This document shows, in pieces, positions 1 through 64,000 of a stretch of 64,000 bases of DNA. Under the pieces are notes generated by a model, which made no database searches, was not told the origin of the DNA, and was given only the letters and a program-made list of their open reading frames with translations. The DNA is from Candidatus Woesearchaeota archaeon (GTDB lineage: Archaea > Nanobdellota > Nanobdellia > SCGC-AAA011-G17 > PNOQ01). Location of the stretch: NCBI GenBank assembly GCA_043812195.1, contig JBDRML010000029.1, positions 32,001 to 96,000 of the forward strand, in the 5' to 3' direction. The translations under genes were made by a program, and so were the position numbers. How positions within the stretch are numbered: the first letter of the stretch is position 1; each line of letters begins with the position of its first letter.

Positions 1-317
1 CAGATTATGTTTATAATGAAACAGAAGCAAGAGACGCTATATCAGAAGGAATTAATAATACAATACCAACAGCAACCCAATATCAGGACCAGCAGATTTA
101 TACAGTTACATTAAACAATACTCAGACTACAGGATATTTTGATTTTATAGCTATTTTAAACAATCAGACATGGGCATTTAATTATTTAACTGGAAGCGAT
201 TCTTATACTAATGTTAATTCTTTAAGTTATATTGTCAATGTCTGGGAAAACGAAAAATTAAACTATGATGAAATTGTTACTCAAGTAGAGAGTTTGATAA
301 ATGATACAAAAATTTGA
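1..317 (+). CDS. 3' end of a hypothetical (probably secreted/surface) protein, truncated by window edge
   Basis: Open frame from position 3 (DYVYNETEARDAISEG...LINDTKI) to TGA at 315-317; N/T-rich. Confidence 0.6.
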   Translation, partial: DYVYNETEARDAISEGINNTIPTATQYQDQQIYTVTLNNTQTTGYFDFIAILNNQTWAFNYLTGSDSYTNVNSLSYIVNVWENEKLNYDEIVTQVESLINDTKI

Positions 318-326
318 AGTTTTTAT

Positions 327-800
327 TTAATATTTGAGTCCTTTCCTCTTTTGTTTATACTTAAATAAGATATAAAGAAGATAAATTCCAACTATACCAA
401 ATAAAATAACAAATATTATGTCAATTGGATCTTTATCTGCTAACACTTTTACAAATGGATGTGCTGCAATAAGAATTAAAATAACTGTAAGAGTAGAAAT
501 TGTTTCAGAGTGAAAAGAACTTTTTATGTTGAATCTATCAATATTCTTATCTAACCTATTAATGGATCTGCCAAATCTTACTTGATTAATGAATTCGTAG
601 CCTTCTATACTAATCTTAACTTTTTCATCTTTTTCGTGCAGAAATCTTTTGCCTTGAACCCCATCTTTTAAAGAAGACCAAAAATCATCGCTAATCTTAA
701 ATCCAATATTTTCAAGAGCTGTGCGACTATTAGAATTAGAATTTTTGTCAATTTCGTCTAAGATTTTAAATATTTGTTCTGTCTTTGAATTATTTTCCAT
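327..800 (-). CDS. Hypothetical membrane protein
   Basis: 157-aa ORF with two C-terminal hydrophobic segments. Confidence 0.6.
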   Translation of the reverse strand: MENNSKTEQIFKILDEIDKNSNSNSRTALENIGFKISDDFWSSLKDGVQGKRFLHEKDEKVKISIEGYEFINQVRFGRSINRLDKNIDRFNIKSSFHSETISTLTVILILIAAHPFVKVLADKDPIDIIFVILFGIVGIYLLYILFKYKQKRKGLKY

Positions 801-930
801 AGAAAAAGAATTCTCAAAGTATTAAAAAATTTTTCTATATTATACTATTTAAACTGCTTATACAAATTTATACTTTCTAAAATAAACCACACAGAAACCT
901 ATATAAACAAACAAAACTCAGATTTTTATA

Positions 931-2274
931 ATGACATTAGAATTAATGGCCGTTGGCGGTTATTCAGAAGTTGGAAAGAATATGACCGCAATAAAATACA
1001 ATGATGAAGTAGTAATTTGCGATATAGGTTACTTTATACCAAAATTAATAGATTATGAAGAACTAGAAGGAACTAACAAAAGAACTTCAATGGGACTAAA
1101 AAGAATAGGAGCAGTTCCAGATGACAGAGTTCTAAAACCATGGCAAAACAAAGTAAAAGCCATAGTTTCAACACATGCTCATTTAGATCATATAGGAGCC
1201 ATTCCATTCTTAGCAGATAAATACAACAGCTGTCCAATAATAGCTACACCATTTACCATAGAAGTTCTAAAAGGAGAACTCAAAAACGAAAAAATTAAAA
1301 TTTCAAATCCTCTAAAAGTTCTAAATGCAGGTTCTATATTAAAAATTTCAAAAAATATTCAAATAGAATTCATTAATTCAACACATTCTACACCTCAAAC
1401 AGTTATAATAGCAATTCACACACCAGACGGCACAGTAATTTACACAAACGATTTCAAATTAGATAATAATCCTACTCTAGGAAAAAAACCAGATTATGAT
1501 AGAATGAAAAAGATTGCAAGTGAAAAAGAAGTGGTAGCTTTGATTACAGATTCATTATATGCAGATACAGAAGGCAAAACACCTTCAGAAGCAATAGCAA
1601 AACAAATGCTTAAAGATGTTTTATTGGGGATTGATAACGAAAAAAATGCTATAATAGTCACAACATTTGCGAGCCATATTGCAAGACTAAAAAGTATTGT
1701 AGAATTAGGAAAAAGAATGCATAGAAAAGTAGTATTCTTAGGCAGAAGTTTAGCAAAATACTCAGCAGCAGCTGAAAATATTGGATTAGTTAATTTTACT
1801 CAAGATGTAGAAATAGCAGGTTATTCAAGACAAATTCAAAAGAAACTACAACAAATAGAAAAAAAAGACAGACATAAATATCTAATAGTATGTACAGGAA
1901 ATCAAGCAGAAGAAGGAAGTGTTTTAGTAAGATTATCAACTGGAAAATTACATTTCAAATTCATCAATGGTGATCATGTAATATTCTCATGCAGAACAAT
2001 ACCAGCAGAAGACAATATATTAAACAGAGCTAAGTTAGAAACAAGATTAAAACAAAAAAAAGTAAGAATTTTCAAAGATATTCATGTTTCAGGTCACGGC
2101 CATAGAGAAGATATCGTAGAACTAATCAACCTATTCAAACCAAAAATATTAATTCCATCACACGCAGGACACGATAAAGCAAAACACACTTTAGATATAG
2201 GAAAAGATTTAGGATATAAGAATAATAAAACAATGTTTATGCTTTCTGACGGAAGAACATTAAAGCTAAAATGA
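931..2274 (+). CDS. rnj: Ribonuclease J (beta-CASP metallo-beta-lactamase)
   Basis: GGYSEVGKNM, THAHLDHIG, STHS, C-terminal HVSGH motifs. Confidence 0.92.
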   Translation: MTLELMAVGGYSEVGKNMTAIKYNDEVVICDIGYFIPKLIDYEELEGTNKRTSMGLKRIGAVPDDRVLKPWQNKVKAIVSTHAHLDHIGAIPFLADKYNSCPIIATPFTIEVLKGELKNEKIKISNPLKVLNAGSILKISKNIQIEFINSTHSTPQTVIIAIHTPDGTVIYTNDFKLDNNPTLGKKPDYDRMKKIASEKEVVALITDSLYADTEGKTPSEAIAKQMLKDVLLGIDNEKNAIIVTTFASHIARLKSIVELGKRMHRKVVFLGRSLAKYSAAAENIGLVNFTQDVEIAGYSRQIQKKLQQIEKKDRHKYLIVCTGNQAEEGSVLVRLSTGKLHFKFINGDHVIFSCRTIPAEDNILNRAKLETRLKQKKVRIFKDIHVSGHGHREDIVELINLFKPKILIPSHAGHDKAKHTLDIGKDLGYKNNKTMFMLSDGRTLKLK

Positions 2275-2453
2275 AACTTAAACCAATATTAGCAATAATA
2301 ATCATAATAGTATTAATTTTAAATATAATTCTCTATGTTTTAAGCACAATATCAACCTTATTATTTTGGATAATTTTATTAATAGCTTTCGGTATAAGTT
2401 ATTATATAAAAAAGGGAAATAAAAATGTCAGGTCCAGCTCACGGAAAAAATAA
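2271..2453 (+). CDS. Small membrane protein
   Basis: 60 aa, two hydrophobic helices, start overlaps rnj stop (ATGA). Confidence 0.55.
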   Translation: MKLKPILAIIIIIVLILNIILYVLSTISTLLFWIILLIAFGISYYIKKGNKNVRSSSRKK

Positions 2454-2649
2454 AATAAAAGTAGAAGTATATATTCATGAAAAAGGTAAAGCTGGAGCAA
2501 GAATCACACATTTAGACATAGAAGGCGAACAAATTTCTAAAATAATTAAACCAGGAGAAATAACATTCATTAAAGGCAAACCAGGCGGAGCATTCATAGC
2601 TCTAAAAAAAGATATGATTAAAAGAGCTGAAAAATTAATAAAAAAATAA
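2425..2649 (+). CDS. Small hypothetical protein
   Basis: 74-aa ORF with normal codon usage, operonic with upstream genes. Confidence 0.6.
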   Translation: MSGPAHGKNKIKVEVYIHEKGKAGARITHLDIEGEQISKIIKPGEITFIKGKPGGAFIALKKDMIKRAEKLIKK

Positions 2650-2662
2650 ATTATTAAATTTG

Positions 2663-3007
2663 TTACCTTTTCCTTCTAAAACGTGGAACATAAAATACTC
2701 GTTCATCAAATGGGGTTCCTGGTAATTTTGCTTTTTCATATTCAATGTAACGTAATGGATCTAAAACAGTATTTCTTATAATAGAACCATCAAATTCAAA
2801 ATTGTTATACCTTAAAGAATACCAATCTATAAACCCCTGATCGTATAAAAATAGTAAAGAATTTTTCACTTCATCTTCAGGATACATAGTCTCAACAATA
2901 ATATCAGAATGAACCATATTAAATTGATTTAGAATAAGCAATACTTTAAATGCTATTCCATCTTTCGGTAATTCAGACACATCTCTTAGTTTTTCTTTTT
3001 TGTCCAT
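2663..3007 (-). CDS. Hypothetical protein (possible winged-helix)
   Basis: 114-aa ORF with upstream TATA-like element. Confidence 0.5.
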   Translation of the reverse strand: MDKKEKLRDVSELPKDGIAFKVLLILNQFNMVHSDIIVETMYPEDEVKNSLLFLYDQGFIDWYSLRYNNFEFDGSIIRNTVLDPLRYIEYEKAKLPGTPFDERVFYVPRFRRKR

Positions 3008-3083
3008 ATTTTATAAATATTATAATCAGAAATATAAACTTTTCTAAAAAGGTTTAAAAACAACAACAGATTCTCTTTCTTAA

Positions 3084-3737
3084 ATGACATTTATCGCAAT
3101 AGCAGGAAACATAGCCGCAGGAAAAACTACATTAGGCAGAATAATAGGAAAAAAATTAGAATTCAAATTACATGAAGAGCCAATTAACCCCGAAACATTA
3201 AGCGCATTCTATAAAGATATAGAAAATAATGTCAAACCATCAGAAAGAGCATTCCTATTTCAAAAAAGTTTTCTAGGATTAAGAACTGCAGTAATGGCAG
3301 ACGCTCAAATGACTGGAAGAAACTGCATACAAGACAGAACTGTTTTTGAGGATAGATATGTATTTGCCGAATCATTGCATAATCAAGGATTTATTTCTGA
3401 TGAAAAATTTAATATATATTGTAGCCTTTATACGCTACAGATGACTGATTTAAAACACCCAGATTTATTAGTTTATTTAGATGCTCCCATAGAAAAACTA
3501 AGAGAAAGAATAAATAAAAGAGGAAGAATAAGTGAAATATCATTAATAGATCCAAACAATAAATATTTAGAACATCTAGATGAATTATATAAAAAAATGA
3601 TGAGTAAATATGAAGGAACATCAATTCATATAGACACAAAAGAACTCGATTTAGAATCTAATTTTAGTGATCAAGAATATGTATCAAACCTTATAAGTGG
3701 TTTTTTGAAATACAGATTACAAAACGTTAAAAAATAA
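3084..3737 (+). CDS. Deoxynucleoside kinase (dAK/dGK family)
   Basis: GNIAAGKTT P-loop, QDRTVFED, PDLLVYL, RINKRGR lid motif. Confidence 0.9.
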   Translation: MTFIAIAGNIAAGKTTLGRIIGKKLEFKLHEEPINPETLSAFYKDIENNVKPSERAFLFQKSFLGLRTAVMADAQMTGRNCIQDRTVFEDRYVFAESLHNQGFISDEKFNIYCSLYTLQMTDLKHPDLLVYLDAPIEKLRERINKRGRISEISLIDPNNKYLEHLDELYKKMMSKYEGTSIHIDTKELDLESNFSDQEYVSNLISGFLKYRLQNVKK

Positions 3738-3860
3738 GTAAAATATATAAATAAGTAAAATAAAATAAAGGTATAAAATGGGCGCAGATTCAAACGGTTA
3801 AGGATAAAGTATATCATTTAGTATAACTATATTTTTTAAATAAGGTTAATTCTCTTTATT

Positions 3861-5045
3861 ATGAAATTCGCTCACATGGCTGACTGTCATATTGGTGGTT
3901 GGTCAGAACCAGAACTTGAAAAATTAGGTATTAAATCATTTGAAAAAGCTATAGACATTTGTATTAAAAAACACGTAGCTTTTGTAATAATAGCTGGAGA
4001 TTTATTCAATACTTCATTACCCCCAATAGACTTAATCAAAGAAACAACAAGAATCCTAAACAAATTAAAAGAACAAGAGATCTCATGCTACATAATTCCT
4101 GGCTCACACGATTATTCTCCATCTGGAAAAACAATGATAGATGTATTAGAAAAAGCTACTTTAGTTGAAAATGTAGCAAAATATAACGAAACAGATGGGA
4201 AAATTAAACTAAAATTCACCACAGACAAAACAGGAGTCAAATTAACAGGGATATTCGGTAAAAAACAAGGTCTAGAAACAGAATTCTATAAATCATTAGA
4301 CAGAACAAACTTAGAACAAGAAAAAGGAACAAAAATATTTCTATTCCACACCCTATTATCTGAACTAAAAACAAAAGAACTAGAAATGGTAAATTCAGAA
4401 TCTTTAGCAATTTTACCTAAAAACTTCAATTATTATGCTGGTGGACATCCACATATAGTAAAATCAACAAATAAAGAAGGCTATGGTCTAATCGCTTATC
4501 CTGGCCCAATATTCCCAAATAATTTTGCAGAACTAGAAAAATTAAAACACGGTGGTTTTAATATCCTTAATGATAATTTTGAAATAGAACACATCCCAAT
4601 TGAATTAAAAGAAGTAATTAGTTTAAAAGTAGATGTTAATGATAAATCACCTCAAGAAGCTCAAGAAATAATAATAAAAGAAATCAGAAATAATGACATA
4701 AAAGACAAAATACTAATTTTAAGAATATTCGGAGCATTAAATTCAGGAAAAATATCAGATATCAACTTCAAAGACATATTAAGCGAAACAAAAGAATCAT
4801 ACATCACACTAAAAAACACAAATAAATTAACAACAAAAGAATTTGAAGAAATTAAAGTAGAGACAGGCAACGTGACTGATGTAGAAGACAAAATTATAAC
4901 AGAAAATATTAAAGAAGACTCAATTCTTAATAAAGAAAAAATAGTTGCTTTAATGGATATTTTATCCTTGGAAAAACAAGAAGGCGAAACAAACTCAACT
5001 TTTGAAGAAAGATTAATTAAAAACATTGAAGAAACTCTAAAATAA
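3861..5045 (+). CDS. mre11: Mre11/SbcD nuclease
   Basis: ADCHIG, AGDLF, PGSHD, GGHPH, YPG phosphoesterase motifs; near rad50. Confidence 0.88.
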   Translation: MKFAHMADCHIGGWSEPELEKLGIKSFEKAIDICIKKHVAFVIIAGDLFNTSLPPIDLIKETTRILNKLKEQEISCYIIPGSHDYSPSGKTMIDVLEKATLVENVAKYNETDGKIKLKFTTDKTGVKLTGIFGKKQGLETEFYKSLDRTNLEQEKGTKIFLFHTLLSELKTKELEMVNSESLAILPKNFNYYAGGHPHIVKSTNKEGYGLIAYPGPIFPNNFAELEKLKHGGFNILNDNFEIEHIPIELKEVISLKVDVNDKSPQEAQEIIIKEIRNNDIKDKILILRIFGALNSGKISDINFKDILSETKESYITLKNTNKLTTKEFEEIKVETGNVTDVEDKIITENIKEDSILNKEKIVALMDILSLEKQEGETNSTFEERLIKNIEETLK

Positions 5046-5079
5046 TAAGATTTATAAATAAATTCAGATTAGCAAATTT

Positions 5080-5535
5080 ATGCCATTAATAAAAAAATTA
5101 AAATATAGACTTCCAAAAGAAGAAGAACCAAAACCAGAATATATTTTAAAAGTTTTAAAAGATGTTCAAACTTCTATAAACTCAAATATTCCATATCCAA
5201 TAAAAACCTTAACTAGAATTTTAGACATAATTGAACCAGGCATATACACTGTGCTAGAAAAAACAGGCAGTTTAGAAATGGACTTTAGAGCAGTAAGAAA
5301 ACTAATTGAAGATTATAAGCTGCAATCAACACCAGGTTGTCGTTCTTGTACTCATGTTGGAAAAACATTAGAGATGACATTTTGTTCATTAAAAGAATCA
5401 GAAAAAACAGCTAGAAGAAGTGGCAATCTTTACGAATATGGATCATCACCTACTGTTGATCAGCATTTATTCAAACCATGTGAAGATTGGCAGGAAAAAT
5501 ACCCTACAATAGAAAAAATTATAGAAAATTCATAA
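5080..5535 (+). CDS. Hypothetical protein with Cys cluster, between mre11 and rad50
   Basis: 151 aa; CRSCTH...FC...PCEDW. Confidence 0.6.
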   Translation: MPLIKKLKYRLPKEEEPKPEYILKVLKDVQTSINSNIPYPIKTLTRILDIIEPGIYTVLEKTGSLEMDFRAVRKLIEDYKLQSTPGCRSCTHVGKTLEMTFCSLKESEKTARRSGNLYEYGSSPTVDQHLFKPCEDWQEKYPTIEKIIENS

Positions 5536-5579
5536 TTAAACACAATAATTCTTAATAAATAATACACATTCTACTTTTT

Positions 5580-7637
5580 ATGTTACTAAAAAAAATAAAA
5601 CTAGAGAATATTAGATCATATCTAAATCATGAGATAAACTTTCCAGAAGGTTCTACATTATTATCAGGAAATATAGGCTCAGGTAAATCAACTATCTTAT
5701 TAGCAATAGATTTCGCTTTATTCGGATTAAGAAAAGGAGAATTATCCGGATCAGCATTACTAAGAAATGGGACCCAAAATGGATCAGTAGAATTGCATTT
5801 CAAAATAGAAAATAAAGACATAGTAATAAAAAGAACTCTAAAAAAAGATTCAAAATCAATATCACAAGCAGAAGGTTTTATGTTAATAGATGACGCAAAA
5901 CAAATTTTATCAGCACAAGAATTAAAACAAAGAATATTAGAATTATTCAATTACCCAAAAGAACTTCTAACAAAAACTAAATCTTTAATATATAAATACA
6001 CAATATACACACCACAAGAAGAAATGAAACAAATTCTATTAGGAGATAAAGACTTTAGACTAGATACTCTAAGAAAAGTTTTCGGAATAGATAAATACAA
6101 AAGAATAAATGAAAATTTAATAATATATGTAAAATATCTAAAAGACCAGAAAAAATTTCTAAAAATAAAAACAGATGATCTATATCAAAAACAAGAAGAA
6201 AAAGAAAAAGAACTTCTTAAAGAAAAAGAAATCCAATCACAATTAACAATTTTAAACAGTCAAATCATAAATTCAGAAACTCAATTAAAAGAAAAAAAAC
6301 AAACTCTTGAAACCACAGAATCTAAAATAAAAGAATTAACAGAAATAAAACAGAGAATAGCTCTTAATGAAAATAATTTATTACATTTTATCAACCAAAA
6401 AGAGGTAAACTCAAAGAAATTAGAAGAAATAAAAATAGAAATCCAGCAAACAAAAATATCTCAAGAACCTATAAATTTAGAATCAATAAGACAAAGAATA
6501 AAAGACAAAGAAAAAGATATAACAAACATAGAAGCTAAAAATAAAAACACATTATTCAAAACTCATGAAGCTGAAATTAAAATAACAAATTCTGAAAATA
6601 TTAAAACAAACATAAATAAATTAGATCATTGTCCAACATGCAAACAAAAAGTCACAGAGCAACATAAACACAAAATAGAAGAAATAGAAGATTTAGAAAT
6701 CAAACAATATAAAGAAATTCTAGAACAAGAGAATAAACAAAAACAAAAAAACGAATCTCAAGTTAAAGAAATAAAAATAGAAATAGAAGAATTAAGAAAA
6801 AAAGAATCCGAATTAACTCTATTAAAACTAAAAGTAGAAAGGTTAGAAGATAAAAACAAACAACTTCAAATATTAACTCAAGAACAAGAAGAATTAAAGA
6901 AAAAAATAGGAGAAATAAACATAAAAAAAATAGAACTAAATGAAAAGCTAGAAAATTACAAAGGAATAGAAGAAATAAATAAAGAAATAAAAGAACAATT
7001 AGAAACAATACAACAAGAACACAGAAAATTAGAAATTCAAAATGCATCTTTAAACAACGAATTCAAAAATATCTCAAAAAACATAGAAAATTTAGAAAAA
7101 GAAATCATAGAGAAAAAACAAACACAAAATAAAATAATACAAATCACAAAACTGCAAGACTTTTTAGAAATACATTTCTCAAATTTAATGCAAACTATGG
7201 AAAGACAAATCATGCTAAGAGTCCATCAAGACTTTGATTCTCTATTCCAAAAATGGTTCTCCCTATTAATAAACAATGAACAATTACAAATCAAACTAGA
7301 TTATGAATTCTCACCACAAATAATACAAAATGGCCATGATATAGAATACACTAATTTATCTGGGGGAGAAAAAACAGCAGCAGCATTAGCATACAGATTA
7401 TCTTTAAATCAAACCATAAACAAATTAATGTCAAAAATTAAAACAAAAGATATAATTATATTAGACGAACCAACAGACGGTTTCTCAGCAGAGCAAATAG
7501 ACAGAATGAGATTAGTTTTAGACGAACTAGAAGTAAAACAATTAATTATAGTAAGTCACGATGCAAAGATAGAAAGTTTTGTAGATAACGTAATAAGATT
7601 AAATAAACAAGAACATATTAGTTCTATTCTTAACTAA
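5580..7637 (+). CDS. rad50: Rad50/SbcC ATPase
   Basis: GNIGSGKS Walker A, coiled coil, CPTC zinc hook, LSGGE signature, ILDEPT Walker B. Confidence 0.92.
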   Translation: MLLKKIKLENIRSYLNHEINFPEGSTLLSGNIGSGKSTILLAIDFALFGLRKGELSGSALLRNGTQNGSVELHFKIENKDIVIKRTLKKDSKSISQAEGFMLIDDAKQILSAQELKQRILELFNYPKELLTKTKSLIYKYTIYTPQEEMKQILLGDKDFRLDTLRKVFGIDKYKRINENLIIYVKYLKDQKKFLKIKTDDLYQKQEEKEKELLKEKEIQSQLTILNSQIINSETQLKEKKQTLETTESKIKELTEIKQRIALNENNLLHFINQKEVNSKKLEEIKIEIQQTKISQEPINLESIRQRIKDKEKDITNIEAKNKNTLFKTHEAEIKITNSENIKTNINKLDHCPTCKQKVTEQHKHKIEEIEDLEIKQYKEILEQENKQKQKNESQVKEIKIEIEELRKKESELTLLKLKVERLEDKNKQLQILTQEQEELKKKIGEINIKKIELNEKLENYKGIEEINKEIKEQLETIQQEHRKLEIQNASLNNEFKNISKNIENLEKEIIEKKQTQNKIIQITKLQDFLEIHFSNLMQTMERQIMLRVHQDFDSLFQKWFSLLINNEQLQIKLDYEFSPQIIQNGHDIEYTNLSGGEKTAAALAYRLSLNQTINKLMSKIKTKDIIILDEPTDGFSAEQIDRMRLVLDELEVKQLIIVSHDAKIESFVDNVIRLNKQEHISSILN

Positions 7638-7671
7638 AAAACCTTATAAAATCAATCATCCTACCTAAACT

Positions 7672-8238
7672 ATGCCAGAAATCATAGATTTTAAGGATAT
7701 CAATAAAAATGATATTATAAAAAGAATAAAGGCTGGAGAAATTTTCATATATCCAACAGATACTATATATGGAATAGGATGTAATGCTCTAAAACCAGCT
7801 TCAGTTCAACTAATAAAAGATATAAAAAAAAGAGAAGATAGACCTTTCTCAATAATAGCACCATCTAAAGAATGGATCAATAAAAACCTAAAAGTTCCTA
7901 ATAAGTCCTACATACAAAAATTACCAGGCCCTTACACATACATCTTAGAAATAAAAAAAAGAGCAACAGCAAGAAATGTCAATCCAGGTTACAAGACGTT
8001 AGGAGTAAGAATACCAAACCATCCATTCACAAACTTAGTAAAATCAGCAAATGTACCTTTCATAACAACATCAGTCAATTTATCAGAACAAAAACCAATT
8101 AGAAGCATAAAAGAGATTCCAAGATCAATAAAGAAAAAAGTAGATATTATCATAGATAATGGCTATTTACCAAATTATCCTTCTACCATAATAGATTTAA
8201 CACATACACCACCAAAACTCATAACAAGAAGGCTATAA
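7672..8238 (+). CDS. sua5: Threonylcarbamoyl-AMP synthase (Sua5/YrdC/TsaC)
   Basis: YPTDTIYGIGC, KKR..RP, PGPYT, GVRIP, TSVNLS motifs. Confidence 0.9.
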   Translation: MPEIIDFKDINKNDIIKRIKAGEIFIYPTDTIYGIGCNALKPASVQLIKDIKKREDRPFSIIAPSKEWINKNLKVPNKSYIQKLPGPYTYILEIKKRATARNVNPGYKTLGVRIPNHPFTNLVKSANVPFITTSVNLSEQKPIRSIKEIPRSIKKKVDIIIDNGYLPNYPSTIIDLTHTPPKLITRRL

Positions 8239-8290
8239 CTACTAAAAAATAACATTTATATACTAAAAAATAAAGTCAAATATATCCAAA

Positions 8291-8665
8291 ATGGACCAAG
8301 ATAAGATATATGAACATAGTATATAAAGACAATTAAGAGAAAATTCTGAAGCATATCACCAATTAGACTATTTTTTAAGAGAAACAATGAAATTAAATAG
8401 AAAATTACCAGAAGGTCCAAGATATGCATTAATAGACACTAAAAATACAAATGGTATCTCTAGCGAAGGATATGGGTTATTATTAGAAGCCAATAGGGCA
8501 TTAAGAGCTCGTAATGGATATTTAGTTTTACACAGTTTTAACAAAACAATTGAAAATAAACTAAGAATAACTAAATTAAACACCATATTTACTATATTCA
8601 ATACAAGAGAAGAAGCTCTGGAATTTCTAGCAGAAGAATCAGAGAACCCATTCGCCAGGTTCTAA
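8291..8665 (+). pseudogene. STAS-domain (anti-anti-sigma-like) protein with in-frame TAA at 8324-8326, or a shorter product from ATG 8387
   Basis: ID...ISSEGYGLLL...LRITKLNTIFTIFNTREEAL resembles STAS; upstream ATG 8291 is in frame across one TAA. Confidence 0.55.
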
Positions 8666-8709
8666 AACTACAAAAAGCTTATAAATTTGCACGCATTCTC
8701 CCAAACCTA

Positions 8710-10116
8710 ATGAAAAAAAGAGTCTTATTCTGGATACTATTAATTCTCATAATTATACCAATTTCATACTCAGCAGATATATTGCTAATGGAATCTCCTT
8801 TACAAGATATTATTGTAGGAGATAATGGAGAAGTTCAATACACAGTTCTAATTACAAACAATCAAGAAGTAAAAGACAGCTTCAGATTTGTACTCCCATC
8901 AGTATATACAGGTTGGAGAATAGAAAATGTACCAGCCCAAATAACAATACAATCACTAGAATCAGAAGATGTTTTATTAAAGATTATACCAACAAAACTT
9001 CCTTTACCAGATGATTACGGACTAGGCATTAAGGTAGTTTCAAATGCAAATGAAAGCCAGTTCATAGAACATACATTTACATTCAAAGTTGTAACATATA
9101 AAGATGCAATCAAAACCAAATTAATAGCACCAGAAAATATAAACCCAAATCAAGAAAATCTAATAAGAGTACAATTAGAAAATAAATATGATGTAACAAT
9201 TAAAGATATCAAACTAATTTTAGAAAATGAATATTTTACAGAAGAAATGTTAATAGCTTTAAGACCATACGAAACTGTAACAAAGGATTTTGTAATTAAT
9301 TTTGAACCTCCAGTAGAAAAGGGATTAACTGATGTTAAAATAAAAATCCAAAAAACAAAAGATGATCAAATAGTAATAGAAAAAACAGAAACAATAGAAG
9401 TAGGTGATTTCGATATAATAGAAAGTATAACAAGTCCTCTAAGTGAATTCTTACTAAAAAAAGAGGTTATAACAAAAACAAATAATGGCAACACAATATC
9501 CACAGAAACTTTCACAAAAAGAATCGGTTTTTTTGAAAAATTATTCACAAAAACAAATATAGATCCAAACCAAGTAACAAAAGATGGAAATTCTTATTTA
9601 TTAACTTGGGAATTTAAATTAGAACCTAATGAAACTAGATTAATAGAAATAGAAACAAACTACAGATATTTTATATTAGCACTTATAGTTTTAGCATTTT
9701 TAATTTATTTAATTTACAGAATGAGAAGAAGAGATTTATCAATTTCAAAAAAATTAACATACTTAACAAGATCTAAAGAAGGAATATCTTCAATGAATAT
9801 TCAATTATCAGTTAGAAACATTTCAGGAAAAACTCTTAATAACATAAAAGTTATGGACGCAACAATAAGAACCACAGAAAAACCAGATAATTTCGGTTCT
9901 TTAAAACCAAAAACAATACAGATAGGAGAATTTTCAACAAGAATGATGTGGGAAATTCCAGTTATTAGAAAAAATGAAGAAATCATAATATCATATACAG
10001 CTAAATCTAAAATCCCTTTAATGTTAGATGTTAAATTACCACCAGCAATGTTAAAATATATATCAGGAAAAAGAAGATTTATAATAAAATCAAATACTAT
10101 TAAATTATTCAGTTAA
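8710..10116 (+). CDS. Membrane-anchored surface protein (Ig-like/CARDB-type domains)
   Basis: N-terminal signal peptide, beta-rich domains, TM helix near residue 320-337. Confidence 0.65.
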   Translation: MKKRVLFWILLILIIIPISYSADILLMESPLQDIIVGDNGEVQYTVLITNNQEVKDSFRFVLPSVYTGWRIENVPAQITIQSLESEDVLLKIIPTKLPLPDDYGLGIKVVSNANESQFIEHTFTFKVVTYKDAIKTKLIAPENINPNQENLIRVQLENKYDVTIKDIKLILENEYFTEEMLIALRPYETVTKDFVINFEPPVEKGLTDVKIKIQKTKDDQIVIEKTETIEVGDFDIIESITSPLSEFLLKKEVITKTNNGNTISTETFTKRIGFFEKLFTKTNIDPNQVTKDGNSYLLTWEFKLEPNETRLIEIETNYRYFILALIVLAFLIYLIYRMRRRDLSISKKLTYLTRSKEGISSMNIQLSVRNISGKTLNNIKVMDATIRTTEKPDNFGSLKPKTIQIGEFSTRMMWEIPVIRKNEEIIISYTAKSKIPLMLDVKLPPAMLKYISGKRRFIIKSNTIKLFS

Positions 10117-10149
10117 CTTTATAAATAAAATACATACTTTTAATTCTAT

Positions 10150-10270
10150 CTCGCGGTAGCTCAATGGCAGAGTACTCGGCTGTAGATGCTATTCGACTAG
10201 GCGCTTAGCTTTGAATGAAAAATAGCCAGCCGATCCCGAGAGGTTGTGGGTTCAAATCCCACCCGCGAGA
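10150..10270 (+). tRNA. tRNA-Tyr(GTA) with ~49-nt intron at 37/38 (10186-10234)
   Basis: Acceptor CTCGCGG/CCGCGAG with C1-G72, anticodon GTA 10182-10184, T arm GTGGG-TTCAAAT-CCCAC; intron pairs GCTATT/AATAGC (relaxed BHB). Confidence 0.9.
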
Positions 10271-10333
10271 TATTTTTTTATCTTGCCATACACCACCAAA
10301 AATGATTTATAAATAAAAATTAATGTACAATTA

Positions 10334-10993
10334 ATGAGAATCACCAAGAAGTTAGCAGAGTTATGTGGTATCATAGTTGGAGATGGTTGTATAACTTATT
10401 ATAAAAAGAATGGTGATTATAAGGTAGAAATTTTTGGAGATTATAAAGAATTAGAATATCATAGTTACATAAAAACTCTTTTCAAAGAAATATTCAATAA
10501 AGAGCCAAAAACAAAATTGAATAAAGATGGAATTTCTCTTTGCTTACATTCAAAAGAAGTCTTAGACAAATTGATAGGATTAGGTATTCCAATAGGAAAG
10601 AAAAAAGATGTAATTAGAATTCCTCCCAAAATAATGTCAAACAAAGGATTAACAAAATGTTTTATTAGAGGATTAGCCGATACAGATTTCAGTGTTTGTT
10701 TTAAAAAAGGAGGAAGAATCAAAAACTCTTATCCTAGAATTACTGTAGAAATGCATTCTAAAAAACTGATAAAAGATATAAAACTAAGTTTGGAATCTTT
10801 AGGAATTACATGCTACTACTATGAAAGAACCAGAAATACACCTTTTGGTATATTTCAATCATATAGTTTAGATATAAATGGAAACAAAAAATTTGAAAAA
10901 TGGATGAGATTAATAGGATTTAAAAATAAAAAACATCTATCAAAAATAGAATTCTGGAAGAAAAACGGATATTATCAAAAGAATTGTTCTTAA
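10334..10993 (+). CDS. Free-standing LAGLIDADG homing endonuclease-like protein
   Basis: LAELCGIIVGDG and FIRGLADTDFSV motifs; 63 nt downstream of tRNA-Tyr. Confidence 0.85.
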   Translation: MRITKKLAELCGIIVGDGCITYYKKNGDYKVEIFGDYKELEYHSYIKTLFKEIFNKEPKTKLNKDGISLCLHSKEVLDKLIGLGIPIGKKKDVIRIPPKIMSNKGLTKCFIRGLADTDFSVCFKKGGRIKNSYPRITVEMHSKKLIKDIKLSLESLGITCYYYERTRNTPFGIFQSYSLDINGNKKFEKWMRLIGFKNKKHLSKIEFWKKNGYYQKNCS

Positions 10994-11080
10994 TTCCTGT
11001 TAAGTACGTCAAATTTAAAATCTTTCAGCAACATTTTTATTTATTCTAGAAATAATTTTTTCATTAAATCATTCAAATTT

Positions 11081-11698
11081 TTACTGTCTTAATAATTCAA
11101 TTGCCTTTTTTGCTCGCAGGTAAGAACTTCCTTCTAAATAAGAATCTCGTCCAAATAATACAATGCCTAATCTTTCCAAACTTGTTTTTCCTGCTAAATG
11201 CTTTTCAAATTCGCCAGTCATTGCTTCAACTGCTTCTTCTAGTGGAACTTGATATAATCCTGTTCCCAAAGCCGGAAATCCAATTGATGTTAATCCATGT
11301 TCTTTTCCAAGTTCCAATACATTTCTTGTACTCTCAGCAATGACATCTTTATTGCAATATAATCCAGATTCAGGATCATAATTTAAAGCAACAGAATGAA
11401 TAACATGTTTTGCAGGCAATTTTCCACCAGTTGTCAAATGGGCTGAATATAATGGTACTTTTCCTCGCATCCCATGAATATCCAATTCTCCATGTTCTTA
11501 AGCGTATCTGTCTGCAACTCTGGATGCTTCGTCAAAAATTTCAATTCCACCATCTCTTGCTACAAATCCTTGAACGCCCATACCTGCAAAATCTAAATCT
11601 GGATTCGCAGAAATAACAATTGCGTCGGCATTGTATCTTGTGATGCTTCCTTCAGCAAGTTCTATTTTTCCCTTACCTGCTCGATATTCTGTTTTCAT
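11081..11698 (-). pseudogene. Macro-domain (ADP-ribose processing) protein split by in-frame TAA at 11498-11500
   Basis: GSIT..ADAIVISAN...GMGV in 5' part and HVIHSV, IGFPALGTGLY in 3' part, same frame. Confidence 0.8.
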
Positions 11699-11803
11699 AC
11701 TATAGAGAATAAAATTAATCTTTATAAATCTTTCGGTTTTTGACTATTTCTTAGTAGTTACAAAAATCATAAAATTGCCAAATTTAAAAGCTCGCAACAA
11801 CTT

Positions 11804-12238
11804 TTATCTAATATCACCCACATTAATCAAATATTCAATATTCGGAGCAACTTTATACTTTCCAGCTTTAATCTCTTCAATATCCAACCACTTAACTTCA
11901 ACAGTTGGTGCCATAGCTTTCAAATCCTCTCTATTAGAAATCAACTTAGCCAAATAATGTATCAAAACAATAGTCATCTTCTCTTTCGTAGTAGGATTTT
12001 CCCATAAAATCATCGGATGCAATGGTTTAATTATTTCAATTTCTCCACCAACTTCTTCTTTAAACTCTCTTCTGCATGCCTCTTCCAAACTTTCAACATT
12101 TTCCTCAACAGCACCACCGGGTATTTTATAGAAATCATCCTTAGTATCTTTATTAACTAATAACTTTCCATCTTCAATAATCACAGGTCCAGAAGCAATT
12201 ATGTATTTTCCTTCCATAATACCAATAACATATAACAA
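11804..12238 (-). CDS. Nudix hydrolase
   Basis: PGGAVEENVESLEEACRREFKEEVG Nudix box; start may be the second Met. Confidence 0.85.
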   Translation of the reverse strand: MLYVIGIMEGKYIIASGPVIIEDGKLLVNKDTKDDFYKIPGGAVEENVESLEEACRREFKEEVGGEIEIIKPLHPMILWENPTTKEKMTIVLIHYLAKLISNREDLKAMAPTVEVKWLDIEEIKAGKYKVAPNIEYLINVGDIR

Positions 12239-12308
12239 TTTAAAAATCTTCGTTTTAAAACAAATCCATCCAAAAGCCTTAAAAATACAGTAACATTACC
12301 TAAAACAC

Positions 12309-13046
12309 ATGGAACATATAAAAGAAGAGGTACCCAGATTAGTTGATGAATATTCTAAAGAAGATAATAACGAATTCAGGCATGTAATACCATCAATTCT
12401 CAAAAAAGGGTTAGATAAGGTAAATTTATCAATGTTTGATGAAGAAACCAAAAAAAGACTTCTTATAGCAGTAGGAGATGAATATTTAAAAAGAGGAAGT
12501 ATAACAGAAGCATTCAATATTTTTAAACAATTAAACTACAAAGAAAAACTAGCAGAAGTAGGTGACGAACAATACAAACTAGGCCTATACAATCAAGCAA
12601 TAGAATCTTACAGATTATCAGAAAATCATTCAAAATTAAGAAATATAGGTGAAAATTTATTAAGAAATGGTCACTTAAATGAAGCAATAAAATCATTCAC
12701 AATCCTAAAAGACACAGAACAACTAAAAGAAGTAGGACAAATTTGTTTAGAAAAAAACAAATATCCACAAGCAATAGAAATTTTTAAAGCATTAGAAGAC
12801 ACCACAAAAATAATAGAGTTAGGAGAACACTGCCTAAAAGATAATCAACTAGACTTAGCACTAAGAGCATTTGAAATAATACAAGACAAAGAAAGATTAA
12901 ACAAAGTAGCAGATAAATTTTTAAAATTCGGTTCAGTATCAAAAGCAGTAAAAGCATATGAGTTAGCAGGAAATCATTCCATGATAACATTTATAAAAGA
13001 AAATTTCAGTGAAAGCACAATAAAAAGAGATAGTTCTTACATATAA
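12309..13046 (+). CDS. TPR-like alpha-helical repeat protein
   Basis: Repeated xGDxxxxxG.y..A...f units. Confidence 0.7.
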   Translation: MEHIKEEVPRLVDEYSKEDNNEFRHVIPSILKKGLDKVNLSMFDEETKKRLLIAVGDEYLKRGSITEAFNIFKQLNYKEKLAEVGDEQYKLGLYNQAIESYRLSENHSKLRNIGENLLRNGHLNEAIKSFTILKDTEQLKEVGQICLEKNKYPQAIEIFKALEDTTKIIELGEHCLKDNQLDLALRAFEIIQDKERLNKVADKFLKFGSVSKAVKAYELAGNHSMITFIKENFSESTIKRDSSYI

Positions 13047-13086
13047 TCTACAAATCTTTATATAATTCCTATAACTTCATAAATAT

Positions 13087-13920
13087 ATGAAGAAGATTCA
13101 AGAAATTTTAGGTATAGCAGTAACAAGGATAGCAAGAGAAATCGAAGCTAATATTATTGTTTCTATAGATTCTATTCCAGATATAGAATACGAAGATACT
13201 GATGATTTTCAGGTAAAGATAATAATATTCAAAAAAATAAAAGAGGAGGTCTACAGAAAAACTGAATATGTCATAAAAATAAAAAACTTAGAATATGGAT
13301 CAATTACACCAGTAAAAGAAATAATAATGGATGCAATTACAAAAGGTCACATTAATAAAGGCGATACAGTAATATGCACCCAAGACAGCAAATTAGGATT
13401 TGGCTATAAAGGAGTTATTTTTATATTTGAAATAGACGATACTTTCTTCCAAATAAGCAGACATAAATTATCTGAAAAAATAGGATCAGAAGTTATAGAA
13501 GCAACATTAAATATATCAAAAGAAATAGCACAAGAAGGCAGAGAAGGAAAAAGAGTTGGAACAGCTTTTATAATAGGAAATATATCAGAACTATCAAAAT
13601 ATATGAAACAATTAATTATTAACCCATTTCAAAACCTAGAAGAAAGACCTAAAGTTACAGACCCAAAAATGAGAGAATCAATAAAAGAGTTTGCGCAGTT
13701 AGACGGAGTGTTTATACTAGATGAAGAAGGCCATATAATAAGTGCAGGAACATATATAAATATAGATCATTCAGATATAAATTTGCCAGAGGGTTTTGGG
13801 ACAAAACATAGATCAGCTATAGCTTTAACAAGTAAAACAGATTCATTAGCTATTGTTATTTCAGAATCAGGTGGAAAAATAAGAGTCATAAAAGCAGGAA
13901 AAATTATACTTAAAATCTAA
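13087..13920 (+). CDS. dacZ: Diadenylate cyclase (DacZ-type, DisA_N domain)
   Basis: EGREGKRVGTAF, QLDGVF, GTKHRSA, ISESGG motifs. Confidence 0.85.
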   Translation: MKKIQEILGIAVTRIAREIEANIIVSIDSIPDIEYEDTDDFQVKIIIFKKIKEEVYRKTEYVIKIKNLEYGSITPVKEIIMDAITKGHINKGDTVICTQDSKLGFGYKGVIFIFEIDDTFFQISRHKLSEKIGSEVIEATLNISKEIAQEGREGKRVGTAFIIGNISELSKYMKQLIINPFQNLEERPKVTDPKMRESIKEFAQLDGVFILDEEGHIISAGTYINIDHSDINLPEGFGTKHRSAIALTSKTDSLAIVISESGGKIRVIKAGKIILKI

Positions 13921-14077
13921 ATATAACGTCTTATTTAAATACTCATCGTCTTAAAAACAAAAGCTTTATATATTACCTCTTTTCCCAGAATATATTACAA
14001 AGCAAAGGTACCTCTCTACAATGTCCAACCATGATTACTAAAAGTCATATTTACTAACGACCTAGAGAGTGCTATGT

Positions 14078-14180
14078 GCCCTGATGGTGTAGTTGGCTAT
14101 CATACGGCCCTGTCGAGGCCGTGACCCGGGTTCAAATTTCCCATAGCCTAAAAAAAGGATTGAAAGTCCCGGTCAGGGCG
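14078..14180 (+). tRNA. tRNA-Asp(GTC) with 30-nt T-loop intron at 59/60 (14137-14166)
   Basis: Acceptor GCCCTGA/TCAGGGC, anticodon arm CGGCC-CTGTCGA-GGCCG; T arm restored by removing the insert; TTCA/TGAA central helix with AAT and AGT bulges. Confidence 0.9.
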
Positions 14181-14197
14181 TATCTTTGCAAAAAGAT

Positions 14198-14923
14198 GGA
14201 CTGGTAGCTCAGCTTGGTAGAGCACTTGAGGAGATAAGCAAAAATGAAAGTACAAATTCCAAATGAACCAACAATCAATTTAGCAGAAGAGTTCGGAATA
14301 CATATTGGTGATGGGAGTATGAACTTTTATAAAGAAAAGGGATTGGTATCTATAGCAATAAATCCAAACGAAAAAAAATATATGGATTTCATTAAAAGAC
14401 TTTATTGGAGTCTATATAAAGTAAGTGTTAACTTAAGAAATTGGAGTAGGGCATATGGATTTCAACTAAGCTCTAACGAATTGGTTGAATTCAAATATAA
14501 ACAAGGTCTCCCATTAGGAAAAAAGGAAAATATAAATATTCCTCATTGGATAAAGAAAAACGAACAATATCAAAAAGCATGTCTAAGAGGAATATTTGAC
14601 ACAGATGGTACACTGTATATTGAAAAAAAGTACAATAAACCCTATCCAAGAATACAAATTTCGAGTATATCTCAAAATTTAATTAAAGATATACATGAAA
14701 TATTAGTCAATTTGGATTTTAAAGTTAGTCTATGGAAAGAAAATTTTAGAAATAAGAACTGGAAAACAAGACATGTAATTGCCTTAAGAGGATATAAACA
14801 AGTTCAAAAATGGATGGATGAAATAGGCACTAATAATCCCAAAAATTTAGAAAAATATAATAAGCTTATCTTCAGGTGAAGCTTTTAACCAAGGGGTCGC
14901 GGGTTCAAATCCCGTCCGGTCCA
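14198..14923 (+). tRNA. tRNA-Lys(TTT) split by a 652-nt protein-coding intron at 30/31 (14229-14880)
   Basis: 5' exon GGACTGG...GAGCACTTG, 3' exon GCTTTTAACCAAG...CCGGTCCA; joined stem CTTGG/CCAAG; intron ends pair GGAGATAAGC/GCTTATCTTC. Confidence 0.9.
14244..14879 (+). CDS. tRNA-intron-encoded LAGLIDADG endonuclease
   Basis: LAEEFGIHIGDGSM and CLRGIFDTDGTL motifs; lies wholly inside the tRNA-Lys intron; GAGGAG upstream. Confidence 0.88.
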   Translation: MKVQIPNEPTINLAEEFGIHIGDGSMNFYKEKGLVSIAINPNEKKYMDFIKRLYWSLYKVSVNLRNWSRAYGFQLSSNELVEFKYKQGLPLGKKENINIPHWIKKNEQYQKACLRGIFDTDGTLYIEKKYNKPYPRIQISSISQNLIKDIHEILVNLDFKVSLWKENFRNKNWKTRHVIALRGYKQVQKWMDEIGTNNPKNLEKYNKLIFR

Positions 14924-14944
14924 CTTTTAAATTACGAGAAAAAA

Positions 14945-15184
14945 ATGGAAGAATTTGACATAAAAAAACATAGCTTAGCCACAGTACATACAAAGCTAAC
15001 AGAGGAAGAAAAACAAGAGCTTCTTAAAAAATTCAACATCACAATAGATCAATTACCAATGATTCAAAAAAAAGATCCTGCTATTCAACATTTAGAACCA
15101 AGAATCGGAGATATCATTAAAGTCATAAGAGATACTCCAACTAATAAAGATAGTCCATTCTTTAGGGTTATTGTACATGGTTAA
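14945..15184 (+). CDS. rpoH: RNA polymerase subunit H (Rpo5)
   Basis: HSLATVHTKL, QLPMI...DPAI, GDIIKVIR; true start ATG 14945 (the track's 14876 start lies in the tRNA locus). Confidence 0.92.
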   Translation: MEEFDIKKHSLATVHTKLTEEEKQELLKKFNITIDQLPMIQKKDPAIQHLEPRIGDIIKVIRDTPTNKDSPFFRVIVHG

Positions 15185-16664
15185 AAATTACAAAAAAATT
15201 ATAGGGAACTATTTCAAAGAACATTCTTTTATAGAGCATGATATAGATTCATTCAATTTATTCTTAGAAAAAAACTTACAAAGTGTTATAGATGAAGTAA
15301 AAGAAATTGTACCAACTATAATTCCACAAGAATATGAAAACTTTAAAATTAAATTAAGTAGAATTAGAGTAGAGAAACCAGAAATTGTAGACGCAGATGG
15401 ATCTAAAAGAGCAATATATCCTACAGAAGCAAGATTAAGAAAGTTAACATATTCAGCTCCAGTATATCTAGAAATAAGTGCATATATAAATGATATTCAA
15501 AGGGATTCTTTCACAACACAAATAGGAAAGCTACCAATAATGTTAAAATCAAAATTCTGTCATTTATATGGTTTAAATAAAGAAGAACTAATAAAACACG
15601 GAGAAGATCCTGATGACCCTGGTGGATATTTTATACTAAACGGAAATGAAAGAGTTTTAGTAACAATTGAAGACTTAGCATCAAACAAAATATTTGTATC
15701 ACCAGCAGCAACAGGACCAAGTAAATTTGTAGGTAAAATGTATTCTGAAAAAGAAAATTACAGAATTCCACACACACTAGAACACACTAAAGATGGAATA
15801 TATTACTTAAGTTTTGCAAGATTCAAACGTGTGCCTGCTATTGCAATAATCAAGGCACTTGGTCTTTTAAAAGACCAAGAAATTATGCAATCTATTTCTC
15901 CTGACAAAATTTACGATGATGTTCTAATAAACCTTTACAATTCTATTGAGCTAAAAACAAAAGAAGAAGCATTAGAATTTTTAGCCAAAAAAATAGGTCT
16001 AACACAAAAGGATTTGAGAGAAGAAAAAACAATGGAACAATTAGATAGATACTTACTTCCTCATTTAGGAACTACACCAAAAGACAGAACATTAAAAGCC
16101 CATAATCTATGTAAATTCATAAGAAAATTCATACTAGTTTCTCAAGAAGGAATAAAACTTCCACCAAAAGATCATTACATGAATAAAAGACTTAAATTAA
16201 GTGGAGATTTATTATCAGATTTATTCAGGGTAAATATTAGATCGTTAATTCAAGATATATTATACAATTTCCAGAGACTTGTTAAGAGAGGAAAATTTAC
16301 ATCAATAAGAACAGTCATAAGAGAACAACTTCTAACTTCAAGAATTAAAAGTGCTATGGCAACAGGAACATGGCCAGGTGGTAGATCAGGAGTAAGTCAA
16401 AATATGGCAAGAACCAACTCAATAGATACAATGTCTAATTTACAAAGAATTGTTAGTTTATTAACATCCAGTCAAGAAAATTTTGAAGCTAGAGCATTAC
16501 ATGCAACACATTGGGGAAGGTTGTGTCCAGTTGAAACTCCAGAAGGTACTCCAATTGGACTAAGAAAGAACTTATCTTTAATGGCAACTATAACAAAAGT
16601 AGATTCAAGTGAAGAAAAAATAAAAAAAAGTATGGAAAACATAGGTCTAACCATAATAAAATGA
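15177..16664 (+). CDS. rpoB2: RNA polymerase subunit B'' (Rpo2N)
   Basis: PTEARLRKLTYSAP, DPGGYFILNGNERV, HWGRLCPVETPEG. Confidence 0.95.
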   Translation: MVKNYKKIIGNYFKEHSFIEHDIDSFNLFLEKNLQSVIDEVKEIVPTIIPQEYENFKIKLSRIRVEKPEIVDADGSKRAIYPTEARLRKLTYSAPVYLEISAYINDIQRDSFTTQIGKLPIMLKSKFCHLYGLNKEELIKHGEDPDDPGGYFILNGNERVLVTIEDLASNKIFVSPAATGPSKFVGKMYSEKENYRIPHTLEHTKDGIYYLSFARFKRVPAIAIIKALGLLKDQEIMQSISPDKIYDDVLINLYNSIELKTKEEALEFLAKKIGLTQKDLREEKTMEQLDRYLLPHLGTTPKDRTLKAHNLCKFIRKFILVSQEGIKLPPKDHYMNKRLKLSGDLLSDLFRVNIRSLIQDILYNFQRLVKRGKFTSIRTVIREQLLTSRIKSAMATGTWPGGRSGVSQNMARTNSIDTMSNLQRIVSLLTSSQENFEARALHATHWGRLCPVETPEGTPIGLRKNLSLMATITKVDSSEEKIKKSMENIGLTIIK

Positions 16665-18460
16665 TAGATGTATACCTAAACGATAAATTTATAGGAACTG
16701 TAGAAAACAAACAGTTTATTGAGGACTTCAAAATTAAGAGAAGAAAGGGAGAAATTAGTAAAGAATCTAATATAAATTACAATGAAGATCTCAATGAGAT
16801 TCATATTGATATAGATAAAGGAAGATGTAGAAGACCCTTAATCATAGTAGATAATGGAGTATCAAGACTAACAGATAAACACCTAGAATTAATAGAACAT
16901 GACAAATTAAAATGGGACGAGATGGTTGAACAAGGAATTATCGAATATTTAGATGCCTCTGAAGAAGAAAATGCTTATGTTGCGTTATATCCTGAAAATT
17001 TAACAAAAGAACATACTCATTTAGAAATAAGCCCTGTGACAATTTTAGGATTATGTACTTCATTAGTTCCATATTCAAACTTCGGAAGTTCATCAAGATT
17101 GATAAGAGGTTCAAAAATTCAGAAGCAATCTATAGGAATCTACTCTAAAAATTACCAAATAAGATTAGATACAGATGTAAGCACATCTTATTATCCACAA
17201 AGACCAATAGTTAAAACTTTCATGCATGATGTATTCAAATATGATGAATATCCTTCAGGACAAAATTTAACAATTGCAGTTATGAGTTATGAAGGTTACA
17301 ACATGCAAGACGCTATCATACTAAATAAAGGAAGTATTCAAAGAGGTCTAGCAAGATCAACATTCTATAAACCATATTCAATTGAAGAATTAAGATACTC
17401 GGGTGGATTAACAGATGAAATAAGCATACCTGACAAAGAAGTTAAAGGTTATAGATCAGAAAAAGATTATAGATTATTAGAAGAGGATGGTATAATTTAT
17501 CCAGGAGCATCAACAAAAGAAGAAGATGTAATCATAGGTAAAACAAGTCCACCAAGGTTCCTAAGCAGCTTAGAAGAATTCAGTGTTGCTGCAAGCACAA
17601 GAAGAGAAAGTTCTTCAGCATTAGGAGAAGGAGAATCTGGAATCATAGACACAATTATACTAACAGAAAATGAAGAAGGTAATAGATTAGTACAAGTAAA
17701 AATAAGAAAAGAAAGAATTCCTGAACTAGGAGATAAATTCGCATCAAGACATGGTCAAAAAGGTGTAATTGGTTTACTAGTACCACATTATGATATGCCC
17801 TACAGTTCATCTGGTATAGTTCCAGATCTAATTTTTTCGCCTCATAGTATACCAGGCAGAATGACAGTATCACACTTATTAGAAATATTAGCAGGCAAGG
17901 TTGGTGCAATAACAGGAAAATGTATAGATGCAACAGCATTTGATACACCACCAGAAGAAGACTTAAGAAAAACATTATCAGACGCAGGATTTAGAGAAGA
18001 TGGAACTGAAACATTTTATAATGGTATAACAGGACAAAGATTCAAAGCTAAAATCTACGTTGGTAACATTTATTATCTAAAACTTAAACACATGGCTGCA
18101 AACAAACTACATGCAAGAGCTTCTGGAAGAGTTCAATTATTAACAAGACAACCTGTAGAAGGTAGAGCAATGGGTGGAGGTTTAAGATTAGGAGAAATGG
18201 AAAAAGATTGTTTAGTAGCACATGGAACATCTTTATTACTTAAAGAAAGATTCGATTCAGATAAAACAATATTCCATATTTGTGAAAGCTGTGGTATGTT
18301 TGCAATGTATGATAATTACAAAAACAAAGCAACATGTTCAAGATGTGGAACAAATCCAAAAATAAGCACAGTAGAAATGAGCTACGCTTTCAAGTTACTA
18401 TTAGATGAAATAAGAGCTTTAGGAATAAATTCAAAAATAAACTTAAAAGATAAATTTTAA
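16661..18460 (+). CDS. rpoB1: RNA polymerase subunit B' (Rpo2C)
   Basis: GYNMQDA, GDKFASRHGQKG, RLGEMEKD, C-terminal zinc ribbon. Confidence 0.95.
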   Translation: MIDVYLNDKFIGTVENKQFIEDFKIKRRKGEISKESNINYNEDLNEIHIDIDKGRCRRPLIIVDNGVSRLTDKHLELIEHDKLKWDEMVEQGIIEYLDASEEENAYVALYPENLTKEHTHLEISPVTILGLCTSLVPYSNFGSSSRLIRGSKIQKQSIGIYSKNYQIRLDTDVSTSYYPQRPIVKTFMHDVFKYDEYPSGQNLTIAVMSYEGYNMQDAIILNKGSIQRGLARSTFYKPYSIEELRYSGGLTDEISIPDKEVKGYRSEKDYRLLEEDGIIYPGASTKEEDVIIGKTSPPRFLSSLEEFSVAASTRRESSSALGEGESGIIDTIILTENEEGNRLVQVKIRKERIPELGDKFASRHGQKGVIGLLVPHYDMPYSSSGIVPDLIFSPHSIPGRMTVSHLLEILAGKVGAITGKCIDATAFDTPPEEDLRKTLSDAGFREDGTETFYNGITGQRFKAKIYVGNIYYLKLKHMAANKLHARASGRVQLLTRQPVEGRAMGGGLRLGEMEKDCLVAHGTSLLLKERFDSDKTIFHICESCGMFAMYDNYKNKATCSRCGTNPKISTVEMSYAFKLLLDEIRALGINSKINLKDKF

Positions 18461-18463
18461 AAA

Positions 18464-21040
18464 ATGAAAGAAGAACATGTAACAAAAAAGATAGATTCAA
18501 TTGATTTTGAAGTACTATCACCATCTGAAATTAAAAAAATAGCTGTAGCTAAAGTTGTTACTCCAGAACTTTATGATAGAGAAGGTTATCCAGTAGATGG
18601 TGGATTAATGGATATTAGAATGGGAGTTATCGACCCAGGTCTAAGATGTAAAACCTGTGGAGGAAAATTAAAAGAATGTATAGGCCATTTTGGATTTATA
18701 GATTTAGCAAGACCAGTTTATCATATTAAATACATAAGTCACATTTTAACACTATTAAGATCAACATGTAATTCTTGTGGAAAAATTTTAGCTTCTAAAG
18801 AAAAGATAGATGAACACTTAAAACTAAAAAAAATTCTAAGGAGAACTAAGAAAACAAGAGAATATAATAGAGAAATCAAACTATTTATCGATAGTATAAA
18901 AGGAACTAAAAAATGTCCACACTGTTTGATAAAACAAAAGAAAATAATGCTAGAAAAACCATCAACATTTCTAGAAGACAGCAAGAAAATCACACCAACA
19001 CAAGTAAGAGCAAGATTAGAAAAGATTCAAAATGAAGACTTAATAATCTTAAATATTAATCCAAAAGCATTCAGACCAGAATGGGTTGTATTAAATTTAC
19101 TTCCAGTTCCACCAGTAACAATCAGACCAAGTATCACACTAGAAAGTGGAGAAAGAAGTGAAGATGATCTAACTCACAAATTAAGTGATATAGTAAGAAT
19201 CAACCAAAGACTATTTGAAAATATAAATGCTGGGGCACCAGAAATAATTATAGAAGACCTTTGGGATCTATTACAATATCACATAACAACATTCTTTGAT
19301 AATGATATATCACAATTACCAACTGCAAGACATAGGTCAGGACAACCCCTAAAAACAATAACAGAAAGAATAAAAAGTAAAGAAGGAAGATTTAGACACA
19401 ATCTAGCAGGTAAAAGAGTAAACTTCTCATCAAGAGCTGTTATTAGTCCAGATCCTAAAATAAAATTCAATGAAGTTGGTATTCCATTAGAAGTTGCAAA
19501 AGAACTTACAATTCCAGAAAAGGTTACAGAATGGAATTTAGAATGGTTGACAGAACTTGTTAAGAAAGCTCCAGAAGAATATCCAACTGCAAACTATGTA
19601 ATAAGACCAGATGGAAAAAAGAAAAGAATTACAGATGAAACTAAAGAAGCACTTTTAGAAGAATTAGAACCCGGATATATAGTTGAAAGGCATATTATAG
19701 ATGGTGACATTTCAATTTTCAACAGACAGCCAAGTCTTCACAGAATGAGTATTATGTGTCATAGAATTAAAGTTTTACCTGGTAAAAGTTTCAGATTAAA
19801 TCCAGCAGTATGTACTCCTTATAACGCAGATTTCGATGGTGATGAAATGAATCTACACATCCCACAAACAGAAGAAGCAAGAGCAGAAGCAAAAATATTA
19901 ATGAGTGTCCAATATCATATTATTACTCCTAAAAATGGATTAAACGTAATTGGTTCAATTGAAGATGCAGTTTCAGGAACTTATCTATTAACTAAAGAAT
20001 TAGAATTTTCAAAACAAGAAGCCATTGCTTTACTAATATCTGCAGGAATCTCAAATAGAGAAGTTATGAATAAATTCAGTAATAATGTATCTGGCAAAGA
20101 AATATTCAGTGCACTTTTACCTAATGATTTCAATTTCATAGCACAATCAAAAGATGGAAGCCCAGTTAAAATTAAAAATGGTAGATTAATAGAAGGTATA
20201 ATAGACAAAGCCACAATAGGTGAAGATAACGGTTCTTTAATAAGAGCAATATATGCAAAGTATAATGAAGATGTTGGTATTGAATTATTAAGTAAAATTT
20301 TAAAATTAGGAATTGCAGTTTTACTAAAAACTGGATTTACAACAGGAATCTCAGACAGTGATATTCCAGAACATATTAAGAAAAAAAACAAAGAACTAAT
20401 TCAAGAAGCAAGAGATAAAGTAGACCAATTAATAATCCAATATAATAATGGAAAATTAGAAACCTTGCCTGGAAATACTCTAACAGAAACATTAGAAATA
20501 AAAATTTCTGAAGTTCTGAACAAAGTAAGAGATAAAATAAGCAATCATGTTGCACAAACTATAGACAAAAGCAATCACACAATAATTATGGCAGAATCAG
20601 GAGCAAAAGGTAGCTTACTAAACCTAGCTATGATGGCTGCTTGTGTAGGCCAGCAAGCCATAGGTGGAAGAAGAATAAGAGAAGGTTACAATAAAAGAAC
20701 ATTATCAATGTTTAAGAAAAATGAATTGAGCCCAGAGTCTGGTGGATTTGTAGAAGTTGGATATAAACAAGGTCTAAATCCTTCAGGATATTTTTTCAGT
20801 GCTATGACTGGTAGGGATGGATTAATGGATACTGCTTTAAGAACTCCAAAATCTGGATACTTTTATAGAAGAATGTCTAGTGCTCTACAAGATCTAAAAA
20901 TAGAGTACGATCAAACCGTAAGAGATGCAGAAAAGAGAATAGTACAATTCAAATATGGAGAAGATGGAATAGATGTTTCAAAGAGTGACGGTGGTACAAT
21001 CAACGTTAAAAAAATCATAAAGCAAATAAGAGGAAAATAA
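18464..21040 (+). CDS. rpoA1: RNA polymerase subunit A' (Rpo1N)
   Basis: NADFDGDEMN catalytic motif, CIGHFG, FNRQPSLH. Confidence 0.97.
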   Translation: MKEEHVTKKIDSIDFEVLSPSEIKKIAVAKVVTPELYDREGYPVDGGLMDIRMGVIDPGLRCKTCGGKLKECIGHFGFIDLARPVYHIKYISHILTLLRSTCNSCGKILASKEKIDEHLKLKKILRRTKKTREYNREIKLFIDSIKGTKKCPHCLIKQKKIMLEKPSTFLEDSKKITPTQVRARLEKIQNEDLIILNINPKAFRPEWVVLNLLPVPPVTIRPSITLESGERSEDDLTHKLSDIVRINQRLFENINAGAPEIIIEDLWDLLQYHITTFFDNDISQLPTARHRSGQPLKTITERIKSKEGRFRHNLAGKRVNFSSRAVISPDPKIKFNEVGIPLEVAKELTIPEKVTEWNLEWLTELVKKAPEEYPTANYVIRPDGKKKRITDETKEALLEELEPGYIVERHIIDGDISIFNRQPSLHRMSIMCHRIKVLPGKSFRLNPAVCTPYNADFDGDEMNLHIPQTEEARAEAKILMSVQYHIITPKNGLNVIGSIEDAVSGTYLLTKELEFSKQEAIALLISAGISNREVMNKFSNNVSGKEIFSALLPNDFNFIAQSKDGSPVKIKNGRLIEGIIDKATIGEDNGSLIRAIYAKYNEDVGIELLSKILKLGIAVLLKTGFTTGISDSDIPEHIKKKNKELIQEARDKVDQLIIQYNNGKLETLPGNTLTETLEIKISEVLNKVRDKISNHVAQTIDKSNHTIIMAESGAKGSLLNLAMMAACVGQQAIGGRRIREGYNKRTLSMFKKNELSPESGGFVEVGYKQGLNPSGYFFSAMTGRDGLMDTALRTPKSGYFYRRMSSALQDLKIEYDQTVRDAEKRIVQFKYGEDGIDVSKSDGGTINVKKIIKQIRGK

Positions 21041-21041
21041 A

Positions 21042-22196
21042 ATGGCAAATATATTCGAAAAAAACAAAGAAAATTTACCAAGCGCAATCTTAGATAATAT
21101 AAAGAAAGAAAGCGAAGAACAAAAACTATCCCAATCAGAATTATCAAAATTAATAGATCAATCAATTGAAGAATATAGAGAAGCATTAATTAGCCCCGGA
21201 GAAGCAATTGGAATTATAACAGCAGAAAGCATTGGTGAACCAAGTACCCAAATGGCCCTGGATGTATTCCATCTTGCAGGAGTTGCAGAAGTACAAGTTA
21301 CAAGAGGCCTGCCAAGACTTATAGAAATCTTTGATGCTAGGAAAGAAACAAGCACACCATCCATGACTATAGCAATAAAACCAGAATATACAAAAGACGA
21401 AAAAACAATAAAAAGAGTTGCTTCGCACATAAAAGAAATGACACTAAAAGAAATAACAGAAGAATTCGCAATCAACGCATTAAAGGGATGTATAGAAGTA
21501 ACACTAGACAATTCAAAGATGAAATTATTTGGTTTTACAATTAAACAAGTAGCAGATACACTAAAAGAAAACTTAAAAACATTAAACATAAAAGAAACTA
21601 AAAAAGGTTTGATAATAGAACCCCCATCAGAAAATCAAAATATTATAGAATTATATAAAGTAAAAGTAAAAGTAAAAGATTCAAAAATAAGAGGAATAGA
21701 AGGGATTACACAAGTATTGCCAATTAAAAAATTAGGAAAATATATAATTTTATGTGCTGGTTCAAATTTAAAAGAAGTTCTTAATATGAAAGAAGTAGAT
21801 GCAAAAAATACTACTACAAATAATATTTTCGAAATATCTAAAGTATTAGGTATAGAAGCTGCAAGGCAAGCAATAATAAATGAAGCCGTAGCTGTTCTAG
21901 AACATCAAGGATTAGATATTGATATAAGACATATGATGCTTTTAGCAGACATAATGACACACACAGGAGCAATTAAAGGGGTAACAAGAGGAGGAATTAC
22001 AGGAGAAAAGCAAAGTGTTTTTGCAAGAGCAAGTTTTGAAACTCCAATCGATCAATTTATAAAAGCAAGTATGGAAGGAGAAAGAGACCATCTAAGAAGT
22101 GTTATTGAAAACGTTATTGTCAATCAACCAATCCCATTGGGTACAGGATTACCTGGTTTAGTAACAAAAATGAAAAAGAAAGGCGCAAAAAAATGA
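21042..22196 (+). CDS. rpoA2: RNA polymerase subunit A'' (Rpo1C)
   Basis: PGEAIGIITAESIGEPSTQM, GLPRLIEI, ARASFE. Confidence 0.95.
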   Translation: MANIFEKNKENLPSAILDNIKKESEEQKLSQSELSKLIDQSIEEYREALISPGEAIGIITAESIGEPSTQMALDVFHLAGVAEVQVTRGLPRLIEIFDARKETSTPSMTIAIKPEYTKDEKTIKRVASHIKEMTLKEITEEFAINALKGCIEVTLDNSKMKLFGFTIKQVADTLKENLKTLNIKETKKGLIIEPPSENQNIIELYKVKVKVKDSKIRGIEGITQVLPIKKLGKYIILCAGSNLKEVLNMKEVDAKNTTTNNIFEISKVLGIEAARQAIINEAVAVLEHQGLDIDIRHMMLLADIMTHTGAIKGVTRGGITGEKQSVFARASFETPIDQFIKASMEGERDHLRSVIENVIVNQPIPLGTGLPGLVTKMKKKGAKK

Positions 22197-22447
22197 CAAT
22201 AAAAGAATTAAAAGCAGCAATAAAGGAAAATAAAGTAATCATGGGAACTGAAAGAACAATAAAAGACATTAAAAGGGGAAAGCCAAAAGAAGTCTTCATA
22301 GCAAAAAATTGTCAAGAAGATTTAAAAAAGCAGATCAAACACTATTGCAAGTTATCAAAGATAACATTGACAGAACTAGATGAAACAAATGAAGAACTAG
22401 GAACTTTATGTAAAAAACCTTTTTCTATAAATATGTGCTATTGTTAA
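22193..22447 (+). CDS. rpl30e: 50S ribosomal protein L30e
   Basis: ELGTLCKKPF motif; conserved position after rpoA''. Confidence 0.88.
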   Translation: MTIKELKAAIKENKVIMGTERTIKDIKRGKPKEVFIAKNCQEDLKKQIKHYCKLSKITLTELDETNEELGTLCKKPFSINMCYC

Positions 22448-22448
22448 A

Positions 22449-22859
22449 ATGAAATATGATTTAGAAACAATTCAATTCATAAATCTTTTTGAGAAAAAAA
22501 CTCAGACTAATGTTAAAGATTGCTTTTTTGAAAATGGATTATTAATTTTTATAGTAATGCCAGGTCAAGCAAGCAAAGCAGTTGGAAAACAAGGTATTAA
22601 CGTTAAACAACTAGCAAGTTTAATAAATAAAAAAATAAAAATAGTAGAATTCAATGAAAATCCTATCAGATTCATAAAAAGTTATATAGCTCCAATTACA
22701 GCAGAAGATATAACAGCAGAAAATGATGTAATTTTTATAAAAGCAAGCTCAACTAAAGATAAAGGTATGTTAATTGGTAGAGATGCTAACAGATTAAATC
22801 ATCTTAAAAAAATAACACAAAAATACTATCCAAATGTAAAAGACATCAAGATAGTTTAA
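22449..22859 (+). CDS. nusA: Archaeal NusA (KH domains)
   Basis: AVGKQGINVK and IGRDANRL KH motifs; synteny. Confidence 0.9.
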   Translation: MKYDLETIQFINLFEKKTQTNVKDCFFENGLLIFIVMPGQASKAVGKQGINVKQLASLINKKIKIVEFNENPIRFIKSYIAPITAEDITAENDVIFIKASSTKDKGMLIGRDANRLNHLKKITQKYYPNVKDIKIV

Positions 22860-22929
22860 TTTATAACCAGATATTCAATAAATCAAACAAAAACTTTATA
22901 AACCGCCCTACTTCTCGAAATCATAGAAA

Positions 22930-23367
22930 ATGGCTAAAAAAAGCAAAGGACTAAACGCTGGAAAGAAACTTCTGAAAAGGAGAAAACAATCCAGATGGCA
23001 AGATCAATATTATATTAGAAAAAAATTAGGTCTTAAAAAGAAATCAGATCCTCTTAAAGCTAGTCCTCAAGCTAAAGCAATAGTTTTAGAAAAAGTAGAA
23101 AAAGAAGCTAAACAACCAAATTCAGCACTGAGAAAGTGTGTAAAATGCCAATTAGTTAAAAATGCTAAGAAAGTTACAGCTTTCGTTCCAGGATATAACG
23201 CTATTAAAATGATTGATGAACACGATGAAGTAATTATAGAATGTATCGGTGGATCAAAAGGAAGATCAAAAGGAGATATTCCTTCCATTAGATGGCAAGT
23301 TATAAAAGTTAATGATCAAAGTCTTAATGCTTTAATAAGAGGTAAGATAGAGAAGGGTAGAAGATGA
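22930..23367 (+). CDS. rps12: 30S ribosomal protein S12
   Basis: [15 protein letters not shown] motifs. Confidence 0.96.
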
Positions 23368-23963
23368 TAAAATTATTCGACAAATGGGATATTTCAGGTA
23401 TAAAAGTAAAAGAAATAGCTCTAGAACCCTACATAAATCTTACACCAGTTTTAGTTCCAAGAACTGCAGGTAGAGCAGCTCAAGGTCAGAGAATCTGGAT
23501 ACAGAAAAATAACATTGTTGAAAGATTAATAAATAAATTAATGGTTCCAGGTCATAAAGGTAAGAAACATAAAATAAGTTCTGGACATTGCTCAGGAAAA
23601 GCTTCAACAACATATAAAATAGCAAAAGAAGCTTTGGAAATCATAGAAAAAGAAACTAAACAAAACCCAGTAGAAGTTTTCGTAAGAGCTATAGAAAACG
23701 CAGCTCCTAGAGAAGAAGTTGCAAGTATTGAATATGGTGGAGCAAGATATTCAAAAGCAGTTGAAGTAGCTCCTCAAAGAAGAGTAGACATAACTTTAAA
23801 ATTAATGGTTCAAGGTGCATATCAAAAAGCATTTAATTCTAAGAAAAAAATGGCAAGAGCTTTAGCAGAAGAAATTTTAGCTGCATATAAATTAGATCAA
23901 CAGGGTAGTGCTGCATTAGGTAAGAAATTAGAACTTGAAAGACAAGCAGACTCAAGTAGATAA
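23364..23963 (+). CDS. rps7: 30S ribosomal protein S7
   Basis: [34 protein letters not shown]. Confidence 0.96.
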
Positions 23964-23965
23964 AA

Positions 23966-24231
23966 TTAATTTTTTTCTAAGAACTTATCAATATAATACA
24001 TTATTTTTTCTTTCATTTTAGAATTTACTGAGATTTCTTCTCCATAATGTGTTGGTTTACTAAACAATATATTTTCTTTTTTTAATTCTTCAGCCATCGT
24101 TTTAACTCTTTTTCTAATATCTAAAGGAAATCCCTTTGGTAGATTATCTATAGATGTATGTCTATGTTTAAATTTTCCTAAACGAGTTAATTTATGTAAA
24201 ACTTGCCTTTTATTTCTTCATCTGTCCACAT
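23966..24231 (-). pseudogene. Frameshifted small basic protein (possible toxin partner of the adjacent HTH gene)
   Basis: ATG 24231 gives MWTDEEIK; a one-base shift in the A-run continues RQVLHKLTRLGKFKHRHTSIDNLPKGFP...FLEKN to TAA 23966. Confidence 0.6.
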
Positions 24232-24282
24232 AAACAGACTTTGAATAAGTTTTATATACTTTTTTAAACTATAAAGTATACT

Positions 24283-24600
24283 ATGGAAAAATCATTATTG
24301 ATAAAATTCTTAGGAGAAAACCCACTATTTGAAATTATAGATTTTTTAATAGAAAATAAGGGTATGGATGTAACTAAAAAAGATATTATTGAAGGAGCAA
24401 GTATTTCAAGAGCATCTTTATTTAAGTATTGGAATCAAATTGAAGAACAAGAAATAGTAAAGATTACAAGACAATTTGGAAAAACAAAACTTTATACTTT
24501 GAATTCAGGAAACCCAATAGTTAAAAAATTACTTGAGTTGGAAAGTATTTTAATAGAAAAGGCTTTAAATAAGCATAAATTAGTTGAAGTTACAACTTAA
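24283..24600 (+). CDS. Winged-helix HTH protein (ArsR-like, antitoxin/regulator)
   Basis: IIDFL...KKDIIEGASISRASL...TRQFGKTKLYTLN. Confidence 0.75.
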   Translation: MEKSLLIKFLGENPLFEIIDFLIENKGMDVTKKDIIEGASISRASLFKYWNQIEEQEIVKITRQFGKTKLYTLNSGNPIVKKLLELESILIEKALNKHKLVEVTT

Positions 24601-24725
24601 AACAATATAAAAAATTAGAACTTGAAAGACAAGCAGACTCAACCAAGTAAGAATATATCAAAAATTATTTATTACAGAAAATTCTAAACAATAACTTATT
24701 TAAACCAATAGACTAAAATAAATTT

Positions 24726-26120
24726 ATGAATAAAAGAGGAATTTCGCCACTGATTGCGACTGTCCTAATTATTGGTTTCACAATAGTATTAGCAGTTTTA
24801 GTAATTGTATGGTTATCTGGAGTATTTGAAGGAGAACTAGATAAATCACAATGTGGAATTAAAGGACAAGATTTTTGTGCAAGCCTTAGTGGTATCGGCG
24901 GACTATTAGACGTGACAGCAACACAAGCAGGTACTGATGCTGCTGTTGATATAACAGCTGTTTGGGCAGGAGACATAGCAGAAGCTCCAGATCTAAGAAT
25001 ATCTGTAATGGATAACACAGGAAATGTTGTTACAATAGTAAATATCGGTCCAGACACTACTGATGATGCAAATTATAATGCAAATGGAATAGCTACATAC
25101 CAAATACCAACATTCACTGGAACAGCAGAAAATGCAAAAGTAAGAGCATTACATACCCCAGATGTTTCAGGCGTTGTATGTGAAGAAATGATGTGTACAC
25201 CAATCACAGAATCTGTAAAGCAAGGAGAAGTAGTAACTCCACCTCCAGGAGTTCCCCCAACCATAATTCACACAGCAATAACAGAAACAATGGAAGGCAC
25301 AACAGATTTAACAATTACAGCAGAAATTACAGATGATGGAACGGTTTCATCAGCTACACTTTATTATGGAGACAGATCAGGAGATCCAACTTCTCAAATT
25401 CCTATGATTCCTGTAGTAGGAGAAGAAGATGATTGGCAAACACAAACCCCAATACCCTCGGGAGAAGTATCCTATGAATATGGTCTACAATATTATATAT
25501 ACGCTGAAGATGATGAAGAAAATGGAGCCAGAACAGAGGGTACATATCAAGTTAATGTTATGACAGAAGCTCAAATAACACCAATTATAGATAAAGACGT
25601 ATATTGGTATACTGGTAATAATTATGGTATTACTGACGATCCTTTAAGATTGCGTTTTGGATTTAGACTTAGTGGAAGTTTAGACTTCATATATAGATCC
25701 TTCATAGACTTTGATACATCGGGAATCCCAGAAGAAAATGAGATCAATAATATAAAACTTAAGATTTATTCACTTGAATATCATCATTTAGATCAAGGTT
25801 TATTTATCATAAGATTCTCGGACGATACAAAAGGAAATGATTACACTTCAAATCAACTACTTTATGAAGATATTGGTAACGGAGATGATTATTATGTAAA
25901 TAACCCCCCATTTTATTTTCAAAGCACAATGGACTATCCTGAAATAGATTTAGGAGGATCAGCAGTTAATGATATTGATACATTACATCCTTCTTGGTTT
26001 AGTGTTGGTCTATTAGCATATGATGAGAGCACTATTGAAGATAATTACGGGGCTATTGCACCAATGGGGTCAGCATACCCTCCAACTTTAATAGTAAATC
26101 ACTATAAATTATTCTCTTAA
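24726..26120 (+). CDS. Large type IV pilin/archaellin-like protein with extended C-terminal domains
   Basis: Class III signal MNKRG/ISPLIATVLIIGFTIVLAVLV followed by acidic beta-rich domains. Confidence 0.8.
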   Translation: MNKRGISPLIATVLIIGFTIVLAVLVIVWLSGVFEGELDKSQCGIKGQDFCASLSGIGGLLDVTATQAGTDAAVDITAVWAGDIAEAPDLRISVMDNTGNVVTIVNIGPDTTDDANYNANGIATYQIPTFTGTAENAKVRALHTPDVSGVVCEEMMCTPITESVKQGEVVTPPPGVPPTIIHTAITETMEGTTDLTITAEITDDGTVSSATLYYGDRSGDPTSQIPMIPVVGEEDDWQTQTPIPSGEVSYEYGLQYYIYAEDDEENGARTEGTYQVNVMTEAQITPIIDKDVYWYTGNNYGITDDPLRLRFGFRLSGSLDFIYRSFIDFDTSGIPEENEINNIKLKIYSLEYHHLDQGLFIIRFSDDTKGNDYTSNQLLYEDIGNGDDYYVNNPPFYFQSTMDYPEIDLGGSAVNDIDTLHPSWFSVGLLAYDESTIEDNYGAIAPMGSAYPPTLIVNHYKLFS

Positions 26121-26692
26121 ATATATCCATAACCCAAAACTAAAAGTATCACACTAATTCCCAAAGCAACAAAATAAATAGCTTTATTCCATCTCAAAAC
26201 TTTCGCACCATCAAAATTCCATACAGGTATTAAATTAAAAGCAGCTATTAAACTATTAATAAAAAATCCAATTGTAGTAAATATATTAACAAACCCAATT
26301 AAGATAGCACCAAAAAATCCTAAAGCTAAAACAATATTCACAATAGGACCAGCAATACTTATTTTTCCATTTCTTTCAGTATCAACCCAACCTCTAATCA
26401 TCACAGCTCCAGGTGCAGCAAATATAAAACCAAAAAAACTCATAGCAATAGCTAATAATAACATTTTATTAGAAGCCCTAAACTCAGCATAGCAACGATA
26501 TTTTTGAGCAACATATTTATGGGCTATTTCATGCAATAAAAATCCAATTCCCACTGTAAAAGCAGAAACCAAAAGCATAATCAAAAACCCAGAAGACATA
26601 AAATTACCATTACTTAATAAGATACCAAAAGCTAAAGAAATCGCTATCCAAGCTCTAAATAAATGCTTTTTTTCTATATCACTAAATTTCAT
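26117..26692 (-). CDS. Site-2 protease family (M50) membrane metalloprotease
   Basis: HEIAH, AGPIVN, FNLIP..FDG motifs. Confidence 0.88.
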   Translation of the reverse strand: MKFSDIEKKHLFRAWIAISLAFGILLSNGNFMSSGFLIMLLVSAFTVGIGFLLHEIAHKYVAQKYRCYAEFRASNKMLLLAIAMSFFGFIFAAPGAVMIRGWVDTERNGKISIAGPIVNIVLALGFFGAILIGFVNIFTTIGFFINSLIAAFNLIPVWNFDGAKVLRWNKAIYFVALGISVILLVLGYGYI

Positions 26693-26732
26693 ATTTATTC
26701 AAAACTCTGAAGCACTTATAAAACTTATTAAT

Positions 26733-27200
26733 TTAAAAAAATTCTAATACTTTCCCTGAAAAGAGATAATCATCAACAAAACCCATTTGATTTATAATCA
26801 TAGTAGTCATGTTAGATGAATTTACTATATCAATTAATTTTCGCCTGTCATCTTCTCTCGCATTATCAAATCTTATTTTTCTAAAAAACTTGATCATACC
26901 ATGTGCAGAATCACAAAGTTCAATTATTAGATTGGATTCGGGAATGTATCCTTTAATATATTCCAGCAGCTTTCCTGCTTCAATTTCGTTTTTCACAAGC
27001 CTAAATGAACCGTATTCGAGAGGTACCCATTCAGCACCTTCAGCAGCACGATCTACGCTTTCAATTACACGTTGCATAGCTAAATTATATCTCCTTCTTG
27101 AATATTCATGAATTTTATCTTTATTTAATATGCCTTCTCCGACACAACCACCACTACAAAGTCCAAAATATAATTTTAATTCAGCATATCTTTCCAACAT
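26733..27200 (-). CDS. Hypothetical protein
   Basis: 155-aa ORF with upstream TATA-like element. Confidence 0.5.
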   Translation of the reverse strand: MLERYAELKLYFGLCSGGCVGEGILNKDKIHEYSRRRYNLAMQRVIESVDRAAEGAEWVPLEYGSFRLVKNEIEAGKLLEYIKGYIPESNLIIELCDSAHGMIKFFRKIRFDNAREDDRRKLIDIVNSSNMTTMIINQMGFVDDYLFSGKVLEFF

Positions 27201-27365
27201 TTTACAAAAAGCAGTTTAGTTTCATTTATAAAATTTCTTAATATAATTTAAATACTATCTTTTCCTGATATTCTAGTTCTTGTGGGATTTCATATGACAT
27301 TTTAGGGACCTCCACTAGATTTTAAAAAAAGTAAGTTTTAAAAATAAACTAATAAATTGGTTAAT

Positions 27366-28259
27366 ATGCATAAACTTACAAGGGGAAAAAGAATTCTATG
27401 TGTTTGCGCAGTGGGAACAAACAGAAGTAGATATCTCGCTAGTTACTTAAAAAAGAAAGGATATTCAACTAAATTCGGTGGTGTTGATTATAGAGAAGAA
27501 GGATATTATAATCCATTAAAACAAGAGGATGTAGATTGGGCTAACACAATAATTATTACTAGAAAGAGATTGAAACCAATATTTGATAAAAAATTCAAAT
27601 TTAAGAACAAAAGAGTAATTGTTTTGGATGTTACTGATTCAAAGAGGTTGATACCTGAGAAACTTGCTCATTTGAGAGATCTAGATTTTGAAACATTTCA
27701 AAAAAAGTGGACAAGACCCCAATTAAGGAAGGCTATTAAAAAGTACTTGCAAAATACTAAGGGATATTTTATAATTTTAAGAGGTCCACTTGGAATTGGA
27801 AAAACTACAGTGGCAAAAGAGTTAGTAAAGATTTTAAAAGCTGGATATGTTTCAATAGATAAGGTTCTTGAAAAATACAAATTGGATAGGGTTAAAGGTA
27901 GCAAGGGAATACCATTAAAAAATTTTATTAAAGGAGATAAAATAGTTATCCAGAAAGTAAAAAATAAATTAAAAAGGAGTAAGATAATAATAATTGATGG
28001 CTGCTTTTATCATAAAGAGCAAATTAAAAATTTAATTGAAAATCTACCATTCCCTTATTATGTGTTTACTCTCAAAGCGTCCTTAAAAACTTGTATAGAA
28101 AGAGATAGGGAAAGGAAAGAAGCATATGGTATAGATGCAACTAATGCTGTCTATAAGATGGTATCAAAGTTTGACTATGGAGAAGTAATAGATACAGAAA
28201 ATAAAAATGTTAATAAAACCGTAAATAAGATTCTTTCTTATTTGCCTAATGACCTATAA
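27366..28259 (+). CDS. LMW-phosphatase-like domain fused to P-loop (AAA_33-like) kinase
   Basis: CVCAVGTNRS (CX5R) at N-terminus; RGPLGIGKTT Walker A and IIIDG in the C-terminal half. Confidence 0.75.
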   Translation: MHKLTRGKRILCVCAVGTNRSRYLASYLKKKGYSTKFGGVDYREEGYYNPLKQEDVDWANTIIITRKRLKPIFDKKFKFKNKRVIVLDVTDSKRLIPEKLAHLRDLDFETFQKKWTRPQLRKAIKKYLQNTKGYFIILRGPLGIGKTTVAKELVKILKAGYVSIDKVLEKYKLDRVKGSKGIPLKNFIKGDKIVIQKVKNKLKRSKIIIIDGCFYHKEQIKNLIENLPFPYYVFTLKASLKTCIERDRERKEAYGIDATNAVYKMVSKFDYGEVIDTENKNVNKTVNKILSYLPNDL

Positions 28260-28262
28260 AAG

Positions 28263-29195
28263 ATGAAACTTAAAACAAATCAAATCAAAATAATTTGTAA
28301 TAAACTTAAATGTGACTTAATTAGCGGGCGTTTGCTGGCTCGCGGAAGCCATAATGAAAGTTATTTAATTAAAACGAAAAAGAAGAATTACATACTTAAA
28401 GTAGAGAATAATCCAGGTTACGTTAAGAGAGAATACAAGATGCTTGCTGGTTTAAAAGAAGGTCTTGCTCCAAAAGTTTATTTCTTTGATTCTTCTAGGA
28501 AGATAATACCAAAGCCATATCTAATTGAAGAATTTTTAAAAGGAAAAAATCCACCAAAGAAAGCAAATAAAGGTTTTATAATTCAAATGGCGAAATGGTA
28601 TAAAAAGCTTCATTCAATCAAATCCTTAAAAATACCCAATGATGAGAAGAAAAGAATATATTCATTATTCTACTGGTTTGAATCAAATTATAAAAAATTT
28701 GAAAAAAATAAAACCATGTTGGATAAAAAATTAGGCAAAGAAATATCTGATAAATTTAAACGAGCTTTGGAAATTTGTAAACAAAATGATAAAATATTTT
28801 CAAACATAATTAATTTCTCATTAAATCACAATGATCCCTCTAAAGAAAATGTATTTATTAATAAAAAAAAGATTAGACTGATAGATTGGGAATTTTCTGG
28901 ATTTGGAATTCCAGAAAGAGATATTCTCACTTTTTTTAGGCAATATAAACTAAATAAGAATCAGAAGAATCTATTCCTTAAATCCTACAAATATCCAACC
29001 AAGAGCATTAAAAAGCTTAATGTGTTATTCTTAATACTATTAGCTTCAGATATTAATTATCTGATAAACCGCTTAAATTCTGTAAAAGAAGGAAAAATTA
29101 GTTCTAAACAGCAAAACACAAATGAAAGTTCCCTAAATAAAAGGATTTTGGAGATTTTTTGTATGTTTAAGATAGCTTTAAAAGAAATTGATTAG
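28263..29195 (+). CDS. Aminoglycoside phosphotransferase/choline kinase family protein
   Basis: GSHNESY, HNDPSKENV, IDWEFSG motifs. Confidence 0.8.
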   Translation: MKLKTNQIKIICNKLKCDLISGRLLARGSHNESYLIKTKKKNYILKVENNPGYVKREYKMLAGLKEGLAPKVYFFDSSRKIIPKPYLIEEFLKGKNPPKKANKGFIIQMAKWYKKLHSIKSLKIPNDEKKRIYSLFYWFESNYKKFEKNKTMLDKKLGKEISDKFKRALEICKQNDKIFSNIINFSLNHNDPSKENVFINKKKIRLIDWEFSGFGIPERDILTFFRQYKLNKNQKNLFLKSYKYPTKSIKKLNVLFLILLASDINYLINRLNSVKEGKISSKQQNTNESSLNKRILEIFCMFKIALKEID

Positions 29196-29324
29196 TGTTA
29201 TCAATAATCTTCGGAACTATTATCCAATTTTCTTATAATGCAAGTTTCCCCCTTTACATTACGCATTTAAATACAAAAAAATAAGCAAAAACTTTATAAA
29301 CAATTCCAATTCTCAAATTCTGTA

Positions 29325-32300
29325 ATGGCAGAAAAATCAGTAGAACAAATAAAAAAAGTAATGAATAACCCAAGCCATATAAGAAACATCGCTATCGCAG
29401 CCCATATCGATTTTTTTTGAGATAAATTCTCAAAAGACGAGTGCATGGGAAATGCATAGCACCAGATTCAAGGCTCATTCTAAGAGATGGAACTATGTTA
29501 ACTGCTAAAAAATTATTTAACTTAGCAGAGAAAAAAGGAACAAAATTTGAAGAAACGAAAGACCATATAATTTATGATACTAACTCATTAAATTTAGAAG
29601 CATTTTCCCTAAACAAAACTAATGGAAAATTAGAAAAAAAACCAATACAACTAGCCTGGAAATTAAAAGGTGGGGACTTAATAAATATTAAATTAAGAAA
29701 CAATTTCAACATTTCCACAACACCAGAACACAAATATTTAGTCTTAGAAAATTTAGAGTTTACAGAAAAAGAAGCTAAAGATATAAAATTAGGAGATAGA
29801 ATAATCTGCCCAAGAAAGCTTGAAACTAATTCAAATATTAACATAAAACGCACAATTCTACTAAAATTAGCTGAAAAAAGATTTTACGTTAAAGTAAACA
29901 AAATCTTAGGAGAAAAAATAAAAAAATTCGTTCTGAAAGAAAAAGAAACAATAAAAAAAATAAACAAAGAAATAAAGTATAAATCATTTTATCATGGTTC
30001 ATGGCAAAATAGATATTTATTAAAAGACTTAATAGAAATTTCAAGTTTAATAAATATAAACTTGGAGTATTTGTATAACAATATAGAAACAATAATTTAT
30101 AGAAGCGGAGCTCAAAGAGGAAAAAGCTCGCTGCCAACAAAATTACCACAAAACTTTCAAAACTTTTATTATCTAGCAGGATTGTTTGTAGGAGATGGAC
30201 ATCATAAAAAATTCATAGTCGGAAAAAATGAGTTAAAATCTAAATTTGTAGAAATTTGCAATGAATTAGGAATAAATGTAACATATAGAAATTATGAATA
30301 CAGAACAGAAGAAATAGTAACAAACGCTACCTTATTAGAAATATTAAACTCATTATTTGATTATCCAAAAGTCAAAAAAAGCCATAATGTAAAAATATCA
30401 GAATTTCTTCTACTATCTCCAAAAAAATATTCTTCAAAATTCTTAAGAGGATACTTCGATACTGATGGATGTGTAGAAAAAAGCAGAAGAGCAGTAACAA
30501 TATCGTCTGCCAGTGATAAAATGATAGCAGATTTAAGTATGTTTTTATTAAGATTCGGTTGCATACCAATCATAGAAAAAGACAACACAATAACAATTAG
30601 TGGACAATCCATGATAAATTTTATAGCAGAAATAGGATTTGAAATTAAAGCAAAAATAGCCAAAGCAAACTCCATAAAACAAACAATAATCGGAAGCATG
30701 GTTTCAGATGTTATACCAGTAACACATAGTAACGGAATGATTTCACTACAAAAAAACTTCACCAATTCAGAAAAATTAATTAATTTTTGTGAAAAAAATG
30801 ATATCAGCATAGAAAATATAAGTAAAATATTAAGTAAAGATATCTCATACATAGAAGTAAAAGCTATAGAAACAAAAAATGAAGAATTTGTATATGACTT
30901 CACAGTAAAAGACAACCATAACTTTGCTGCAGAAGGTATGATTATTCATAATACCACATTTTCAGACAATCTTTTAGCAGGTGCAGGCATGATTTCTAAA
31001 GAACTAGCAGGTAAACAATTAGCCTTAGATTTTCACGAAGATGAGGCAACAAGAGGTATTACAATAGATTCAGCTAGCGTATCTATGCTTCACACAGTAA
31101 AGGGAGAAGATTACTTAATCAATTTAATAGACACACCAGGTCACGTAGATTTTGGTGGAGATGTTACTAGGGCTATGAGAGCAGTTGACGGTGCAATTGT
31201 ATTAGTAGATGCAGTTGAAGGAATAATGCCTCAAACAGAAACAGTTCTAAAACAAGCTCTAAGAGAAATGGTAAAACCAGTTCTTTTCATAAATAAAGTT
31301 GACCGTTTAATCAAAGAAGTTAAACTAACACCACAAGCAATGCAAGAAAGATTCATTAAAATTATATCAGACGCTAATGGGTTCATTGAAACTTTTGCAC
31401 CAGACGAATTCAAAAAGAAATGGCAATCAAACGTACAAGACGGAAGCGTAGCTTTTGGTTCAGCATTTCATAATTGGGCATTAAGTTTCCCATACATGCA
31501 AGAAAAAGGAATAAGCTTCAAAGATATTATAGATGCTTATGAAAAAGAAGATTGGAAAATTTTAGCAAAGAAAGCACCATTACATGAGGTTGTTTTGGGT
31601 ATGATAATTAAACACCACGTAAATCCAATCACAGCACAAGCATACAGAATTCCAAAAATATGGAAAGGAGATTTAGATACAGAAATAGGAAAATCTTTAT
31701 TAAATTGTGATCCAAAAGGACCTGTAGCATTTATAGTAACAAAAATAGTAATAGATAAACATGCAGGAGAAGTATCTGCAGGAAGATTATTCTCAGGAAC
31801 ATTAAAACAAGGTGATGAAGTTTGGCTTAACATGGGTAAAAAGAAAGTTAGGTTACAACAGGTATCAATTTACAAAGGCGCACAAAGAACTGCTTTTAAT
31901 GAAATTCCAGCAGGAAACATAGCAGGTTTAGTAGGATTAAAAGATACATTCGCAGGTGAAACTATATCTTCAGAACCAATGGAACCTTTCGAAGCAATTA
32001 AACATATCTTTGAACCTGTAATCACAAAATCCATAGAAGCTAAAAAAGCATCAGACTTAGCAAAATTAATTGATGTTTTAAAACAAGTTGGAAAAGAAGA
32101 TCCAAGTATCAAAATAGAAATCAATGAAGAAACTGGAGAAAATTTGATGCATGGTATGGGAGAATTACATTTAGAGATTATAGAAAACAGAATTAAATCT
32201 GAAAAAGGTTTAGATGTAACAACTTCAGAACCAATCGTTGTTTACAGAGAAACAGTTTCAAAAGTAAGTGCAGAAAAAGAAGGTAAAAGTCCAAATAAGC

Positions 32301-33022
32301 ATAATAAATTCTATATGGTTGTAGAACCTCTAGAAGATAGTGTGTATGATGCAATAAAAGCAGGAGATTTACCAGAAGGTAGAATAAAGAAAAAAGATAC
32401 AGAAACTATTCAAAAATTAGTGAAATTAGGATATGATGCCAAAGAAGCTAAAAATGTAAGACAAATTTACAAAGGAAACATGCTAATTGACAACACAAGA
32501 GGTATTGTTCATATCGGAGAAGTTATAGAAATGATTATGGATGCTTATCAACAAGTTATAGACGCAGGTCCTATTTGTAGAGAACCTTGTGGAAAACTAA
32601 AAGTAAGAATTATGGATATGAGACTACACGAAGATGCAATTCATAGAGGTCCAGCACAAGTTTATCCTGCTATCAGAGAATCAATAAAAGAAGCAATGGC
32701 AGATGCTAAATCTCACTTACTAGAACCTATTCAAATTGTACAAATAGAAAGTCCAGCAGAATATTTAGGAGAACTATCAGCATTAGTTCAAAATAAAAGA
32801 GGACAACTATTAAATGTAGATCAAGAAGGTGAACACATTACTGTAAAAGCAAAATTACCAGTAGCAGAAATGTTCGGCCTAGCATCAGATTTAAGATCAA
32901 CAACATCCGGAAGAGGAGTATACTTCATAGTAGATCAAATGTATGAGAAATTACCAGAAACTCTACAAGAAAAAATCAGAAAACAAATAAGATCAAGAAA
33001 AGGTTTAAGTGAAAACGCTTAA
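29325..33022 (+). CDS. fusA: Elongation factor 2, join(29325..29411,29444..33022), with putative mRNA intron and an intein; ~721 aa after both are removed
   Basis: IRNIAIAAHID + HGK[intein]TTFSD, RGITI, DTPGHVDF, NKVD, GMGELHLE, diphthamide loop HEDAIHRG. Confidence 0.93.
29412..29443 (+). other. 32-nt BHB intron in EF-2 mRNA (putative)
   Basis: CCCAT-ATCG-AT^T-TTTTTTGAGA-TAAAT-TCTCAAAAGA-CGAG-TG^C-ATGGG; removal restores the AHIDHGK P-loop; insert contains in-frame TGA. Confidence 0.82.
29453..30952 (+). mobile_element. Intein (500 aa) with LAGLIDADG homing endonuclease, inserted in the EF-2 P-loop
   Basis: Starts CIAPDS, TTPEHKY block B, YLAGLFVGDG and FLRGYFDTDG, ends VYDFTV..HNF...IIHN followed by Thr. 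Confidence 0.95.
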
Positions 33023-33426
33023 TTTTCTTCTTTTTCTTCAGCAACTTTATTTTCTAAACCATTAGTTTTTTTATTATTCCAATGATTTGGTAAATTTGTA
33101 AATATATTACTATGGTCATCTTTATAATTCTTTAATGTAGCAAATGCACCAACACCAGCAATAGCTCCAAAAATCTCTGGTAAAAGAAGATTATATGCCT
33201 TATTTAACACAGGAATATTCCTTAATCCAGGCATTTGACTAAGAATCGCTAAACCAGCCCTAACACCAAGTATTATACCATCAAGCTCCAAAGCTTCATT
33301 TAAATTAGGATCAGCCCCCACAACAGCTCTTAAAAGCAAACTACTACCATAACCAGGCACAAATGCCCCAAAAAGAGTCATTGAACTATAACCTAAAACA
33401 GCCAATCCTTGTTTCACATATTTCAT
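33019..33426 (-). CDS. Hypothetical membrane protein
   Basis: 135 aa with hydrophobic Gly/Ala/Leu segments. Confidence 0.6.
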   Translation of the reverse strand: MKYVKQGLAVLGYSSMTLFGAFVPGYGSSLLLRAVVGADPNLNEALELDGIILGVRAGLAILSQMPGLRNIPVLNKAYNLLLPEIFGAIAGVGAFATLKNYKDDHSNIFTNLPNHWNNKKTNGLENKVAEEKEEN

Positions 33427-33541
33427 TTTAACTCGACTATGAGAATATACAAAATCTTATAAAGCATTCTAAAACACAAACAAAACATTTATAAACCCCC
33501 TAATTGTTCAAAATCTGTTATAATCAAGAGGAGGATTACAA

Positions 33542-34828
33542 ATGGCTAAAGAAAAACCACACATAAATATTGTATTTGTAGGTCACGTAGATCACGGTAA
33601 GTCTACTACAGTAGGTAGACTAATGTATGACTCTGGAAATCTACCAGAACAGGAACTTAGAAAATTAAAAGAGAAAGCTCAAGAGTTAGGAAAAGCAGGT
33701 TTCGAATTTGCTTTTGTTATGGATAACTTAAAAGAAGAAAGAGAAAGAGGAGTTACAATTGACTTATCTCACAAAAAATTCAATACTCAAAAATTTGAAT
33801 ACACAATTATAGATGCTCCTGGACACAGAGACTTTGTTAAGAACATGATTACTGGAGCAAGTCAAGCAGACGTAGCTTTCTTAGTTATTGCAGCTGGTGA
33901 GGGTATTATGGCCCAAACTAAAGAACACTTAATTCTTTGTAAAACAATGGGAATTAATCAAATCGCTATTGCAGTTAATAAGATGGATACTGTTAATTAT
34001 GCTGAAGATAAATTTAACGCTGTTAAAGTAGAAATCTCAAAGTTTTTAACACCTATGGGATATAATCCTGCTGAAACACCTTTCTTAGCAATTAGTGCTC
34101 TTAAAGGAGATAACATTGCTAAAAAATCTGAAAATATGTCTTGGTATAAAGGTCCAACAATACTTGAACAATTAGATTTATTCAAAGAACCTGAAAAACC
34201 AACAAATTTACCATTAAGACTACCTATTCAAGATGTTTATAACATCCCAGGTATTGGAACAGTACCAGTAGGAAAAGTAGAAACAGGTGTAATGAAAGTA
34301 GGACAAAAAGTAATTGTTATTCCTGCAAGAGAAGGTAAAGGTGTTACAGGCGAAGTTAAGACTATAGAAATGCATCATGAACAAATGCAAGAAGCTATAC
34401 CTGGAGACAACGTTGGTTTCAGTGTAAGAGGAATTGGTAAGAAAGACATTGCAAGAGGAGATGTTCTTGGAGATGTTAACAATCCACCTACACTAGTAAG
34501 TGAATTTACAGCACAGATATTTCTCATGGACCATCCAAGTGTTATGACAGTAGGATACACACCAGTATTTCACATACACACAGCACAGGTAGCATGTCAA
34601 ATAACTAAGTTAATAAAAAAGATTAACCCAGCAACAGGTGAAACAATAGAAGAAAATCCAGATATGTTAAAAAATGGAGAAGCAGCTATTGTTCAAGTTA
34701 AACCATCTAAACCTTTAGTAATTGAAAAGAAATCAGACATTCCACAAATGTCAAGATTTGCCATTAGGGATGCTGGATCAACAGTTGCAGCTGGAACCTG
34801 TATTGACTTAATAAAGAAGACACTTTAA
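33542..34828 (+). CDS. tuf: Elongation factor 1-alpha
   Basis: [29 protein letters not shown]; GAGGAGG RBS. Confidence 0.97.
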
Positions 34829-34830
34829 AT

Positions 34831-35499
34831 TTAATCTATTTCTTTTATTTTTTTATTTATTTTATCTCTGTATAAATATATTAATACACTTAATATAGAC
34901 ACAGCTAATATTAAAACAAAAACCTGTGTAAAATTATAATGTGAAACACCTGCTCCTATTAAAGTTGCTATTAATATGCTCGGAAATCTTCCCAAAATAA
35001 GTACAAATAAAAATGGACCTAATCTAATTCCAGATGCTCCAGCCAAAAAAACAATAATATCAGAAGGAGTTATAGGTATAGCAAATATAATAAATAAAAA
35101 TAATAATTTCTTTCTTGCCGGAAAGTTCTCAAGCCTTTCAATATTTTCTTTCTTAAATATTTTAATAAGAAATGGTTTTCCAAATTTTTCTCCTATCTTA
35201 AATGCAATATATCCACCGATAATAGTTCCAATTATAGCATAAAGAGTTCCTTCCCAAAATCCAAATATAAAACCAGCTGCAGTCACAAAAGGCGCACCAG
35301 GTATAGGAGCCAATAATATCTGTGCAATAATCATAAAAACCATAGCTATTCCAGCAAAATCTCCAAATCCTAAAATATGCTCTTTAACAGCATTTAAATT
35401 TTGAATAAAAGTTAAGATATTTTCTCTAAAAATAAAACTAAGAAAAACTAAAATTAATAAAATAAAAACAACAATAAATGATTTAGTATATTTTTTCAT
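34831..35499 (-). CDS. TVP38/TMEM64 (DedA-like) membrane protein
   Basis: LAPIPG..AAGFIFGFWEG, P.TPSDII.FLAG, GRFP motifs. Confidence 0.82.
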   Translation of the reverse strand: MKKYTKSFIVVFILLILVFLSFIFRENILTFIQNLNAVKEHILGFGDFAGIAMVFMIIAQILLAPIPGAPFVTAAGFIFGFWEGTLYAIIGTIIGGYIAFKIGEKFGKPFLIKIFKKENIERLENFPARKKLLFLFIIFAIPITPSDIIVFLAGASGIRLGPFLFVLILGRFPSILIATLIGAGVSHYNFTQVFVLILAVSILSVLIYLYRDKINKKIKEID

Positions 35500-35541
35500 T
35501 ATTCTTTAAATTTAAAAATAAAAGATTATAAACATATCTGT

Positions 35542-36489
35542 TTAATTTGGAACCCTTATTCTATAACCTGCTGAAATTCTATTATAATTCTTAATATCTA
35601 GATTGACTATTTTAAGTTCATCTACTGGTACATTATGTTTTATACTCACATCATTAAATGTTTCTTTATTTCCAAGACTATATGGTCTTGTATTCTCAAT
35701 TTTCTTAGAGAATAATTCTCTTTGTTCATATCCTAATTGATTAGTTTCTATTAATTTCATTAATGCACCGGTCTTTGCAATATAATCTCTTAAATGAGAA
35801 TATCTATTTAATAAAGAATTGCCACTAAGTTTAGTATAAACTCCATCATGATACGTTACAAGAACTTGCTCCATAGTTGGATTATTATTCCCTCTTTCTT
35901 TATATTCTTCCTTTATTTCCATAATATGGTTTCTAAACATTTTTATACTTTCATTAGGCAAATATCTTGTATCAAAATCTCTTTCTATTACAGCTCCATT
36001 TCTTTTAGCAGTTTCAGCATTAAACTGATACAATCCCTTTGGACCTGTTGGAGATTTAGCTCTTGGATCGCCCATTGATTCAGCAATAGCCAAAGCATAA
36101 GCAAAAGAAGTGTCTATACCAGAAGAGTTTACATAATCCATATAACTTGATAATTTGCTTCTTGCTTCTGAATATGATTTATATTCAAAATTTTGATCTC
36201 CATTACTATTTCTCCTTAAAATCCTATCCGCTCTCCTATCAATAATTCCCTCAAGATCATCAGATAACTCAAATCCAATTCTTGGAGTTTCAACTTTTAC
36301 ATATTTAGCTTCGTTAGTTAATTCAACAGCTGTACTATCTTCAGCTAAACTATCTAAATTTTCTCTATTATTAAATGAAGATCCTGTAGAACTTGCAAGT
36401 ATTAAAGCAAATACAACAGCAGAAGACAAGCTAGCTATACCATTTAATAGGCTTCTTCTATTTCTCCTTCTTATTAAGTCTCTTCTCAT
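35542..36489 (-). CDS. Membrane-anchored lytic transglycosylase (SLT) with C-terminal LysM
   Basis: AESMGDPRAKSPTGPKGLYQF, TYHDG; LysM-like KETFNDVSIKHNVPVDELKIVN...ISAGYRIRVP; N-terminal TM. Confidence 0.8.
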   Translation of the reverse strand: MRRDLIRRRNRRSLLNGIASLSSAVVFALILASSTGSSFNNRENLDSLAEDSTAVELTNEAKYVKVETPRIGFELSDDLEGIIDRRADRILRRNSNGDQNFEYKSYSEARSKLSSYMDYVNSSGIDTSFAYALAIAESMGDPRAKSPTGPKGLYQFNAETAKRNGAVIERDFDTRYLPNESIKMFRNHIMEIKEEYKERGNNNPTMEQVLVTYHDGVYTKLSGNSLLNRYSHLRDYIAKTGALMKLIETNQLGYEQRELFSKKIENTRPYSLGNKETFNDVSIKHNVPVDELKIVNLDIKNYNRISAGYRIRVPN

Positions 36490-36719
36490 TTTAAATTGAA
36501 AACATTTTGTCCAGAACAGCATATTTATATAAATTTCGATGCTATAGTGTATTTTTTGCCCCTATTTTAAAAGATGTATTTTTTTATAACAACTTATTTA
36601 TAAATCTTTCTATTTGTTATTACTAATTAGAAGTTATAGAAACTAAAAACAACTCTTTAAAGAACCAGCAGAGAGCAGCAGAAACCTTTATAAATAGCCT
36701 ATTCACCACAACTATTTAA

Positions 36720-37031
36720 ATGCAAAAAGCAAGAATAAATTTATCAAGTATAAATATAGGAAAACTAAATCAAATCTGCGAATCTATTAAAGATATCGCT
36801 GAAAAAACTAAAGTTGTATTAAAGGGTCCTATTCCTTTACCAACTAAAAAATTAAAACACACAGTAAGAAAATCTCCAGATGGAGAAGGTAAAGCTTCTT
36901 GGGAAAACTATGAATTAAGAATCCATAAAAGATTAATAGATTTAGGTGTAGATGACAGAGCTTTAAGACTAATTATGAGAGTTCCAATCCCAGAAGGTGT
37001 AGATATAGAAATTGAACTTTTAGAAGAATAA
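36720..37031 (+). CDS. rps10: 30S ribosomal protein S10
   Basis: GPIPLPTK, RKSPDGEG, RIHKRLID. Confidence 0.96.
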   Translation: MQKARINLSSINIGKLNQICESIKDIAEKTKVVLKGPIPLPTKKLKHTVRKSPDGEGKASWENYELRIHKRLIDLGVDDRALRLIMRVPIPEGVDIEIELLEE

Positions 37032-37096
37032 AATATAAAAGCTTAAAAAGAACAAATATCCTATAATATCATATCAAACTTAAAAAGGAGGCAAAA

Positions 37097-37597
37097 ATGG
37101 GAAGATTAAAAAGACCTGAAAAAGGAATTACAGGAGCAATAACACACCCAGTAAGAACTCTAAAAAAATTAACTACATATGCATTAATAGGATATGGTGT
37201 ATATTGTTTTGGTGGAGGAGCAGTTTCTACCTTAACAAAACCAGAAGCAGACAGAAAATTTTCAACATATGTTGGAGAAGTAATTAAAAGAGCAGATGAT
37301 CCAATTATTCTTTATGGAAATATTGCTAGAGAAGTAAGTGAATTTAGAGAAGGTTATAACAAGAGTATGGAAGAATCAGATTATAAAAAAATACATAAAG
37401 AAGTTATTGAAAATTTAGAAAAATTAAGAGATGCAACAAAAAATAAAAAACTTAAAGATACGTATCAAAGACAGATAGATGAAATCGAAAAAATTACACC
37501 TGAAGAAAGAGCAAAATTAATAAGAATGTTTGAAGCAATAGGTGAGGGGTTCGAAAGTGCAGGAAATAAAGGAAAAACTGAAGAGACTTCACAATAA
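37097..37597 (+). CDS. Hypothetical membrane-anchored protein
   Basis: GGAGG RBS, one TM segment, helical C-terminus. Confidence 0.65.
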   Translation: MGRLKRPEKGITGAITHPVRTLKKLTTYALIGYGVYCFGGGAVSTLTKPEADRKFSTYVGEVIKRADDPIILYGNIAREVSEFREGYNKSMEESDYKKIHKEVIENLEKLRDATKNKKLKDTYQRQIDEIEKITPEERAKLIRMFEAIGEGFESAGNKGKTEETSQ

Positions 37598-38351
37598 AAT
37601 AAAAAAGTCTTTCAAACCTTTCTTAAAATTTGGTTCAGCAATAAAATTAATTTATTTATATGGATCTGTAACTAAAAAATACAAACCAACTTCTGACATA
37701 GACATACTCATAGTTATAGATAACACAAAACAGCTAAAAGAATCCAAAATAAAAAACATAGAAAAAACAGCAGCTAAGATTACAAAAGATTTTAAAAAAA
37801 TGGGAATGGATCTACACATTCAACCATTAAAGCCATTAAGCTTATGGTGGAAAATTTTAATCGATGGTGAACCCTGGATGATAACATCTATTAAAAATAG
37901 TATAGTAATCCAAGATAAAGATAATTTAATGAAAGAAATAAAACAATTCATTAAGAAAAAAACAGTTTATAGCAGAGAAGAAAGAGCAGAAAAGTTATTA
38001 GAAAGAGCAGAAAAATTTCATTCTGAAAACAGAGATTTATTATTAGACACAATTTCATTATTGTCCAACGCAGCCACAGAATCAGCACAGATCTTGTTAT
38101 TATTCGATAATAAAATAATTTTCAATAAAGAAAAAATACTAGAATCACTAAAAAAGAAATATTCTAAAGAAATCAATTTAGGAACATATCAAGAAATAAT
38201 AGATTTAGAAAAAAAAGCCAGAAAAGGAACGCTAACAGAATTTTCAGGAAAAAATTTATCTTATTACACAAACAAAGTTCAAAATTTCATAGAACAAATA
38301 GAAATTCTAACTTTAAAAATATCAGAGGAATATATTAAGAATGAAAAATAA
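37542..38351 (+). CDS. Nucleotidyltransferase (MNT) plus HEPN-like domain protein
   Basis: LYGSV...SDIDILIVID; helical C-terminal domain. Confidence 0.75.
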   Translation: MRGSKVQEIKEKLKRLHNKIKKSFKPFLKFGSAIKLIYLYGSVTKKYKPTSDIDILIVIDNTKQLKESKIKNIEKTAAKITKDFKKMGMDLHIQPLKPLSLWWKILIDGEPWMITSIKNSIVIQDKDNLMKEIKQFIKKKTVYSREERAEKLLERAEKFHSENRDLLLDTISLLSNAATESAQILLLFDNKIIFNKEKILESLKKKYSKEINLGTYQEIIDLEKKARKGTLTEFSGKNLSYYTNKVQNFIEQIEILTLKISEEYIKNEK

Positions 38352-39021
38352 TATATTAAACATAAAAAAAGAATTAATCAAAAATATAAAAGAAATAAAA
38401 TCCATATGGATTATTAATGAAGATATATACATTCTAATCCCTGATAGCATAAAAAAAGAAAAAAAAGAAATAATTCAAAAAATTAAAAAAATAACAAAAG
38501 ATATTAAAATTAATGTTTTAGAAATTGATGAATTATTTAGGGAAATAACAGATTATAATAAAAAATTACTAATTGATATTAGAGATGGCGATCTATTATA
38601 TGATAAGTTAGGATTTATTAAATCAATCAAAATAAATATCAGAGAAGGAAATATAGTGGGCACAAAAGAATCTCTTTTTAGAAAATTTGTAAATATTGAA
38701 AAAAATTTAAAAGAAATAGAGCAAATAAAACGCGAGATAATATCAAATTTATATACATCTGCAATAGAAGCCTCACAAGCCATGATGCTAGCTTCAGGAC
38801 TTGATATAACAACACAAAAAAAAGTCCCAATTAGATTAAAAAAATTGTACAAAAGAGAGATAATTGATAAAGAGAGTTTAAATTTAATTAAAGAAATAAT
38901 AAAAGCTTACAAAAACTTTGAATATATAAAATCAAAAATTCCAAGCCCGGAAATATTAGACAATTATATTAAAAAAATGGACAACTTTTTAATAAAAACA
39001 AGAAATGCAATATATAAATAA
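38341..39021 (+). CDS. Degenerate nucleotidyltransferase/HEPN-like paralogue
   Basis: IRDGDLLYDKLGF, LYTSAIEASQAMML resemble the upstream gene. Confidence 0.6.
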   Translation: MKNNILNIKKELIKNIKEIKSIWIINEDIYILIPDSIKKEKKEIIQKIKKITKDIKINVLEIDELFREITDYNKKLLIDIRDGDLLYDKLGFIKSIKINIREGNIVGTKESLFRKFVNIEKNLKEIEQIKREIISNLYTSAIEASQAMMLASGLDITTQKKVPIRLKKLYKREIIDKESLNLIKEIIKAYKNFEYIKSKIPSPEILDNYIKKMDNFLIKTRNAIYK

Positions 39022-39022
39022 A

Positions 39023-39520
39023 TTAATTAACTTCCCTTTTCTCAGGTTTAACATATTCCAATCCAAGAGCCTTAAAAACTCCCTCTTCAGTTTTGCCAGC
39101 TATTTTTTTACCTGTTTTTCTATTAAAAACCCCATATTCATTTAATTTTAAGCCTTTTCTAATCGCCTTTATTCTTAAAACAATATCATATTCTTTGCTC
39201 CCAGTAAAGTATTGTAAAGCAGCACCATAACTAGAATCATCAACAACTCTTAAATCAACATTTATTCCTTTTTTTAGTTTAACAGAAGATCTAGTAGAAC
39301 CCTTAGACACAACACTTCCAACTTCAGACATATTAACAAATTTTTCAATAACCAATTCATGATTTTTAGCTGAAACTAATATATCTATATCTTTAACCAT
39401 TTCTTTTTTTCTTCTAATAGAACCAGCTATTTCAACTCTGACAACACCTTTGATTTTTTTTAATTTATTTTTAATTTTATTAGCAATAGGCAATAATTCA
39501 CTTCTAGGATATTTTTTCAT
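39023..39520 (-). CDS. polX: Minimal family X DNA polymerase (palm+thumb only)
   Basis: AGSIRR, KDIDILV, VDLRV, YFTGSK, LNEYG motifs in 165 aa. Confidence 0.85.
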   Translation of the reverse strand: MKKYPRSELLPIANKIKNKLKKIKGVVRVEIAGSIRRKKEMVKDIDILVSAKNHELVIEKFVNMSEVGSVVSKGSTRSSVKLKKGINVDLRVVDDSSYGAALQYFTGSKEYDIVLRIKAIRKGLKLNEYGVFNRKTGKKIAGKTEEGVFKALGLEYVKPEKREVN

Positions 39521-39542
39521 ATTAAACTTTTAGAAATACTAA

Positions 39543-39965
39543 TTAAAAAAGTTTTCCTTGTATATATTTTGGAATATTATCAAATTTTTTTCTATCTCTA
39601 ATATAATCCGCTTCATTATACTCAGTAGAAGCTAACGTAAATAATAAACAATCATCAGAATAGTTATACATTTTATGCCATATCATCGGTTTAACAATCA
39701 AAATATTGTCTCCCCTTAAACTTACTTCAACTTTTTCATATCCATTATTTAATTCTATATCGCAGCTTCCTCTAGCACAAAATAATGCCTGAATTGGTTC
39801 TTCAGGATGAACATGATCTCCTCTCTTTATTAAAAGGCTTGTAGCGCCAGCCCAAAAAATTCTCTCAATTTTAAAAGGCAAATCAGAATTCTGAATAACA
39901 GACAAATCACCTCTTTGATCCTTAACTTGTTTAATTTTCAATAATTTATATTCTAACATCTGCAA
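39543..39965 (-). CDS. FdtA/QdtA/WxcM-like sugar 3,4-ketoisomerase (cupin)
   Basis: DQRGDLSV, PFKIERIF, RGDHVH, IWHKM, YNEADYIRD. Confidence 0.85.
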   Translation of the reverse strand: MQMLEYKLLKIKQVKDQRGDLSVIQNSDLPFKIERIFWAGATSLLIKRGDHVHPEEPIQALFCARGSCDIELNNGYEKVEVSLRGDNILIVKPMIWHKMYNYSDDCLLFTLASTEYNEADYIRDRKKFDNIPKYIQGKLF

Positions 39966-40009
39966 AAGAAAGCATCAAAGAATCATTTATATAAGCTCCT
40001 ATTTCACAG

Positions 40010-41461
40010 TTATTCTGATAATAAAAACTCATTTAAATCTTTTTTGACCTTTTTCCCAAAATCTGTTAAATTCCCTTTTCCATCAAGTATATCGAATTTA
40101 TTCAATTGTCCTATCAACCAATTGGAAGTTTTCTTATTTTTACCCAATAGGTATCTTGCACAACCTGTATTTCCTAGCCTCTCTTTCAAAATCCTTCTTC
40201 TTTTTGGATAATATTTGAATATTTTATCTTTCAAAATTGAGATATTTTTTATTAATTCTAATGACCAAAATCTTATATACCCTTTATTTAAACCCTCCAT
40301 ATAAACTTTATAATTAAATCCTGTTATCTTTACGATTTCTTCTAATATTTTTAATTCTTTAGCATTAGAGGTAATGATAATATGCCCATGCGATTTAGAA
40401 CTTACTGAACCATCCCCTTCCAAAACACCAAATATAAAATCCATTGCTAAACTTTTATCATTATTTACTTTAATTTCTTTCAATAATCGATTTAATAATT
40501 TATTATAATAAATTTGAACTAATTGTTTATGTTCTTTTAAAATTAAAGATCCAAAAGGATTTATTGCTGGAGAAGATCCTTTATCTGAAAAATTAAGTCT
40601 AACTCTCTTTTGTTCTATATGAAAAGGTGTATTTTTCTCCCATGCATTAATCAAATAGTTTTTAATAGATTTCTCATCTCTATACTCAATTTCAGTAAAA
40701 GAGATACTTGGAATTATTTTAGAATTAAACACCAAAGAAGTATGCATTTTTAAATAATAATTGGCTTGTTCAAATGTTGAAGCACAAATCCCCCAATCAT
40801 TTCCCCTTTTAGTCCCATCTGCAAAATAACAACCTAAATAATTAGCGAAATCTTTCAACATAATATCCAATTTTATAATTATAGGCATCCTATTTCCTAA
40901 AAAAATTATTCCATATTCATCATCTACTTTTGCAAAATTAAAATCACCAAACATTGCATTATTTTCATTTGAAGTTCTATTTAATTTTCTAATTATTTTA
41001 AATATGCCCTTTTTTCTTGATTTCTTTGAATCAAAAACACAAGTATATTCTTCTCTCCTTTTTCTTTTTGAACTATTTATTTTACAAAATTTAGTTATGT
41101 TATTTCCATCTATAATTGACTTAATCTCTACAATATCCCCTGCTTCAAACAAGTACCTCGATGCAATATAATCAGGAATATACAACCTACCATCCGAACT
41201 TATTGTTGTATAAAACCCATCAACTTTTTTTATTTTGATATTAATCTTTTTACCCAATAAACTACCATCTTTCATAATTCTACAAGGAACATAAAATCCC
41301 AAAGTACCATAGAACTTAACTTTGGAAAAAAAGCTAATTTTAGAATTTAAAATTAGTTCAACACAATCGTTTAAGGAGAAAGCATCTCTACTTCCCAATG
41401 GAATAGAAATAAAACCCACCCCCTTATTATTTCCCTTTTTCAAAATAGCTTGAAATTCCAT
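40010..41461 (-). CDS. LAGLIDADG-domain protein with N-terminal AbrB-like repeats
   Basis: YLGCYFADGT and FIFGVLEGDGSV; N-terminal TISSDGRLYIP...GDIVEIK pattern. Confidence 0.7.
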   Translation of the reverse strand: MEFQAILKKGNNKGVGFISIPLGSRDAFSLNDCVELILNSKISFFSKVKFYGTLGFYVPCRIMKDGSLLGKKINIKIKKVDGFYTTISSDGRLYIPDYIASRYLFEAGDIVEIKSIIDGNNITKFCKINSSKRKRREEYTCVFDSKKSRKKGIFKIIRKLNRTSNENNAMFGDFNFAKVDDEYGIIFLGNRMPIIIKLDIMLKDFANYLGCYFADGTKRGNDWGICASTFEQANYYLKMHTSLVFNSKIIPSISFTEIEYRDEKSIKNYLINAWEKNTPFHIEQKRVRLNFSDKGSSPAINPFGSLILKEHKQLVQIYYNKLLNRLLKEIKVNNDKSLAMDFIFGVLEGDGSVSSKSHGHIIITSNAKELKILEEIVKITGFNYKVYMEGLNKGYIRFWSLELIKNISILKDKIFKYYPKRRRILKERLGNTGCARYLLGKNKKTSNWLIGQLNKFDILDGKGNLTDFGKKVKKDLNEFLLSE

Positions 41462-41526
41462 ATTTTATCTTAAATAATTAAATATTTAAAGATTTGTATA
41501 GTATAGAAAATAAAAAGATTCTGCGG

Positions 41527-43356
41527 TTACTCCACAGAAACACATTTCGCTAAATTTTTAGGATGATCAATTTCGCAACCTCTTAATTTTGCCATGTGAT
41601 AAGCTAATAATTGTGTAGGAATAACAGAAAGTATAGGTGTTAAATATTCACTAGTACTAGGAATATAAATCACATCATCAACTCTTTTCATCAATTCATC
41701 ATTTAAATCAGTAGTAATTGCTATTACTTTCCCACCACGACTTTTAATCTCCTCTATATTGTTTAAAACTTTCTTATACAATCTATCTAAGGGAGCAATA
41801 AAAATACTTGGCATATTTTCATCAATCAAGGCGATAGGTCCATGTTTCATCTCTGCAGCAGGATATCCTTCAGCATGAATATAACTAATCTCTTTTAACT
41901 TTAAAGCACCTTCCAAAGCTACAGGAAAATTATACCCCCTACCTAAATACAAAGCATTATTTGATTTATAATATTTATCAGCAACAGATTTAATCTTATC
42001 ATTACTTCTCAAAACATCATCAATCAAAGAAGGCAACCTAACTAATTCATTAATAAGCTCTTTAGCTTTTTCATCTGAAATCTTCTCTCTAATTCTTCCA
42101 AAATACAAAGCCAACAAATATAATATAATACAATGAGATGTAAATGTTTTAGTAGAAGCCACACCTATTTCCTGACCAGCATATAAATATACCCCTCCAT
42201 GAACCTTTCTAGCAATTGTAGAAGAAACAGTATTAACAATACCTAAAGTCTTAACTTCATATTTTTTAGCTTCATCAATAGCAGCTATAGTATCAGCAGT
42301 TTCTCCACTCTGAGATAATGCAATCAATAAATCCCCTTTCTTTAAAGCCGGATTTCTATATCTAAATTCAGATGCATACTCAACCTGACAAGGAATATCA
42401 ACCAAATCCTCAAATAAATATTTACCATACAAACATGCATGCCATGAAGTTCCACACCCAGTTAAAATAATTCTTTTTATATCTTTTATTTCATTATCAT
42501 CTAAATTCAAACCACTAAACTTGGCATTAATTTTATCCTTATCTATTCTCCAACTAAAAGCCTCACTAACAGTTCTTGGCTGCTCAAAAATTTCCTTAAG
42601 CATATAATGTTCAAAATTACCTTTACTTATCTCATCTAAATCCATTTTTAATTTAGTAACTTCTCTATTAATATGCAACTCAGACAAATTCTGTATACTA
42701 TAATCATTCTTCTTAATTATTGCCACATCATTATCATGCAAATAAATTACATCTTTAGTATAAGGCAACACAGGAGCAACATCAGAAGCAACAATCATTT
42801 CATTATTTCCAATTCCAATTACTAAAGAACTACTTTTCTTAGCAATAAATAATCTATCTGGTATATCAGAATGTAACATCACAAAAGCATAAGCCCCTTC
42901 CAATAATTTTAAAGATTTAATAAACGCATCCTCAATATTATTATTTTTCATAAACTCCTCAACTAAATGAGCCATAACCTCAGTATCTGTTTCACTATCA
43001 AACTTATGCCCTTTTTCTTCTAATAGATTTCTAAGTTCCAAAACATTCTCTATTATTCCATTATGCACTATAGAAATTTTCTTACTGCAATCTGAAAGTG
43101 GGTGAGCATTGAAATCAGTAACAATACTTGAAGTAGCCCACCTTGTATGGCCAATCCCAATACAAGAGTCAGGCAAATTGCCAATATTATCTTCTAAAAC
43201 TTGTATTCTTCCAACATTTTTCTTAGTATGAATTATATCATCTTTCAAAACAGAAATCCCACAAGAATCATAACCCCTATATTCTAATTTATTTAAACCA
43301 CTAATAATAACATCTTTAGCTTCTTTTTCCCCAATATATCCAACTATTCCACACAA
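41527..43356 (-). CDS. glmS: Glutamine-fructose-6-phosphate aminotransferase
   Basis: TTG start directly before CGIVG; LEYRGYDS, GHTRWAT, SQSGETADT, EMKHGP, NLAKCVSVE. Confidence 0.95.
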   Translation of the reverse strand: MCGIVGYIGEKEAKDVIISGLNKLEYRGYDSCGISVLKDDIIHTKKNVGRIQVLEDNIGNLPDSCIGIGHTRWATSSIVTDFNAHPLSDCSKKISIVHNGIIENVLELRNLLEEKGHKFDSETDTEVMAHLVEEFMKNNNIEDAFIKSLKLLEGAYAFVMLHSDIPDRLFIAKKSSSLVIGIGNNEMIVASDVAPVLPYTKDVIYLHDNDVAIIKKNDYSIQNLSELHINREVTKLKMDLDEISKGNFEHYMLKEIFEQPRTVSEAFSWRIDKDKINAKFSGLNLDDNEIKDIKRIILTGCGTSWHACLYGKYLFEDLVDIPCQVEYASEFRYRNPALKKGDLLIALSQSGETADTIAAIDEAKKYEVKTLGIVNTVSSTIARKVHGGVYLYAGQEIGVASTKTFTSHCIILYLLALYFGRIREKISDEKAKELINELVRLPSLIDDVLRSNDKIKSVADKYYKSNNALYLGRGYNFPVALEGALKLKEISYIHAEGYPAAEMKHGPIALIDENMPSIFIAPLDRLYKKVLNNIEEIKSRGGKVIAITTDLNDELMKRVDDVIYIPSTSEYLTPILSVIPTQLLAYHMAKLRGCEIDHPKNLAKCVSVE

Positions 43357-43471
43357 TGTAATATACGCCAAAATACTGCTCTTATAAATTTAATGAAAGT
43401 AACATTTAGATTAAGTAAGCTTGCCATACACCACAAAATCATTTATAAAGTTAAAAATCAATGCATCAAAC

Positions 43472-44179
43472 ATGAATCTATCAGAAAGAGGAAAAAGGAA
43501 TGTAAGAATAAGATGGAATAGAATACATCAAAAAGAGATTGATTATATAAGGAAAAATTTAGATAAAACTTTTAATTTTAAATCTAGGTTATGTGGTTAC
43601 TTAGCAGGAGATGGCAATATTCTTACTGCTAATAGCAAAACATGTACTCATTATACAATTCGTTTTTTCCCAGATCATTATTCACTAATTAAACCATTTA
43701 AAGAAGCGTTTATCAAAACATATAATAAAAATCCAAAAGTGAAAAAATTAAAAAACTATTATTTTATAACTATTGATTCCAAACCAATAGTATATGATCT
43801 CTTGTCACTAGTTGAATTTGGTACTTCAAATTGGAGTATTCCAAATAAAATTTTAACCAATGATAAAAATAAAATAGAATGGTTAAGAGCATTTTTTGAT
43901 GCTGAAGCACATATTCATGAAAAATATATTAGAATTCAATCAGTTAATGGAAAAGGATTAAAACAAGTAAAAGAATTATTAAACCAATTTTCTATTAATT
44001 CCAAAATTTATGAATACGTTCCAAAAAATAAAAAATGGAATAAGGTGTACATACTAAATATTTTAAGGAAAAAAGATAAAATAAATTATTTAAAATTAAT
44101 AGGATTTAATCACACCATAAAGCTTAAAAAGTTAAATAAAAATCTTGATTTTGCCTTAAATAAAGCCGCGGTCGCGTAA
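43472..44179 (+). CDS. Free-standing LAGLIDADG endonuclease-like protein; 3' end overlaps tRNA-Ser
   Basis: LCGYLAGDG and WLRAFFDAEA motifs; likely ATG 43472 after TATA; stop lies in the tRNA D-arm. Confidence 0.82.
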   Translation: MNLSERGKRNVRIRWNRIHQKEIDYIRKNLDKTFNFKSRLCGYLAGDGNILTANSKTCTHYTIRFFPDHYSLIKPFKEAFIKTYNKNPKVKKLKNYYFITIDSKPIVYDLLSLVEFGTSNWSIPNKILTNDKNKIEWLRAFFDAEAHIHEKYIRIQSVNGKGLKQVKELLNQFSINSKIYEYVPKNKKWNKVYILNILRKKDKINYLKLIGFNHTIKLKKLNKNLDFALNKAAVA

Positions 44180-44282
44180 TCTGGTATCGCACAGATCCTT
44201 AAAAGAAATAAAATTTTTATGGAGTGTAAGCCTGGAAAGCCTGACCCTTTTGGGTGTCTGGGTTCAAATCCCAGTCGCGGCG
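44165..44282 (+). tRNA. tRNA-Ser(GGA) with 35-nt intron at 29/30 (44195-44229)
   Basis: Acceptor GCCGCGG/TCGCGGC, joined stem CAGGC/GCCTG, long variable arm ACCC-TTTT-GGGT; BHB GCAC/GTGT with AGA and AAG bulges. Confidence 0.9.
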
Positions 44283-44870
44283 CTCATACTATTAGGCAAA
44301 CGCCACATAATTAAGAAAGTTTTAAATACTATTTTCAAGAAATATTTATATGGTTTTACCAAGAATAAATAAATTTGAAGATAAAAAGAAACTATATTCC
44401 TATATAATAAACAAATTTAGAAATTCTATGGTTATATTAGTTCACGGTTCTACTGCCAATAAAAAAATTAGAAACTATTCAGATTTTGATGTAGAAATTT
44501 ATGGAAAAAATATTAAAAAACCATACTATGAAATTCTCTTTATTAAAGAAGCTCCAGTCTTGTTATCTGTTTATTTTTACAAATATAAATCAGGTAAAAA
44601 AACAATACCAAAAAAAGGAATAAAAGTTATCAAAGGGGATTTTAGTAATAATTTAGATGGTGGAATTACTCCAATATATGGTGAAGGAAAATATACAAGT
44701 AAAGAGAGGTTAAAAAGAGATTGTCAACTGGTAACTGATTTTATGTTTAAATATTTTAGGTCTAAGGATAAAACATATCTCAAATATGTACAAAAAAGAA
44801 TTAAATAGGGTGGTAAGGGTAAGAAGTAATTAGCCCTTGCCTAATAATCCTGCTACCAAGTCGCGGCGCT
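44273..44870. mobile_element. Mini-cassette at tRNA-Ser 3' end: 12-bp direct repeats enclosing 10-bp inverted repeats and one gene
   Basis: AGTCGCGGCGCT at 44273-44284 and 44859-44870; TATTAGGCAA 44290-44299 / TTGCCTAATA 44837-44846. Confidence 0.6.
44350..44808 (+). CDS. Minimal nucleotidyltransferase-like protein
   Basis: VHGS...YSDFDVEI (GS..DxD) motif. Confidence 0.7.
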   Translation: MVLPRINKFEDKKKLYSYIINKFRNSMVILVHGSTANKKIRNYSDFDVEIYGKNIKKPYYEILFIKEAPVLLSVYFYKYKSGKKTIPKKGIKVIKGDFSNNLDGGITPIYGEGKYTSKERLKRDCQLVTDFMFKYFRSKDKTYLKYVQKRIK

Positions 44871-44948
44871 TATAATTTTACAAAAAAGAATTAATTTATA
44901 AAAAAGAAAAAGTCCTACCATTATTAGGTAGGATTAATGAAATTATTT

Positions 44949-45800
44949 TTAATCTGTTCTTTTAATACATTCTATCTCTATAATACCATCATCATTTAAT
45001 CCTTTAATGATATATTCTCTATAATGTTCTGTAAGAGATTCCATACTATGTTTTATATGTCTATTTGAAAGAGGAATTATCATTCCTCCTTTTTTATCTT
45101 TATCTAAAGGAAAATAAGGACGGATTCCATTTGACCAAGTTCCATAAAAACTTCCAAGATTAATAGCAGTATGATAAATAGGAGAATCTTCTCCTTCTTT
45201 AATAAGACTCCTAAATTCATTAGATGCTTTCCTTAATTTTTGTGCTTTTTCATGTGCTTTTTTATATGATTCATTAAATCTTGCAAAAGCCATATTTCCA
45301 CACATACTTTCAACATTTTCTTCATCAGTAGATGTATATTTTATTTTACATTTTAATTGCCTATCATCATCCGGATTAAGAAAATTTATCTTTGAAGAAT
45401 AATCATTATTTAAATAATCTTCAAGAAATTGTTCTTGAATCTCTCCCAATTCTTTAGTAGCATAAGCTAAAAAAACTATTTCTGCTGTTGCTTCTTGACA
45501 AATATGAATATTTCCATTATATCTTTCTCCTAATTTATGAATACTATCACAATCTCCAAGACCTTCTTCTCTTCCCCTTTCATAAGTACTTGCAACAAGG
45601 TGAGATTCTAAAACCAATCTTTCCAAATCTAATTCGGAAATTTTTCTTATAGTTTTAATAGCTAACTGTTTGATTGACTCTCCATGTTGAAGATTTATTC
45701 TTTCAGCTACATATTCTTTTTGAGCATCTACAATTTGACTTACAAAAGGATCTGTCTTTGCATCATAAATTTTTTGTATATATTGTTCTAATTAATCCAT
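44949..45800 (-). pseudogene. Hypothetical protein with TAA at codon 3 (45792-45794)
   Basis: GGGTGA RBS then ATG GAT TAA, then an open frame continuing into the 225-aa ORF. Confidence 0.55.
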
Positions 45801-45801
45801 T

Positions 45802-46779
45802 TTATTCACCCTTCTTATCTATTTTTTTCCAATATTCTTTTGAACCTAAAATATAATTATTACCTTCTCCATCATCTATAATCGCACCATCAAGATTTGC
45901 TCCCTTAAAGTTTGTATTATAAAGACTTGCATCCTCAAGATTTGCATTTCTAAGGTTTGCATCAGTAAGGTTTGCATCAGTAAGGTTTGCTCTTTTAAGG
46001 GATGCACCTATAAGAGATGAACTTCTAAGGATTGCTTTTCTAAGAAATACATCATCAAGAATTACACCATCAAGAATTGCATCTTTAAGATTTGTATATT
46101 CAAGGTTTACATCTTTAAGATTTGCACCTAAAAAGCTTGCACCAGTAAAGTTTGCCCTCTCAAGATTTGCCCTCTCAAGGTTTGCCCTCTCAAGATTTGC
46201 ATTTTTAAGATTTGCATCTCTAAGGTATGTTCTCTCAAGGTTTGCATCTCTAAGGTTTGCATACTTAAAATTTGTATTATAAAGACTTGCATCCTCAAGA
46301 TTTGCCCCCTCAAGATTTGCTTCTCTAAGATTTGCATGATCAAGATTTGCCCCACCAAGATTTGCATGATTAAGATTTGCCCCACCAAGATTTGCTTCTC
46401 TAAGATTTGCATCTCTAAAATCTGCACGCCCAGCAATTGAATAACTAAGATTTGCATTTCTAAGATCTGCATTTCTAAGATCTGCCTCATAAAGATTTGA
46501 ATGACTAAGATCTGTATTTTTAAGATCTGCACCCTCAAGATTTGAATGACCAAAATATGCTCTATAAATGTTTGCATTTTTAAGATCTGCACCCTCAAGA
46601 TTTGAATAAGCAAAAGTTGAATGACTAAGATTTGAATGACTAAGATTTGAATTATTAAAATTTGTTCTTATAAATCTTGAATTTGAAATATCTAAATATC
46701 TAAGATCTTCACCGCTAAAGTCTGCTCCATCAAAGAATCCAGATTTTTTTATTTCATATCCTTTTACAATTTTTTCCAT
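45802..46779 (-). CDS. Pentapeptide repeat protein
   Basis: Long run of A(N/D)LxX repeats; 15-bp DNA periodicity; GGAGG RBS. Confidence 0.92.
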   Translation of the reverse strand: MEKIVKGYEIKKSGFFDGADFSGEDLRYLDISNSRFIRTNFNNSNLSHSNLSHSTFAYSNLEGADLKNANIYRAYFGHSNLEGADLKNTDLSHSNLYEADLRNADLRNANLSYSIAGRADFRDANLREANLGGANLNHANLGGANLDHANLREANLEGANLEDASLYNTNFKYANLRDANLERTYLRDANLKNANLERANLERANLERANFTGASFLGANLKDVNLEYTNLKDAILDGVILDDVFLRKAILRSSSLIGASLKRANLTDANLTDANLRNANLEDASLYNTNFKGANLDGAIIDDGEGNNYILGSKEYWKKIDKKGE

Positions 46780-46910
46780 TTTTTATTTACCTCCTATTTT
46801 TATGACTTTCATCATACAAAAGTAGTGACTTTTCAACTATATAAATACTCTCTCCCCTTAAGTGCGTAGTAATAGTAAAATTTATATATCTTATTAACTA
46901 AATTAAAAAG

Positions 46911-47663
46911 ATGAATACAGAAATACTAAGAAAAATTGGATTAACAGAAGGAGAAATACGAGTTTATGAAGCCTTAGCTATTTTAGGCAAATCCTCAACA
47001 GGTCCAATCATGGACAAATCAGGCATTTCTAGCTCAAAAGTATATTTAATATTAGAAAAATTAATACAAAAAGGATTAGTAAGTTTTGTAATAGAAAATA
47101 ATGTAAAACACTTCCAAATTACTAATCCTAGAAATATAATAGAATATCTAGACAAACAGCAAAAAGAATTAGAAAATACAAAAAAAGAATCCGAATTATT
47201 TATCAAAGAGCTTACAAGTCTTTTAGGAAAATATGAAGAAGAATCTGCTCAAATTTACAAAGGTTTTGCAGGACTAAGAGTTGCTTTTGATAACTTATTA
47301 GAGAATATTGGAAAAGAAGGTGAGTTTCTTTTTTTCAGTCAATCAAAAGAAGAACTTGAAAATGAAAGAGTAGTCAATTTCTTCAAAAATGTACATCAAA
47401 AAAGATTAGAAAAAGGAATAACTTCAAGAGGAATTGTAGACACAAACTTAAAAAAATTATTTGAAAAAAAGCTTATAAAACAAAAGTTATATCAAATAAG
47501 ATTTTCTGATCTTAATTTACCTACTGCAATAAGTATTGGCAAAAATATTATTCTATTAAATATATGGGGAGATAATCCTATTTGTTTTGAAATTATTTCT
47601 AAAAGAATTGCAGAAAAACACAAAGAATTCTTTAATAAACTCTGGAGCATATCTAAAAAATAA
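46911..47663 (+). CDS. TrmB-family transcriptional regulator
   Basis: IGLTEGEIRVYEAL...SKVYLILEKLIQKGLV. Confidence 0.85.
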   Translation: MNTEILRKIGLTEGEIRVYEALAILGKSSTGPIMDKSGISSSKVYLILEKLIQKGLVSFVIENNVKHFQITNPRNIIEYLDKQQKELENTKKESELFIKELTSLLGKYEEESAQIYKGFAGLRVAFDNLLENIGKEGEFLFFSQSKEELENERVVNFFKNVHQKRLEKGITSRGIVDTNLKKLFEKKLIKQKLYQIRFSDLNLPTAISIGKNIILLNIWGDNPICFEIISKRIAEKHKEFFNKLWSISKK

Positions 47664-47739
47664 TTAAAAGTATAGCCTTTTATTACAAAAACTATTTAAA
47701 CAGGAAAAATTAAATTAAAGAAAAGGAGGTGTAAACTAA

Positions 47740-47964
47740 ATGCCAAAAAAGAATAATATAAAACCAGCAATGTCAGAAACTAAATCAAAAAAGACAAGTA
47801 GTTGCACATGTCATGGAAACGGGTTTACCTTTATTTTGGGAATAATAATCTTAATATTAGGTATAACTTTATGGTTTCAGTGGTTAACTCTTGTACAAGT
47901 ATTTGCAATAATATTTATTTTGATGGGTCTCAAAAAAATAATTTGGAAAAACAATTGCCACTAA
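47740..47964 (+). CDS. Small membrane protein
   Basis: GGAGGTG RBS, two TM helices. Confidence 0.65.
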   Translation: MPKKNNIKPAMSETKSKKTSSCTCHGNGFTFILGIIILILGITLWFQWLTLVQVFAIIFILMGLKKIIWKNNCH

Positions 47965-48076
47965 AAATACTAGCAATTCGTTAATCTAAAATATTGTGTA
48001 TTTATCCTATTAAGGAGTATTTTCCATAAAAACACTAGTTTTAAAAGCTTTTCCCTATTTCTTTAAATAGATAAAA

Positions 48077-49384
48077 ATGAGAAGTTTAACAAAAAAAATC
48101 ATAGGATGGACAACAGCTCTAGGAATAGCTCTAGGAGTCGGTTGGTTAGTAAAAGATTCAAATGATTATTATGATAAAATAGAAAGAAGTCCATATCCTT
48201 TTGCACAAAAAATAGAACAAACAGAAGTAAAACCTAATAAACCAAAAAAAGAATTATACACAATTCCAGCAGTCAAAGATTCTTCAAAAATTCCAACTAT
48301 AAGAATGCCACTTAATACTCAACCTACTACTGAATTTGTTGAAATTGATTCACTTAAAACTTTTAACAGATATACTTCATCACCATTAGTATCAACAGAA
48401 TGGCCTACATATTCTAATTTAGAACCTAAATTAAATCCATATCCAACAGAGATTACTTCAAGTGATAGCACCAGTATTACTGAAAACGATACTATAAATA
48501 TCAAAATACCAACACCTAAGGAAATAGAAAATCCAGTAAATGATATAGAAGAATTATTAAAACAATATCCTGAATTAGCTTCTCAACAAATAGAAAAAGT
48601 AGAAAATACAAGAGAACCTGTTAGCTTTTTTCCTGAGCAAATACAGCAACCAAATTATGGAGATGTAGAAATAGCTATAAAACCTCTTCCTAAACCAATT
48701 ATAAAAAGAATAGAAAAAAGCTTATCGCAAACTCTTTTAGATGGATTAAGAGAAACAGGTTTCATAGAAGTAATAGGTGATGATATTCGAGAAGTATTAT
48801 ATGGAAATGAAGAAGAAGATAGTAATAATATTGGTGCTGTTAAAGAACTTGCAAAATTAAACAACATACCTAATCCAAATGAAGTAAATGCTAATCAAGA
48901 AATAGAAATAGATTTCGCTCAAATTCTTCCAGAAAAATATTTAAAACAAAGACAGGAAACTACAACAATATCTTATTCCCAAAGAAGCGTAGCAAATGGG
49001 AGCACATTAAGTGAAATTATACTTGATTATTGTTTAGACCACAATATAGCACCAACTGTAAAAGACTTATACTCAAAAAAAGGCCTAGTTGAACTTATCG
49101 GTGAATTTAATGAAAAAGAAGGTAATATCGAAAATAGAGAGTGTCTTCATCCTGGCAAAACAGTTGAGATTGTTCCTGAAATTATAAAGCATTATTACGA
49201 CTCAAAATTAAAAAATTTAGAAAGACAGCAGTATAAAAATCCTGATGAGGGGTATAAAGTTATAGGAAAACAAGCATATAAACAAGATTCAAATGGAAGA
49301 TGGAGAAAAAAATCAGCAGGTGTTTCTGGAGTTCCAGGAATATATGTTTCTAATAAAGAAGTAGCAGAAGCAGGATTAGATTAA
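48077..49384 (+). CDS. Membrane-anchored protein with Pro/Thr linker and two LysM-like repeats
   Basis: ELAKLNNIPNPNEVNANQEIEI and VANGSTLSEI...NRECLHPGKTVEI. Confidence 0.6.
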   Translation: MRSLTKKIIGWTTALGIALGVGWLVKDSNDYYDKIERSPYPFAQKIEQTEVKPNKPKKELYTIPAVKDSSKIPTIRMPLNTQPTTEFVEIDSLKTFNRYTSSPLVSTEWPTYSNLEPKLNPYPTEITSSDSTSITENDTINIKIPTPKEIENPVNDIEELLKQYPELASQQIEKVENTREPVSFFPEQIQQPNYGDVEIAIKPLPKPIIKRIEKSLSQTLLDGLRETGFIEVIGDDIREVLYGNEEEDSNNIGAVKELAKLNNIPNPNEVNANQEIEIDFAQILPEKYLKQRQETTTISYSQRSVANGSTLSEIILDYCLDHNIAPTVKDLYSKKGLVELIGEFNEKEGNIENRECLHPGKTVEIVPEIIKHYYDSKLKNLERQQYKNPDEGYKVIGKQAYKQDSNGRWRKKSAGVSGVPGIYVSNKEVAEAGLD

Positions 49385-49671
49385 GGAATTCTCTCTTCTT
49401 GTTCATAAGGTTCTATATTTGTAAAAGTTTGAGGTTCTATTTGTTCTTCTAATTTAGGTTGAGAGGTGGATTGTTGTCTCTGTTGTCCCTGCATATCTTC
49501 TTGTCCTTGTTTAACCATTGCATCAACATCTACACCTAATTTTCTTAATTCTTCCATGTGCATCTGTATCAACTTATCCACATCATTAACCATATTCACC
49601 AAGGCAGTTCTCTCACCAGCTAATGTATTTATACAGCCTTTGTGAAATCCAATAAGTTCCTCATTTGCCAT
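49381..49671 (-). CDS. Hypothetical coiled-coil protein
   Basis: 96-aa ORF, Gln-rich tail. Confidence 0.65.
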   Translation of the reverse strand: MANEELIGFHKGCINTLAGERTALVNMVNDVDKLIQMHMEELRKLGVDVDAMVKQGQEDMQGQQRQQSTSQPKLEEQIEPQTFTNIEPYEQEERIP

Positions 49672-49672
49672 T

Positions 49673-49810
49673 TTACTTATATTTGGAGATCTGTTTAACT
49701 ATAGCTTGACTAATAAAATCCTCTTCATTAGTATACAATCTAGTTTTTTCTATTACAGCTCTAACACTATCCATAAGTTGTTTTGGTAATTTAACACTCT
49801 CTGTCTCCAT
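49673..49810 (-). CDS. Ribbon-helix-helix (CopG/NikR-like) protein, 45 aa, below ORF-track cutoff
   Basis: METESVKLPKQLMDSVRAVIEKTRLYTNEEDFISQAIVKQISKYK; GGAGGT RBS. Confidence 0.7.
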   Translation of the reverse strand: METESVKLPKQLMDSVRAVIEKTRLYTNEEDFISQAIVKQISKYK

Positions 49811-49856
49811 TTTAGAAACCTCCTAAATTTATATAAAATTAAATACTATATAAATA

Positions 49857-51731
49857 TTACTTTCTTTTTCTCTTTCTTTTCTTTTTTCTTTTTTCTTTTC
49901 TTTTTCTCTTTCTTTTTCTCTTTCTTTTAATAAACCGATAAATCAAGAAAAACAGCAAAAGCAATATTAAAATTATAAAAACAATAAAACCATATTCAAG
50001 TTTAGATACTGGCATAGGATTTTCTTCACTACTAATTATTGTAAACCTATCACTTCCAAAAATCTCTTGTTCCTCATAATTTAAATAACATATAAAATCA
50101 TAGTCTCCATCAGTTGCATTTAATGGTACATTAAGGGTTCTTAAAATACTTACTTGGGTTTCAACTGCTAAATATTCAGCATAATAGTCTAAAATACTAT
50201 TCACAGAATCTTCAATATTACATTTTAAAAATACATCAACAGGTTTTAAATCTCCAAAGTTTATAAGCTGCACTTTAGCCATAACTTCCTGACCAGCTTC
50301 AACAATTTTTGTACTATCTTCTACTTCAACATTAACATCAAATAAAGCATTTAAATCTCCATTATCACCATCTTCATCGCCATTATCGTCTGCTCCACCC
50401 CCACCACTGCCTCCTGAATTACCATTTAAATCCCCATTAGGAGGTTCAACTGGTGGTTCTTCACTTTCAACATCAACAATTAAATTATAAGTTAAAGATG
50501 CACCAAAATTACCTTGAATATCATCACATCTAACATACCATTCATATTCACCATTATCCAAATTTAGATTAAATTCTCCAACATCCCAATTCACTTCACT
50601 CATATTCTCATCATCAACAAATATAGAACAAATATCTAATTCATATGCCCCTTGTACAACACTATAACTAAAAATAATATCATTACTATTTTCTTCTATA
50701 TATTCATCTTCAGGACTAATCAAATTAATAACAGGAAGATTAGTTAGAACTTCTAATCTAATTTCATTACTTTCTATATATAATTCCCCATTAACTTCTG
50801 TAGCTCTAAAAATAATAGTCTCACTACCTGTCCATCCTTCAGGAGAACTAAAAGAAACAACACCATTATCAATATCTACTTGAATATTTAAATTCCCACT
50901 TACACTATAAATTAATTCATTATCCAAATCTTCAAAATAATCATTTAAATCAAAAGCATATTCTAACCCACCTTCAGACTCTGTCCATTGTTGATTCTCA
51001 ATATTATTAATAAAAGAAGGAATATAATTTATTCCAATTACATAATTAAAACCTATACCATCGATAATTTCATCAGAATAACTATTATTCAAAGTATAGC
51101 CTTCTTTACTTACAATAAAATCATGTGAAGCACTTTCAAGAGCATAATATTCATCCACATTATTTATTGTTTTAGCAAAAACTGCATATGGTTCATCATA
51201 ATTAATAATCTCACCATCTAAACTAAAGTCTGCATCATAAATATTAATTCCTCTGCTATCAACAACATCAAAGTTAACATACCAATAAATATCTAATCCG
51301 TTAACAATAGAAACACTAAAACTACTTTCATCAATTATAACATTAATAAAATCAGAATCCTTAATAGTACATTCTGAATTAGCTCCAGCATAAAAACGTA
51401 TAGGATTATAAGATCTTATAGTAGCTCCATCAATATCTAAACCTCCTAAACTATTAATTTTTAAAAATAATTCATCTCCTTCCAAACCATTAAAAACTAA
51501 TGCAGAATTTAAAATCTCTAAATTACCAATTTCAGAAACTTGAATATTATTCCTAATAGGCAAATAAGTATCTTCATTAATAATTTGATTATCTACTATT
51601 AACCAAATAGACCATTCATATTTAGGAGCATATTTTGGTTGTTCAACAACATAAACCAAAGTTAAGATTAACGCTAAAAACAAAAAAGCAATCCACACCT
51701 TTTTATTTTCCCAAATACTCTTTTTAATCAT
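49857..51731 (-). CDS. Acidic surface protein with Ig/cadherin-like domains, C-terminal TM and poly-K/R tail
   Basis: N-terminal TM, D/E/N-rich beta domains, GGSGGGG linker, KRKRKR... tail. Confidence 0.7.
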   Translation of the reverse strand: MIKKSIWENKKVWIAFLFLALILTLVYVVEQPKYAPKYEWSIWLIVDNQIINEDTYLPIRNNIQVSEIGNLEILNSALVFNGLEGDELFLKINSLGGLDIDGATIRSYNPIRFYAGANSECTIKDSDFINVIIDESSFSVSIVNGLDIYWYVNFDVVDSRGINIYDADFSLDGEIINYDEPYAVFAKTINNVDEYYALESASHDFIVSKEGYTLNNSYSDEIIDGIGFNYVIGINYIPSFINNIENQQWTESEGGLEYAFDLNDYFEDLDNELIYSVSGNLNIQVDIDNGVVSFSSPEGWTGSETIIFRATEVNGELYIESNEIRLEVLTNLPVINLISPEDEYIEENSNDIIFSYSVVQGAYELDICSIFVDDENMSEVNWDVGEFNLNLDNGEYEWYVRCDDIQGNFGASLTYNLIVDVESEEPPVEPPNGDLNGNSGGSGGGGADDNGDEDGDNGDLNALFDVNVEVEDSTKIVEAGQEVMAKVQLINFGDLKPVDVFLKCNIEDSVNSILDYYAEYLAVETQVSILRTLNVPLNATDGDYDFICYLNYEEQEIFGSDRFTIISSEENPMPVSKLEYGFIVFIILILLLLFFLIYRFIKRKRKRKRKRKEKRKKKRKRKRK

Positions 51732-51766
51732 TAAAAAATAATTAAATCTCTGATTTTTATATATTT

Positions 51767-52717
51767 CTATATAAATAAACTACTAACAGATTCAGAAGTA
51801 TGAATTCTCTTTATAGCTTTTGCTAATATTTCAGCTATAGAAATAATTTTTATTTTTTCTAATTTTTTATGTTCTGGTATTTTAATTGTATTAGATACAA
51901 CTACTTCAGTTATATCAGAATCTTTTAAACGTTCTATTGCTGAACCTACAAATACTGGATGTGTACCACTCAGACAAATCTTTTTAGCTCCGTTATTCTT
52001 TAAAATCTCTTTAACATTGCATAAGGTTCCTGCTGTGCTAATAATATCATCAAATATTATTATATTTTTATCCTTAATATCTCCCAAAAGAGTGCATTTT
52101 TCTATTTTATCATGTCCATCCACATCATATGATCTCTGTTTAATAACAATAACTAATGGTAAATGTAGTTTCTTAGCTAATTCATTAGATAATTTAACAC
52201 TTCCCTCATCAGGAGCAACTACGACATAATCAGATAAATCTCTCTCTTTAAAATAATCAATAAATAAAGGCAATGATTGGAGATTATCTAAAGGTATATC
52301 AAAAAAACCCTGAATTTGAGCAGCATGTAAATGAACAGTTAATACTCTATCAGCACCAGCACTTGTAATTAAATCAGCAACAAGCTTGGCAGATATCGGC
52401 TCTCTTGATGTTGCTTTTCTATCCTGTCTGCTATATCCATAATAAGGTAGAACAACTGTTATCCTTTCTGCTGAAGCTCTTTTTAAAGCATCCATTAATA
52501 TTAACAATTCCATAAGATTTTCATTTACAGGCTCTGATGTTGGTTGGATAATAAAAACATCTTGTCCCCTCATATTTTCATTTATTCTTGCATAAGATTC
52601 ACCATCAGAAAATCTTGTTAATATTCTATCTGAAAGAGGAACATCTAAAATTCTTGAGATTTCTTGAGCTAAAGGGATATTTGCATTACCAGAAATTAAT
52701 TTAATATTATTCTGCAT
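51767..52717 (-). CDS. prs: Ribose-phosphate pyrophosphokinase
   Basis: FSDGE, PYYGYSRQDRK, VAPDEG, DDIISTAGT. Confidence 0.95.
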   Translation of the reverse strand: MQNNIKLISGNANIPLAQEISRILDVPLSDRILTRFSDGESYARINENMRGQDVFIIQPTSEPVNENLMELLILMDALKRASAERITVVLPYYGYSRQDRKATSREPISAKLVADLITSAGADRVLTVHLHAAQIQGFFDIPLDNLQSLPLFIDYFKERDLSDYVVVAPDEGSVKLSNELAKKLHLPLVIVIKQRSYDVDGHDKIEKCTLLGDIKDKNIIIFDDIISTAGTLCNVKEILKNNGAKKICLSGTHPVFVGSAIERLKDSDITEVVVSNTIKIPEHKKLEKIKIISIAEILAKAIKRIHTSESVSSLFI

Positions 52718-52772
52718 TATCAAAACTTGAAAACACAATAACTATTTAAAGTTTTATTCGCTATAATATACT

Positions 52773-53075
52773 ATGAATGAATTTAAAGAAAAGGTCTACA
52801 AAATCTGCAAAAAAATACCTAAAGGCTATGTAAGCACTTATGGAGAGATAGCAAAAGCTCTTAATTCAAAAGCTTATAGGACAGTTGGCAACGCAATGAA
52901 CAAAAATCCATATGCGCCAATAGTAGCTTGCCATCGCGTAGTAAACTCAAATGGAAACATTGGTGGTTTTGCATCAGGAACTAAAAATAAAATAAAACTG
53001 CTAAAAAAAGAAGGCATAAAAATAAAAGATAACAAAATTCAGGATTTTGATAAAGTGTTTTTTAGATTAAGGTAA
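52773..53075 (+). CDS. ogt: O6-alkylguanine-DNA alkyltransferase, C-terminal domain only
   Basis: IPKGYVSTYGEIA, RTVGNAM, NP...ACHRVV. Confidence 0.85.
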   Translation: MNEFKEKVYKICKKIPKGYVSTYGEIAKALNSKAYRTVGNAMNKNPYAPIVACHRVVNSNGNIGGFASGTKNKIKLLKKEGIKIKDNKIQDFDKVFFRLR

Positions 53076-53084
53076 AAAAGTAAT

Positions 53085-53393
53085 TTATTTTAGAAGTCCA
53101 TAATAAGGCATTCCATTTTCATCCGTTTGAATACCATATCCTTCTTGATAATACGTAGAATTGTTTGGTATTTTTTTACAAAGGATAAAACTTTTTCTAG
53201 TTTCAATTGTTCCTTTTAAATCCATATTTCCATTTCCATCTTTAACAATTATACTATTTAAACATTCAACAATCTCTATTAAACGATAACGGGGACTTTT
53301 TCTACCAGTTGTTCCATTAAAATCATCATAATCTCTTTCATTACCATCATTATTCCAAAAGCCAAACCCTGGATTTCTATTTTCTCTAGACAT
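53085..53393 (-). CDS. Hypothetical protein
   Basis: 102-aa ORF with upstream TATA/BRE. Confidence 0.55.
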   Translation of the reverse strand: MSRENRNPGFGFWNNDGNERDYDDFNGTTGRKSPRYRLIEIVECLNSIIVKDGNGNMDLKGTIETRKSFILCKKIPNNSTYYQEGYGIQTDENGMPYYGLLK

Positions 53394-53537
53394 TTTTAAA
53401 TTTACTTCAAAAATTATATAGTTTTCTCCTTTATAAATCTTTCTATTTGTAACTACTTATTAATAACACCAACCACAATAAAATACAAAATTTTGATAAA
53501 GTTTTTTACAAAATAAAAAAAAGAAAAATTAGTTAAA

Positions 53538-54308
53538 TTATACCCCATTTTCAGACGCACTGGTTCCGCCAGTTTTCTGTACCCCGTAAGCACAACCGTA
53601 GTCACCATCAAGGCCAAAATATCCTTCGAAATAAAGCTTACTCTCACCGGCGCAGGTACAGTTACGCAAAATAGAAACAGAATATTCTGGAGAATATTCT
53701 GATTTTGATCCTTTTATAAGGTTTGTTCCACCTCCACCTGTTTGGGGCTTACATCCAAATTTAGAAACAACTTCCCCTATTTTCTCTGCTCCTTCTGGTC
53801 CAAAGCTTGCGACCATGAAACCATCTTTTGATAATGATTCTGGAGTGTGGTCTCCTAATTTGTAACTTTCTTTTGGAGCAAAACTAACTGATCTGTCTTC
53901 ACTGAATCTTACTCCATCAACTTCTCTTCCGCTTCTTAGTCTTTCTTCTAATTCGTCTCTATCTAATGCCCAACTAATTCCTATTGCTTCTGGATCATGA
54001 GCAACATAAACCCCTTCATGAGTCCATAAATTTCTGTTAAATACCCAAAGCATATTATTATCAATAATATCTTGAACTCCTCTGAACTCTAGTTCTGAAG
54101 AATTATAAGCTCCATAAAGTAATGAAGCTGTTTGATATCCTGTTGGGATACTTAAACCCTTTTCCAAAATTTTTTTCCCAATAGTTCTATAATTATGGGG
54201 TCCAAATGACGGATAAACAAATACTAATTCTACATCTCTATGTACTATTTCTCTATGAGGCACTATTAGTTCAGCCATCCTTCCTTCAACTCTTGGTTTA
54301 TTTTTCAT
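53538..54308 (-). CDS. DGR-target-like protein (paralogue of 62834-63517)
   Basis: Shares LIVPH, GP.NY, TASL.YGA, G.EGA.K.GE and C-terminal G.A(Y/F)GVQ with 62834-63517; downstream ACTGG/CCAGT hairpin. Confidence 0.6.
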   Translation of the reverse strand: MKNKPRVEGRMAELIVPHREIVHRDVELVFVYPSFGPHNYRTIGKKILEKGLSIPTGYQTASLLYGAYNSSELEFRGVQDIIDNNMLWVFNRNLWTHEGVYVAHDPEAIGISWALDRDELEERLRSGREVDGVRFSEDRSVSFAPKESYKLGDHTPESLSKDGFMVASFGPEGAEKIGEVVSKFGCKPQTGGGGTNLIKGSKSEYSPEYSVSILRNCTCAGESKLYFEGYFGLDGDYGCAYGVQKTGGTSASENGV

Positions 54309-54448
54309 TGTTATTCATCTCCTACCACTTTTTAGTCAGTGGCTTTGTTTTTATTACTATTAAATAGTAATCCAACTATAATAAACCATATTATAAGAAT
54401 TTAGGACAAATAGAAATATTTATAAAGAATAGTTCTATATGTAATAAT

Positions 54449-55420
54449 ATGAAACTAGATAAACTTGACTATAAAATATTAGAAGAATTAGATTATAATG
54501 CTAGAATTCCCCAATCAGAACTAGCCAAAAAACTAAATTTGTCAAAACAAAACATCAGCTATAGAATTAATAAATTAATAAAAAACAAAATAATTCAAGC
54601 TTTTATAACAGGAATAAATATGCATAAATTAGGATATTTAACCTATAGAATATATCTAAGAATAAATATAAACAAATCCAAAGAAATAATAGATTATTTC
54701 AAAAATCTTAACAATACACTATGGGTAGTTTCATTGTCAGGAATGTGGGATTTAGAAGTTGTAATTTTAGCAAAAAATTATATAGAACTAAATAATATCG
54801 TAAAAAAATCAAAAGAAGATTTAGGAATTTATTTCACAAAAATAAACATTTCAACTTCAATTTTTAATTATCAATTCAAAAGAGATTATTTACTAAACAA
54901 AGAAAGAAAGTTGTTTATTCCTTTTTATTATGGATTTGAACCAAAAAAAGAAGATTTAGATGAATTAGATATTAAAATATTATACGAATTATCAAAAGAT
55001 TGCAATAGAAGCAACCAAGAAATAGGAAAGAAATTAAAAACAACATATCATACCATAAAACAAAGAATAAATAAAATGGAAAAACTAAAAATAATAATAC
55101 ATCATAGAATATTCATAAATCTAGAAAAAATAAATAGAAAATTCTACAAAGCTACAATAACTTTAAATAATTCTACAAAAGAGAAAGAGAAAGAATTATA
55201 TAATTTTTGCAGCAGTTTTAACTTTATAGTTTATTTAGTTGAAGTTTTAGGAGATTGGCAACTTGAAATAGAAGCAGAGGTAGAATCCCAGAATCAATTC
55301 AATGATTTTTTAATACAATTAAGAAAAAAGTTTCCAGATTTAATACAAGACTATCAAATCATACAAGCAACAAAAGAACACAAAATAGATTTTTTCCCAG
55401 GAAATATTAAATTAACTTAA
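54449..55420 (+). CDS. Lrp/AsnC-family regulator with duplicated HTH
   Basis: LDKLDYKILEELDYNAR and LDELDIKILYELSKDC repeats. Confidence 0.85.
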   Translation: MKLDKLDYKILEELDYNARIPQSELAKKLNLSKQNISYRINKLIKNKIIQAFITGINMHKLGYLTYRIYLRININKSKEIIDYFKNLNNTLWVVSLSGMWDLEVVILAKNYIELNNIVKKSKEDLGIYFTKINISTSIFNYQFKRDYLLNKERKLFIPFYYGFEPKKEDLDELDIKILYELSKDCNRSNQEIGKKLKTTYHTIKQRINKMEKLKIIIHHRIFINLEKINRKFYKATITLNNSTKEKEKELYNFCSSFNFIVYLVEVLGDWQLEIEAEVESQNQFNDFLIQLRKKFPDLIQDYQIIQATKEHKIDFFPGNIKLT

Positions 55421-57005
55421 ACAACCCACTCAAATTCAACTCAAACCCAACAACAGGATTTTTCAAATCAAAACTACTCAAACATCTAGGATGAATTTCT
55501 CCAATATAAGCGACATCTTTACCTTTAACAGAAACTCTTCCAACTCTTCCATCAATAAATGATTTATGTTCAACAGCTCTAACTTTATAATCTAAATCCA
55601 AAGCTCTAAACAAACCATCTAAAATCTGTCTAGCATCAGTATAATTTCCAGGACACAATAAAATAGCTAATCTATCTTTTTCTTCATCATTAGAAAACAC
55701 AGTACCAATCTCAAATATATTTTGTGGATACATATGATGTTTATTATTTCCCAAAACTTCCAATAAACTAGGAATCATCCAACCACGCAAAACATTATAT
55801 TCTTTATTCAAAGCATTTTCAATTTCAACTAAATCTAAATTAATTCCCATTTTAGAAGTCTGATTCTCTTTATTAGTCAAATTATAAGTATTAGTCTCCA
55901 ATAAACCATATCCAACTAAAATATTAGCAACTTTACTTTTAAATTTCTCAAATAAATCTTCAGCTGCAATTGTAGCAACATTCGGAATCTCAGCTTCAAA
56001 ATTTTCATATCCATAAGCAATAGCTATATCCTCAACTAAATCAATCTCACTTAAAACATCAGCTCTATAAGCAGGAACTAATGCAAATCCATTTCCATAA
56101 CCAATTCCCATCATACTTAATAATTCTTTAATTTTAACTTCATTCAAATCCAGACCTAAAATTTTATTAACATAATCTCTATTAACTTTCATTCTAACAG
56201 GTTTCAAATCAGGATAACTCTTTCCATCAACATTGACAGAATAAATCTTACCATTTCTATCAGCTAAACTACAAACAACAATATTCAAAGCTTGTTCAAC
56301 AGCATTCAAATCCCATCCAGTTACATCAATAAACAAATTCTTAGTTTTCTTATGAACTCTTGTCTCTTGAGAATTAATTATTGGAGGCATAGACAATACT
56401 TGCTTCTTAGAATCAATCCAAATAGGATACTCTTCAAATTTCTCTAATAATTGTGCATATTCTTTTCCTTTAGGATGTTTATTCAAAATCTGATTTAAAT
56501 TCATTCTATCAGAATATTCCAAAGGAGTAAACTTAAAACTAACAGGCTTAGTAGTAAAAGTAATAGGAAATTTAATTTTATCTAAATCATAAACTCCAAT
56601 AGAAACCTTTTCTCTATTTCTTCCATGTGTCATATGTAATTTTTCTTGAACTTGCATCAAAGATTTTAAAATCTCATCATCTAATTTAACATTTTTAACA
56701 ACTGTAGCAACAGCATAAGGTCTTACTTTAGAAACTTTTTTATCAATTTTAGCAACATAATTTCCTTTCAAAACTTTATAATCCTTCAATCCTTTTTTCA
56801 CACCAATAAAACTTTTCAAAGCTCTTGAGAAACCTTCAACACTTAACATATCAGGCCTATTAGGAAAAACTTCAACTTCAACTTCCTTTCCAACTTTCTC
56901 TAAATCAGTTCCCAACATAGAAATTCTATCTTTTAATTTCTCATCAGACAGCTGTCTACCAATAAGCTTCAACAAGTCCTGTTTATCTATTACTATATTT
57001 GGCAT
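55407..57005 (-). CDS. pheT: Phenylalanine-tRNA ligase beta subunit
   Basis: PNRPDMLS, QEKLH, SMPPIINS, YRADVL..DLVEDIAIAYGY, GEIHP. Confidence 0.95.
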   Translation of the reverse strand: MPNIVIDKQDLLKLIGRQLSDEKLKDRISMLGTDLEKVGKEVEVEVFPNRPDMLSVEGFSRALKSFIGVKKGLKDYKVLKGNYVAKIDKKVSKVRPYAVATVVKNVKLDDEILKSLMQVQEKLHMTHGRNREKVSIGVYDLDKIKFPITFTTKPVSFKFTPLEYSDRMNLNQILNKHPKGKEYAQLLEKFEEYPIWIDSKKQVLSMPPIINSQETRVHKKTKNLFIDVTGWDLNAVEQALNIVVCSLADRNGKIYSVNVDGKSYPDLKPVRMKVNRDYVNKILGLDLNEVKIKELLSMMGIGYGNGFALVPAYRADVLSEIDLVEDIAIAYGYENFEAEIPNVATIAAEDLFEKFKSKVANILVGYGLLETNTYNLTNKENQTSKMGINLDLVEIENALNKEYNVLRGWMIPSLLEVLGNNKHHMYPQNIFEIGTVFSNDEEKDRLAILLCPGNYTDARQILDGLFRALDLDYKVRAVEHKSFIDGRVGRVSVKGKDVAYIGEIHPRCLSSFDLKNPVVGFELNLSGLFKLI

Positions 57006-57086
57006 TTTAAAACTAAGATTGTTTTTATTTATAAAGATTACTTTATAAGAGAAAAAAATAGCAATCCTAATGACTACTAATCATTT

Positions 57087-58223
57087 TTAAATATACTTAG
57101 ATTCCTTATAAATTTTTAAATGCCTGTTCATCTCTACATCAGAAGTTTTTTCTGGAAACATAATCTCAAATTTTTTTACTATTTCTTTTCTAAGTTTATA
57201 TGTATTAGCATGTTTCATATAAGCAAAAGAACCTTGTAAATTATCATAAATTTGGTTATAATCTATTCTATTACTTAAATGTAACAAATAAAGTTTATTC
57301 AGTTTATTATAGATATTTTTTCTATTAAACTTCTTTAATAATTTGTAATAATAAAAAACTCTAAAACCAACAAAATTGATTGGGTCATTTAAGGAAATTA
57401 TTTTAGATTTGTCAGGATGTAGCTCTATTTTCAATTCTTTTTTAAGAAAATTATCAATGTCTTCTTTCCATCTTATTAATTGTTGTTTAGAAGAATGCAA
57501 TATTACAAAATCATCAACATAACGAATATAGTATTTTGCTTTTAATTTATGCTTAACAAACTTGTCTAATTCGTTTAAATAAATATTTGCAAAAAATTGA
57601 GAAGTTAGATTACCCAATGGCATACCTTTGTTTTTATTAATCCGGTTCGCTTTCCCTTTATAATTGTCCAAAATCTTTTTGATAAGCCATATGGTTTTAG
57701 AACATTTAATTTTCTTCTTAATTATCTTCAATAAAATTTCTTGATCTATATCTTCAAAATAATGCTTTATATCTGCTTTTAAACAATAGCCTTTAACTTG
57801 GTTATTATTGTACCATCCATTAATTTTTCCATTCCTTGATACTTTTCTTTTAAACTGATCAAATCTTTCTAATGCTGCTATTGTTCCTTTGCCCTTTCTG
57901 TTGGCATAAGAATCAGAAATAAAAGTTCTATCAAAAATAGGTTCTATCACATTACATAAAGCATGATGAATTATTCTATCTCTAAAATCTGACTTGCTTA
58001 TTTTTCTTGTTTTAGGATCTCTTATTATAAAATTTTTCAATGGTTTTGGTTTGTAAGAATGCAGCAATAATTCAGTTCTTAATTCCAAAATATTTTCTTC
58101 TAAGTTTTTTTCAAATTTCTTTACATCACTTTTATTTGATTTGCCTTTTTTTGATTTTCTAAAAGCTAAATATAAATTCTCTTCTGAATTAATCTTTGAA
58201 TACTGATCACTATATGATTTCAT
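57087..58223 (-). CDS. DGR reverse transcriptase (378 aa from ATG 58223)
   Basis: FRDRIIHHAL, KADIKHYF, GMPLGNLTSQ, YIRYVDDF; adjacent TR/VR pairs. Confidence 0.93.
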   Translation of the reverse strand: MKSYSDQYSKINSEENLYLAFRKSKKGKSNKSDVKKFEKNLEENILELRTELLLHSYKPKPLKNFIIRDPKTRKISKSDFRDRIIHHALCNVIEPIFDRTFISDSYANRKGKGTIAALERFDQFKRKVSRNGKINGWYNNNQVKGYCLKADIKHYFEDIDQEILLKIIKKKIKCSKTIWLIKKILDNYKGKANRINKNKGMPLGNLTSQFFANIYLNELDKFVKHKLKAKYYIRYVDDFVILHSSKQQLIRWKEDIDNFLKKELKIELHPDKSKIISLNDPINFVGFRVFYYYKLLKKFNRKNIYNKLNKLYLLHLSNRIDYNQIYDNLQGSFAYMKHANTYKLRKEIVKKFEIMFPEKTSDVEMNRHLKIYKESKYI

Positions 58224-58230
58224 GAATATA

Positions 58231-58423
58231 CCTGGTAAAGGGTAATAAGCTATTCGACCATTCAAGTTAGAGTTGTCTAAGTTGTTCCAGTTGGAGTTAA
58301 GATTCAAGTTCCTGTTAAGGTTCAGCCTGGAAAGGCCACCACTTCATTATTCTCATGAGATACTAAATGTTGCAGTTGAATTTTATGTATCAACAGACTT
58401 GTAGCCTAGCCCTTAAGACCAGG
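58231..58423 (-). ncRNA. Putative DGR RNA: template repeat with complementary flanking arms
   Basis: 5' arm CCTGGT-CTT-AAGGG-C-TAGGCTA pairs with 3' arm TAGCTTA-TTA-CCCTT-T-ACCAGG. Confidence 0.6.
58255..58337 (-). repeat. DGR template repeat (TR)
   Basis: 83-bp core with 11 AAY codons; differs from both VRs only at TR adenines. Confidence 0.95.
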
Positions 58424-58455
58424 AATTAGAATAGACAAGTATTAATTTTTAAAGT

Positions 58456-59232
58456 TTATGTTTTTTCTGGCACGGTGGCTTCGCCACTTAAAATTACTAC
58501 CCGACCAATCAAGCCAGAGTCGTCTAAGTCGTTCCAGCCGGAGCTAAGATCCAAGCCCCCGTCAAGGTACAGCCCGGAAAGGCCGTCTTTTCTTGTGTAC
58601 CAAACTCTAGAACCATTACGTTCATCTAAATCAACTGGCAAACCTTTTTCATCAACAGTGTCAAATTTATATTCATTCCACTTTCCAGCCAGTCTATCAT
58701 CATGAAGTATTGTAAAATCTTTGTTTGGAACAGCTAACAAACCATATCCTTCTCCAGACTCATCCAATTTTAAATCAAAACCATACATTAAAGCAGGTTC
58801 TCTTTCCAATCTTGATAAATCAACGCCTTTTTGCTCTGCTAAAAATCTAACTAAAGGTTCGTTCTTTGGATATACTGAATCTGCAGTGCCTCTCAAAACC
58901 AAAGCTTGAGAATCAACATAATAACTTCCTTTTATCATTACAAGAACTTCAGGATTGATTAAATCAGCAGGAAGAGCAGTTCTTGGATTTCCTTGAACTC
59001 TTCCATTTTTTAATAATTGATTTACTAAAACACTATCAAAGAAATTTGATCCAACTATAACTCCTTTTTCTTGACTTAATTTTAAATTAGGATTTCCTTG
59101 ATAAGTTACAGCTTTTTCTCTTTGATAAGCTTCATAAACATCAGCTCCAAATCTTCCTTCTAAGAAAGCTGGAGATTTTACTAAATTATCTGGAACATTT
59201 CCAGTAACAACGTATCTTGATAAATCTGCCAT
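58456..59232 (-). CDS. DGR target protein 1
   Basis: C-terminal VR GLSGLYLDGGLDLSSGWNDLDDSGLIGRVV matches TR. Confidence 0.92.
   Translation of the reverse strand: MADLSRYVVTGNVPDNLVKSPAFLEGRFGADVYEAYQREKAVTYQGNPNLKLSQEKGVIVGSNFFDSVLVNQLLKNGRVQGNPRTALPADLINPEVLVMIKGSYYVDSQALVLRGTADSVYPKNEPLVRFLAEQKGVDLSRLEREPALMYGFDLKLDESGEGYGLLAVPNKDFTILHDDRLAGKWNEYKFDTVDEKGLPVDLDERNGSRVWYTRKDGLSGLYLDGGLDLSSGWNDLDDSGLIGRVVILSGEATVPEKT
58502..58584 (-). repeat. DGR variable repeat 1 (VR1)
   Basis: 15 mismatches to TR core, all at TR adenines; hairpin GTGGC-GAA-GCCAC at 58475-58487. Confidence 0.95.
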
Positions 59233-59233
59233 T

Positions 59234-60097
59234 TTATTGTCCTAAACCTTCTATTCTTCTTTGAATATCTGCTCTTTCAGCTTCAAGAGCTTTGTATCTT
59301 ACTGTATATTGTTCTGCTAATTTAGTTATTAAATCAGCTTTAAAATCGTCGCTGGCGACTGCGTCGCGAACAACAACTACCCGACCACCCAAGCTAGAGA
59401 AGTCAAAGTCGTCCCAGTTGGAGTAAAGATTCAAGTCCCAGTCAAGGCTCAGCCTGGAAAGGCCAGAATTTCTGGTATACAATGTTCTTGAACCATCTCC
59501 AATATTTCCAAAAATTGGTAATCCATTCTCATCAGTTTCAGAGAATCTCTTACTGTTGTTTTCTTTAGCTAATACTTTAGCATGAATCACTTCAGCATCT
59601 TCTTTTAATTTAAATGATAATCCATGTGGGTTATCTTGATCATTAACTAACTCTAAATCAGTCAAATTAACCATTGCCGGATATTGTATTCTTCCCCTTG
59701 CTTTCAATTGTTTTTGTAAATTTCCAGCAAGATAAGAATTAGGATCTTTCATATTTCTTAAAACTAAAGCTATGTCTTCATACTGCCCTTTTAAAGGTAA
59801 TGCATCAGTTCTTAAAATTTTTCCAAAATCAGCAGCTGTAGCTGTTCTAATTTGTTCTTGTTCTAAAACAGAATTCATCAAAACAACAGCAAAAGGATTG
59901 CTCCTCTTAACAACACCGTCTTGATAAATAAGAATACTTAAGGCTCTATTTCCTTGATAATCTGTTCGAACCCTACCTTGATATTCTTCTAAAGCTCTTT
60001 TTCCAAAATCTCTAGTTAAAAAATCAGCTTTAATATATTCTTTGGGAATTTCAATTATTGGTTTTCCTTCAAATTTTGGTAATATTTTTGTAGCCAT
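59234..60097 (-). CDS. DGR target protein 2
   Basis: Internal VR GLSRLSLDWDLNLYSNWDDFDFSSLGGRVV, then a helical tail; paralogue of target 1. Confidence 0.92.
   Translation of the reverse strand: MATKILPKFEGKPIIEIPKEYIKADFLTRDFGKRALEEYQGRVRTDYQGNRALSILIYQDGVVKRSNPFAVVLMNSVLEQEQIRTATAADFGKILRTDALPLKGQYEDIALVLRNMKDPNSYLAGNLQKQLKARGRIQYPAMVNLTDLELVNDQDNPHGLSFKLKEDAEVIHAKVLAKENNSKRFSETDENGLPIFGNIGDGSRTLYTRNSGLSRLSLDWDLNLYSNWDDFDFSSLGGRVVVVRDAVASDDFKADLITKLAEQYTVRYKALEAERADIQRRIEGLGQ
59382..59464 (-). repeat. DGR variable repeat 2 (VR2)
   Basis: 13 mismatches to TR core, all at TR adenines; hairpin GCGAC-GCA-GTCGC at 59355-59367. Confidence 0.95.
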
Positions 60098-60168
60098 TTT
60101 ATCTAAAAATAGTGAAATTAATATGTTTATAAAACTTTCGATTTTGTTACTATTTTAAAGTAAAAACT

Positions 60169-61653
60169 TTATATCCAAGATTTAATTTCTCTTAACTGTT
60201 TAATATCGTTTGTATATAGCTCTCTCAAATCTTTAATTCCGAAATAAGGGCAAGTAATTCTTCCTAATCCAAATCCCCATGCCAAAACAGGAATATCAAT
60301 TCCAAATAAAGGTTTAACAACTTCAGGTCTAAAAATCCCTGCTCCACCAAGCTCAACCCATTTATCTCTCTCAGGTATATACGCATCTACTTCAACTCCA
60401 GGTTCTACATAAGCAAAGTATCCAGGTCTAAATCTAACTTTATCATATCCCATCTTCCCAAAAAACTCTTTCAAGTATCCTAATAAATGTTTAAAGTTAG
60501 CATTAGGATCTATCACAATACCCTCAGTTTGATTAAATTCAAATAAATGATTCCAATCTAAAGCCTCATTCCTATAATTTCTTCCAATAGCAAAAAACTT
60601 AGCAGGTAAATCAGATTTCTTTAATTCGGAAATAGTCTTAGCACTCAAAACAGTAGTATGTGTTCTCAAGACTAATTTCTTAGCTTCTTCTTCATCCCAT
60701 TTATATTTCCAAACATTCTCATGCTCTCTCTTAACTTTATTAACTAATTCTTTACTAGGTAATTTCGCTTTTCCTTTTACAAAAAAAGTATCCTGCATTT
60801 CTCTAACAGGATGATCTTGCGCAGTAAACAAAGAATCAAAATTCCAGAAACTACTATTAATTATCGGACCAGTCATTTCCTTAAAACCCATATCCAACCA
60901 AATCTGTTTAGCATGCGACTTAGCTTCATTAACAAAATGTCTTTTTCCAGGATAAATTTTAGGAACTTCAACTTCTACATCATACTTTCTGAATTTCTTT
61001 CCAATCCAGCTTCCAGTTTTCAACATAGCACTAGTTAATATTTCTATACCACCAGCTTTTAATTTAGAACTACTTAGTTTCTTACCTAAATTAGTCAACT
61101 CAACATTAATTAATTTTTTATCTTCAACTCTAATCATATCTCTTCTTTTTTTCAACTCATTATACGCGTATTTCTGCCCATCATTCAAAGATTCTACTTC
61201 TAAAGGCAACTCTTTCATAAATTTCTCTTCAAAACTCTCTTTACTCAATATTTTTTTACCTTGATCACTAATAGAAATCTTTTTGCCAAAAATAATAGCC
61301 ATTTTACTTCTCAATAATCCAACAGAAACATTAATCTCAGGAACGCTTAAATTAGCTTTTACTCTAATCTCATCCAAACTTAAATTCTGTTTTTCAATAG
61401 TTTTCAGAAATTTTCTCTCAGGCAACCCATATTTTAAGTAATATTCACCATTCTTACCTAAAGAAATAATTTGCTTCTTAGTTTTAACAGTTTTAATTAT
61501 ATTCTTATTTTCCAACCACTGCAAAGCTCTTATAACCTCTACTTCTGACAGATTAGAATTCTTAACAATCTTATCAAAACCTTCTAATTTTAAATATGGT
61601 AATACCTTCCTTTCTAGAGGATGTAAGCTCTCAGCTAATCTTTCAATAGTCAT
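60169..61653 (-). CDS. pheS: Phenylalanine-tRNA ligase alpha subunit
   Basis: WNFDSLF..QDHPVREMQDTF, LRTHTT, YRNE, GAGIFRPE, AWGFGLGR. Confidence 0.95.
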   Translation of the reverse strand: MTIERLAESLHPLERKVLPYLKLEGFDKIVKNSNLSEVEVIRALQWLENKNIIKTVKTKKQIISLGKNGEYYLKYGLPERKFLKTIEKQNLSLDEIRVKANLSVPEINVSVGLLRSKMAIIFGKKISISDQGKKILSKESFEEKFMKELPLEVESLNDGQKYAYNELKKRRDMIRVEDKKLINVELTNLGKKLSSSKLKAGGIEILTSAMLKTGSWIGKKFRKYDVEVEVPKIYPGKRHFVNEAKSHAKQIWLDMGFKEMTGPIINSSFWNFDSLFTAQDHPVREMQDTFFVKGKAKLPSKELVNKVKREHENVWKYKWDEEEAKKLVLRTHTTVLSAKTISELKKSDLPAKFFAIGRNYRNEALDWNHLFEFNQTEGIVIDPNANFKHLLGYLKEFFGKMGYDKVRFRPGYFAYVEPGVEVDAYIPERDKWVELGGAGIFRPEVVKPLFGIDIPVLAWGFGLGRITCPYFGIKDLRELYTNDIKQLREIKSWI

Positions 61654-61694
61654 AAAAATAAAAAGAAACAGAAGTATATAAAAATGTTGCTATC

Positions 61695-61904
61695 TTAATC
61701 AATAGCTTTAGCCTCAGAAAGAGCTTTTTTATTTAATATCTTACTAGCATTAAGTAATTCAACGCCTATTAATTTATTATTTTTATCAAAATCAAGTATT
61801 ATATTCTCATTAAGTTCTATTGTTTTTTTAGATTCTCCATCTTTTATAGAACTTTCTACATAAATATATGCAGCATCCACATCCTTATCATATTCAAATA
61901 TCAT
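61695..61904 (-). CDS. DUF2283-like putative antitoxin
   Basis: YDKDVDAAYIY...ILDFDKNNKLIGVELLNASK. Confidence 0.8.
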   Translation of the reverse strand: MIFEYDKDVDAAYIYVESSIKDGESKKTIELNENIILDFDKNNKLIGVELLNASKILNKKALSEAKAID

Positions 61905-61907
61905 ATT

Positions 61908-62117
61908 TTAAATAACAGTTATAACTTTTATATAACTTTCCTTTTTTATAAAAACCACTTTAAGTTTTCTGCCTTTTACTTCTCCATATGCCTCAAACAT
62001 ATTTTTAAGTGATTTTTTAACATAATCAGGAAATTCCAAAACATGTTCAACATCAAGTAGTGATATACCCCTTTGTTTTAACCTTTTATTTGCATGTTCA
62101 GAATAAATTATGTTCAT
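61908..62117 (-). CDS. DUF4258-like putative RNase toxin
   Basis: YSEHANKRLKQRGIS...LKVVF...IKVITVI. Confidence 0.78.
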   Translation of the reverse strand: MNIIYSEHANKRLKQRGISLLDVEHVLEFPDYVKKSLKNMFEAYGEVKGRKLKVVFIKKESYIKVITVI

Positions 62118-62153
62118 AAAATTAAAAATAAATAAAGATATATAAAAATGTTG

Positions 62154-62453
62154 CTATCTTAATGATCTGATAACATCACCTAATGTTATTGGAAATTCAC
62201 TATGATTAATAAATCTGTATCCTTCATACAAAACAAGATGGTTATAACCCTCACCTACAGATTTTTGGTTTAATCCTAAAATAGTACCACGGGCACCCAT
62301 TAATAAACATAATTCCTTTAAATATACAAAAGTTTTATCATCACCGTGTATCTCTAGGCCCCTTTGCGCTTTTTCAACTAGATTTTGAACAACTTTTCTA
62401 TATGTTGGCTCTGCTTTTGCTTCAACCATCTCTGCTCTTATTATTTTATTCAT
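62154..62453 (-). CDS. Hypothetical protein
   Basis: 99-aa ORF, AAGGAG RBS. Confidence 0.6.
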   Translation of the reverse strand: MNKIIRAEMVEAKAEPTYRKVVQNLVEKAQRGLEIHGDDKTFVYLKELCLLMGARGTILGLNQKSVGEGYNHLVLYEGYRFINHSEFPITLGDVIRSLR

Positions 62454-62474
62454 TTTATTTTACTCCTTATATTT

Positions 62475-62837
62475 TTATCTCCTTGTAAATCTAATAAATT
62501 CATTAGATAAGAGATTCCATTGAAAATCACTCATTCCAACAATTTGTATCTGTGATCCTTCACGAGTATCTGTATAAATTATAGGACCCTCATTCATGTT
62601 TACTTCAAAGCGTCCAAAATAAAGTTCATTTTTTAAATGATTAACCAAATCATTTGGTATACCTGTTTTTTTATGATTCTGTTCAGAAAATGCACCTTTT
62701 TCAGGAAAAAAAGTCATAATTTTTTCACCAGTTCTCAAACAAGCAGGATTTCTTAAAACAATATAGCCTTCTTCAGCAAAGCTTGGTGCTGTACATATTT
62801 TCAAATACGCACCCACTTCTGGATAAATTAGATTCAT
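62475..62837 (-). CDS. Hypothetical protein
   Basis: 120-aa ORF, start overlaps upstream stop. Confidence 0.55.
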   Translation of the reverse strand: MNLIYPEVGAYLKICTAPSFAEEGYIVLRNPACLRTGEKIMTFFPEKGAFSEQNHKKTGIPNDLVNHLKNELYFGRFEVNMNEGPIIYTDTREGSQIQIVGMSDFQWNLLSNEFIRFTRR

Positions 62838-63517
62838 TTTTCCTCAGTCTCCTGTACACCGAAAGCATAACCATTCTTGCCGTCGCCACGAACGTTGCAA
62901 CTGATATAAAGCCTATGATCGATGTGCCAATAGGAAACCAAAGCCGAAACTCTTGTTTCTGGATTATCAACAGACTCAAAACTCCCTAAATAAGGTTTGA
63001 CTCTGTGTTTATCAGCAATCTCTCCAAGTTTTCCAGCTCCATCTTCTCCTGCTAATCCAATTATAAATGGATTTCTAGCTAATTCAATAGGAGATTGGCT
63101 TCCTGTTTTAAAGCCAAAAGGAACATGTCTTACTGTAGGATCATTTGATTCTAATTTTCTAACTAATTCAGATTCATCCATAAACGGCTTTTCGTCTCTT
63201 GTTTCAGGATTATCTTGAAAATAAGCTCCTTTTCCTGGAACATAGAAAATTCCTGTAAACCCAAATAACAAATGATCTTTCATGATTTTCTTAATTTCTT
63301 TATTATAATAATTATCATCTGAATTAAAAGCCCCGTAAACTAAAGAAGCTGTTTCTGCCATTGTTGGTCTTGCTAATCCATCTCTTTCTATTTCTGCGCC
63401 AATATTAGCATAGGTATTTGGTCCATATTTTGGATGCAAGAATACTAGCTCTTTATCTTTATGAGGAACTATTAATTTAGTTCTTCCCCCTTCAACTTTT
63501 AAGCTATTTGTAGTCAT
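62834..63517 (-). CDS. DGR-target-like protein with VR-like C-terminus
   Basis: C-terminal RVSALVSYWHIDHRLYISCNVRGDGKNGYAFGV is GC-elevated and rich in NNY codons. Confidence 0.65.
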   Translation of the reverse strand: MTTNSLKVEGGRTKLIVPHKDKELVFLHPKYGPNTYANIGAEIERDGLARPTMAETASLVYGAFNSDDNYYNKEIKKIMKDHLLFGFTGIFYVPGKGAYFQDNPETRDEKPFMDESELVRKLESNDPTVRHVPFGFKTGSQSPIELARNPFIIGLAGEDGAGKLGEIADKHRVKPYLGSFESVDNPETRVSALVSYWHIDHRLYISCNVRGDGKNGYAFGVQETEEK

Positions 63518-63524
63518 TTTTTAA

Positions 63525-64000
63525 TTACTCCTCCATATACTTATCAAGATTTTTTTTAGACTTTTTCTTTCTATGCCAACCAATAATTGGACTAAATCTT
63601 GTATACCATGGACCAACACCCCTAAAATTAATTAATCCTATTTGTAAATAATTTCCTTCCTTAGCATAATTTATAGCTCCAATTTCAACCCCATTTATCT
63701 CATCTAAAACAATGCCAACTATTCCACCAGCATTAACACCATTAAGATGATAAGCTCCAGCAACTAATCCAGCATTAACACCTTTAACATGATCAGCTCC
63801 AGCACCCAATCCACCAACATTAACACCTTTAACATGATAAGCTCCAGCAACTAATCCAGCATTAACACCTTTAACATGATCAGCTCCAGCACCCAATCCA
63901 CCAACATTAACACCTTTAACATGATCAGCTCCAGCACCCAATCCACCAGCATTAACACCTTTAACATGATCAGCTTCAGCATATATTCCACCAGCATTAA
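63525..64000 (-). CDS. Beta-solenoid-like Gly-rich repeat protein, 5' truncated
   Basis: GVN(V/A)GGLGAGADHVK repeats, 42/45-bp DNA units, C-terminal QIGLIN...SPIIGW. Confidence 0.7.
   Translation of the reverse strand, partial: NAGGIYAEADHVKGVNAGGLGAGADHVKGVNVGGLGAGADHVKGVNAGLVAGAYHVKGVNVGGLGAGADHVKGVNAGLVAGAYHLNGVNAGGIVGIVLDEINGVEIGAINYAKEGNYLQIGLINFRGVGPWYTRFSPIIGWHRKKKSKKNLDKYMEE

Follow-up and report, generated by a model that had tools for sequence, protein, structure and literature searches.

BHB mini-introns beside LAGLIDADG nuclease genes in a DPANN archaeon: candidate composite homing elements

The BHB introns of archaeal rRNA genes encode LAGLIDADG nucleases (I-DmoI, I-Tsp061I and their relatives). 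In the collaborative or trans homing described for phages, a free-standing endonuclease is paired with an ORF-less group I intron (PMC2790892; PMC6083498). F-CphI with the psbA intron of cyanophage S-PM2 and MobE with the nrdB intron of T4 are the cases given, and collaborative homing has been proposed as a path of nuclease genes into introns (PMC2790892). BHB introns are also described in a pre-mRNA, namely that of cbf5 in Crenarchaeota, where an intron of 16–44 nt has to be removed to obtain the reading frame; according to the same paper, splicing had at its date been confirmed in no other archaeal mRNA (PMC2738675). Finally, ARMAN/DPANN archaea and Thermoproteales are reported to combine non-canonical tRNA introns with a broad-specificity EndA (PMC5829648; PMC3488258; PMC12397907).

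We studied the genome of a tiny groundwater archaeon, a Woesearchaeota-type DPANN, and compared it with its relatives. The window is a stretch of 64,000 nt of this genome (contig JBDRML010000029.1, positions 32,001 to 96,000); coordinates below are those of the window and all features lie on its + strand. An intron and a LAGLIDADG reading frame are close neighbours in four places. We give a little better than an even chance to the reading that these four cases belong to a clade-wide kind of composite homing element, the archaeal BHB counterpart of collaborative homing in phages. It builds on the anatomy of the loci, on the geometry of the BHBs, including covariation and a restored frame, on locus-specific nuclease lineages and on co-occurrence across genomes.

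The EF-2 gene starts at 29325 and its reading frame is broken after the GAT at 29411. Exon 1 (29325..29411; 29 codons, ending in AHID) is followed by an mRNA BHB mini-intron of 32 nt (29412..29443; fold and BHB scan), with an outer helix CCCAU/AUGGG, a central helix of three pairs plus A·G, bulges AU|U and UG|C and an inner helix of 10 bp. The cuts predicted from the BHB are exactly those that restore the frame (AHID|HGK), and the central helix is perfect in the homologous intron of G006. Next come CAT GGG AAA, i.e. 9 nt encoding HGK, and the Cys codon at 29453 that opens an intein of 500 aa with a LAGLIDADG domain (29453..30952; PF14890, 5.8e-28; PF14528, 9.8e-15). The intein ends in HN followed by Thr, and the C-extein (30953..33022) contains the Pfam EF-G domains. 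The EF-2 introns that we saw (n = 11) measure 31–35 nt and occupy three positions within 13 nt; these independent introns lie at the intein insertion hotspot. Nine of the 11 adjoin a LAGLIDADG gene (seven a free-standing gene upstream, two a LAGLIDADG-bearing intein), and those of G026 and G030 have none alongside, absence of a nuclease meaning throughout that LAGLIDADG profiles matched none within about 1.5 kb. The nuclease upstream of EF-2 is accompanied by an EF-2 intron in seven of eight genomes, the exception being G012, and 19 relatives have an EF-2 gene with neither intron nor intein or nuclease.

The genome has two further mRNA mini-introns, one in aIF2-gamma and one in kae1; both are directly preceded by a LAGLIDADG ORF. 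The kae1 intron has 17 nt and a 12-bp exon–exon helix, and its central helix shows covariation (CUGC/GCAG, CAGC/GCUG and CCGC/GCGG). The intron and an orthologous upstream nuclease are both present in six of 30 relatives; the remaining 24 have no intron and no nuclease was found in them. Wider searches placed the kae1 intron at 10/10 nuclease loci with visible downstream DNA, spread over several families. The kae1 nuclease of the genome itself contains two stops and has its own stop ahead of the host gene, and the intron is retained; the corresponding ORFs of G001, G006, G007, G012 and G030 traverse exon 1 and stop within the intron. In aIF2-gamma, a LAGLIDADG-like ORF of 427 aa runs in frame through exon 1 and ends at a TAG inside the 30-nt intron, and G023 has an aIF2-gamma intron without a nearby nuclease, its upstream gene being S6e. 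The nucleases of kae1, EF-2 and aIF2-gamma are always extra-intronic and 5′ of exon 1, to which they are fused in frame in several genomes; no ORF-bearing intron was seen in these three genes in any genome examined. In this genome leuS and gatE also have a LAGLIDADG-like ORF upstream, but no intron in their first ~45 codons. At the loci studied, no scar of a former gene start was seen.

The window tRNAs escape ARAGORN at default settings, which detected none. The gene for tRNA-Asp(GUC) (14078..14180; sequence and BHB scan) has a 30-nt intron in the T-loop, at position 59/60 (14137–14166; BHB scan), with a central helix UUCA/UGAA and an outer helix of 5 bp. None of the ten relatives seen has this T-loop intron: nine are intron-less and G022 has an intron at the anticodon loop. 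Seventeen nucleotides further, tRNA-Lys(UUU) (14198..14923; sequence and parser) is interrupted at position 30/31 by a BHB intron of 652 nt (14229–14880; central helix CACU/GGUG by hand), within which lies a LAGLIDADG ORF of 211 aa (14244..14879; PF14528, 1.3e-9; alignment). At the identical 30/31 site, and with the same BHB core, contigs from other groundwater runs have a tRNA-Lys intron of 16 nt. In nuclease-less relatives, the tRNA-Glu, tRNA-Asp and tRNA-Lys genes are without introns.

The intron of tRNA-Ser(GGA) (44165..44282; Rfam, 34.7 bits) has 35 nt and lies at position 29/30 (44195–44229), as placed by hand and by comparison with the intron-less orthologues of 83–84 nt found in nine relatives. 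Its BHB is a relaxed motif, with a central helix GCAC/GUGU (by hand) and no outer helix. A free-standing LAGLIDADG ORF (43421..44179, likely start ATG 43472; PF14528, 8e-15) reads across the tRNA promoter region and 15 nt into the tRNA itself. Its orthologues are located upstream of tRNA-Ser in G018 and G022, and the 29/30 intron is present without a nearby nuclease in eight relatives. Among other tRNA-Ser genes, that for tRNA-Ser(UGA), on C16, has a retained intron and a nuclease pseudogene, and in tRNA-Ser(GCU) the stop of the nuclease ORF falls within the 8/9 intron of the tRNA.

The gene for tRNA-Tyr(GUA) (10150..10270; Rfam tRNA, 58.2 bits; ARAGORN with introns allowed) has a 49-nt intron at or near the canonical position (10186–10234), with an imperfect BHB (3/4 central pairs, by hand). 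A free-standing double-motif LAGLIDADG ORF of 219 aa (10334..10993; PF14528, 4.7e-9; PF03161, 6.1e-6; alignment) starts 63 nt 3′ of the tRNA behind its own TATA-like element, and G009 has an orthologue likewise downstream of tRNA-Tyr. The intron is kept in 23/23 relatives, with a conserved sequence, and the nuclease in 3/23 (4/24 with this genome). Since the intron is universal and the nuclease occurs in few genomes, the pairing at tRNA-Tyr is therefore coincidental. The four neighbourhoods described in the earlier note are thus present at the coordinates given here (63 nt at tRNA-Tyr, 17 nt from tRNA-Asp to the tRNA-Lys with its intron-encoded nuclease, a 15-nt overlap at tRNA-Ser and 9 nt at EF-2), but its view of the tRNA-Tyr intron as a partner of the nuclease is not supported, this intron being clade-wide and independent of the nuclease.

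We then consider the association at the scale of the genome. All nine small LAGLIDADG ORFs (eight open, one broken) are less than 100 nt from a tRNA gene, compared with a mean of 0.29 when nine ORFs are placed at random; of 41 such ORFs considered in the relatives, 35 lie no more than 200 nt from a tRNA. Introns were found in 23 of the 35 tRNA loci that we compiled in this genome: in 12/12 nuclease-adjacent tRNAs versus 11/23 of the others (Fisher p = 0.0016, p-values here being too favourable and exaggerating the support because related genomes are not independent). The statement that every BHB intron sits next to a LAGLIDADG gene is accordingly true inside the window and false genome-wide, where 11 of the 23 intron-containing tRNAs have no such neighbour. 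Among the unambiguous nuclease-adjacent tRNAs of the relatives, 22/31 measure at least 95 nt, against a background of ~26% taken from three near-complete genomes; open nuclease ORFs adjoin intron-less tRNAs at at least five loci (L013, L017, L018, L031 and L040). Locus by locus, the co-occurrence expected by the earlier note is borne out most cleanly for kae1 (6/6 versus 0/24), and also for EF-2 and tRNA-Glu/Asp/Lys, but not for tRNA-Tyr or the discordant loci. Its interpretation as a nuclease–intron pairing is partly supported, by co-occurrence at several loci, and weakened by the many introns that persist nuclease-free. Across genera, one nuclease lineage corresponds to one host gene. The nucleases retain both LAGLIDADG motifs including the acidic residues; among solved structures, PI-PfuI and I-DmoI are closest to them, and PDB entry 2dch is also among the solved relatives of the profile. 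Genes for EndA and RtcB were found in the genome.

The composite element would have two parts. One would be the gene of a monomeric double-motif LAGLIDADG homing endonuclease, with its own promoter, abutting a highly conserved gene (tRNAs or, here or in relatives, EF-2, aIF2-gamma, kae1 and possibly also leuS and gatE), mostly co-oriented with it in its 5′ flank and at times within an intron or intein. The other would be a BHB intron of 13–35 nt that lies where the host gene is most conserved, at a distance of 10 to ~100 nt from the nuclease gene, and is presumably spliced from the RNA by the host tRNA-splicing endonuclease and the RtcB ligase. The nuclease may be specific for the uninterrupted allele, cleaving it at or near the insertion site, with the intron-bearing allele spared and so immune; donor-templated repair would then co-convert the nuclease gene, the short first exon and the intron. 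The intron is not logically required for this, because insertion of the intein or of the upstream gene alone could protect its own allele. Later, the nuclease ORF might decay or be lost, leaving orphan mini-introns, or might move into the intron, as in tRNA-Lys. Such a two-part mobile element, if true, could account for the spread of very short tRNA-type introns.

We may wonder whether two independent kinds of elements simply converge on the same conserved genes, the nuclease cutting elsewhere and the intron conferring no immunity. Nucleases would favour conserved genes as good targets, and BHB introns would gather there independently, for instance because the splicing enzyme has a broad specificity, because introns shield the gene from integrating elements or because the intron RNAs have a function. 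The abundance of introns at tRNA loci (23 of 35), the tRNA-Tyr intron, conserved regardless of nuclease status, and discordant loci in both directions all suit this explanation. We nevertheless hold it to be unlikely, as it leaves unexplained the perfect co-occurrence at kae1, in the 30 relatives as in the wider searches, and the one in seven of eight genomes at EF-2, and does not account for three separate intron sites no more than 13 nt from that of the EF-2 intein or for mRNA introns 30–90 nt from the 5′ end, directly behind a nuclease gene.

Rather doubtful too is the idea that the mini-introns are deletion relics of BHB introns that carried an ORF, as in tRNA-Lys, and not working partners of a nuclease; the free-standing nucleases would then form a population apart, of homing genes without introns, with the same target sites. 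The ORF-bearing and 16-nt forms at one tRNA-Lys site in different organisms, the nuclease pseudogenes next to retained introns and the deletion derivatives reported for ORF-bearing rRNA introns of Aeropyrum (PMC2738675) agree with such a history; the extra-intronic nucleases of kae1, EF-2 and aIF2-gamma do not, and an intact upstream nuclease that co-occurs perfectly with the intron favours a working pair. The ORFs that end inside an intron, at the TAG of aIF2-gamma, in the five kae1 cases and in the 8/9 intron of tRNA-Ser(GCU), could also suggest an expression device, selected for expression of nuclease and host and not for target-site immunity: the intron would give a stop codon to a nuclease ORF fused to exon 1 and make host protein synthesis dependent on splicing. 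This seems very improbable, since many nuclease ORFs stop before the host gene (the EF-2 nucleases, the tRNA-Tyr nuclease and the genome's own kae1 nuclease), tRNA introns are of no use for host translation, and introns beside inteins stay unexplained.

The composite element that we favour resembles phage collaborative homing in that a free-standing nuclease gene adjoins a conserved gene whose intron lacks an ORF and lies at, or close to, the presumed target, and joint inheritance of nuclease and intron is expected. However, the introns here are of BHB type, 13–35 nt long and probably protein-spliced, in place of group I ribozymes that splice themselves; the nucleases belong to the LAGLIDADG family and are not HNH or EndoVII-like; and the hosts are cellular archaeal genomes, with tRNAs and at least three essential protein genes among the putative targets of cleavage. 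In the ARMAN/DPANN and Thermoproteales tRNAs, the sites (59/60, D-arm and anticodon stem) and the relaxed BHB motifs are comparable; in the literature searched, we met no tie of intron position to neighbouring nuclease genes in these reports. As in cbf5, an mRNA that codes for a protein can be read in frame only after excision of a short BHB intron, but the genes (EF-2, aIF2-gamma and kae1), the DPANN lineage, the adjacent homing nuclease, the patchy distribution and the several insertion positions in EF-2 are different. The archaeal rRNA introns share both nuclease family and intron type with our loci, and the tRNA-Lys intron is of exactly that build, albeit with a tRNA as host and, at most loci here, with the ORF outside the intron, in the flank of the gene.

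In the studied genome (G000; 938 kb, 45 contigs, AT-rich archaeal DNA), the window holds four intron-bearing tRNA genes and an interrupted gene for EF-2. tRNA-Tyr (10150–10270) and tRNA-Ser(GGA) (44165–44282) are matched by Rfam. tRNA-Asp (14078–14180) and tRNA-Lys(UUU) (14198–14923) were identified by inspecting the sequence, and both ARAGORN, when set to accept introns, and an acceptor/T-arm finder recover them. Pfam places a LAGLIDADG_3 domain in three ORFs (10334–10993, 14244–14879 and 43421–44179) and in the EF-2 intein (29453–30952), with PF14528 above the cut-off in all of them. The earlier note proposed that each bulge–helix–bulge (BHB) intron of the window, the type cut by the tRNA-splicing endonuclease EndA, sits beside a LAGLIDADG nuclease as part of a candidate co-homing system. 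The spacings on which it relied are exact: 63 nt between tRNA-Tyr and its downstream ORF, 17 nt between tRNA-Asp and tRNA-Lys (whose intron encodes a nuclease), a 15 nt overlap at tRNA-Ser and 9 nt between the EF-2 intron and the intein. At default settings ARAGORN finds no tRNA in the window; with introns allowed it finds the genes and misplaces the non-canonical introns. Our own cloverleaf parser handles simple tRNAs and mis-parses those with a long variable arm or two introns, so introns in the tRNAs of relatives were classed by gene length alone. Rfam matched no intron, ribozyme or C/D-box family to the inserts, and its intron families gave nothing in the window at the gathering score, nor at E values up to 10 over 9000–46000. 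A group I intron was considered for the 652 nt tRNA-Lys intron and rejected, as BHB geometry fits instead. Elsewhere in the window, the RT-16 RNA family (RF03019) matches 58317–58423 (−) with 51.3 bits, against a gathering score of 50.

We defined a BHB as two 3 nt bulges on opposite strands with a 4 bp helix between them, the cuts falling after the second base of the bulge. The EF-2 reading frame is lost after …AHID (the GAT codon ends at 29411) and regained at the CAT codon at 29444. The minimum free-energy fold and the geometric scan agree on the structure of the insert, namely an outer helix CCCAU/AUGGG, 3 nt bulges, a central helix of three pairs and an A·G, and a 10 bp inner helix; the predicted cuts would excise exactly 29412–29443 and give AHID/HGK (slashes in protein sequences mark the junction). 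The full geometry is present in the introns of tRNA-Asp, tRNA-Lys and tRNA-Ser(GCU), while the tRNA-Ser(GGA) intron has no outer helix and the tRNA-Tyr intron, folded by hand, forms 3 of the 4 central pairs. Excision of the tRNA inserts at the predicted cuts would yield intact cloverleaves matching those of intron-less orthologues. For splicing, G000 encodes one EndA catalytic-domain gene (C3:1706–1966, a 182-aa frame) and the ligase RtcB. DNA contigs from other sequencing runs contain, among the matches listed, no joint across the EF-2 intron or intein.

Over the whole genome PF14528 gives 26 matches at E values up to 0.01, about nine of them in long frames (inteins) and eight in open ORFs of 211–367 aa; a profile built from an alignment of these eight small paralogues (A1) adds one broken copy. 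All nine small ORFs lie less than 100 nt from a tRNA gene, where random placement would put 0.29 of nine. Most of them share the strand of the tRNA, lie directly upstream and reach into its promoter region or its first bases. The eight paralogues share only 18–25% identity, yet keep both LAGLIDADG motifs and the acidic residues, with G59, D64, G65 and D160 invariant in the alignment. Their nearest solved relatives by profile are PI-PfuI (PDB entry 1dq3, 3.4e-23), the V-ATPase inteins, 2dch (2.8e-7) and I-DmoI (4.4e-7). By motifs and by relationship to these characterised enzymes, the window nucleases fit the monomeric double-motif type of LAGLIDADG homing endonuclease. No genuine second copy of a tRNA 5′ end, such as a scar or a duplicated target would leave, turned up ahead of the nuclease ORFs; long acceptor-stem matches about 1.2 kb away were rejected as chance.

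Among the 35 tRNA loci compiled in G000, introns are present in 12 of the 12 adjacent to a LAGLIDADG gene and in 11 of the remaining 23 (Fisher p = 0.0016). The claim that every intron lies beside a nuclease thus holds in the window, and the association is real, but it does not extend to the genome as a whole, where 11 non-adjacent tRNAs also bear introns. A free-standing nuclease gene adjoins a gene with an ORF-less intron in G000 at tRNA-Tyr, tRNA-Ser(GGA), tRNA-Ser(GCU), tRNA-Cys, tRNA-Glu, aIF2-gamma and kae1, and in seven relatives at EF-2.

Several other tRNA loci of G000 deserve mention (C-numbers are its contigs, L-numbers loci). tRNA-Pro(UGG) (C25:371–470 (−), L003) has an intron, and its first three acceptor-strand bases are not contiguous with the remainder; it may carry a further intron at 3/4 or be a damaged gene. 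A LAGLIDADG ORF (C25:567–1364) lies 97 nt upstream of it. A 124 nt tRNA (C29:99457–99580 (+), L001) contains at least two inserts and is overlapped by 39 nt by its upstream LAGLIDADG ORF. At C16:62538–63310 (−) (L084/L117), tRNA-Ser(UGA) has the same 29/30 intron as the tRNA-Ser(GGA) of the window, and directly upstream of it is a LAGLIDADG pseudogene with three stops, of which the relative G018 has an intact orthologue. A small contig has another tRNA-Tyr(GUA)-like gene (C18:337–515 (+)), whose intron is 106 nt long and which could be an additional copy or stem from contamination. The tRNA at C45:36150–36235 (−) has a T-loop insert resembling that of the window's tRNA-Asp. Finally, a 23 nt motif of two direct half-repeats (GGTCGACAAG GTYGACAACCACC) stands some 9 nt ahead of a TTTATAAA box before eight LAGLIDADG ORFs (for example C26:3660–3682, C29:98693–98715 and C29:110291–110313), with weaker forms in the window at 10283–10294 and 43421–43432. 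It also precedes radA (which has two inteins inside), a metallophosphoesterase gene and two unnamed genes for which NCBIfam offers no useful name. It was rejected as a tRNA promoter, being absent from ordinary tRNA promoters and present before radA and the others, and may be a shared regulatory site.

The same association is seen in relatives. A family- and order-level set of 31 genomes gave A1 profile matches in 27, and the best 40 free-standing loci from these contain 41 ORFs, of which 35 have a tRNA no more than 200 nt away. By length, 22 of these tRNAs are at least 95 nt, four are ambiguous (83–90 nt) and nine are intron-less (at most 76 nt); of the last, three stand beside nucleases with internal stops and at least five beside open ORFs. 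Clearly intron-bearing genes make up about 26% of the non-adjacent tRNAs in three near-complete relatives, which gives a binomial p of about 2e-7, a value inflated by kinship. Clusters of nucleases at 38% identity or more track the adjacent tRNA (Glu, Ser-GGA, Ser-UGA, Ser-GCU, Tyr-downstream and Tyr-upstream). At tRNA-Glu the gene measures 108, 99 and 139 nt beside a nuclease and 75 nt beside the two-stop nuclease of G003; putative 75 nt tRNA-Glu genes occur in several relatives with no nuclease listed nearby. At tRNA-Ser (GGA and UGA) the co-occurrence expected from the earlier note is one-directional: the 29/30 intron is present in all four nuclease-adjacent genes, but also in eight genes without a nuclease, against nine that have neither.

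tRNA-Tyr does not follow the expectation. Its intron is present in 23 of 23 relatives and the nuclease in only four genomes (G000 and three relatives), from which we conclude that the intron is old and nuclease-independent; its pairing with the nuclease is coincidental. In G006 the nuclease is upstream and the tRNA has an extra insert in the D-arm. The intron (10186–10234 in the window; L180–L202 in the 23 relatives) is 47–53 nt long in these relatives, the stretch that contains it is 72–83% identical and no Rfam family matched it; this conservation of length and, in part, of sequence suggests a function of its own. The T-loop intron of tRNA-Asp is absent from ten of ten relatives, nine being intron-less and G022 having an intron at the anticodon loop. 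tRNA-Lys(UUU) has no intron in three relatives. In other groundwater DNA runs, contigs join position 14230 to 14875 through eight other letters, the shorter side of the joint being 30 nt in two runs and 18 nt in the third. This joint corresponds to a 16 nt intron at position 30/31 that shares the BHB core, and very likely derives from the tRNA-Lys of other organisms. The ORF-bearing Lys intron would then be this mini-intron carrying a nuclease ORF in the loop, or else the mini-intron would be the larger form stripped of its ORF.

In EF-2, the intein begins with CIAPDS… and ends with …IIHN followed by TTFSDN, that is, it has an N-terminal Cys and a terminal HN followed by Thr, and it combines a splicing domain (PF14890, 5.8e-28) with an embedded LAGLIDADG domain (PF14528, 9.8e-15). 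We compared 28 genomes with a readable EF-2 N-terminus. G000 and G006 have an intron after GAT together with a LAGLIDADG intein, and G026 has this intron with a short intein; G023 and G021 have a short intein and no intron. G007 and G003 lack an intein; their intron follows CAT, and orthologous free-standing nucleases lie directly upstream of the gene. G012 has the upstream nuclease without the intron, and an Ala-to-Ser codon change in its EF-2 allele might make it resistant. G030 has an intron within a Lys codon and no nuclease seen, and the remaining 19 have neither intron, intein nor upstream nuclease. Order-wide, the EF-2 nuclease (identity at least 39%) occurs in eight genomes, in all of them directly upstream of EF-2. 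A 31–35 nt intron is present in seven of the eight, the exception being G012, and the five new ones are at the window's site without an intein; the predicted co-occurrence is thus borne out at this locus. The central helix, with 3 of 4 pairs in G000, is perfect in G006, G221 and G194; the A·G of G000 is an A–U in G006, and the inner helices of these two are wholly different. A build like that of fungal mobile ORFs was rejected for the upstream nucleases, which start with an HTH-like region and carry no duplicate of the EF-2 N-terminus there.

Five further LAGLIDADG-like ORFs of G000 (280–427 aa, with HTH-like N-termini) adjoin protein genes. On C17 one lies directly upstream of aIF2-gamma, whose P-loop codons GH/VDHGKTT are interrupted by 30 nt; the ORF runs in frame across exon 1 and ends at a TAG within the insert. 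The insert forms a BHB with a central helix UUGG/CCAA and bulges ACA and AGA, and the predicted cuts restore GHVDHGK. G023 has the intron at the same site with a different, compensating inner hairpin, and S6e in place of a nuclease upstream. On C6 another of these ORFs is upstream of kae1, where 17 nt part the codons STAH/TFG; the BHB is perfect, with a 12 bp exon–exon helix and the central helix CUGC/GCAG. Among 30 genomes compared, the kae1 intron is present in G000, G001, G007, G012, G006 and G030, exactly the six with an orthologous upstream ORF, an HTH-LAGLIDADG protein of about 410 aa whose frame, in five of them, is joined to that of exon 1 and stops inside the intron. In the other 24 the motif is uninterrupted and the upstream ORF was not found (in one, the upstream region is off the contig). 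The BHB is perfect in every intron-bearing genome, predicted splicing gives STAH-TF in all six, and the central helix covaries (CUGC/GCAG, CAGC/GCUG, CCGC/GCGG). In the order as a whole (240 genomes) the nuclease is matched in 14 genomes at E values up to 1e-20, and in ten of these, counting G000 with its two-stop copy, the match is a clear orthologue with an identity of at least 45%; a 13–18 nt intron is present at all ten loci with visible downstream DNA (nine orthologues and one public record). At kae1 the co-occurrence is therefore strict, 6/6 against 0/24, and 10/10 in the wider search.

leuS and gatE/B, also behind LAGLIDADG-like ORFs in G000, have no interruption in their first 45 or so codons. 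In other genomes of the order, HTH-LAGLIDADG paralogues lie directly upstream of apparent pheT (PheRS beta) and gatE genes (L227, G024:C2; L229, G052:C5; L230, G159:C6), again with no interruption in the first 50–60 codons. A 383-aa LAGLIDADG ORF (G000:C1:24543–25694 (−), L006/L080) is convergent with topA, the last 18 or so nt of which it overlaps, and departs from the 5′-flank pattern. A genome-wide scan for mRNA BHBs, with exon 1 down to 10 codons and relaxed motifs, would be swamped by the expected false positives.

With modest confidence we favour a composite homing element made of a locus-specific nuclease gene and a target-splitting mini-intron. The nuclease gene would settle as near to its conserved target as possible without disrupting it, and the mini-intron would split that target. 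Such an element would explain why the mRNA introns lie only 10–29 codons into the gene, why EF-2 has three insertion positions at an intein hotspot, why the distribution across families is patchy and why orphan introns and dead nucleases exist. We propose more tentatively that DPANN archaea harbour a family of such pairs, with a free-standing LAGLIDADG nuclease in the 5′ flank and a BHB mini-intron at its cleavage site, actively invading tRNA and essential protein genes.

Counting against composite homing are the loci that are discordant in both directions and the kinship of the compared genomes, which are hence not independent; moreover, a nuclease gene or intein might confer immunity simply by being inserted. 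We consider it unlikely that introns and nucleases accumulated independently on the same genes, as the coincidental pairing at tRNA-Tyr would allow and the strict pairing at kae1 would not lead one to expect. It is quite unlikely that the mini-introns are relics. That the mini-intron is an expression device, to which the nuclease stops inside the kae1 and aIF2-gamma introns might point and introns in tRNA genes would not, seems improbable.

The literature covered, with most subscription journals and supplements outside its scope, contained no account of a LAGLIDADG gene adjoining a DPANN tRNA gene, nor of an EF-2, aIF2-gamma or kae1 gene split by a BHB intron. We know of no established insertion mechanism for ORF-less BHB introns, and to our knowledge it is an open question how archaea acquire BHB introns and how these come to occupy unusual tRNA positions or protein genes. 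A partnership of nuclease and mini-intron would be a concrete, testable mechanism of gain. If DPANN archaea do harbour the family proposed above, its two-part elements would be what carries BHB introns to non-canonical tRNA positions and into mRNAs, and a living archaeal counterpart of a proposed pathway of mobile-intron formation, and EF-2, aIF2-gamma and kae1 would be the first set of several spliced archaeal mRNAs outside cbf5. The partnership would lengthen by three essential genes a very short list of splicing-dependent archaeal mRNAs. In DPANN genomes, the inserts of 13–35 nt interrupt the called ORFs of universal marker genes and cause standard finders to miss tRNAs, and annotation and completeness estimates are affected as a result.

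The logic of the composite element is that of collaborative, or trans, homing in phage (PMC2790892), here carried over to BHB introns with the cleavage specificity as a prediction; the partnership would widen the concept of collaborative homing beyond the group I introns of phage to archaeal introns that are spliced by proteins. Within the archaea, the precedents are the BHB intron of the cbf5 mRNA (PMC2738675) and the nuclease-bearing introns of archaeal rRNA.

What the first reader, a model, noticed from the sequence alone, without database searches (positions are those of the whole stretch)
14198..14923. tRNA-Lys(UUU) split by a 652-nt intron encoding a homing endonuclease
Seen: two tRNA halves (14198-14228, 14881-14923) rejoin into a perfect anticodon arm CTTGG-CTTTTAA-CCAAG. 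The intron ends form a 10-bp stem beneath a BHB-like junction (CACT/GGTG, bulges TGA and AAG, one extra A). The 211-aa LAGLIDADG ORF has its RBS-like GAGGAG in the 5' stem and its stop codon at the 3' junction. Established: endonuclease-coding BHB introns are typical of archaeal rRNA genes, while tRNA introns are normally short. Inference: a mobile protein-coding tRNA intron; standard tRNA finders would miss this tRNA.
Basis: partly seen in the sequence, partly recalled or inferred. Interest (0 to 1): 0.85.

Follow-up and report, generated by a model that had tools for sequence, protein, structure and literature searches.

The report
Endonuclease-coding intron splits archaeal tRNA-Lys
A tiny groundwater archaeon's only detectable lysine tRNA for its commonest codon is split by a 652-base protein-spliced intron that carries a homing-endonuclease gene, a pairing found so far in ribosomal RNA genes but not in the tRNA-intron papers searched here.

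Summary
Window 14198-14923 is a tRNA-Lys(UUU) gene split between anticodon-stem positions 30 and 31 by a 652-nt intron (14229-14880). The intron ends form a bulge-helix-bulge (BHB) motif with one extra base. Almost all of the intron is a 211-codon double-motif LAGLIDADG ORF.

Splicing in silico at the BHB sites gives a 74-nt tRNA identical (74/74) to uninterrupted genes in two related genera. Other relatives carry 16-nt and 47-nt introns at the same site. It is the only tRNA-Lys(UUU) found in the 90%-complete genome, and AAA is the genome's commonest codon. The genome encodes EndA and RtcB.

One metatranscriptome contig is a closed 62-nt cycle. It joins the predicted 5' splice site (G14228) to the predicted 3' cut of the upstream tRNA-Asp intron (T14167), which is RNA-level evidence for cleavage.

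Homologous endonuclease introns sit at 30/31 in tRNA-Asn, tRNA-Thr and tRNA-Ile on other metagenome contigs. Most homologues stand free just upstream of tRNA genes. Eight literature searches found no prior report.

Not shown here: the ligated exon junction, endonuclease activity, and homing.

Verdict: real, a new variant of a known kind, of high interest.

The parts
14078..14136 (+). tRNA-Asp(GUC) 5' exon, upstream and co-transcribed
   Evidence: The spliced product is called tRNA-Asp(gtc), 73 nt, by default ARAGORN.
14137..14166 (+). 30-nt BHB intron in the T-loop of tRNA-Asp
   Evidence: It is the only one of the 12 enumerated BHB-compatible splice pairs that restores the T-arm. Its central helix is TTCA/TGAA and its exon helix is 5 bp.
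14167..14180 (+). tRNA-Asp 3' exon, including discriminator G14180
14167..14228 (+). 62-nt segment recovered as a closed cycle in a metatranscriptome: Asp 3' exon + 17-nt spacer + Lys 5' exon
   Evidence: run X9. One 92-nt contig with 0 other letters reads 14190-14227 and then 14166-14219 ('goes back 62', 1 nt ambiguous). 92 = 62 + 31 - 1 assumes a word length of 31 for the contigs, which is my assumption. The junction 14228>14167 equals the two predicted EndA cuts.
14198..14228 (+). tRNA-Lys(UUU) 5' exon (positions 1-30)
14223..14226 (+). BHB central helix, 5' strand (CACT), pairing with 14875-14878 (GGTG)
   Evidence: Paired 4 of 4.
14227..14229 (+). 5' bulge TG|A; predicted cut after G14228
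   Evidence: RNA junction.
14229..14880 (+). 652-nt BHB intron
   Evidence: Also present in DNA contigs of runs X1 and X5 and in the metagenome contig L061.
14230..14239 (+). 5' strand of the 10-bp intron-terminal stem; contains the Shine-Dalgarno-like GGAG at 14230-14233
   Evidence: The SD role is inferred only.
14244..14879 (+). LAGLIDADG homing-endonuclease ORF, 211 aa, stop TGA at 14877-14879
14864..14873 (+). 3' strand of the intron-terminal stem; A14874 is the extra unpaired base
14879..14881 (+). 3' bulge AA|G; predicted cut after A14880
14881..14923 (+). tRNA-Lys(UUU) 3' exon (positions 31-73 plus discriminator A); no encoded CCA
14945..15184 (+). rpoH (RNA polymerase subunit H/Rpb5-C), the conserved downstream neighbour
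   Evidence: Pfam PF01191, E 8.2e-22. The same tRNA-Asp, tRNA-Lys, short-ORF order is seen in relatives.

Best explanation
This is the organism's working tRNA-Lys(UUU) gene. The organism is a roughly 0.94-Mb, 29% GC archaeon of Pacearchaeota/Nanoarchaeia type. The gene is interrupted between anticodon-stem positions 30 and 31 by an archaeal bulge-helix-bulge intron whose body is a gene for a monomeric, double-motif LAGLIDADG homing endonuclease.

Proposed pathway. The gene is transcribed together with the upstream tRNA-Asp, which has its own 30-nt T-loop intron. The single 181-aa splicing endonuclease EndA cuts in the two 3-nt bulges, after G14228 and after A14880. RtcB then joins the exons into a 74-nt tRNA identical to the uninterrupted genes of relatives.

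The endonuclease is translated from the precursor or from the excised intron. By inference, it cuts intron-less tRNA-Lys alleles so that repair copies the intron in (homing).

What is shown: the anatomy, the exact in-silico product, occupied, empty and mini-intron alleles among relatives, presence of the splicing enzymes, and one RNA junction at the 5' cut.

What is inferred: exon ligation in vivo, translation of the ORF, DNA cleavage, and mobility.
For: (1) The anatomy and BHB geometry are as described.

(2) The spliced product is called tRNA-Lys(ttt) by default ARAGORN. It is identical to uninterrupted genes at 74/74 in L006 and L016, 73/74 in L008 and 72/74 in L009, in the same tRNA-Asp to tRNA-Lys neighbourhood.

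(3) All 8 loci with a 30/31 intron have a 4/4 central helix and 3-nt bulges cut after base 2. They are the window, L061, L062, L063, L064, L070, L023 (16 nt) and L001 (47 nt).

(4) It is the only 3' half with a CTTTTAA loop among 30 T-arm hits in the genome. Only 2 pattern matches occur in G000, this locus and Lys(CUU). AAA is the top codon, 12203 of 155672 codons (7.84%) and 81% of Lys codons.

(5) EndA (1 hit, with N- and C-terminal domains, 181 aa) and RtcB (E 1.2e-144) are encoded.

(6) The RNA contig in X9 is a 62-nt cycle whose junction 14228>14167 equals two independently predicted cuts.

(7) The endonuclease is intact. Pfam E is 1.3e-9. Both motif regions align to an intein endonuclease over residues 2-192. 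The motif aspartates are invariant or nearly so in 10 homologues. The AlphaFold model has pLDDT 91.9 and two alpha-beta-beta-alpha-beta-beta-alpha repeats. The Foldseek top hits are archaeal intein and intron endonucleases, including I-Tsp061I and I-DmoI.

(8) Both SNPs seen inside the ORF across runs are synonymous.

(9) The same intron is assembled in several studies: X1-X4 hold 0.84-0.92 of the sampled words, pieces occur in X1 and X5, and it is on L061.

(10) No group I or group II signal was found.
Against: The BHB is relaxed by one extra base, A14874. In a mini-substrate the BHB register is 5.7 kcal/mol less stable than a slipped register, and the whole-precursor MFE takes the slipped register.

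The RNA evidence is a single 92-nt contig at depth 3.7 in one run, kept as contigs rather than reads. No control stretch could be laid. It shows the 5' cut only.

The genome is 90% complete in 45 contigs, so a second tRNA-Lys(UUU) cannot be excluded.

The empty-site DNA contigs differ from the window (X6: 5 other letters on each side). They belong to other organisms, so no intron-plus/intron-minus polymorphism within one species is shown.

A single alpha-type EndA is classically strict for canonical BHB. Kaneta 2018 (passages) link broad specificity in DPANN to an 'L3' loop, which I did not examine in this protein.

Endonuclease activity and homing are untested.
Confidence: 0.85

Rival explanations
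1. The intron is spliced, but the ORF is no longer a homing endonuclease in action. It could be an immobile passenger or relic, or it could have been recruited for another role such as DNA binding or an RNA-maturase-like function. In that case the intron persists by vertical descent only.
For: Intron-borne copies are rare: 0 of 26 family loci, 0 of 27 order loci, and 5 of 80 metagenome loci including a duplicate of the window. No same-species empty allele was seen. LAGLIDADG folds also occur in maturases and in WhiA regulators, both of which appear among the Foldseek hits.
Against: The ORF is intact, with conserved motif aspartates. Both population SNPs are synonymous. The same site is empty, mini-intron-bearing or occupied in close relatives. 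Homologous ORF-introns sit at the same position in four different tRNA species. That pattern is hard to get without movement.
Confidence: 0.2
2. The locus is a tRNA pseudogene destroyed by insertion of a free-standing endonuclease gene. Lys-AAA decoding is supplied by an unassembled second gene.
For: The genome is 90% complete. Free-standing homologues abound next to tRNA genes.
Against: The exons are 74/74 identical to functional orthologues. The insertion is framed by a BHB with cuts that restore the tRNA exactly. Unlike the free-standing copies, it has no promoter element of its own. An RNA junction falls at the predicted cut. No second copy was found.
Confidence: 0.04
3. It is a self-splicing group I or group II intron with an embedded endonuclease gene, as in bacterial and organellar tRNA genes.
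For: Group I introns with LAGLIDADG genes exist in archaeal rRNA genes (Nawrocki 2018, PMC6125680, passages).
Against: Only 15 nt before and 1 nt after the ORF are non-coding, which leaves no room for a ribozyme core. Rfam found no intron family at gathering threshold or at E up to 1. The ends fit BHB geometry.
Confidence: 0.01
4. It is an assembly chimera joining a tRNA to an unrelated endonuclease contig.
For: It comes from a metagenome-derived, fragmented genome.
Against: Four runs from four studies hold 0.84-0.92 of the sampled words. X1 record 1 runs continuously over 13900-14743, across the 5' junction, with 1 other letter. A 193-nt X1 piece covers 14722-14914, across the 3' junction. 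L061 is an independent contig with the same structure.
Confidence: 0.01

Closest known systems
LAGLIDADG-coding BHB introns of archaeal rRNA genes, whose enzymes include I-DmoI and I-Tsp061I
   Same: Both have BHB ends processed by the tRNA splicing endonuclease and an ORF for a roughly 200-aa double-motif LAGLIDADG enzyme that fills the intron. The predicted fold matches I-Tsp061I (TM 0.71/0.73) and I-DmoI (TMt 0.74). Jay & Inskeep 2015 (PMC4496867, passages) state that many rRNA introns encode such proteins.
   Different: The host gene here is a tRNA, and the insertion is inside the anticodon stem at 30/31. The host is a DPANN-type archaeon, not a crenarchaeote. Sequence identity to the solved enzymes is only 16-21%.
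Non-canonical BHB introns of archaeal tRNA genes (Thermoproteales, DPANN)
   Same: The motif is a BHB or relaxed BHB at a non-37/38 position. The genome has multiple introns per tRNA set: of the 28 genes ARAGORN called in intron mode, 16 carry an intron. Kaneta 2018 (PMC5829648, passages) link DPANN EndA variants with heavy tRNA disruption and note undetected disrupted genes.
   Different: Known tRNA introns are short and non-coding (recalled; the review PMC4090602 contains neither 'homing' nor 'ORF'). This one is 652 nt and protein-coding.
Endonuclease-bearing group I introns in bacterial and organellar tRNA genes
   Same: A tRNA gene is interrupted in or near the anticodon arm by an intron carrying a homing-endonuclease gene (Hausner 2014, PMC3984707, abstract only).
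   Different: Those introns are self-splicing ribozymes. Here there is no ribozyme, and splicing must be done by the proteins EndA and RtcB.
Free-standing homing-endonuclease genes beside their target genes (for example phage T4 seg/mob genes; recalled)
   Same: Most homologues of this ORF stand free, with their own TATA-like promoter, directly upstream of a co-oriented tRNA gene. That holds for 72 of 97 loci.
   Different: The window's copy has no promoter of its own and lies inside the tRNA.

Membership tests
Archaeal bulge-helix-bulge (BHB) intron | Two 3-nt bulges on opposite strands, separated by a 4-bp helix, with cuts after the second bulge base | tested here: met
   The central helix CACT/GGTG is paired 4/4, and the bulges are TG|A and AA|G. 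It is relaxed by one extra base (A14874) opposite the 5' bulge. The other seven 30/31 introns comprise six strict ones and L061, which is the same sequence as the window.
Archaeal bulge-helix-bulge (BHB) intron | Flanking helices: an exon-side helix h and an intron-side helix h' | tested here: met
   h is 4 bp and h' is 10 bp. However, a slipped register is 5.7 kcal/mol more stable in the model.
Archaeal bulge-helix-bulge (BHB) intron | Removal at the BHB cuts restores a functional RNA | tested here: met
   The product is tRNA-Lys(ttt), 74 nt, and is 74/74 identical to uninterrupted orthologues.
Archaeal bulge-helix-bulge (BHB) intron | Cleavage in vivo by EndA and ligation by RtcB | tested here: inconclusive
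   Both genes are present. One RNA contig has a junction at the predicted 5' cut. The 3' cut and the ligated exon junction were not observed.
LAGLIDADG homing endonuclease | Family profile match | tested here: met
   PF14528, E 1.3e-9, 38.6 bits against a cut-off of 22.5.
LAGLIDADG homing endonuclease | Two LAGLIDADG motifs with acidic catalytic residues (monomeric type) | tested here: met
   The motif regions are around residues 13-25 and 113-122. D119 and D121 are invariant and D23 nearly invariant in 10 homologues. Residues 2-192 align to an intein endonuclease domain.
LAGLIDADG homing endonuclease | Tandem alpha-beta-beta-alpha-beta-beta-alpha fold | tested here: met
   The model has pLDDT 91.9 and pTM 0.90. 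Foldseek gives E 1e-11 to 1e-7 to the TliVMA intein, I-Tsp061I, PI-PfuI and I-DmoI.
LAGLIDADG homing endonuclease | Site-specific cleavage of the intron-less allele, and homing | not testable with these tools
   The only indirect evidence is the set of empty, mini-intron and occupied alleles among relatives.
Group I intron | Conserved ribozyme core | tested here: not met
   No Rfam intron hit at gathering threshold or at E up to 1. Only 16 non-coding nt lie in the intron.
tRNA-Lys(UUU) gene | Cloverleaf with anticodon UUU | tested here: met
   ARAGORN drawing and call for the spliced product.

The most novel reading that the evidence does not exclude
Endonuclease-bearing BHB introns may be a source of the unexplained non-canonical tRNA introns of DPANN archaea. 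On this reading, a tRNA-targeting LAGLIDADG family normally rides in the 5' leader of tRNA genes, where RNase P would free it. It has also entered the tRNA body at 30/31, where EndA frees it. It then spread among tRNAs that read ANN codons (Lys, Asn, Thr, Ile). In these tRNAs the U36-A37-A38 of the anticodon loop supplies an in-frame stop codon. After losing the ORF, the intron leaves 16-47-nt mini-introns at the same site. That would be a homing gain-and-decay cycle acting on tRNA genes. The 62-nt Asp-exon/spacer/Lys-exon circle would then be a natural by-product of two introns being cut on one precursor.
Probability: 0.35. Interest if true: 0.9.

Novelty: new variant of a known kind. Interest (0 to 1): 0.78.

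Why it matters
Archaeal tRNA introns are numerous and sit at many positions, but how they arise and move has no demonstrated mechanism. Homing endonucleases are the known engine for rRNA BHB introns. They did not turn up for tRNA BHB introns in any of the eight literature searches run here.

A tRNA BHB intron that carries an intact endonuclease gene makes the question testable. So do the natural empty, mini-intron and occupied alleles, and the homologous introns at the same position in four tRNA species. The protein can be expressed and offered the intron-less gene. The recombinant EndA can be offered the precursor.

The locus also explains part of the 'missing tRNA' problem in DPANN genomes noted by Kaneta 2018. 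Default ARAGORN and Rfam both miss this indispensable tRNA.

It also shows an extreme dependency. The intron's own ORF contains 21 AAA codons.

Tried and rejected
- **Default ARAGORN and Rfam at gathering threshold:** neither found the locus.
- **Bare anticodon-arm pattern over the genome:** it gave 117 hits, nearly all noise in 29% GC DNA. I replaced it with a T-arm-anchored census.
- **The search for related loci in genome contigs with the single protein:** 58 pattern matches, none confirmed.
- **ORF-spanning acceptor test, metagenome loci:** 8 of 80 were positive. L084, L085 and L115 were false positives, with a whole tRNA after a free-standing ORF.
- **ORF-spanning acceptor test, family loci:** 0 of 26 were embedded. 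L037, L049 and L059 are whole tRNAs overlapped by the ORF end. L052 and L055 stayed unresolved.
- **ORF-spanning acceptor test, order loci:** 0 of 27 were embedded. The test needs an intact T-arm and a 7/7 acceptor pairing, so introns elsewhere could be missed.
- **Single origin of intron-borne endonucleases:** not supported. In the quick tree of 111 rows the 6 labelled rows need 5 changes, and 37 of 500 shuffles do as well. All six lie in one 51-row clade with support 96. The contexts of P0002, P0004, P0008 and P0010 are unknown. L061 was left out as a duplicate of the window.
- **Group I/II reading:** rejected.
- **RNA evidence not obtained:** no RNA holder was listed by the look-up of sequencing runs. 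In the one RNA run laid (X9), the intron and the 3' exon had no cover, and no 14228>14881 junction was seen. This is no evidence either way.
- **Mini-intron ancestry:** the ends of the mini-introns cannot be told apart from BHB constraint, so 'mini-introns are ORF-loss remnants' stays a hypothesis.
- **Supplements:** supplementary files of papers were closed. The supplements of Kaneta 2018, which hold tRNA predictions for a Pacearchaeota genome, and of the 2026 Asgard intron preprint could hold long or coding tRNA introns that I could not see.
- **Literature:** eight searches found no report of a homing-endonuclease gene in an archaeal tRNA BHB intron. The library lacks most subscription journals.
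Full report
**What is there.** The window is G000:C29:32001-96000 of a 938-kb, 45-contig, 27-33% GC, 90%-complete genome. Named relatives of its proteins are Pacearchaeota/Nanoarchaeia. At 14198-14228 and 14881-14923 lie the two halves of a tRNA. Joined, they give a 74-nt molecule that default ARAGORN calls and draws as tRNA-Lys(ttt). Between them lie 652 nt, of which 636 are an ORF (14244-14879, 211 aa). Default ARAGORN reports no tRNA in the whole window. Rfam at gathering threshold reports none here. ARAGORN in intron mode finds the gene but forces the intron into the loop and mis-types it as Ile(tat).

**The intron ends.** I tested the canonical geometry with a script: a 4-bp helix flanked by two 3-nt bulges, each cut after the second base. 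The test gives:
- helix CACT/GGTG, paired 4/4
- bulges TG|A and AA|G
- a 10-bp intron-terminal stem
- a 4-bp exon helix
- one extra base (A14874)

Ten consecutive pairs has P about 4.9e-5 at this composition. Random ends gave the helix plus a stem of 6 bp or more in 7 of 200000 trials. Against this, the whole-precursor MFE and a two-strand mini-substrate both prefer a register slipped by a few bases (-23.4 against -17.7 kcal/mol). The motif is therefore relaxed, not textbook. Rfam at E up to 1 finds no group I or group II signal, and only 16 nt of the intron are non-coding.

**Comparative evidence for the splice sites.** A pattern search in 41 genomes of the same family and order found tRNA-Lys(UUU) 3' halves in many of them. 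There are 16 UUU-type loci including the window's own, listed.
- The gene is uninterrupted in 12 (L003, L006, L008-L013, L016, L027-L029).
- It carries a T-loop intron in L019.
- It carries an intron at exactly 30/31 in L023 (16 nt), in L001 (47 nt), and in the window.

The window's predicted product is identical to the uninterrupted genes at 74/74 in L006 and L016, 73/74 in L008 and 72/74 in L009, in the same tRNA-Asp, tRNA-Lys, short-ORF neighbourhood.

**Is it the working gene?** A T-arm-anchored census of the genome gives 30 hits. Only this one follows a CTTTTAA loop, and the intact Lys gene on C1 is CUU. The 33-nt pattern matches only those two places in G000. AAA is the commonest codon: 12203 of 155672 codons in 312 long ORFs, and 81% of Lys codons. 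The genome encodes one EndA (181 aa, N- and C-terminal domains) and one RtcB. Kaneta 2018 (passages) report that alpha4-type EndAs with an extra loop accompany heavy tRNA disruption in DPANN. I did not check that loop here.

**RNA evidence.** Four DNA runs from four studies of groundwater hold 0.84-0.92 of the sampled words of 13900-15300, and no RNA holder was listed. I laid X1, X5, X6 and the metatranscriptome X9.

*DNA.* The intron is covered in X1, where a contig spans 13900-14743 with 1 other letter, and in X5.
- Contigs joining 14228 to 14881 ('skips 652') occur in X5 and X6, with 5 other letters on each side in X6. These are empty sites of other organisms.
- A 10.5-kb contig at depth 242 in X1 carries the 16-nt mini-intron form. 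The same form also occurs in X5.

*RNA.* X9 gave one contig of 92 nt with no mismatch. It reads 14190-14227 followed by 14166-14219.
- That is a closed 62-nt cycle, because 62 + 31 - 1 = 92. The word length of 31 is my assumption for these contigs.
- Because 14166 and 14228 are both G, the junction is 14227>14166 or 14228>14167.
- Independently, only one of 12 BHB-compatible splice pairs restores the upstream tRNA-Asp: intron 14137-14166, with the 3' exon starting at 14167.

The cycle is therefore Asp exon 2 + spacer + Lys exon 1, bounded by the two predicted EndA cuts. I read it as a by-product of cutting both introns on one Asp-Lys precursor and ligating the piece between them. It supports co-transcription and the 5' cut. 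It does not show the 3' cut or exon ligation, and it rests on one low-depth contig.

**The protein.**
- Pfam LAGLIDADG_3, E 1.3e-9.
- 157 homologues at E up to 1e-10 among 221 candidates, the closest at 78%, 72% and 58% identity.
- Motif aspartates conserved in an alignment of 10.
- A profile search of the PDB aligns residues 2-192, which cover both motifs, to an archaeal V-ATPase intein endonuclease domain.
- The AlphaFold model has pLDDT 91.9 and pTM 0.90 and shows two alpha-beta-beta-alpha-beta-beta-alpha repeats.
- Foldseek ranks archaeal intein endonucleases first, followed by the rRNA-intron enzymes I-Tsp061I and I-DmoI.
- The two SNPs seen inside the ORF across runs are both synonymous.

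**Not a one-off.** Among 80 metagenome loci encoding homologues, an ORF-spanning acceptor test flagged 8. Five are real. L061 is the same sequence as the window. L062 and L063, L064 and L070 carry ORFs 42-47% identical to the window's. After removal of the ORF-intron at the BHB sites, ARAGORN calls them:
- tRNA-Asn(gtt) with a 13-nt second intron (tested on L063; L062 has the same junction)
- tRNA-Thr(tgt) with a 17-nt second intron
- tRNA-Ile(gat)

All have strict BHBs at 30/31. The C-terminal tail of P0003 (72% identical) matches, at 11 of 14 residues, the translation across the window's 3' junction into the exon. This predicts the same site in a further organism, but I did not see its DNA.

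In L063 and L064 the ORF runs 8 nt into the exon and stops on the TAA formed by positions 36-38 of the anticodon loop. The window's ORF is in the same frame relative to the splice site but stops two codons earlier (and the sequence). All four host tRNAs read ANN codons.

**The wider family.** Most homologues are not in introns.
- In this genome, Pfam LAGLIDADG_3 has 26 matches. Many lie in ORFs of 1000-1500 aa and are probably inteins. Seven are ORFs of about 210-370 aa abutting tRNA genes.
- Across 97 homologue loci with enough downstream sequence, 72 have a co-oriented tRNA gene starting within 150 nt of the stop. Of these, 36 are Ile(gat). The rough chance expectation is about 0.5%.
- The free-standing copies have a TATA-like box. 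In this genome it is preceded by a conserved element of about 23 nt that occurs 11 times and also precedes other genes.
- Embedded copies were 0 of 26 in family genomes and 0 of 27 in the best loci from 240 genomes of the order.
- On a quick tree of 111 rows, the window, P0002 and P0003 form a clade (support 99). The six rows known to be intron-borne sit inside one 51-row clade (support 96) but are interspersed with free-standing rows (5 changes). A single origin is not shown.

**Literature.** Eight full-text searches returned no report of a homing-endonuclease gene in an archaeal tRNA BHB intron. What I read, all as passages:
- Nawrocki 2018 says BHB introns often contain such genes, in the context of rRNA hosts.
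- Nunoura 2011 (PMC3082918) mentions homing endonucleases only for SSU rRNA introns.
- Jay & Inskeep 2015 say many rRNA introns encode LAGLIDADG proteins.
- The Williams 2020 preprint (10.1101/2020.01.27.920355) dismisses one Pacearchaeota group I hit as mis-binning.
- The 2026 Asgard intron census (10.64898/2026.10.13.758758) contains none of 'homing', 'LAGLIDADG' or 'open reading frame'.
- The Yoshihisa 2014 review contains neither 'homing' nor 'ORF'.

Supplements were closed, and subscription journals are largely absent from the library. The claim 'not in print' is limited to these searches. Comparisons with phage free-standing endonucleases, with the intron-invasion model, and with the homing gain-and-loss cycle are recalled from memory, not read here.

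**Verdict.** The best reading (0.85) is a functional, EndA/RtcB-spliced tRNA-Lys(UUU) gene with a LAGLIDADG-coding BHB intron at 30/31. Mobility by homing is plausible but untested. It is a new variant of a known kind, with good experimental handles on the origin and spread of archaeal tRNA introns.

Noticed in passing
window 14078-14180: tRNA-Asp(GUC) has a 30-nt BHB intron in the T-loop (14137-14166). Default ARAGORN misses it and Rfam scores it below threshold (19.2 bits). Its spliced product is called Asp(gtc).
   Followed up: yes
window 14167-14228 (RNA run X9): A 62-nt closed-cycle RNA contig made of the Asp 3' exon, the spacer and the Lys 5' exon. It is an apparent circular by-product of two introns being cut on one precursor. 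It rests on one contig at depth 3.7.
   Followed up: partly
window 10150-10270, 10343-10948, 43664-44143 and 44165-44282: Two further LAGLIDADG ORFs, 33% and 23% identical to the intron ORF, stand free beside interrupted tRNA genes in the same window. Every tRNA I found in the window is intron-bearing, and default ARAGORN finds none of them.
   Followed up: partly
G000: C1:25756(-), C3:17359(-), C17:30122(+), C17:36046(-), C25:10157(-), C25:1425(-), C26:3660(+), C29:98693(+), C29:110313(-), C31:15675(-), C45:66611(-): A conserved tandem element of about 23 nt lies about 10 nt upstream of a TATA-like box. There are 11 copies, before free-standing LAGLIDADG genes and before some other genes. It may be a promoter-proximal or regulator site. 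It would place the endonuclease genes between a promoter and a tRNA gene.
   Followed up: partly
loci L032-L140: 72 of 97 homologue loci have a co-oriented tRNA gene starting within 150 nt after the ORF stop, and 36 of those are tRNA-Ile(GAU). In several the ORF end overlaps the tRNA 5' end (L037, L049, L059; also G000:C29 near 109600).
   Followed up: partly
L063 and L064; window 14877-14888: The intron ORFs of L063 and L064 end on the TAA formed by anticodon-loop positions 36-38 of the 3' exon. The complete ORF therefore exists only in the unspliced precursor. The window's ORF shares that frame but stops earlier, on TGA. All four host tRNAs (Lys, Asn, Thr, Ile) read ANN codons.
   Followed up: partly
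L055 about 2080-2136 (G006:C20): A tRNA 3' half (anticodon arm, T-arm and acceptor strand) lies directly after a 327-aa LAGLIDADG ORF. No matching 5' half was found within 1400 nt. It could be a split tRNA, an intron at another position, or a remnant.
   Followed up: partly
L019; G005:C28, G022:C18, G011:C2, G009:C31: In one genus, and in a second genome, tRNA-Lys(UUU) carries a small T-loop intron instead of a 30/31 intron. The same tRNA is thus interrupted at different places in different relatives.
   Followed up: no
G000 genome-wide, e.g. window 30434-30637 (C29:62434-62637): Many LAGLIDADG_3 matches lie inside open frames of 1000-1500 aa and are probably inteins. The genome is unusually rich in homing-type elements for its size, with 26 matches in 938 kb.
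   Followed up: no
window 58317-58423 (-): An Rfam RT-16 RNA hit lies just over threshold, 51.3 bits against 50.
   Followed up: no
G000:C1:13680-13754: The intact tRNA-Lys(CUU) is identical to the spliced Lys(UUU) from the D-stem to the T-arm except for the anticodon base. A near-cognate insertion site is therefore unoccupied in the same genome.
   Followed up: no

What the first reader, a model, noticed from the sequence alone, without database searches (positions are those of the whole stretch)
29401..29449. Candidate BHB intron in the mRNA of an essential gene (EF-2)
Seen: EF-2 starts at ATG 29325 and reads ...IAAHID, then 32 extra nt (29412-29443, with an in-frame TGA and a frame shift), then HGK. 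The junction folds as CCCAT/ATGGG outer helix, 4-bp central helix ATCG/CGAG (one A-G mismatch), two 3-nt bulges (ATT, TGC) and a 10-bp inner stem TTTTTTGAGA/TCTCAAAAGA. Cutting after the second base of each bulge, the known EndA rule, rejoins GAT|CAT exactly and restores the AHIDHGK P-loop. Established: archaeal mRNA introns are rare, the classic case being crenarchaeal cbf5. Inference: tRNA-type pre-mRNA splicing in DPANN, which annotation would miscall as a truncated EF-2.
Basis: partly seen in the sequence, partly recalled or inferred. Interest (0 to 1): 0.95.

Follow-up and report, generated by a model that had tools for sequence, protein, structure and literature searches.

The report
tRNA-type intron inside EF-2 gene
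A 32-base intron of the kind normally cut out of archaeal tRNAs interrupts the GTP-binding loop of the only elongation factor 2 gene of this tiny DPANN archaeon, and related introns sit in the same loop in dozens of related genomes, so messenger-RNA splicing looks far commoner in archaea than the single textbook case suggests.

Summary
aEF-2 starts at ATG 29325 and reads to AHID. A 32-nt insert follows (29412-29443) with an in-frame TGA and a frame shift, then HGK. [quoted passage not shown]

- The genome holds one EF-2, one EndA and one RtcB.
- DNA contigs from two other studies keep the insert.
- In the same order, 33 of 240 genomes carry a 30-39-nt insert in the EF-2 P-loop codons, at four adjacent positions.
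- The helices co-vary: 81-82% of cells pair, against 28-50% when partners are slid.
- Insert lengths spread evenly over the three frames, and all 24 at the window's site carry in-frame stops.
- Exon codons that form the helices are biased in intron bearers.
- Four genomes have the same element in aIF2-gamma.

No RNA data could be found, so splicing itself is inferred (confidence about 0.88). My literature searches found only the crenarchaeal cbf5 intron as an archaeal pre-mRNA intron. This is a new member of a known kind.

The parts
29293..29300 (+). TTTATAAA, a TATA-box-like element about 29 nt upstream of the ATG. It suggests a leaderless or short-leader mRNA.
   Evidence: Read by eye. The archaeal TATA consensus is recalled, not tested.
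29325..29411 (+). Exon 1 of aEF-2: MAEKSVEQIKKVMNNPSHIRNIAIAAHID (29 codons), ending with the first half of the P-loop.
   Evidence: It aligns with the N-termini of intact relatives.
29401..29405 (+). 5' strand of the outer (exon-exon) helix, CCCAT.
   Evidence: Pair counts. Codon bias.
29406..29409 (+). 5' strand of the 4-bp central helix, ATCG (exon 1).
   Evidence: C29408-G29439 co-varies to T-A in relatives.
29410..29412 (+). 5' three-base bulge ATT. The predicted cut is after 29411.
   Evidence: The cut rule is established knowledge of EndA.
29412..29443 (+). The 32-nt BHB intron: inner stem 29413-22/29428-37, loop 29423-27, TGA 29418-20.
   Evidence: Model R1 scores it at 41.5 bits.
29438..29441 (+). 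3' strand of the central helix, CGAG (intron).
29442..29444 (+). 3' three-base bulge TGC. The predicted cut is after 29443.
29445..29449 (+). 3' strand of the outer helix, ATGGG (exon 2).
29444..33022 (+). Exon 2 of aEF-2 (HGK, then the intein, then the rest of EF-2, then the stop).
   Evidence: GTP_EFTU, EFG_III, EFG_IV, EFG_C. TIGR00490 aEF-2, 1021.9 bits.
29453..30952 (+). Intein of 500 aa (Cys ... His-Asn, followed by Thr) with a LAGLIDADG homing-endonuclease domain. It is inserted between HGK and TTFSDN.
   Evidence: PF14890, PF14528. Boundaries and from comparison with intein-less relatives.

Best explanation
The 32 bases 29412-29443 are a bulge-helix-bulge (BHB) intron in the pre-mRNA of the single aEF-2 gene.

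1. In the transcript, exon 1 (CCCAU) pairs with exon 2 (AUGGG).
2. The last exon-1 bases (A)UCG pair with CGA(G) near the intron's 3' end.
3. The rest of the intron forms a 10-bp hairpin.
4. This leaves two 3-base bulges on opposite strands, four pairs apart.
5. The genome's tRNA-splicing endonuclease EndA cuts after the second base of each bulge.
6. RtcB joins the exons as GAU|CAU and restores the AHIDHGK P-loop. The intron is released, probably as a circle.
7. Translation then gives a 1221-aa precursor, from which a 500-aa intein splices itself out to yield a 721-aa EF-2.

Shown here: the sequence anatomy, its conservation and covariation, the enzymes' genes, the single gene copy, and the insert's presence in DNA. 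Inferred: cleavage, ligation and circularisation.

The element belongs to a family of short introns that sit in the P-loop codons of EF-2 (four adjacent positions) and of aIF2-gamma in Woesearchaeota/Pacearchaeota-type Nanoarchaeota.
For: **Anatomy.** Exact anatomy and frame restoration in the window.

**Gene content.**
- One EF-2 only in a 90%-complete genome. The next matches are other GTPases at E 3e-6 or weaker.
- EndA: PF01974 at 93.8 bits, a 178-aa protein with PF02778 and PF01974, nearest solved chains 3iey_A and 1a79_A.
- RtcB: 480.7 bits.
- Two tRNA genes in the window carry long inserts, so the pathway is needed anyway.

**Insert in DNA.** Contigs of two other studies span 29326-29846 and 29326-29782 with no insertion, deletion or joint at the insert.

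**Same-order genomes.**
- The pattern GCNCAYATHGAY-N25-45-CAYGGNAAR hits 25 of 240 genomes, against 1 of 240 for the reversed control.
- One hit is a chance match in a HAD-like ORF. That leaves 24 (23 distinct sequences).
- All 24 have an in-frame stop. Lengths are 30-39 nt, with mod 3 = 0/1/2 in 7/8/9.

**Covariation.**
- 23 sequences: 82.1% of cells paired against 27.6-44.0% slid; covariation 0.428 against 0.075-0.169; 0 of 500 shuffles reach it.
- The central pair is C-G in 14 and U-A in 8.
- 32 cores from two genes and two sites: 81.0% against 31.0-50.3%; central pair CG 16, UA 10, GC 5.

**Other positions.**
- Inside the Lys codon: 7 of 240, control 0. Six draw (by hand, from the matched strings) as a BHB that restores HGKTT.
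- Between His and Ile: 2 of 240 (plus 4 chance hits in intact genes).

**A second gene.** aIF2-gamma has the element at D|H of GHVDHGK in 4 of 240 genomes, control 1.

**Exon codons that form the helices.** Bearers (n = 23) against intron-less genes of the same order (n = 37):

| Codon | Bearers | Intron-less |
|---|---|---|
| Ala GCC | 18/23 | 5/37 |
| Second His CAT | 22/23 | 20/37 |
| Gly GGG | 12/23 | 6/37 |
| Ile ATC | 15/23 | 5/37 |
Against: - No transcript evidence. No RNA run holds the stretch, and the two metatranscriptome runs laid gave no cover of the site.
- In the window, and in 15 of 23 D|H sequences, the outermost pair of the central helix is not a standard pair (A.G, A.C or A.A). 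The motif is therefore relaxed.
- The genome shows only one EndA gene of homotetramer size. Such enzymes are described as strict for canonical BHB, although DPANN alpha4 enzymes with an extra loop are linked to disrupted tRNA genes (PMC5829648, passages read).
- One insert (G150... see G153) has a 4-base 3' bulge if the frame is to be kept. The genome concerned is G153.
- One insert (G053) has no BHB that restores the frame (and my hand analysis).
- The intron lies only 87 nt from the start codon, so splicing must outrun the first ribosome.
- Sequences are related, so counts of covarying cells overstate independent events. Two loci (G069, G209) are 99.93% identical.
Confidence: 0.88

Rival explanations
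1. Translational bypassing: the ribosome takes off at GAT (Asp), slides over the hairpin and lands before CAT, as in phage T4 gene 60 or the byp elements of Magnusiomyces mitochondria.
For: The insert is short (30-39 nt), forms a hairpin, and has a stop codon within a few codons of the take-off site in 24 of 24 cases. These features also mark known bypass elements (recalled knowledge).
Against: - No landing codon matches. The three bases before CAT are GTG, TTT, TTA, TAT, GAG and so on, never GAY.
- In the window the only GAC (29437-39) would resume in a frame that stops at 29457-59.
- What is conserved is the pairing of exon 1 with the intron's 3' end and two 3-base bulges. Bypassing does not need either.
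- The insert also sits inside a codon (Lys, phases 1 and 2).
Confidence: 0.03
2. The gene is dead or dying. EF-2 function comes from a copy on unassembled DNA or from a host cell, and the insert is a decaying insertion.
For: The genome is 90% complete in 45 contigs. DPANN archaea depend on hosts (general knowledge). One relative (G037) lacks 10 nt of the same codons.
Against: - Exon 2 is open for 1193 codons and 74-80% identical to relatives of its own family.
- Exon 1 is intact and conserved.
- Thirty-three genomes of the order keep an insert with intact flanks and a structure held by compensatory change.
- Import of a host translation factor is not known for any archaeon.
Confidence: 0.04
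3. The insert is removed from the RNA, but not by EndA and RtcB. Some other nuclease or ligase, or a self-cleaving fold, does it.
For: The central helix is relaxed (A.G) in about half of the cases. Only a strict-type EndA gene is seen. G053 has no BHB.
Against: - At 32 nt the insert is too short for the self-splicing intron classes.
- Rfam finds no family there even at E up to 5.
- The geometry is exactly that of EndA substrates: 3-base bulges, four pairs apart, with cuts after the second bulge base giving the right frame. This held in the 35 cores drawn (rows listed, checked by hand), with G153 needing a 4-base bulge.
Confidence: 0.04
4. Assembly or sequencing artefact.
For: The window comes from a metagenome-type assembly in 45 contigs.
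Against: - Contigs from two further studies carry the same 32 nt without a gap.
- Homologous inserts occur in 32 other genomes of the order.
- They also occur in 3 of 330 sampled genomes of other orders.
Confidence: 0.01

Closest known systems
The cbf5 pre-mRNA intron of Crenarchaeota (Aeropyrum, Sulfolobus; Watanabe 2002, Yoshinari 2006, Yokobori 2009)
   Same: [quoted passage not shown] Its distribution is patchy, with lineage-specific loss. Gene callers miss it. (PMC2738675: abstract and outline read. The older two papers were seen only as references.)
   Different: - The host genes differ: EF-2 and aIF2-gamma rather than a pseudouridine synthase.
- The phylum differs: DPANN Nanoarchaeota.
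- The enzyme context differs. cbf5 splicing was tied to hetero-oligomeric EndA, whereas here only one EndA gene is seen.
- Here the intron splits the catalytic P-loop, occurs at four adjacent positions and in two paralogous genes, and in 6 of 24 D|H-site cases lies 9 nt from an intein.
Archaeal tRNA and rRNA BHB introns, including non-canonical and transposed tRNA introns
   Same: Same motif and cut rule, same size range, and the same presumed enzymes (EndA, RtcB). Relaxed variants and intron sliding or transposition are described for tRNA genes (PMC5829648, passages read; the rest is recalled).
   Different: The substrate is an mRNA. The exon strands of the helices are codons under protein constraint, and splicing must precede translation.
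HAC1/XBP1 unconventional mRNA splicing in eukaryotes (IRE1 plus tRNA ligase or RtcB)
   Same: A short frame-changing intron is cut at two stem-loop sites by a protein endonuclease and sealed by the tRNA ligase (recalled).
   Different: The nuclease is different (IRE1) and the motif is not a BHB. That system is a regulated stress switch. No regulation is shown here.
Inteins in P-loops of translational GTPases and other conserved motifs
   Same: A selfish intervening sequence sits in the most conserved motif of an essential gene. One is present here, after HGK.
   Different: An intein is removed from the protein. The 32-nt element must be removed from the RNA.
Translational bypass elements (T4 gene 60, Magnusiomyces byps)
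   Same: A short hairpin insert with an early stop inside an essential ORF (recalled).
   Different: There is no matching take-off and landing codon. The conserved pairing is between the exon and the 3' end of the insert.

Membership tests
BHB (bulge-helix-bulge) intron | Two 3-nt bulges on opposite strands, separated by a 4-bp helix | tested here: met
   Window: bulges 29410-12 and 29442-44, with a central helix of 3 Watson-Crick pairs plus A.G. So this is a relaxed form. Fully canonical 4-bp versions occur in relatives such as G006, G039, G032 and G207.
BHB (bulge-helix-bulge) intron | Flanking helices: exon-exon (h) and intron-internal (h') | tested here: met
   The outer helix is 5 bp and the inner 10 bp in the window. 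Across 23 sequences the outer helix is 86.1% paired and the inner 79.9% paired, with 7 of 8 inner pairs changed on both sides.
BHB (bulge-helix-bulge) intron | Cutting after the second base of each bulge yields a functional joined product | tested here: met
   In the window the rule gives GAT|CAT and one 1221-codon frame. For the 24 D|H inserts the frame is restored by construction of the pattern, and the bulge places agree in 22 of the 23 aligned rows. G153 needs a 4-base bulge.
BHB (bulge-helix-bulge) intron | Structure maintained by compensatory change | tested here: met
   81-84% paired against 28-50% slid, and 0 of 500 shuffles reach the covariation score. The sequences are related, so events number fewer than cells.
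BHB (bulge-helix-bulge) intron | Splicing endonuclease and RNA ligase encoded by the organism | tested here: met
   EndA and RtcB.
BHB (bulge-helix-bulge) intron | Cleavage and ligation observed in RNA | not testable with these tools
   No RNA holder is listed. RNA contigs give no cover of the site.
Translational bypass element | Matching take-off and landing codons flanking the gap | tested here: not met
   The take-off codon is GAT or GAC. The last three bases of the insert are never GAY in the 24 sequences.
Intein (for 29453-30952) | Splicing domain with N-terminal Cys, C-terminal His-Asn and a +1 nucleophile, inserted in frame in a conserved motif | tested here: met
   PF14890 at 98.1 bits and PF14528 at 55 bits. 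C...HN|T between HGK and TTFSDN. Relatives without it read HGKTTFSDN.

The most novel reading that the evidence does not exclude
The inserts are one family of mobile BHB introns that home to the near-palindromic P-loop coding motif (CAY-RTY-GAY-CAY-GGN-AAR) of translational GTPases.

- They have moved between EF-2 and aIF2-gamma, and slid among four positions within 13 nt.
- They spread horizontally among Nanoarchaeota, and carry or select their flanking codons.
- In hosts like this one, EF-2 supply depends on EndA/RtcB splicing followed by protein splicing. That could tie translation capacity to the tRNA-splicing machinery.

Hints:
- Intron nearest neighbours lie mostly in other families. Only 5 of 24 have their best partner in their own family, and the window's best partner is 84% identical in another family, against 53% for the one other D|H-site bearer in its own family.
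- aIF2-gamma introns are 65-74% identical to EF-2 introns.
- Flanking codons are biased.
- The distribution is patchy, over 13 of 29 families.
Probability: 0.35. Interest if true: 0.85.

Novelty: new member of a known kind. Interest (0 to 1): 0.78.

Why it matters
- **Beyond the single known case.** In the papers my searches returned, archaeal pre-mRNA splicing by the tRNA endonuclease rests on one gene, cbf5 in Crenarchaeota. A 2018 and a 2025 paper on these enzymes cite pre-mRNA splicing only through those reports. Here the same mechanism is implied for two essential translation GTPases in DPANN archaea, in about one genome in seven of a whole order.
- **EndA and RtcB become essential for a protein.** If it holds, EndA and RtcB are needed to make a core translation factor in these cells, not only tRNA and rRNA.
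- **Intron mobility becomes testable.** The family gives a natural data set for how BHB introns move: four positions, two paralogous genes and a neighbouring intein.
- **Annotation.** Gene callers will report EF-2 (a standard archaeal marker, TIGR00490) and aIF2-gamma as truncated or split. That affects annotation, phylogenomic alignments and pseudogene counts in DPANN genomes.

Tried and rejected
**RNA evidence.** No RNA holder is listed for 28300-33100. Two metatranscriptome runs from the same study as a DNA holder were laid. They gave only a few short pieces in conserved parts of the gene and none at the intron. This is no evidence either way.

**Genome-wide search for further coding-gene introns in the window's genome.**
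- A BHB-plus-ORF-joining scan gave 31,440 loose candidates, 237 under a first filter and 82 under a stricter one.
- The EF-2 intron was recovered: inner 10 pairs, outer 4 of 4. The others I looked at were gene boundaries or open coding sequence.
- The scan has low power in this AT-rich genome. The first version of the script was killed for memory or time.
- Covariance model R1 found only the EF-2 intron in the genome: 41.5 bits, next 20.5 bits, with 150 of 2772 first-look candidates scored. The three weak hits are not gene interruptions.
- In 150 other genomes of the order it returned training members plus one hit inside an open ORF.

**Other checks.**
- Rfam: no family at the insert.
- ARAGORN with default settings found no tRNA in the window. 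Rfam found two.
- Frameshifting or read-through is rejected. Frame 0 stops at 29418 and the exon-2 frame has TAA at 29423-25. Insert lengths fall in all three classes.
- A target-site duplication reading of the CGAT repeat is rejected. Where the exon reads ATTGAT, the intron end reads CAAT or CAAG, which is the complement and not a repeat.
- G053's insert: I tried every junction that gives HGKTT, and none has a 4-bp helix with 3-base bulges. It is left unexplained.
- Supplementary files of papers were not consulted.
Full report
**What is in the window**

The + strand from 29325 encodes the N-terminus of archaeal elongation factor 2, MAEKSVEQIKKVMNNPSHIRNIAIAAHID. It ends with GAT at 29409-11. 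The next 32 bases (29412-29443) read FF-stop (TGA 29418-20) in that frame. From 29444 the sequence CAT GGG AAA TGC continues as HGKC in the frame shifted by two.

- CCCAT 29401-05 pairs with ATGGG 29445-49.
- ATCG 29406-09 pairs with CGAG 29438-41, with one A.G.
- The bulges are ATT 29410-12 and TGC 29442-44.
- The stem is 29413-22 with 29428-37 (ten pairs, one a wobble), around the loop TAAAT.

RNAfold without constraints returns this drawing: -16.1 kcal/mol, z = -2.72, and 2 of 200 shuffles as good. Cutting after the second base of each bulge joins GAT to CAT. In a script this gives one open frame of 1221 codons reading ..NIAIAAHIDHGKC... The order of helix and bulge on each strand is the one found at the canonical 37/38 tRNA intron. 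That point rests on my knowledge of pre-tRNA anatomy, not on a call.

The Cys after HGK opens an intein. Pfam finds Intein_splicing (98.1 bits) and LAGLIDADG_3 (55 bits) in residues 53-504 of the long ORF. GTP_EFTU matches only from profile position 17 on. The intein runs from 29453 to 30952 (500 aa, ending His-Asn) and is followed by TTFSDN. Relatives without it read AHIDHGKTTFSDN.

The mature protein would be 721 aa. The C-extein matches TIGR00490 aEF-2 at 1021.9 bits over profile positions 32-718 of 720. So this gene needs RNA splicing and then protein splicing, at points 9 nt apart.

- *A second intact gene.* The genome is 938 kb in 45 contigs and 90% complete. It has one EF-2. The next matches are other GTPases at E 3e-6 and 3e-4.
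- *DNA without the insert.* Contigs of runs X2 and X3, from two other studies, cover 29326-29846 and 29326-29782. No letters are left out or put in, and there is no joint at the insert.
- *Transcripts.* Not testable. No RNA holder is listed, and the RNA contigs laid do not cover the site.

**The machinery**

EndA is present once: PF01974 at 93.8 bits, a 178-aa protein with both endonuclease domains. The nearest solved chains are the Nanoarchaeum alpha subunit 3iey_A and the Methanocaldococcus homotetramer 1a79_A. RtcB is present. Rfam finds two tRNA genes in the window with inserts of about 50 nt in the anticodon arm. The organism therefore needs this pathway in any case.

**Relatives: first sample**

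Of 60 relatives searched, 57 have an EF-2 match. I read the P-loop region in 52 of them:
- Four partial matches at contig ends were not fetched.
- One locus ended before the site.

Nine carry a short insert there. One more (G037) lacks 10 nt.

**Relatives: the whole order**

- The degenerate pattern for an insert between Asp and His hits 25 of 240 genomes. The reversed control hits 1.
- One hit (G110) is an open HAD-like ORF and is dropped.
- Two loci (G069, G209) are 99.93% identical over 3,052 nt and count as one sequence.
- All 24 inserts have an in-frame stop.
- Their lengths (30-39 nt) fall 7/8/9 over the three classes mod 3.
- Six of the 24 also have the intein.

An insert that is never translatable, of any length class, at one exact codon boundary of an otherwise conserved essential gene, in 13 of 29 families, is not a pseudogene scar and not an assembly error.

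**Structure across relatives**

On the 23 distinct D|H sequences the drawn structure pairs 82.1% of cells, against 27.6-44.0% when partners are slid. The covariation score is 0.428 against 0.075-0.169, and 0 of 500 shuffles reach it.

The most telling pair joins exon to intron. Where the Ile codon is ATC the intron has G opposite (14 rows). Where it is ATT the intron has A (8 rows). The one exception is G153, whose 3' bulge has four bases and is out of register. This rules out reading the CGAT at the intron's end as a target-site duplication. It is the complement of the exon, not a copy.

The first five inner pairs take three to five pair types each. The outermost pair of the central helix is not standard in 15 of 23 rows, so the family as a whole is a relaxed BHB at that pair.

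**Other positions and a second gene**

- *Between Gly and Thr-Thr.* A pattern for inserts there hits 7 of 240, control 0. By hand, five cut inside the Lys codon after its first base, with central helix A[CT]GG against TCGT, CCAT, CCAA or CCTT. One cuts after its second base (TGGT against ACCA). One (G053) has no BHB that restores the frame.
- *Between His and Ile.* A pattern for inserts there hits 6. Two are inserts (G007 and G003: GCAC against GTGC, inner ACGA/TCGT against ATGA/TCAT). Four are intact genes matched by chance.
- *Total.* 33 of 240 genomes of the order have an insert in the EF-2 P-loop codons, at four positions within 13 nt.
- *GHVDHGK.* The same pattern written for this motif hits 4 of 240, control 1. 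All four are aIF2-gamma: TIGR03680 at 574-585 bits from profile position 16. The central helix is GTCG against CGAC or CGAA, and GTTG against CAAA. Two of these genomes also have the EF-2 intron.

On 32 cores from both genes and two sites, 81.0% of cells pair against 31.0-50.3% slid. The central pair takes three types: CG 16, UA 10, GC 5.

Outside the order, 3 of 330 sampled genomes of the same class match. Two of those three are unpublished genomes (G533, G440), so only one out-of-order case rests on public data.

**Exon codons**

The pattern allowed every synonymous codon, yet bearers use the ones that pair:

| Codon | Bearers (n = 23) | Intron-less, same order (n = 37) |
|---|---|---|
| Ala GCC | 18 | 5 |
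| Second His CAT | 22 | 20 |
| Gly GGG | 12 | 6 |
| Ile ATC | 15 | 5 |
| Asp GAT | 23 | 30 |

Either the helices constrain the codons, or the intron travels with or prefers this exact site. The rows are related, so no test statistic is given.

**Who they are**

Named relatives of the EF-2 are MAGs labelled Woesearchaeota, Pacearchaeota, Nanoarchaeota or Nanoarchaeia, at 60-80% identity. Two named public records (L117 and L157) carry the insert. Their stretches are identical to rows already counted, so they add names and not cases.

**Mechanism and rivals**

The best reading is EndA cleavage at the two bulges followed by RtcB ligation, then translation and intein splicing.

- *Bypassing* fails for lack of a landing codon, and because what is conserved is exon-intron pairing.
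- *Frameshifting or read-through* fails on stops in the frames concerned and on the length classes.
- *A dead gene* fails on the intact, conserved exons.

Open points:
- The relaxed outer pair of the central helix.
- The apparently homotetramer-type EndA. A 2018 paper links DPANN alpha4 enzymes that carry an extra loop to disrupted tRNA genes (PMC5829648, passages read).
- How splicing outruns ribosomes 87 nt from the start codon.
- The odd G053 insert.

**Is it known?**

Seven full-text searches were run over PubMed Central open papers and bioRxiv. They combined BHB or bulge-helix-bulge, intron, protein-coding or mRNA, DPANN, Woesearchaeota, Nanoarchaeota, Pacearchaeota, elongation factor 2, intein and RtcB. 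None returned a paper describing an intron in EF-2 or aIF2-gamma, or any pre-mRNA BHB intron in DPANN.

- Passages of a 2018 and a 2025 paper on archaeal splicing endonucleases cite only the cbf5 reports for pre-mRNA.
- A 2018 paper on archaeal EF-2 evolution mentions no intron or intein in EF-2 in the passages found.
- Subscription journals and supplements were not searched.

I file this as a new member of a known kind. The mechanism is the cbf5 one. The hosts, the phylum, the spread, the multiple positions and the pairing with an intein are new.

**Other coding introns in this genome**

None was found by a BHB-plus-ORF scan or by a covariance model of the family. Both methods have low power here.

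Noticed in passing
window 29453-30952 (+): A 500-aa intein with a LAGLIDADG domain is inserted between HGK and TTFSDN of EF-2, 9 nt downstream of the intron. Six of the 24 D|H intron bearers have an intein at this site. Other relatives have the intein without the intron.
   Followed up: partly
L178:1513-1543, L179:1513-1542, L180 and L181 (match at 1513 on the strand of the gene): aIF2-gamma genes of four genomes of the order carry a 30-34-nt BHB insert between Asp and His of GHVDHGK. Two of these genomes also have the EF-2 intron.
   Followed up: partly
L040:2488-2518 (G053): A 31-nt insert lies after HGK in EF-2, with a 7-bp hairpin, next to a run of seven A's. No junction that restores HGKTT has a 4-bp helix with 3-base bulges. 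It may be a relaxed substrate or a homopolymer error.
   Followed up: partly
L030 around 1480-1500 (G037): This EF-2 lacks 10 nt of the P-loop codons (..NIAI then IDHGK in another frame). The gap sits between two ATAT repeats in a 74%-complete genome. It may be a deletion, an error, or the scar of an imprecise intron loss.
   Followed up: no
L061 and L079 (G069, G209): Two genomes placed in different families share 3,052 nt at 99.93% identity around EF-2, intron included. This points to one contig binned twice or a very recent transfer.
   Followed up: no
window 10150-10270 (+) and 44165-44282 (+): Two tRNA genes have inserts of about 50 nt in the anticodon arm (Rfam 58.2 and 34.7 bits). ARAGORN with default settings missed both. 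I could not draw a canonical 37/38 BHB for the first by eye.
   Followed up: partly
window 58317-58423 (-): There is an Rfam match to RT-16 RNA at 51.3 bits, just over its gathering score of 50.
   Followed up: no
introns of A3 (35 cores): In 27 of 35 introns the tip of the hairpin reads RAG, then 4-12 nt, then CTY (AAG...CTT in 19). This suggests a common origin or a bound factor.
   Followed up: no
L017:1458-1488 (G007): The intron at the His|Ile site begins TACGAT, a near copy of the exon's ATCGAT, and the true ATCGAC follows the intron. It looks as if the intron slid 6 nt upstream by taking in a copy of the exon.
   Followed up: partly

Follow-up and report, generated by a model that had tools for sequence, protein, structure and literature searches.

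A probable BHB mini-intron and an intein as separate residents of one hot spot in the P-loop of an archaeal EF-2 gene

The 32 nt at positions 29412-29443 of the window (the whole stretch of 64,000 nucleotides analysed, in which all positions are counted) are very probably a BHB intron in the pre-mRNA of the archaeal translation GTPase aEF-2. Three codons further on, the same P-loop is interrupted by an intein. Because each element mostly occurs without the other across related genomes, we see intron and intein as separate residents of one hot spot and not as an obligate pair. The locus is laid out as follows:

29325-29411, + strand, aEF-2 exon 1: 29 codons ending in AHID, the first half of the P-loop, as read from the translation
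29412-29443, + strand, probable BHB intron: 32 nt, from its fold, pairing score and covariation
29444-29452, + strand, start of exon 2: codons His-Gly-Lys (HGK), the last three N-extein residues
29453-30952, + strand, intein: 500 aa, containing a LAGLIDADG homing-endonuclease domain and separating Lys from Thr in AHIDHGK/T
30953-33022, + strand, aEF-2 C-extein: 689 codons and a stop (33020-33022), encoding the remainder of the GTPase domain together with domains II-V

The identity of the host gene is clear from its C-extein, which contains the Pfam domains GTP_EFTU, EFG_III, EFG_IV and EFG_C, scores 1019.2 bits against the NCBIfam aEF-2 model TIGR00490 (cut-off 738.45; profile positions 30-718), and is 60-80% identical to the single EF-2 in 40 of 41 related genomes. 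The TIGR00490 match begins at profile position 30, directly past the intein, and exon 1 encodes the first 29 residues. This is the only EF-2 gene of the genome, which belongs to a tiny groundwater archaeon (Nanobdellota, DPANN) and has a GC content of 29.5%. Translation in frame 0 from the ATG at 29325 gives the 29 exon residues and then, within the insert, two phenylalanines and a stop, the in-frame TGA at 29418-29420. The insert of 32 nt shifts the frame by 2, and the frame from 29444 reads HGK and then the intein. In relatives, the N-terminus encoded by exon 1 continues into HGKTTFSD, and in those with neither intein nor intron, N-terminus and P-loop are read uninterrupted. Three groundwater DNA runs, each from a different study and one of these runs perhaps from the source sample, have contigs that span the insert without any indel, and a further metagenome contig (L144, the single matching contig in a metagenome pattern scan) has the identical 32 nt together with the intein.

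The insert has the structure expected of an intron removed by the tRNA splicing machinery. RNA of 72 nt around it folds at -25.2 kcal/mol (z = -5.43), and none of 200 shuffles folds as well. In this fold, exon CCCAU (29401-29405) pairs with exon AUGGG (29445-29449) as an outer helix of 5 bp, and exon ATCG (29406-29409) lies opposite intron CGAG (29438-29441) as a central helix made up of an A.G mismatch and the pairs U-A, C-G and G-C. An inner hairpin of 10 bp occupies 29413-29437, with its 5' arm at 29413-29422, its loop at 29423-29427 and its 3' arm at 29428-29437. Two bulges of 3 nt, at 29410-29412 (AU/U) on the 5' side and 29442-29444 (UG/C) on the 3' side, thus surround a four-position helix with three standard pairs and one mismatch, and there are helices on both flanks (hBHBh'). 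The pairing rule scores this arrangement at 3/4 for the central helix (H2), 5 for the outer helix and at least 6 for the inner helix. Symmetric cuts join GAT to CAT in silico, giving AHIDHGK in frame, and the cut sites that the structure defines coincide exactly with those that restore both the frame and the P-loop. As a positive control, the same cut rule takes a 49-nt intron (10186-10234) from the tRNA-Tyr of the window; the shortened tRNA is accepted by ARAGORN, whose intron mode puts the intron identically. For the window as a whole, ARAGORN in default mode lists no tRNA and Rfam lists two. The EF-2 insert shares with the BHB introns of tRNA and rRNA the two 3-nt bulges, the four-position helix and the predicted cuts past the second bulge base, and differs from them in that its exon halves are codons and no tRNA body is there to aid recognition.

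Compensatory changes across homologues support the same structure. In the 18 unique introns found at this position, two of which come from the unpublished genomes G533 and G440, 223 of 252 pair cells are paired, whereas shuffled partners give 177 on average and 192 at most (0 of 1000 shuffles reach 223) and slid partners give 72-104; the splice positions in relatives are the P-loop-restoring deletions with the best BHB score, a choice that biases these counts slightly in favour of the structure, and most alleles at this intron position had no alternative placement. In the Ile codon of the exon, base three pairs with its intron partner in all 18 sequences, as C-G in 11 and as U-A in 7. Central-helix positions 2-4 are likewise paired in 18 of 18 homologues, position 1 has the A.G mismatch of the present intron in 10 of the 18, and the inner helix shows three to four pair types at each of its five scored positions. 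The first-pass annotation had taken the insert for a putative intron, and the fold, the frame-restoring cuts, the covariation and the recurrence of the same DNA in three runs and a further contig all uphold it.

The choice of codons points in the same direction. GCC, ATC and GGG make up 5.3%, 8.2% and 9.7% of their codon families genome-wide, yet the exon bases that pair come from them. Of 19 intron alleles (two of them again from G533 and G440), 11 have both CCCAT and ATGGG, versus one of 54 intron-less alleles. Rare codons build the outer helix, and synonymous sites can in this way be recruited for an RNA-processing signal.

Both enzymes needed for such a splicing reaction are encoded by the host: EndA by one 181-aa gene (TIGR00324 105 bits, cut-off 59.6; PF01974 and PF02778 on the same ORF), and the ligase RtcB (E 1.2e-144). 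With genome completeness at 90%, a further EndA subunit may have escaped detection. In relatives, the outer helix of introns at -15, -13 and -2 is weak, at 0-2 bp. Enzymes of the single-unit type are described as strict, though those of DPANN lineages in which EndA has an extra loop are reported to occur together with disrupted tRNA genes (PMC5829648).

With an intron and, three codons later, an intein, mature EF-2 should need RNA splicing and then protein splicing, as the first-pass annotation had proposed; both elements on which that proposal depends are upheld by the sequence. In the pathway that we envisage, the transcript would fold into the CCCAU/AUGGG outer helix, the AUCG/CGAG central helix and the inner helix formed by the 10-bp intron hairpin, and the single-unit EndA would cut past the second base of each 3-nt bulge. 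Joining of the exons by RtcB would then give GAU/CAU, read as AHID-HGK, and the spliced mRNA would be translated into a precursor of 1221 aa (29 + 3 + 500 + 689 residues), from which self-excision of the intein would leave a 721-aa EF-2 with its P-loop intact. RNA left unspliced would yield only a 31-residue peptide. No RNA runs were among those listed for 29000-34000, and one metatranscriptome run from a study that also has the DNA gave no match, which is uninformative either way.

The intein has the sequence features of a splicing element with a homing endonuclease. Its Hint blocks comprise Cys1 (CIAPD...), TTPEH in block B, the terminal His-Asn (...IIHN/T) and the Thr+1 nucleophile, and it matches Intein_splicing (PF14890, E 5.8e-28), LAGLIDADG_3 (PF14528, E 9.8e-15) and NCBIfam TIGR01445. 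Both LAGLIDADG motifs are present with their acidic residues (YLAGLFVGDGH and FLRGYFDTDGC), and the first annotation of a 500-aa intein with both motifs, starting three codons past the intron, was exact in its coordinates. The closest solved chain is PI-PkoII (2cw7, E 8.6e-11), and the model for the aIF-2/IF5B intein, NF011418, matches residues 1-443 (E 3.2e-56). As in those P-loop inteins, Hint and LAGLIDADG endonuclease domains lie right behind the Lys of GK/T or GK/S; unlike in the aIF-2/IF5B type, the host is aEF-2 and an RNA intron is co-resident. An EF-2 intein is also reported from Methanopyrus (InBase). In relatives we find 40 homologous inteins, all at the same insertion site. The host motif is contiguous in the 73 of 114 genomes that are free of the intein, in 25 of them once an intron is removed. 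A related-locus search with the intein as a single protein returned one locus only, in a MAG labelled Nanoarchaeota.

P-loops could be read in 114 genomes of the same order of Nanobdellota. Seven have both elements, 25 the intron only, 34 the intein only and 48 neither, which makes 32 with an intron and 41 with an intein. Three genomes outside the order also have introns, none of them with an intein, so that 35 genomes in all carry such inserts. The 33 introns of the order, one genome having two in a single P-loop, lie at five or six positions, all of them 1-15 nt upstream of the intein site. At lengths of 29-39 nt they are too short for an endonuclease ORF of their own, unlike mobile introns of the archaeal rRNA or group I type. 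About 150 full-length EF-2 alignments contained no frame breaks elsewhere in the gene, and partial EF-2 matches starting at C-extein residues 30-70 revealed no further intron sites, three being contig ends and three N runs or intein-bearing genes. Intron and intein show no association (odds ratio 0.99, p = 1) over the 114 alleles read plus 72 unread ones, the latter classed as plain genes by fitting open-frame length only and about 30 partial or unlisted matches being left out. Within alleles of one 11-residue sequence, the odds ratio is 2.5 (p = 0.13). The first-pass annotation had proposed tabulating intron and intein alleles in relatives, with independent assortment, together with a recognition site that leaves out the intron position, as the result that would count against a link between the two. 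Such assortment is largely what the table gives, with local linkage possible in one genus (g21).

Host-spliced introns in archaeal coding sequences have so far rested on one textbook case, the BHB intron in the cbf5 pre-mRNA of Crenarchaeota, reportedly described by Watanabe in 2002. That intron is treated by Yokobori 2009 (PMC2738675), and Yoshinari 2006 reportedly links pre-mRNA splicing to a hetero-oligomeric EndA. Within the accessible parts of the literature up to 2025, we saw no archaeal pre-mRNA BHB intron cited other than that of cbf5. Literature searches listed no report of a BHB intron in EF-2, or in any protein-coding gene of DPANN or Nanobdellota, and a Nanobdellota preprint of 2026 uses "intron" once, for a tRNA, and "intein" never. 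The EF-2 intron resembles the cbf5 intron in being short, protein-free, defined by a BHB, placed inside an archaeal coding sequence, and patchily gained and lost among relatives. It also resembles it in its removal by tRNA splicing endonuclease and ligase, which for EF-2 is a prediction from sequence. Unlike the cbf5 intron, it sits in the P-loop codons of an essential GTPase, in a Nanobdellota genome whose sole EndA gene found is of the single-unit type, and in a gene where introns occupy five or six positions over 15 nt, with a two-intron allele and an intein 9 nt away. This case stands apart as a probable intron, backed by covariation and recurrent in 35 genomes, in the catalytic loop of an essential single-copy translation GTPase. 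Annotation will miscall such EF-2 genes as broken or N-terminally truncated, affecting marker-gene sets. The polymorphic alleles are a natural test bed for the origin and movement of BHB introns and their interaction with homing endonucleases.

The sharing of one hot spot by two separate residents invites the question of whether one acts on the other. One doubtful possibility is that the intron breaks the DNA site of the intein endonuclease, so that intron-bearing, intein-free alleles resist invasion; the present genome would then be a case of an intein that entered anyway or was there first. In phage collaborative homing, a group I intron in or beside the target of a free-standing endonuclease can immunise its allele while the endonuclease mobilises the region; that system has a self-splicing intron and a free-standing enzyme, unlike the host-spliced 32-nt intron and intein-borne enzyme considered here, for which no linkage was found. 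Such a block is suggested by the crowding of all 33 in-order introns just upstream of the intein site, with the rest of the gene free of frame breaks, and by family f13, in which all eight genomes with an EF-2 match have either an intron (seven, at four positions) or an intein (one) and none has a plain allele. Differences in state within three genera (g19, g90 and g21) point to a fast turnover. None of the eight introns at -1, -2 and -3 co-occurs with an intein, but at an intein frequency near 11-20% this would fairly often be expected by chance, and the count is too small. No negative association is seen, either overall or within the alleles of the 11-residue sequence, and seven alleles have both elements. 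The AHIHHGK-type clade, the richest in inteins (23 of 28 alleles read), has no intron at all. Other inteins of this genome also follow GK in further P-loops, and no intron is adjacent to any of the 12 other intein-domain matches examined in it, several of which belong to the same intein or the same host ORF as another. At least 79 uninterrupted residues precede 11 of these matches, and one starts at a contig end.

A broader version of this idea, which we put forward tentatively as an unlikely possibility, is that the P-loop mini-introns are a mobile, host-spliced family that interacts with the homing intein. They would arise or change position at the endonuclease target, either as alleles conferring resistance or as spliceable outcomes of repair following cleavage. 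Mobility at the endonuclease target would explain the pile-up of positions within 15 nt, the changes of state within genera and an apical loop motif common to introns at three positions, found in 7 of 33 introns against a shuffled mean of 0.16, the motif having been chosen post hoc. If this is true, BHB mini-introns that mark homing-endonuclease sites could be a general route by which archaeal protein genes come to have introns.

That the intron hitchhikes, moving with the intein through co-conversion of flanking DNA during homing, is improbable. With a spacing of 9 nt, a conversion tract that takes in one element will probably take in the other as well. Genus g21 includes two species with both the intron and a mini-intein and two with neither, the same pair recurs in a third genome of family f15 (G164), and the odds ratio among alleles of the 11-residue sequence leans the same way. 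However, the mini-inteins of these three f15 double carriers have no endonuclease domain, and 25 alleles of the order and three outside it have the intron only, against 34 with the intein only. Mapped onto the intein tree, the intron label changes at least five times, and strongly supported branches force at least three of these changes. The closest intein relatives of this genome's intein, and of that of G006, have no intron, the latter falling into a clade with 97% support alongside three intron-free alleles from three other families. The intron itself is closest to that of an intein-free allele from another family (G199; 84% identity, next best 64%). Exon-1 nucleotide identity is 73% to the G199-like allele and 72-73% to family members, so that import with flanking DNA is not discernible. 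Near-independent assortment and repeated intron changes on the intein tree mean that hitchhiking as a general rule, which the first-pass annotation had offered as one origin of the pair, is not supported.

It is less probable still that the intron is a control device, its splicing by tRNA-processing enzymes gating EF-2 synthesis and coupling supply to RNA-processing capacity, in the way that HAC1/XBP1 mRNA is spliced by a non-spliceosomal route. An intron that begins 87 nt into the reading frame of an essential gene present in one copy, with a structure under selection and only a 31-aa peptide encoded by the unspliced mRNA, would suit such a role. About 83% of the alleles of the order nevertheless manage without it, and its position and sequence vary between close relatives, a pattern more in keeping with a selfish or neutral element than with a conserved means of control.

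That the insert is no intron at all is very hard to credit. It would then have to mark a mistake in assembly, a lesion in a pseudogene, a ribosomal bypass or programmed frameshift, or the boundary of a split gene that starts at the GTG at 29441, where the ORF finder begins its long ORF. Against these readings stand identical DNA in three runs and a further contig, inserts with exon-intron covariation in 35 genomes and a single-copy EF-2. Bypass, frameshift and split gene are rejected: lengths of 29-39 nt and five or six positions are unlike one frameshift or hop signal, a pair of take-off and landing codons is missing (GAT at the 5' edge, introns ending in GTG, TTT, TTA and so on), a product begun at 29441 would lose the AHID of the P-loop, and few of the homologous introns have a start codon at their 3' end.

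To return to the BHB intron residing beside, and separately from, the intein, a genome-wide BHB scan with an ORF-merging filter, uninformative for other mRNA introns, gave 725 candidates versus 622 in a control shifted by 500 nt. The EF-2 intron alone among 38 short, high-scoring candidates joins recognisable protein sequence.

Read from the ATG at 29325, the aEF-2 gene encodes 29 residues in frame 0 and then runs into FF and a stop codon; from 29444, a different frame gives HGK, a 500-residue insert and the remainder of EF-2. Translation thus reproduces exactly the first-pass annotation's placement of an intron and an intein at 29412-30952: a 32-nt insert, nine bases encoding HGK, and the intein.

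Interrupted genes in the window
29325 to 33020-33022 (stop), + strand: aEF-2, a single gene by translation
29453 (Cys) to 30952 (end of His-Asn), + strand: intein of 500 residues, by translation and Pfam
10150-10270, + strand: tRNA-Tyr(GTA) with a 49-nt canonical 37/38 bulge-helix-bulge (BHB) intron at 10186-10234, by Rfam and ARAGORN intron mode

Pfam assigns GTP_EFTU and EFG domains II-V to the gene, and Intein_splicing (E 5.8e-28) and LAGLIDADG_3 (E 9.8e-15) to the intein, which is an ordinary P-loop intein related to the aIF-2 intein model and PI-PkoII. The NCBIfam aEF-2 equivalog matches with 1019 bits (cut-off 738), from profile position 30 onward, directly after the intein. As a search of the genome holding the window, G000 (938 kb, 45 contigs, 90% complete), found one EF-2 gene only, the interrupted gene must be expressed. 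The EF-1alpha gene (33542-34828, + strand), directly downstream beyond a small opposite-strand gene, has an uninterrupted P-loop.

The insert is real DNA. Contigs from three groundwater DNA runs (three studies, one run possibly the source sample) span 29326-29846, 29331-29523 and 29326-29782 without any insertion or deletion, and a separate metagenome contig, L144, carries an identical intron and intein. A look for the stretch among RNA runs gave no match. In L144 and in the contigs of two runs (X1, X3), the gene matches the window from 29326 on, while the upstream sequence differs and the start codon is TTG; the break between strain variants falls exactly at the EF-2 start codon.

The RNA of 29391-29462 folds at -25.2 kcal/mol (z -5.43), and none of 200 shuffles was as stable.

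Elements of the predicted fold (slash, cut site)
Outer helix: CCCAU with AUGGG, exon bases on both sides
Central helix: exon AUCG with intron CGAG, four positions (A.G, U-A, C-G, G-C)
Inner helix: intron hairpin of 10 bp
Bulges: two of 3 nt each, AU/U and UG/C

BHB cleavage falls between the second and third bases of a bulge. Cutting there in silico joins GAU to CAU and restores AHID-HGK exactly, and the 32-nt insert is accordingly a predicted BHB intron. When the same rule was applied to the tRNA of the window, removal of 10186-10234 left a tRNA-Tyr(GTA) accepted by ARAGORN, whose intron mode assigns the identical 49-nt intron and whose default mode missed the gene. A second Rfam tRNA match (44165-44282, + strand, 34.7 bits) spans about 118 nt and is likely to contain at least one non-canonical intron; simple BHB scoring did not resolve it into one clean solution. 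G000 encodes one EndA of 181 aa, with N-terminal and catalytic domains (TIGR00324, 105 bits versus 59.6), and RtcB (E 1.2e-144).

The predicted mechanism is that of the BHB introns of tRNA, rRNA and the cbf5 pre-mRNA of Crenarchaeota. In extracts of PMC6379350, PMC5829648, PMC12397907 and PMC2738675, cbf5 is the sole archaeal pre-mRNA BHB intron cited, and our literature search found no account of BHB introns in EF-2 or in DPANN protein genes. The mechanism is known; the novelty lies in the host gene and the lineage, in a context of single-unit EndA, in a hot spot with several insertion positions and in the stacking of intron and intein.

The insert is not peculiar to this genome. An EF-2 C-extein query found a single gene each in 40 of 41 close relatives and a match in 221 of the 240 genomes of the same Nanobdellota order; a second query, from a more distant EF-2 type, found 222 of 240. 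The P-loop was read directly in 114 genomes of the order, comprising all 30 loci of the close-relative search, selected listed alleles (all of those with open frames below 721 aa or above about 750 aa) and some ordinary checks. Among these, 32 genomes bear 33 inserts of 30-39 nt, and deletion of each restores ...AHIDHGK(T or C).

Intron positions, in nt upstream of the EF-2 intein site (between GK and T)
-15, between His and Ile: 2 introns
-13, inside the Ile codon: 7 introns
-9, between Asp and His, as in G000: 16 introns
-3 or -2, uncertain: 1 intron
-2, inside the Lys codon: 6 introns
-1: 1 intron

One EF-2 allele (L046, genome G168) contains two 31-nt BHB introns, at -13 and -2, 11 coding nt apart, with scores for central, outer and inner helix of (4,1,10) and (3,2,10). 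The -9-type pattern was also sought in a phylum sample of 401 genomes, 71 belonging to the order and 330 to other orders in its class; it matched 14 genomes, against 4 for a reversed-pattern control. Of the 14, four were spurious and ten are EF-2 introns; three of the ten, in G487 and in the unpublished genomes G533 and G440, lie outside the order. In the rest of EF-2, no intron-like frame break or internal stop was seen among the approximately 150 full-length alignments listed per search, and six partial matches checked for extra intron sites proved to be contig ends, N runs or intein-bearing genes. In one relative (L027, genome G037), EF-2 reads RNIAI..IDHGK, with a frame shift and without the xAH codons, which resembles a 10-nt deletion at the hot spot; this could be an assembly artefact (the MAG is 74% complete) or imprecise intron loss. 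A reverse-transcriptase gene in the window (57087-58423, - strand, 406 aa, RVT_1 E 1.4e-24), which is immediately preceded by an Rfam RT-16 RNA motif (58317-58423, 51.3 bits), could be relevant to cDNA-mediated intron loss.

Comparison of the -9 introns provides evidence for selection on the predicted structure. Where several deletions could restore the P-loop, the choice fell on the highest BHB score, most -9 alleles having one option; unpublished genomes supply two of the 18 unique introns and two of the 19 alleles. Standard pairs occupy 223 of 252 pair cells in the 18 introns. Partner shuffling among sequences gave 177 on average and 192 at most over 1000 trials, and the count is 72-104 when the 3' partner is slid by 1-3 nt. 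At the third position of the exon Ile codon, the exon-intron pair is C-G in 11 sequences and U-A in the other 7, the base never being unpaired, while the inner helix shows 3-4 pair types at each of five scored positions. Codons rare within their families in G000 (GCC 5.3%, ATC 8.2%, GGG 9.7%) nevertheless occupy paired exon positions. The combination of CCCAT with ATGGG is present in 11 of 19 -9 alleles versus 1 of 54 intron-less alleles sharing an 11-residue P-loop motif (Fisher 2e-7, relatives not being independent).

The first-pass annotation had proposed tabulating intron and intein states in relatives, and doing so reveals no overall association. An intein lies between GK and T in 41 of the 114 read genomes, two further intein-bearing genes falling outside this set; of 40 extracted inteins, 27 are large (468-522 aa) and 13 mini (183-213 aa).

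EF-2 alleles by intron and intein state (114 read)
Intron and intein: 7
Intron without intein: 25
Intein without intron: 34
Neither: 48

The odds ratio is 0.99 (p = 1) with 72 unread alleles (open frames of 720-760 aa) counted as plain. Among alleles with the 11-residue motif, the counts are 7, 25, 11 and 97 (odds ratio 2.5, p = 0.13), and the ratio falls to 1.8 when one three-member clade is counted once. In the AHIHHGK-type EF-2 clade, inteins occur in 23 of 28 alleles read and introns in none; AHIHHGKTA(L/M/F)TDNLL marks a distinct EF-2 type present in several families of the order. When intron presence is mapped onto a tree of these 40 inteins, it changes at least five times, at least three changes being forced by strongly supported branches. 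The nearest inteins to that of G000 (in G176, G067 and G196) all belong to alleles that lack an intron, and the intein of G006 groups, with 97% support, with those of three alleles that have no intron and belong to three further families. The best match of the G000 intron, at 84% identity (runner-up 64%), is in G199, an intein-free genome of another family. Taken together, the association counts, the intein tree and the G199 match argue that intron and intein occupy one site as separate residents.

The introns cluster at five or six positions in the 15 nt immediately upstream of the intein site. States vary even within genera (-2, -2, -13 and intein in g19; none, -2, -9 and none in g90), and in family f13 all eight genomes are occupied by an intron or intein. 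It is attractive to tie the introns to the putative target of the intein endonuclease, as possible resistance alleles, much like the anti-homing block suggested in the first-pass annotation, or via repair after cleavage; however, the distribution contains no negative intron-intein association. The annotation's alternative, that the intron hitchhikes on intein homing, finds no support as a rule given the odds ratio and the label changes, and may act locally, as in genus g21, where intron and intein occur jointly in two species and are both absent from two. A common apical loop motif, defined post hoc after inspection of the data, hints that introns at different positions may be related: it recurs in 7 of 33 unique introns, at positions -15, -13 and -9, whereas 2000 shuffles gave a mean of 0.16 and a maximum of 3.

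None of 12 other intein-domain matches examined in G000 shows an adjacent intron: 11 are preceded by 79 or more uninterrupted residues, and the remaining match begins at a contig end. In all, this 0.94-Mb genome has 23 intein-domain matches in about nine host ORFs, on contigs C1, C2, C3, C4, C21, C31 and C41; several inteins directly follow the GK of other P-loops (GTGK/C, GVGK/C, GSGK/C), and some ORFs have two. The large EF-2 intein of L142 (genome G110) has an apparently degenerate or frame-shifted C-terminal block (...DNNNLIRVWLLG...), which could reflect either decay of the intein or an error in sequencing.
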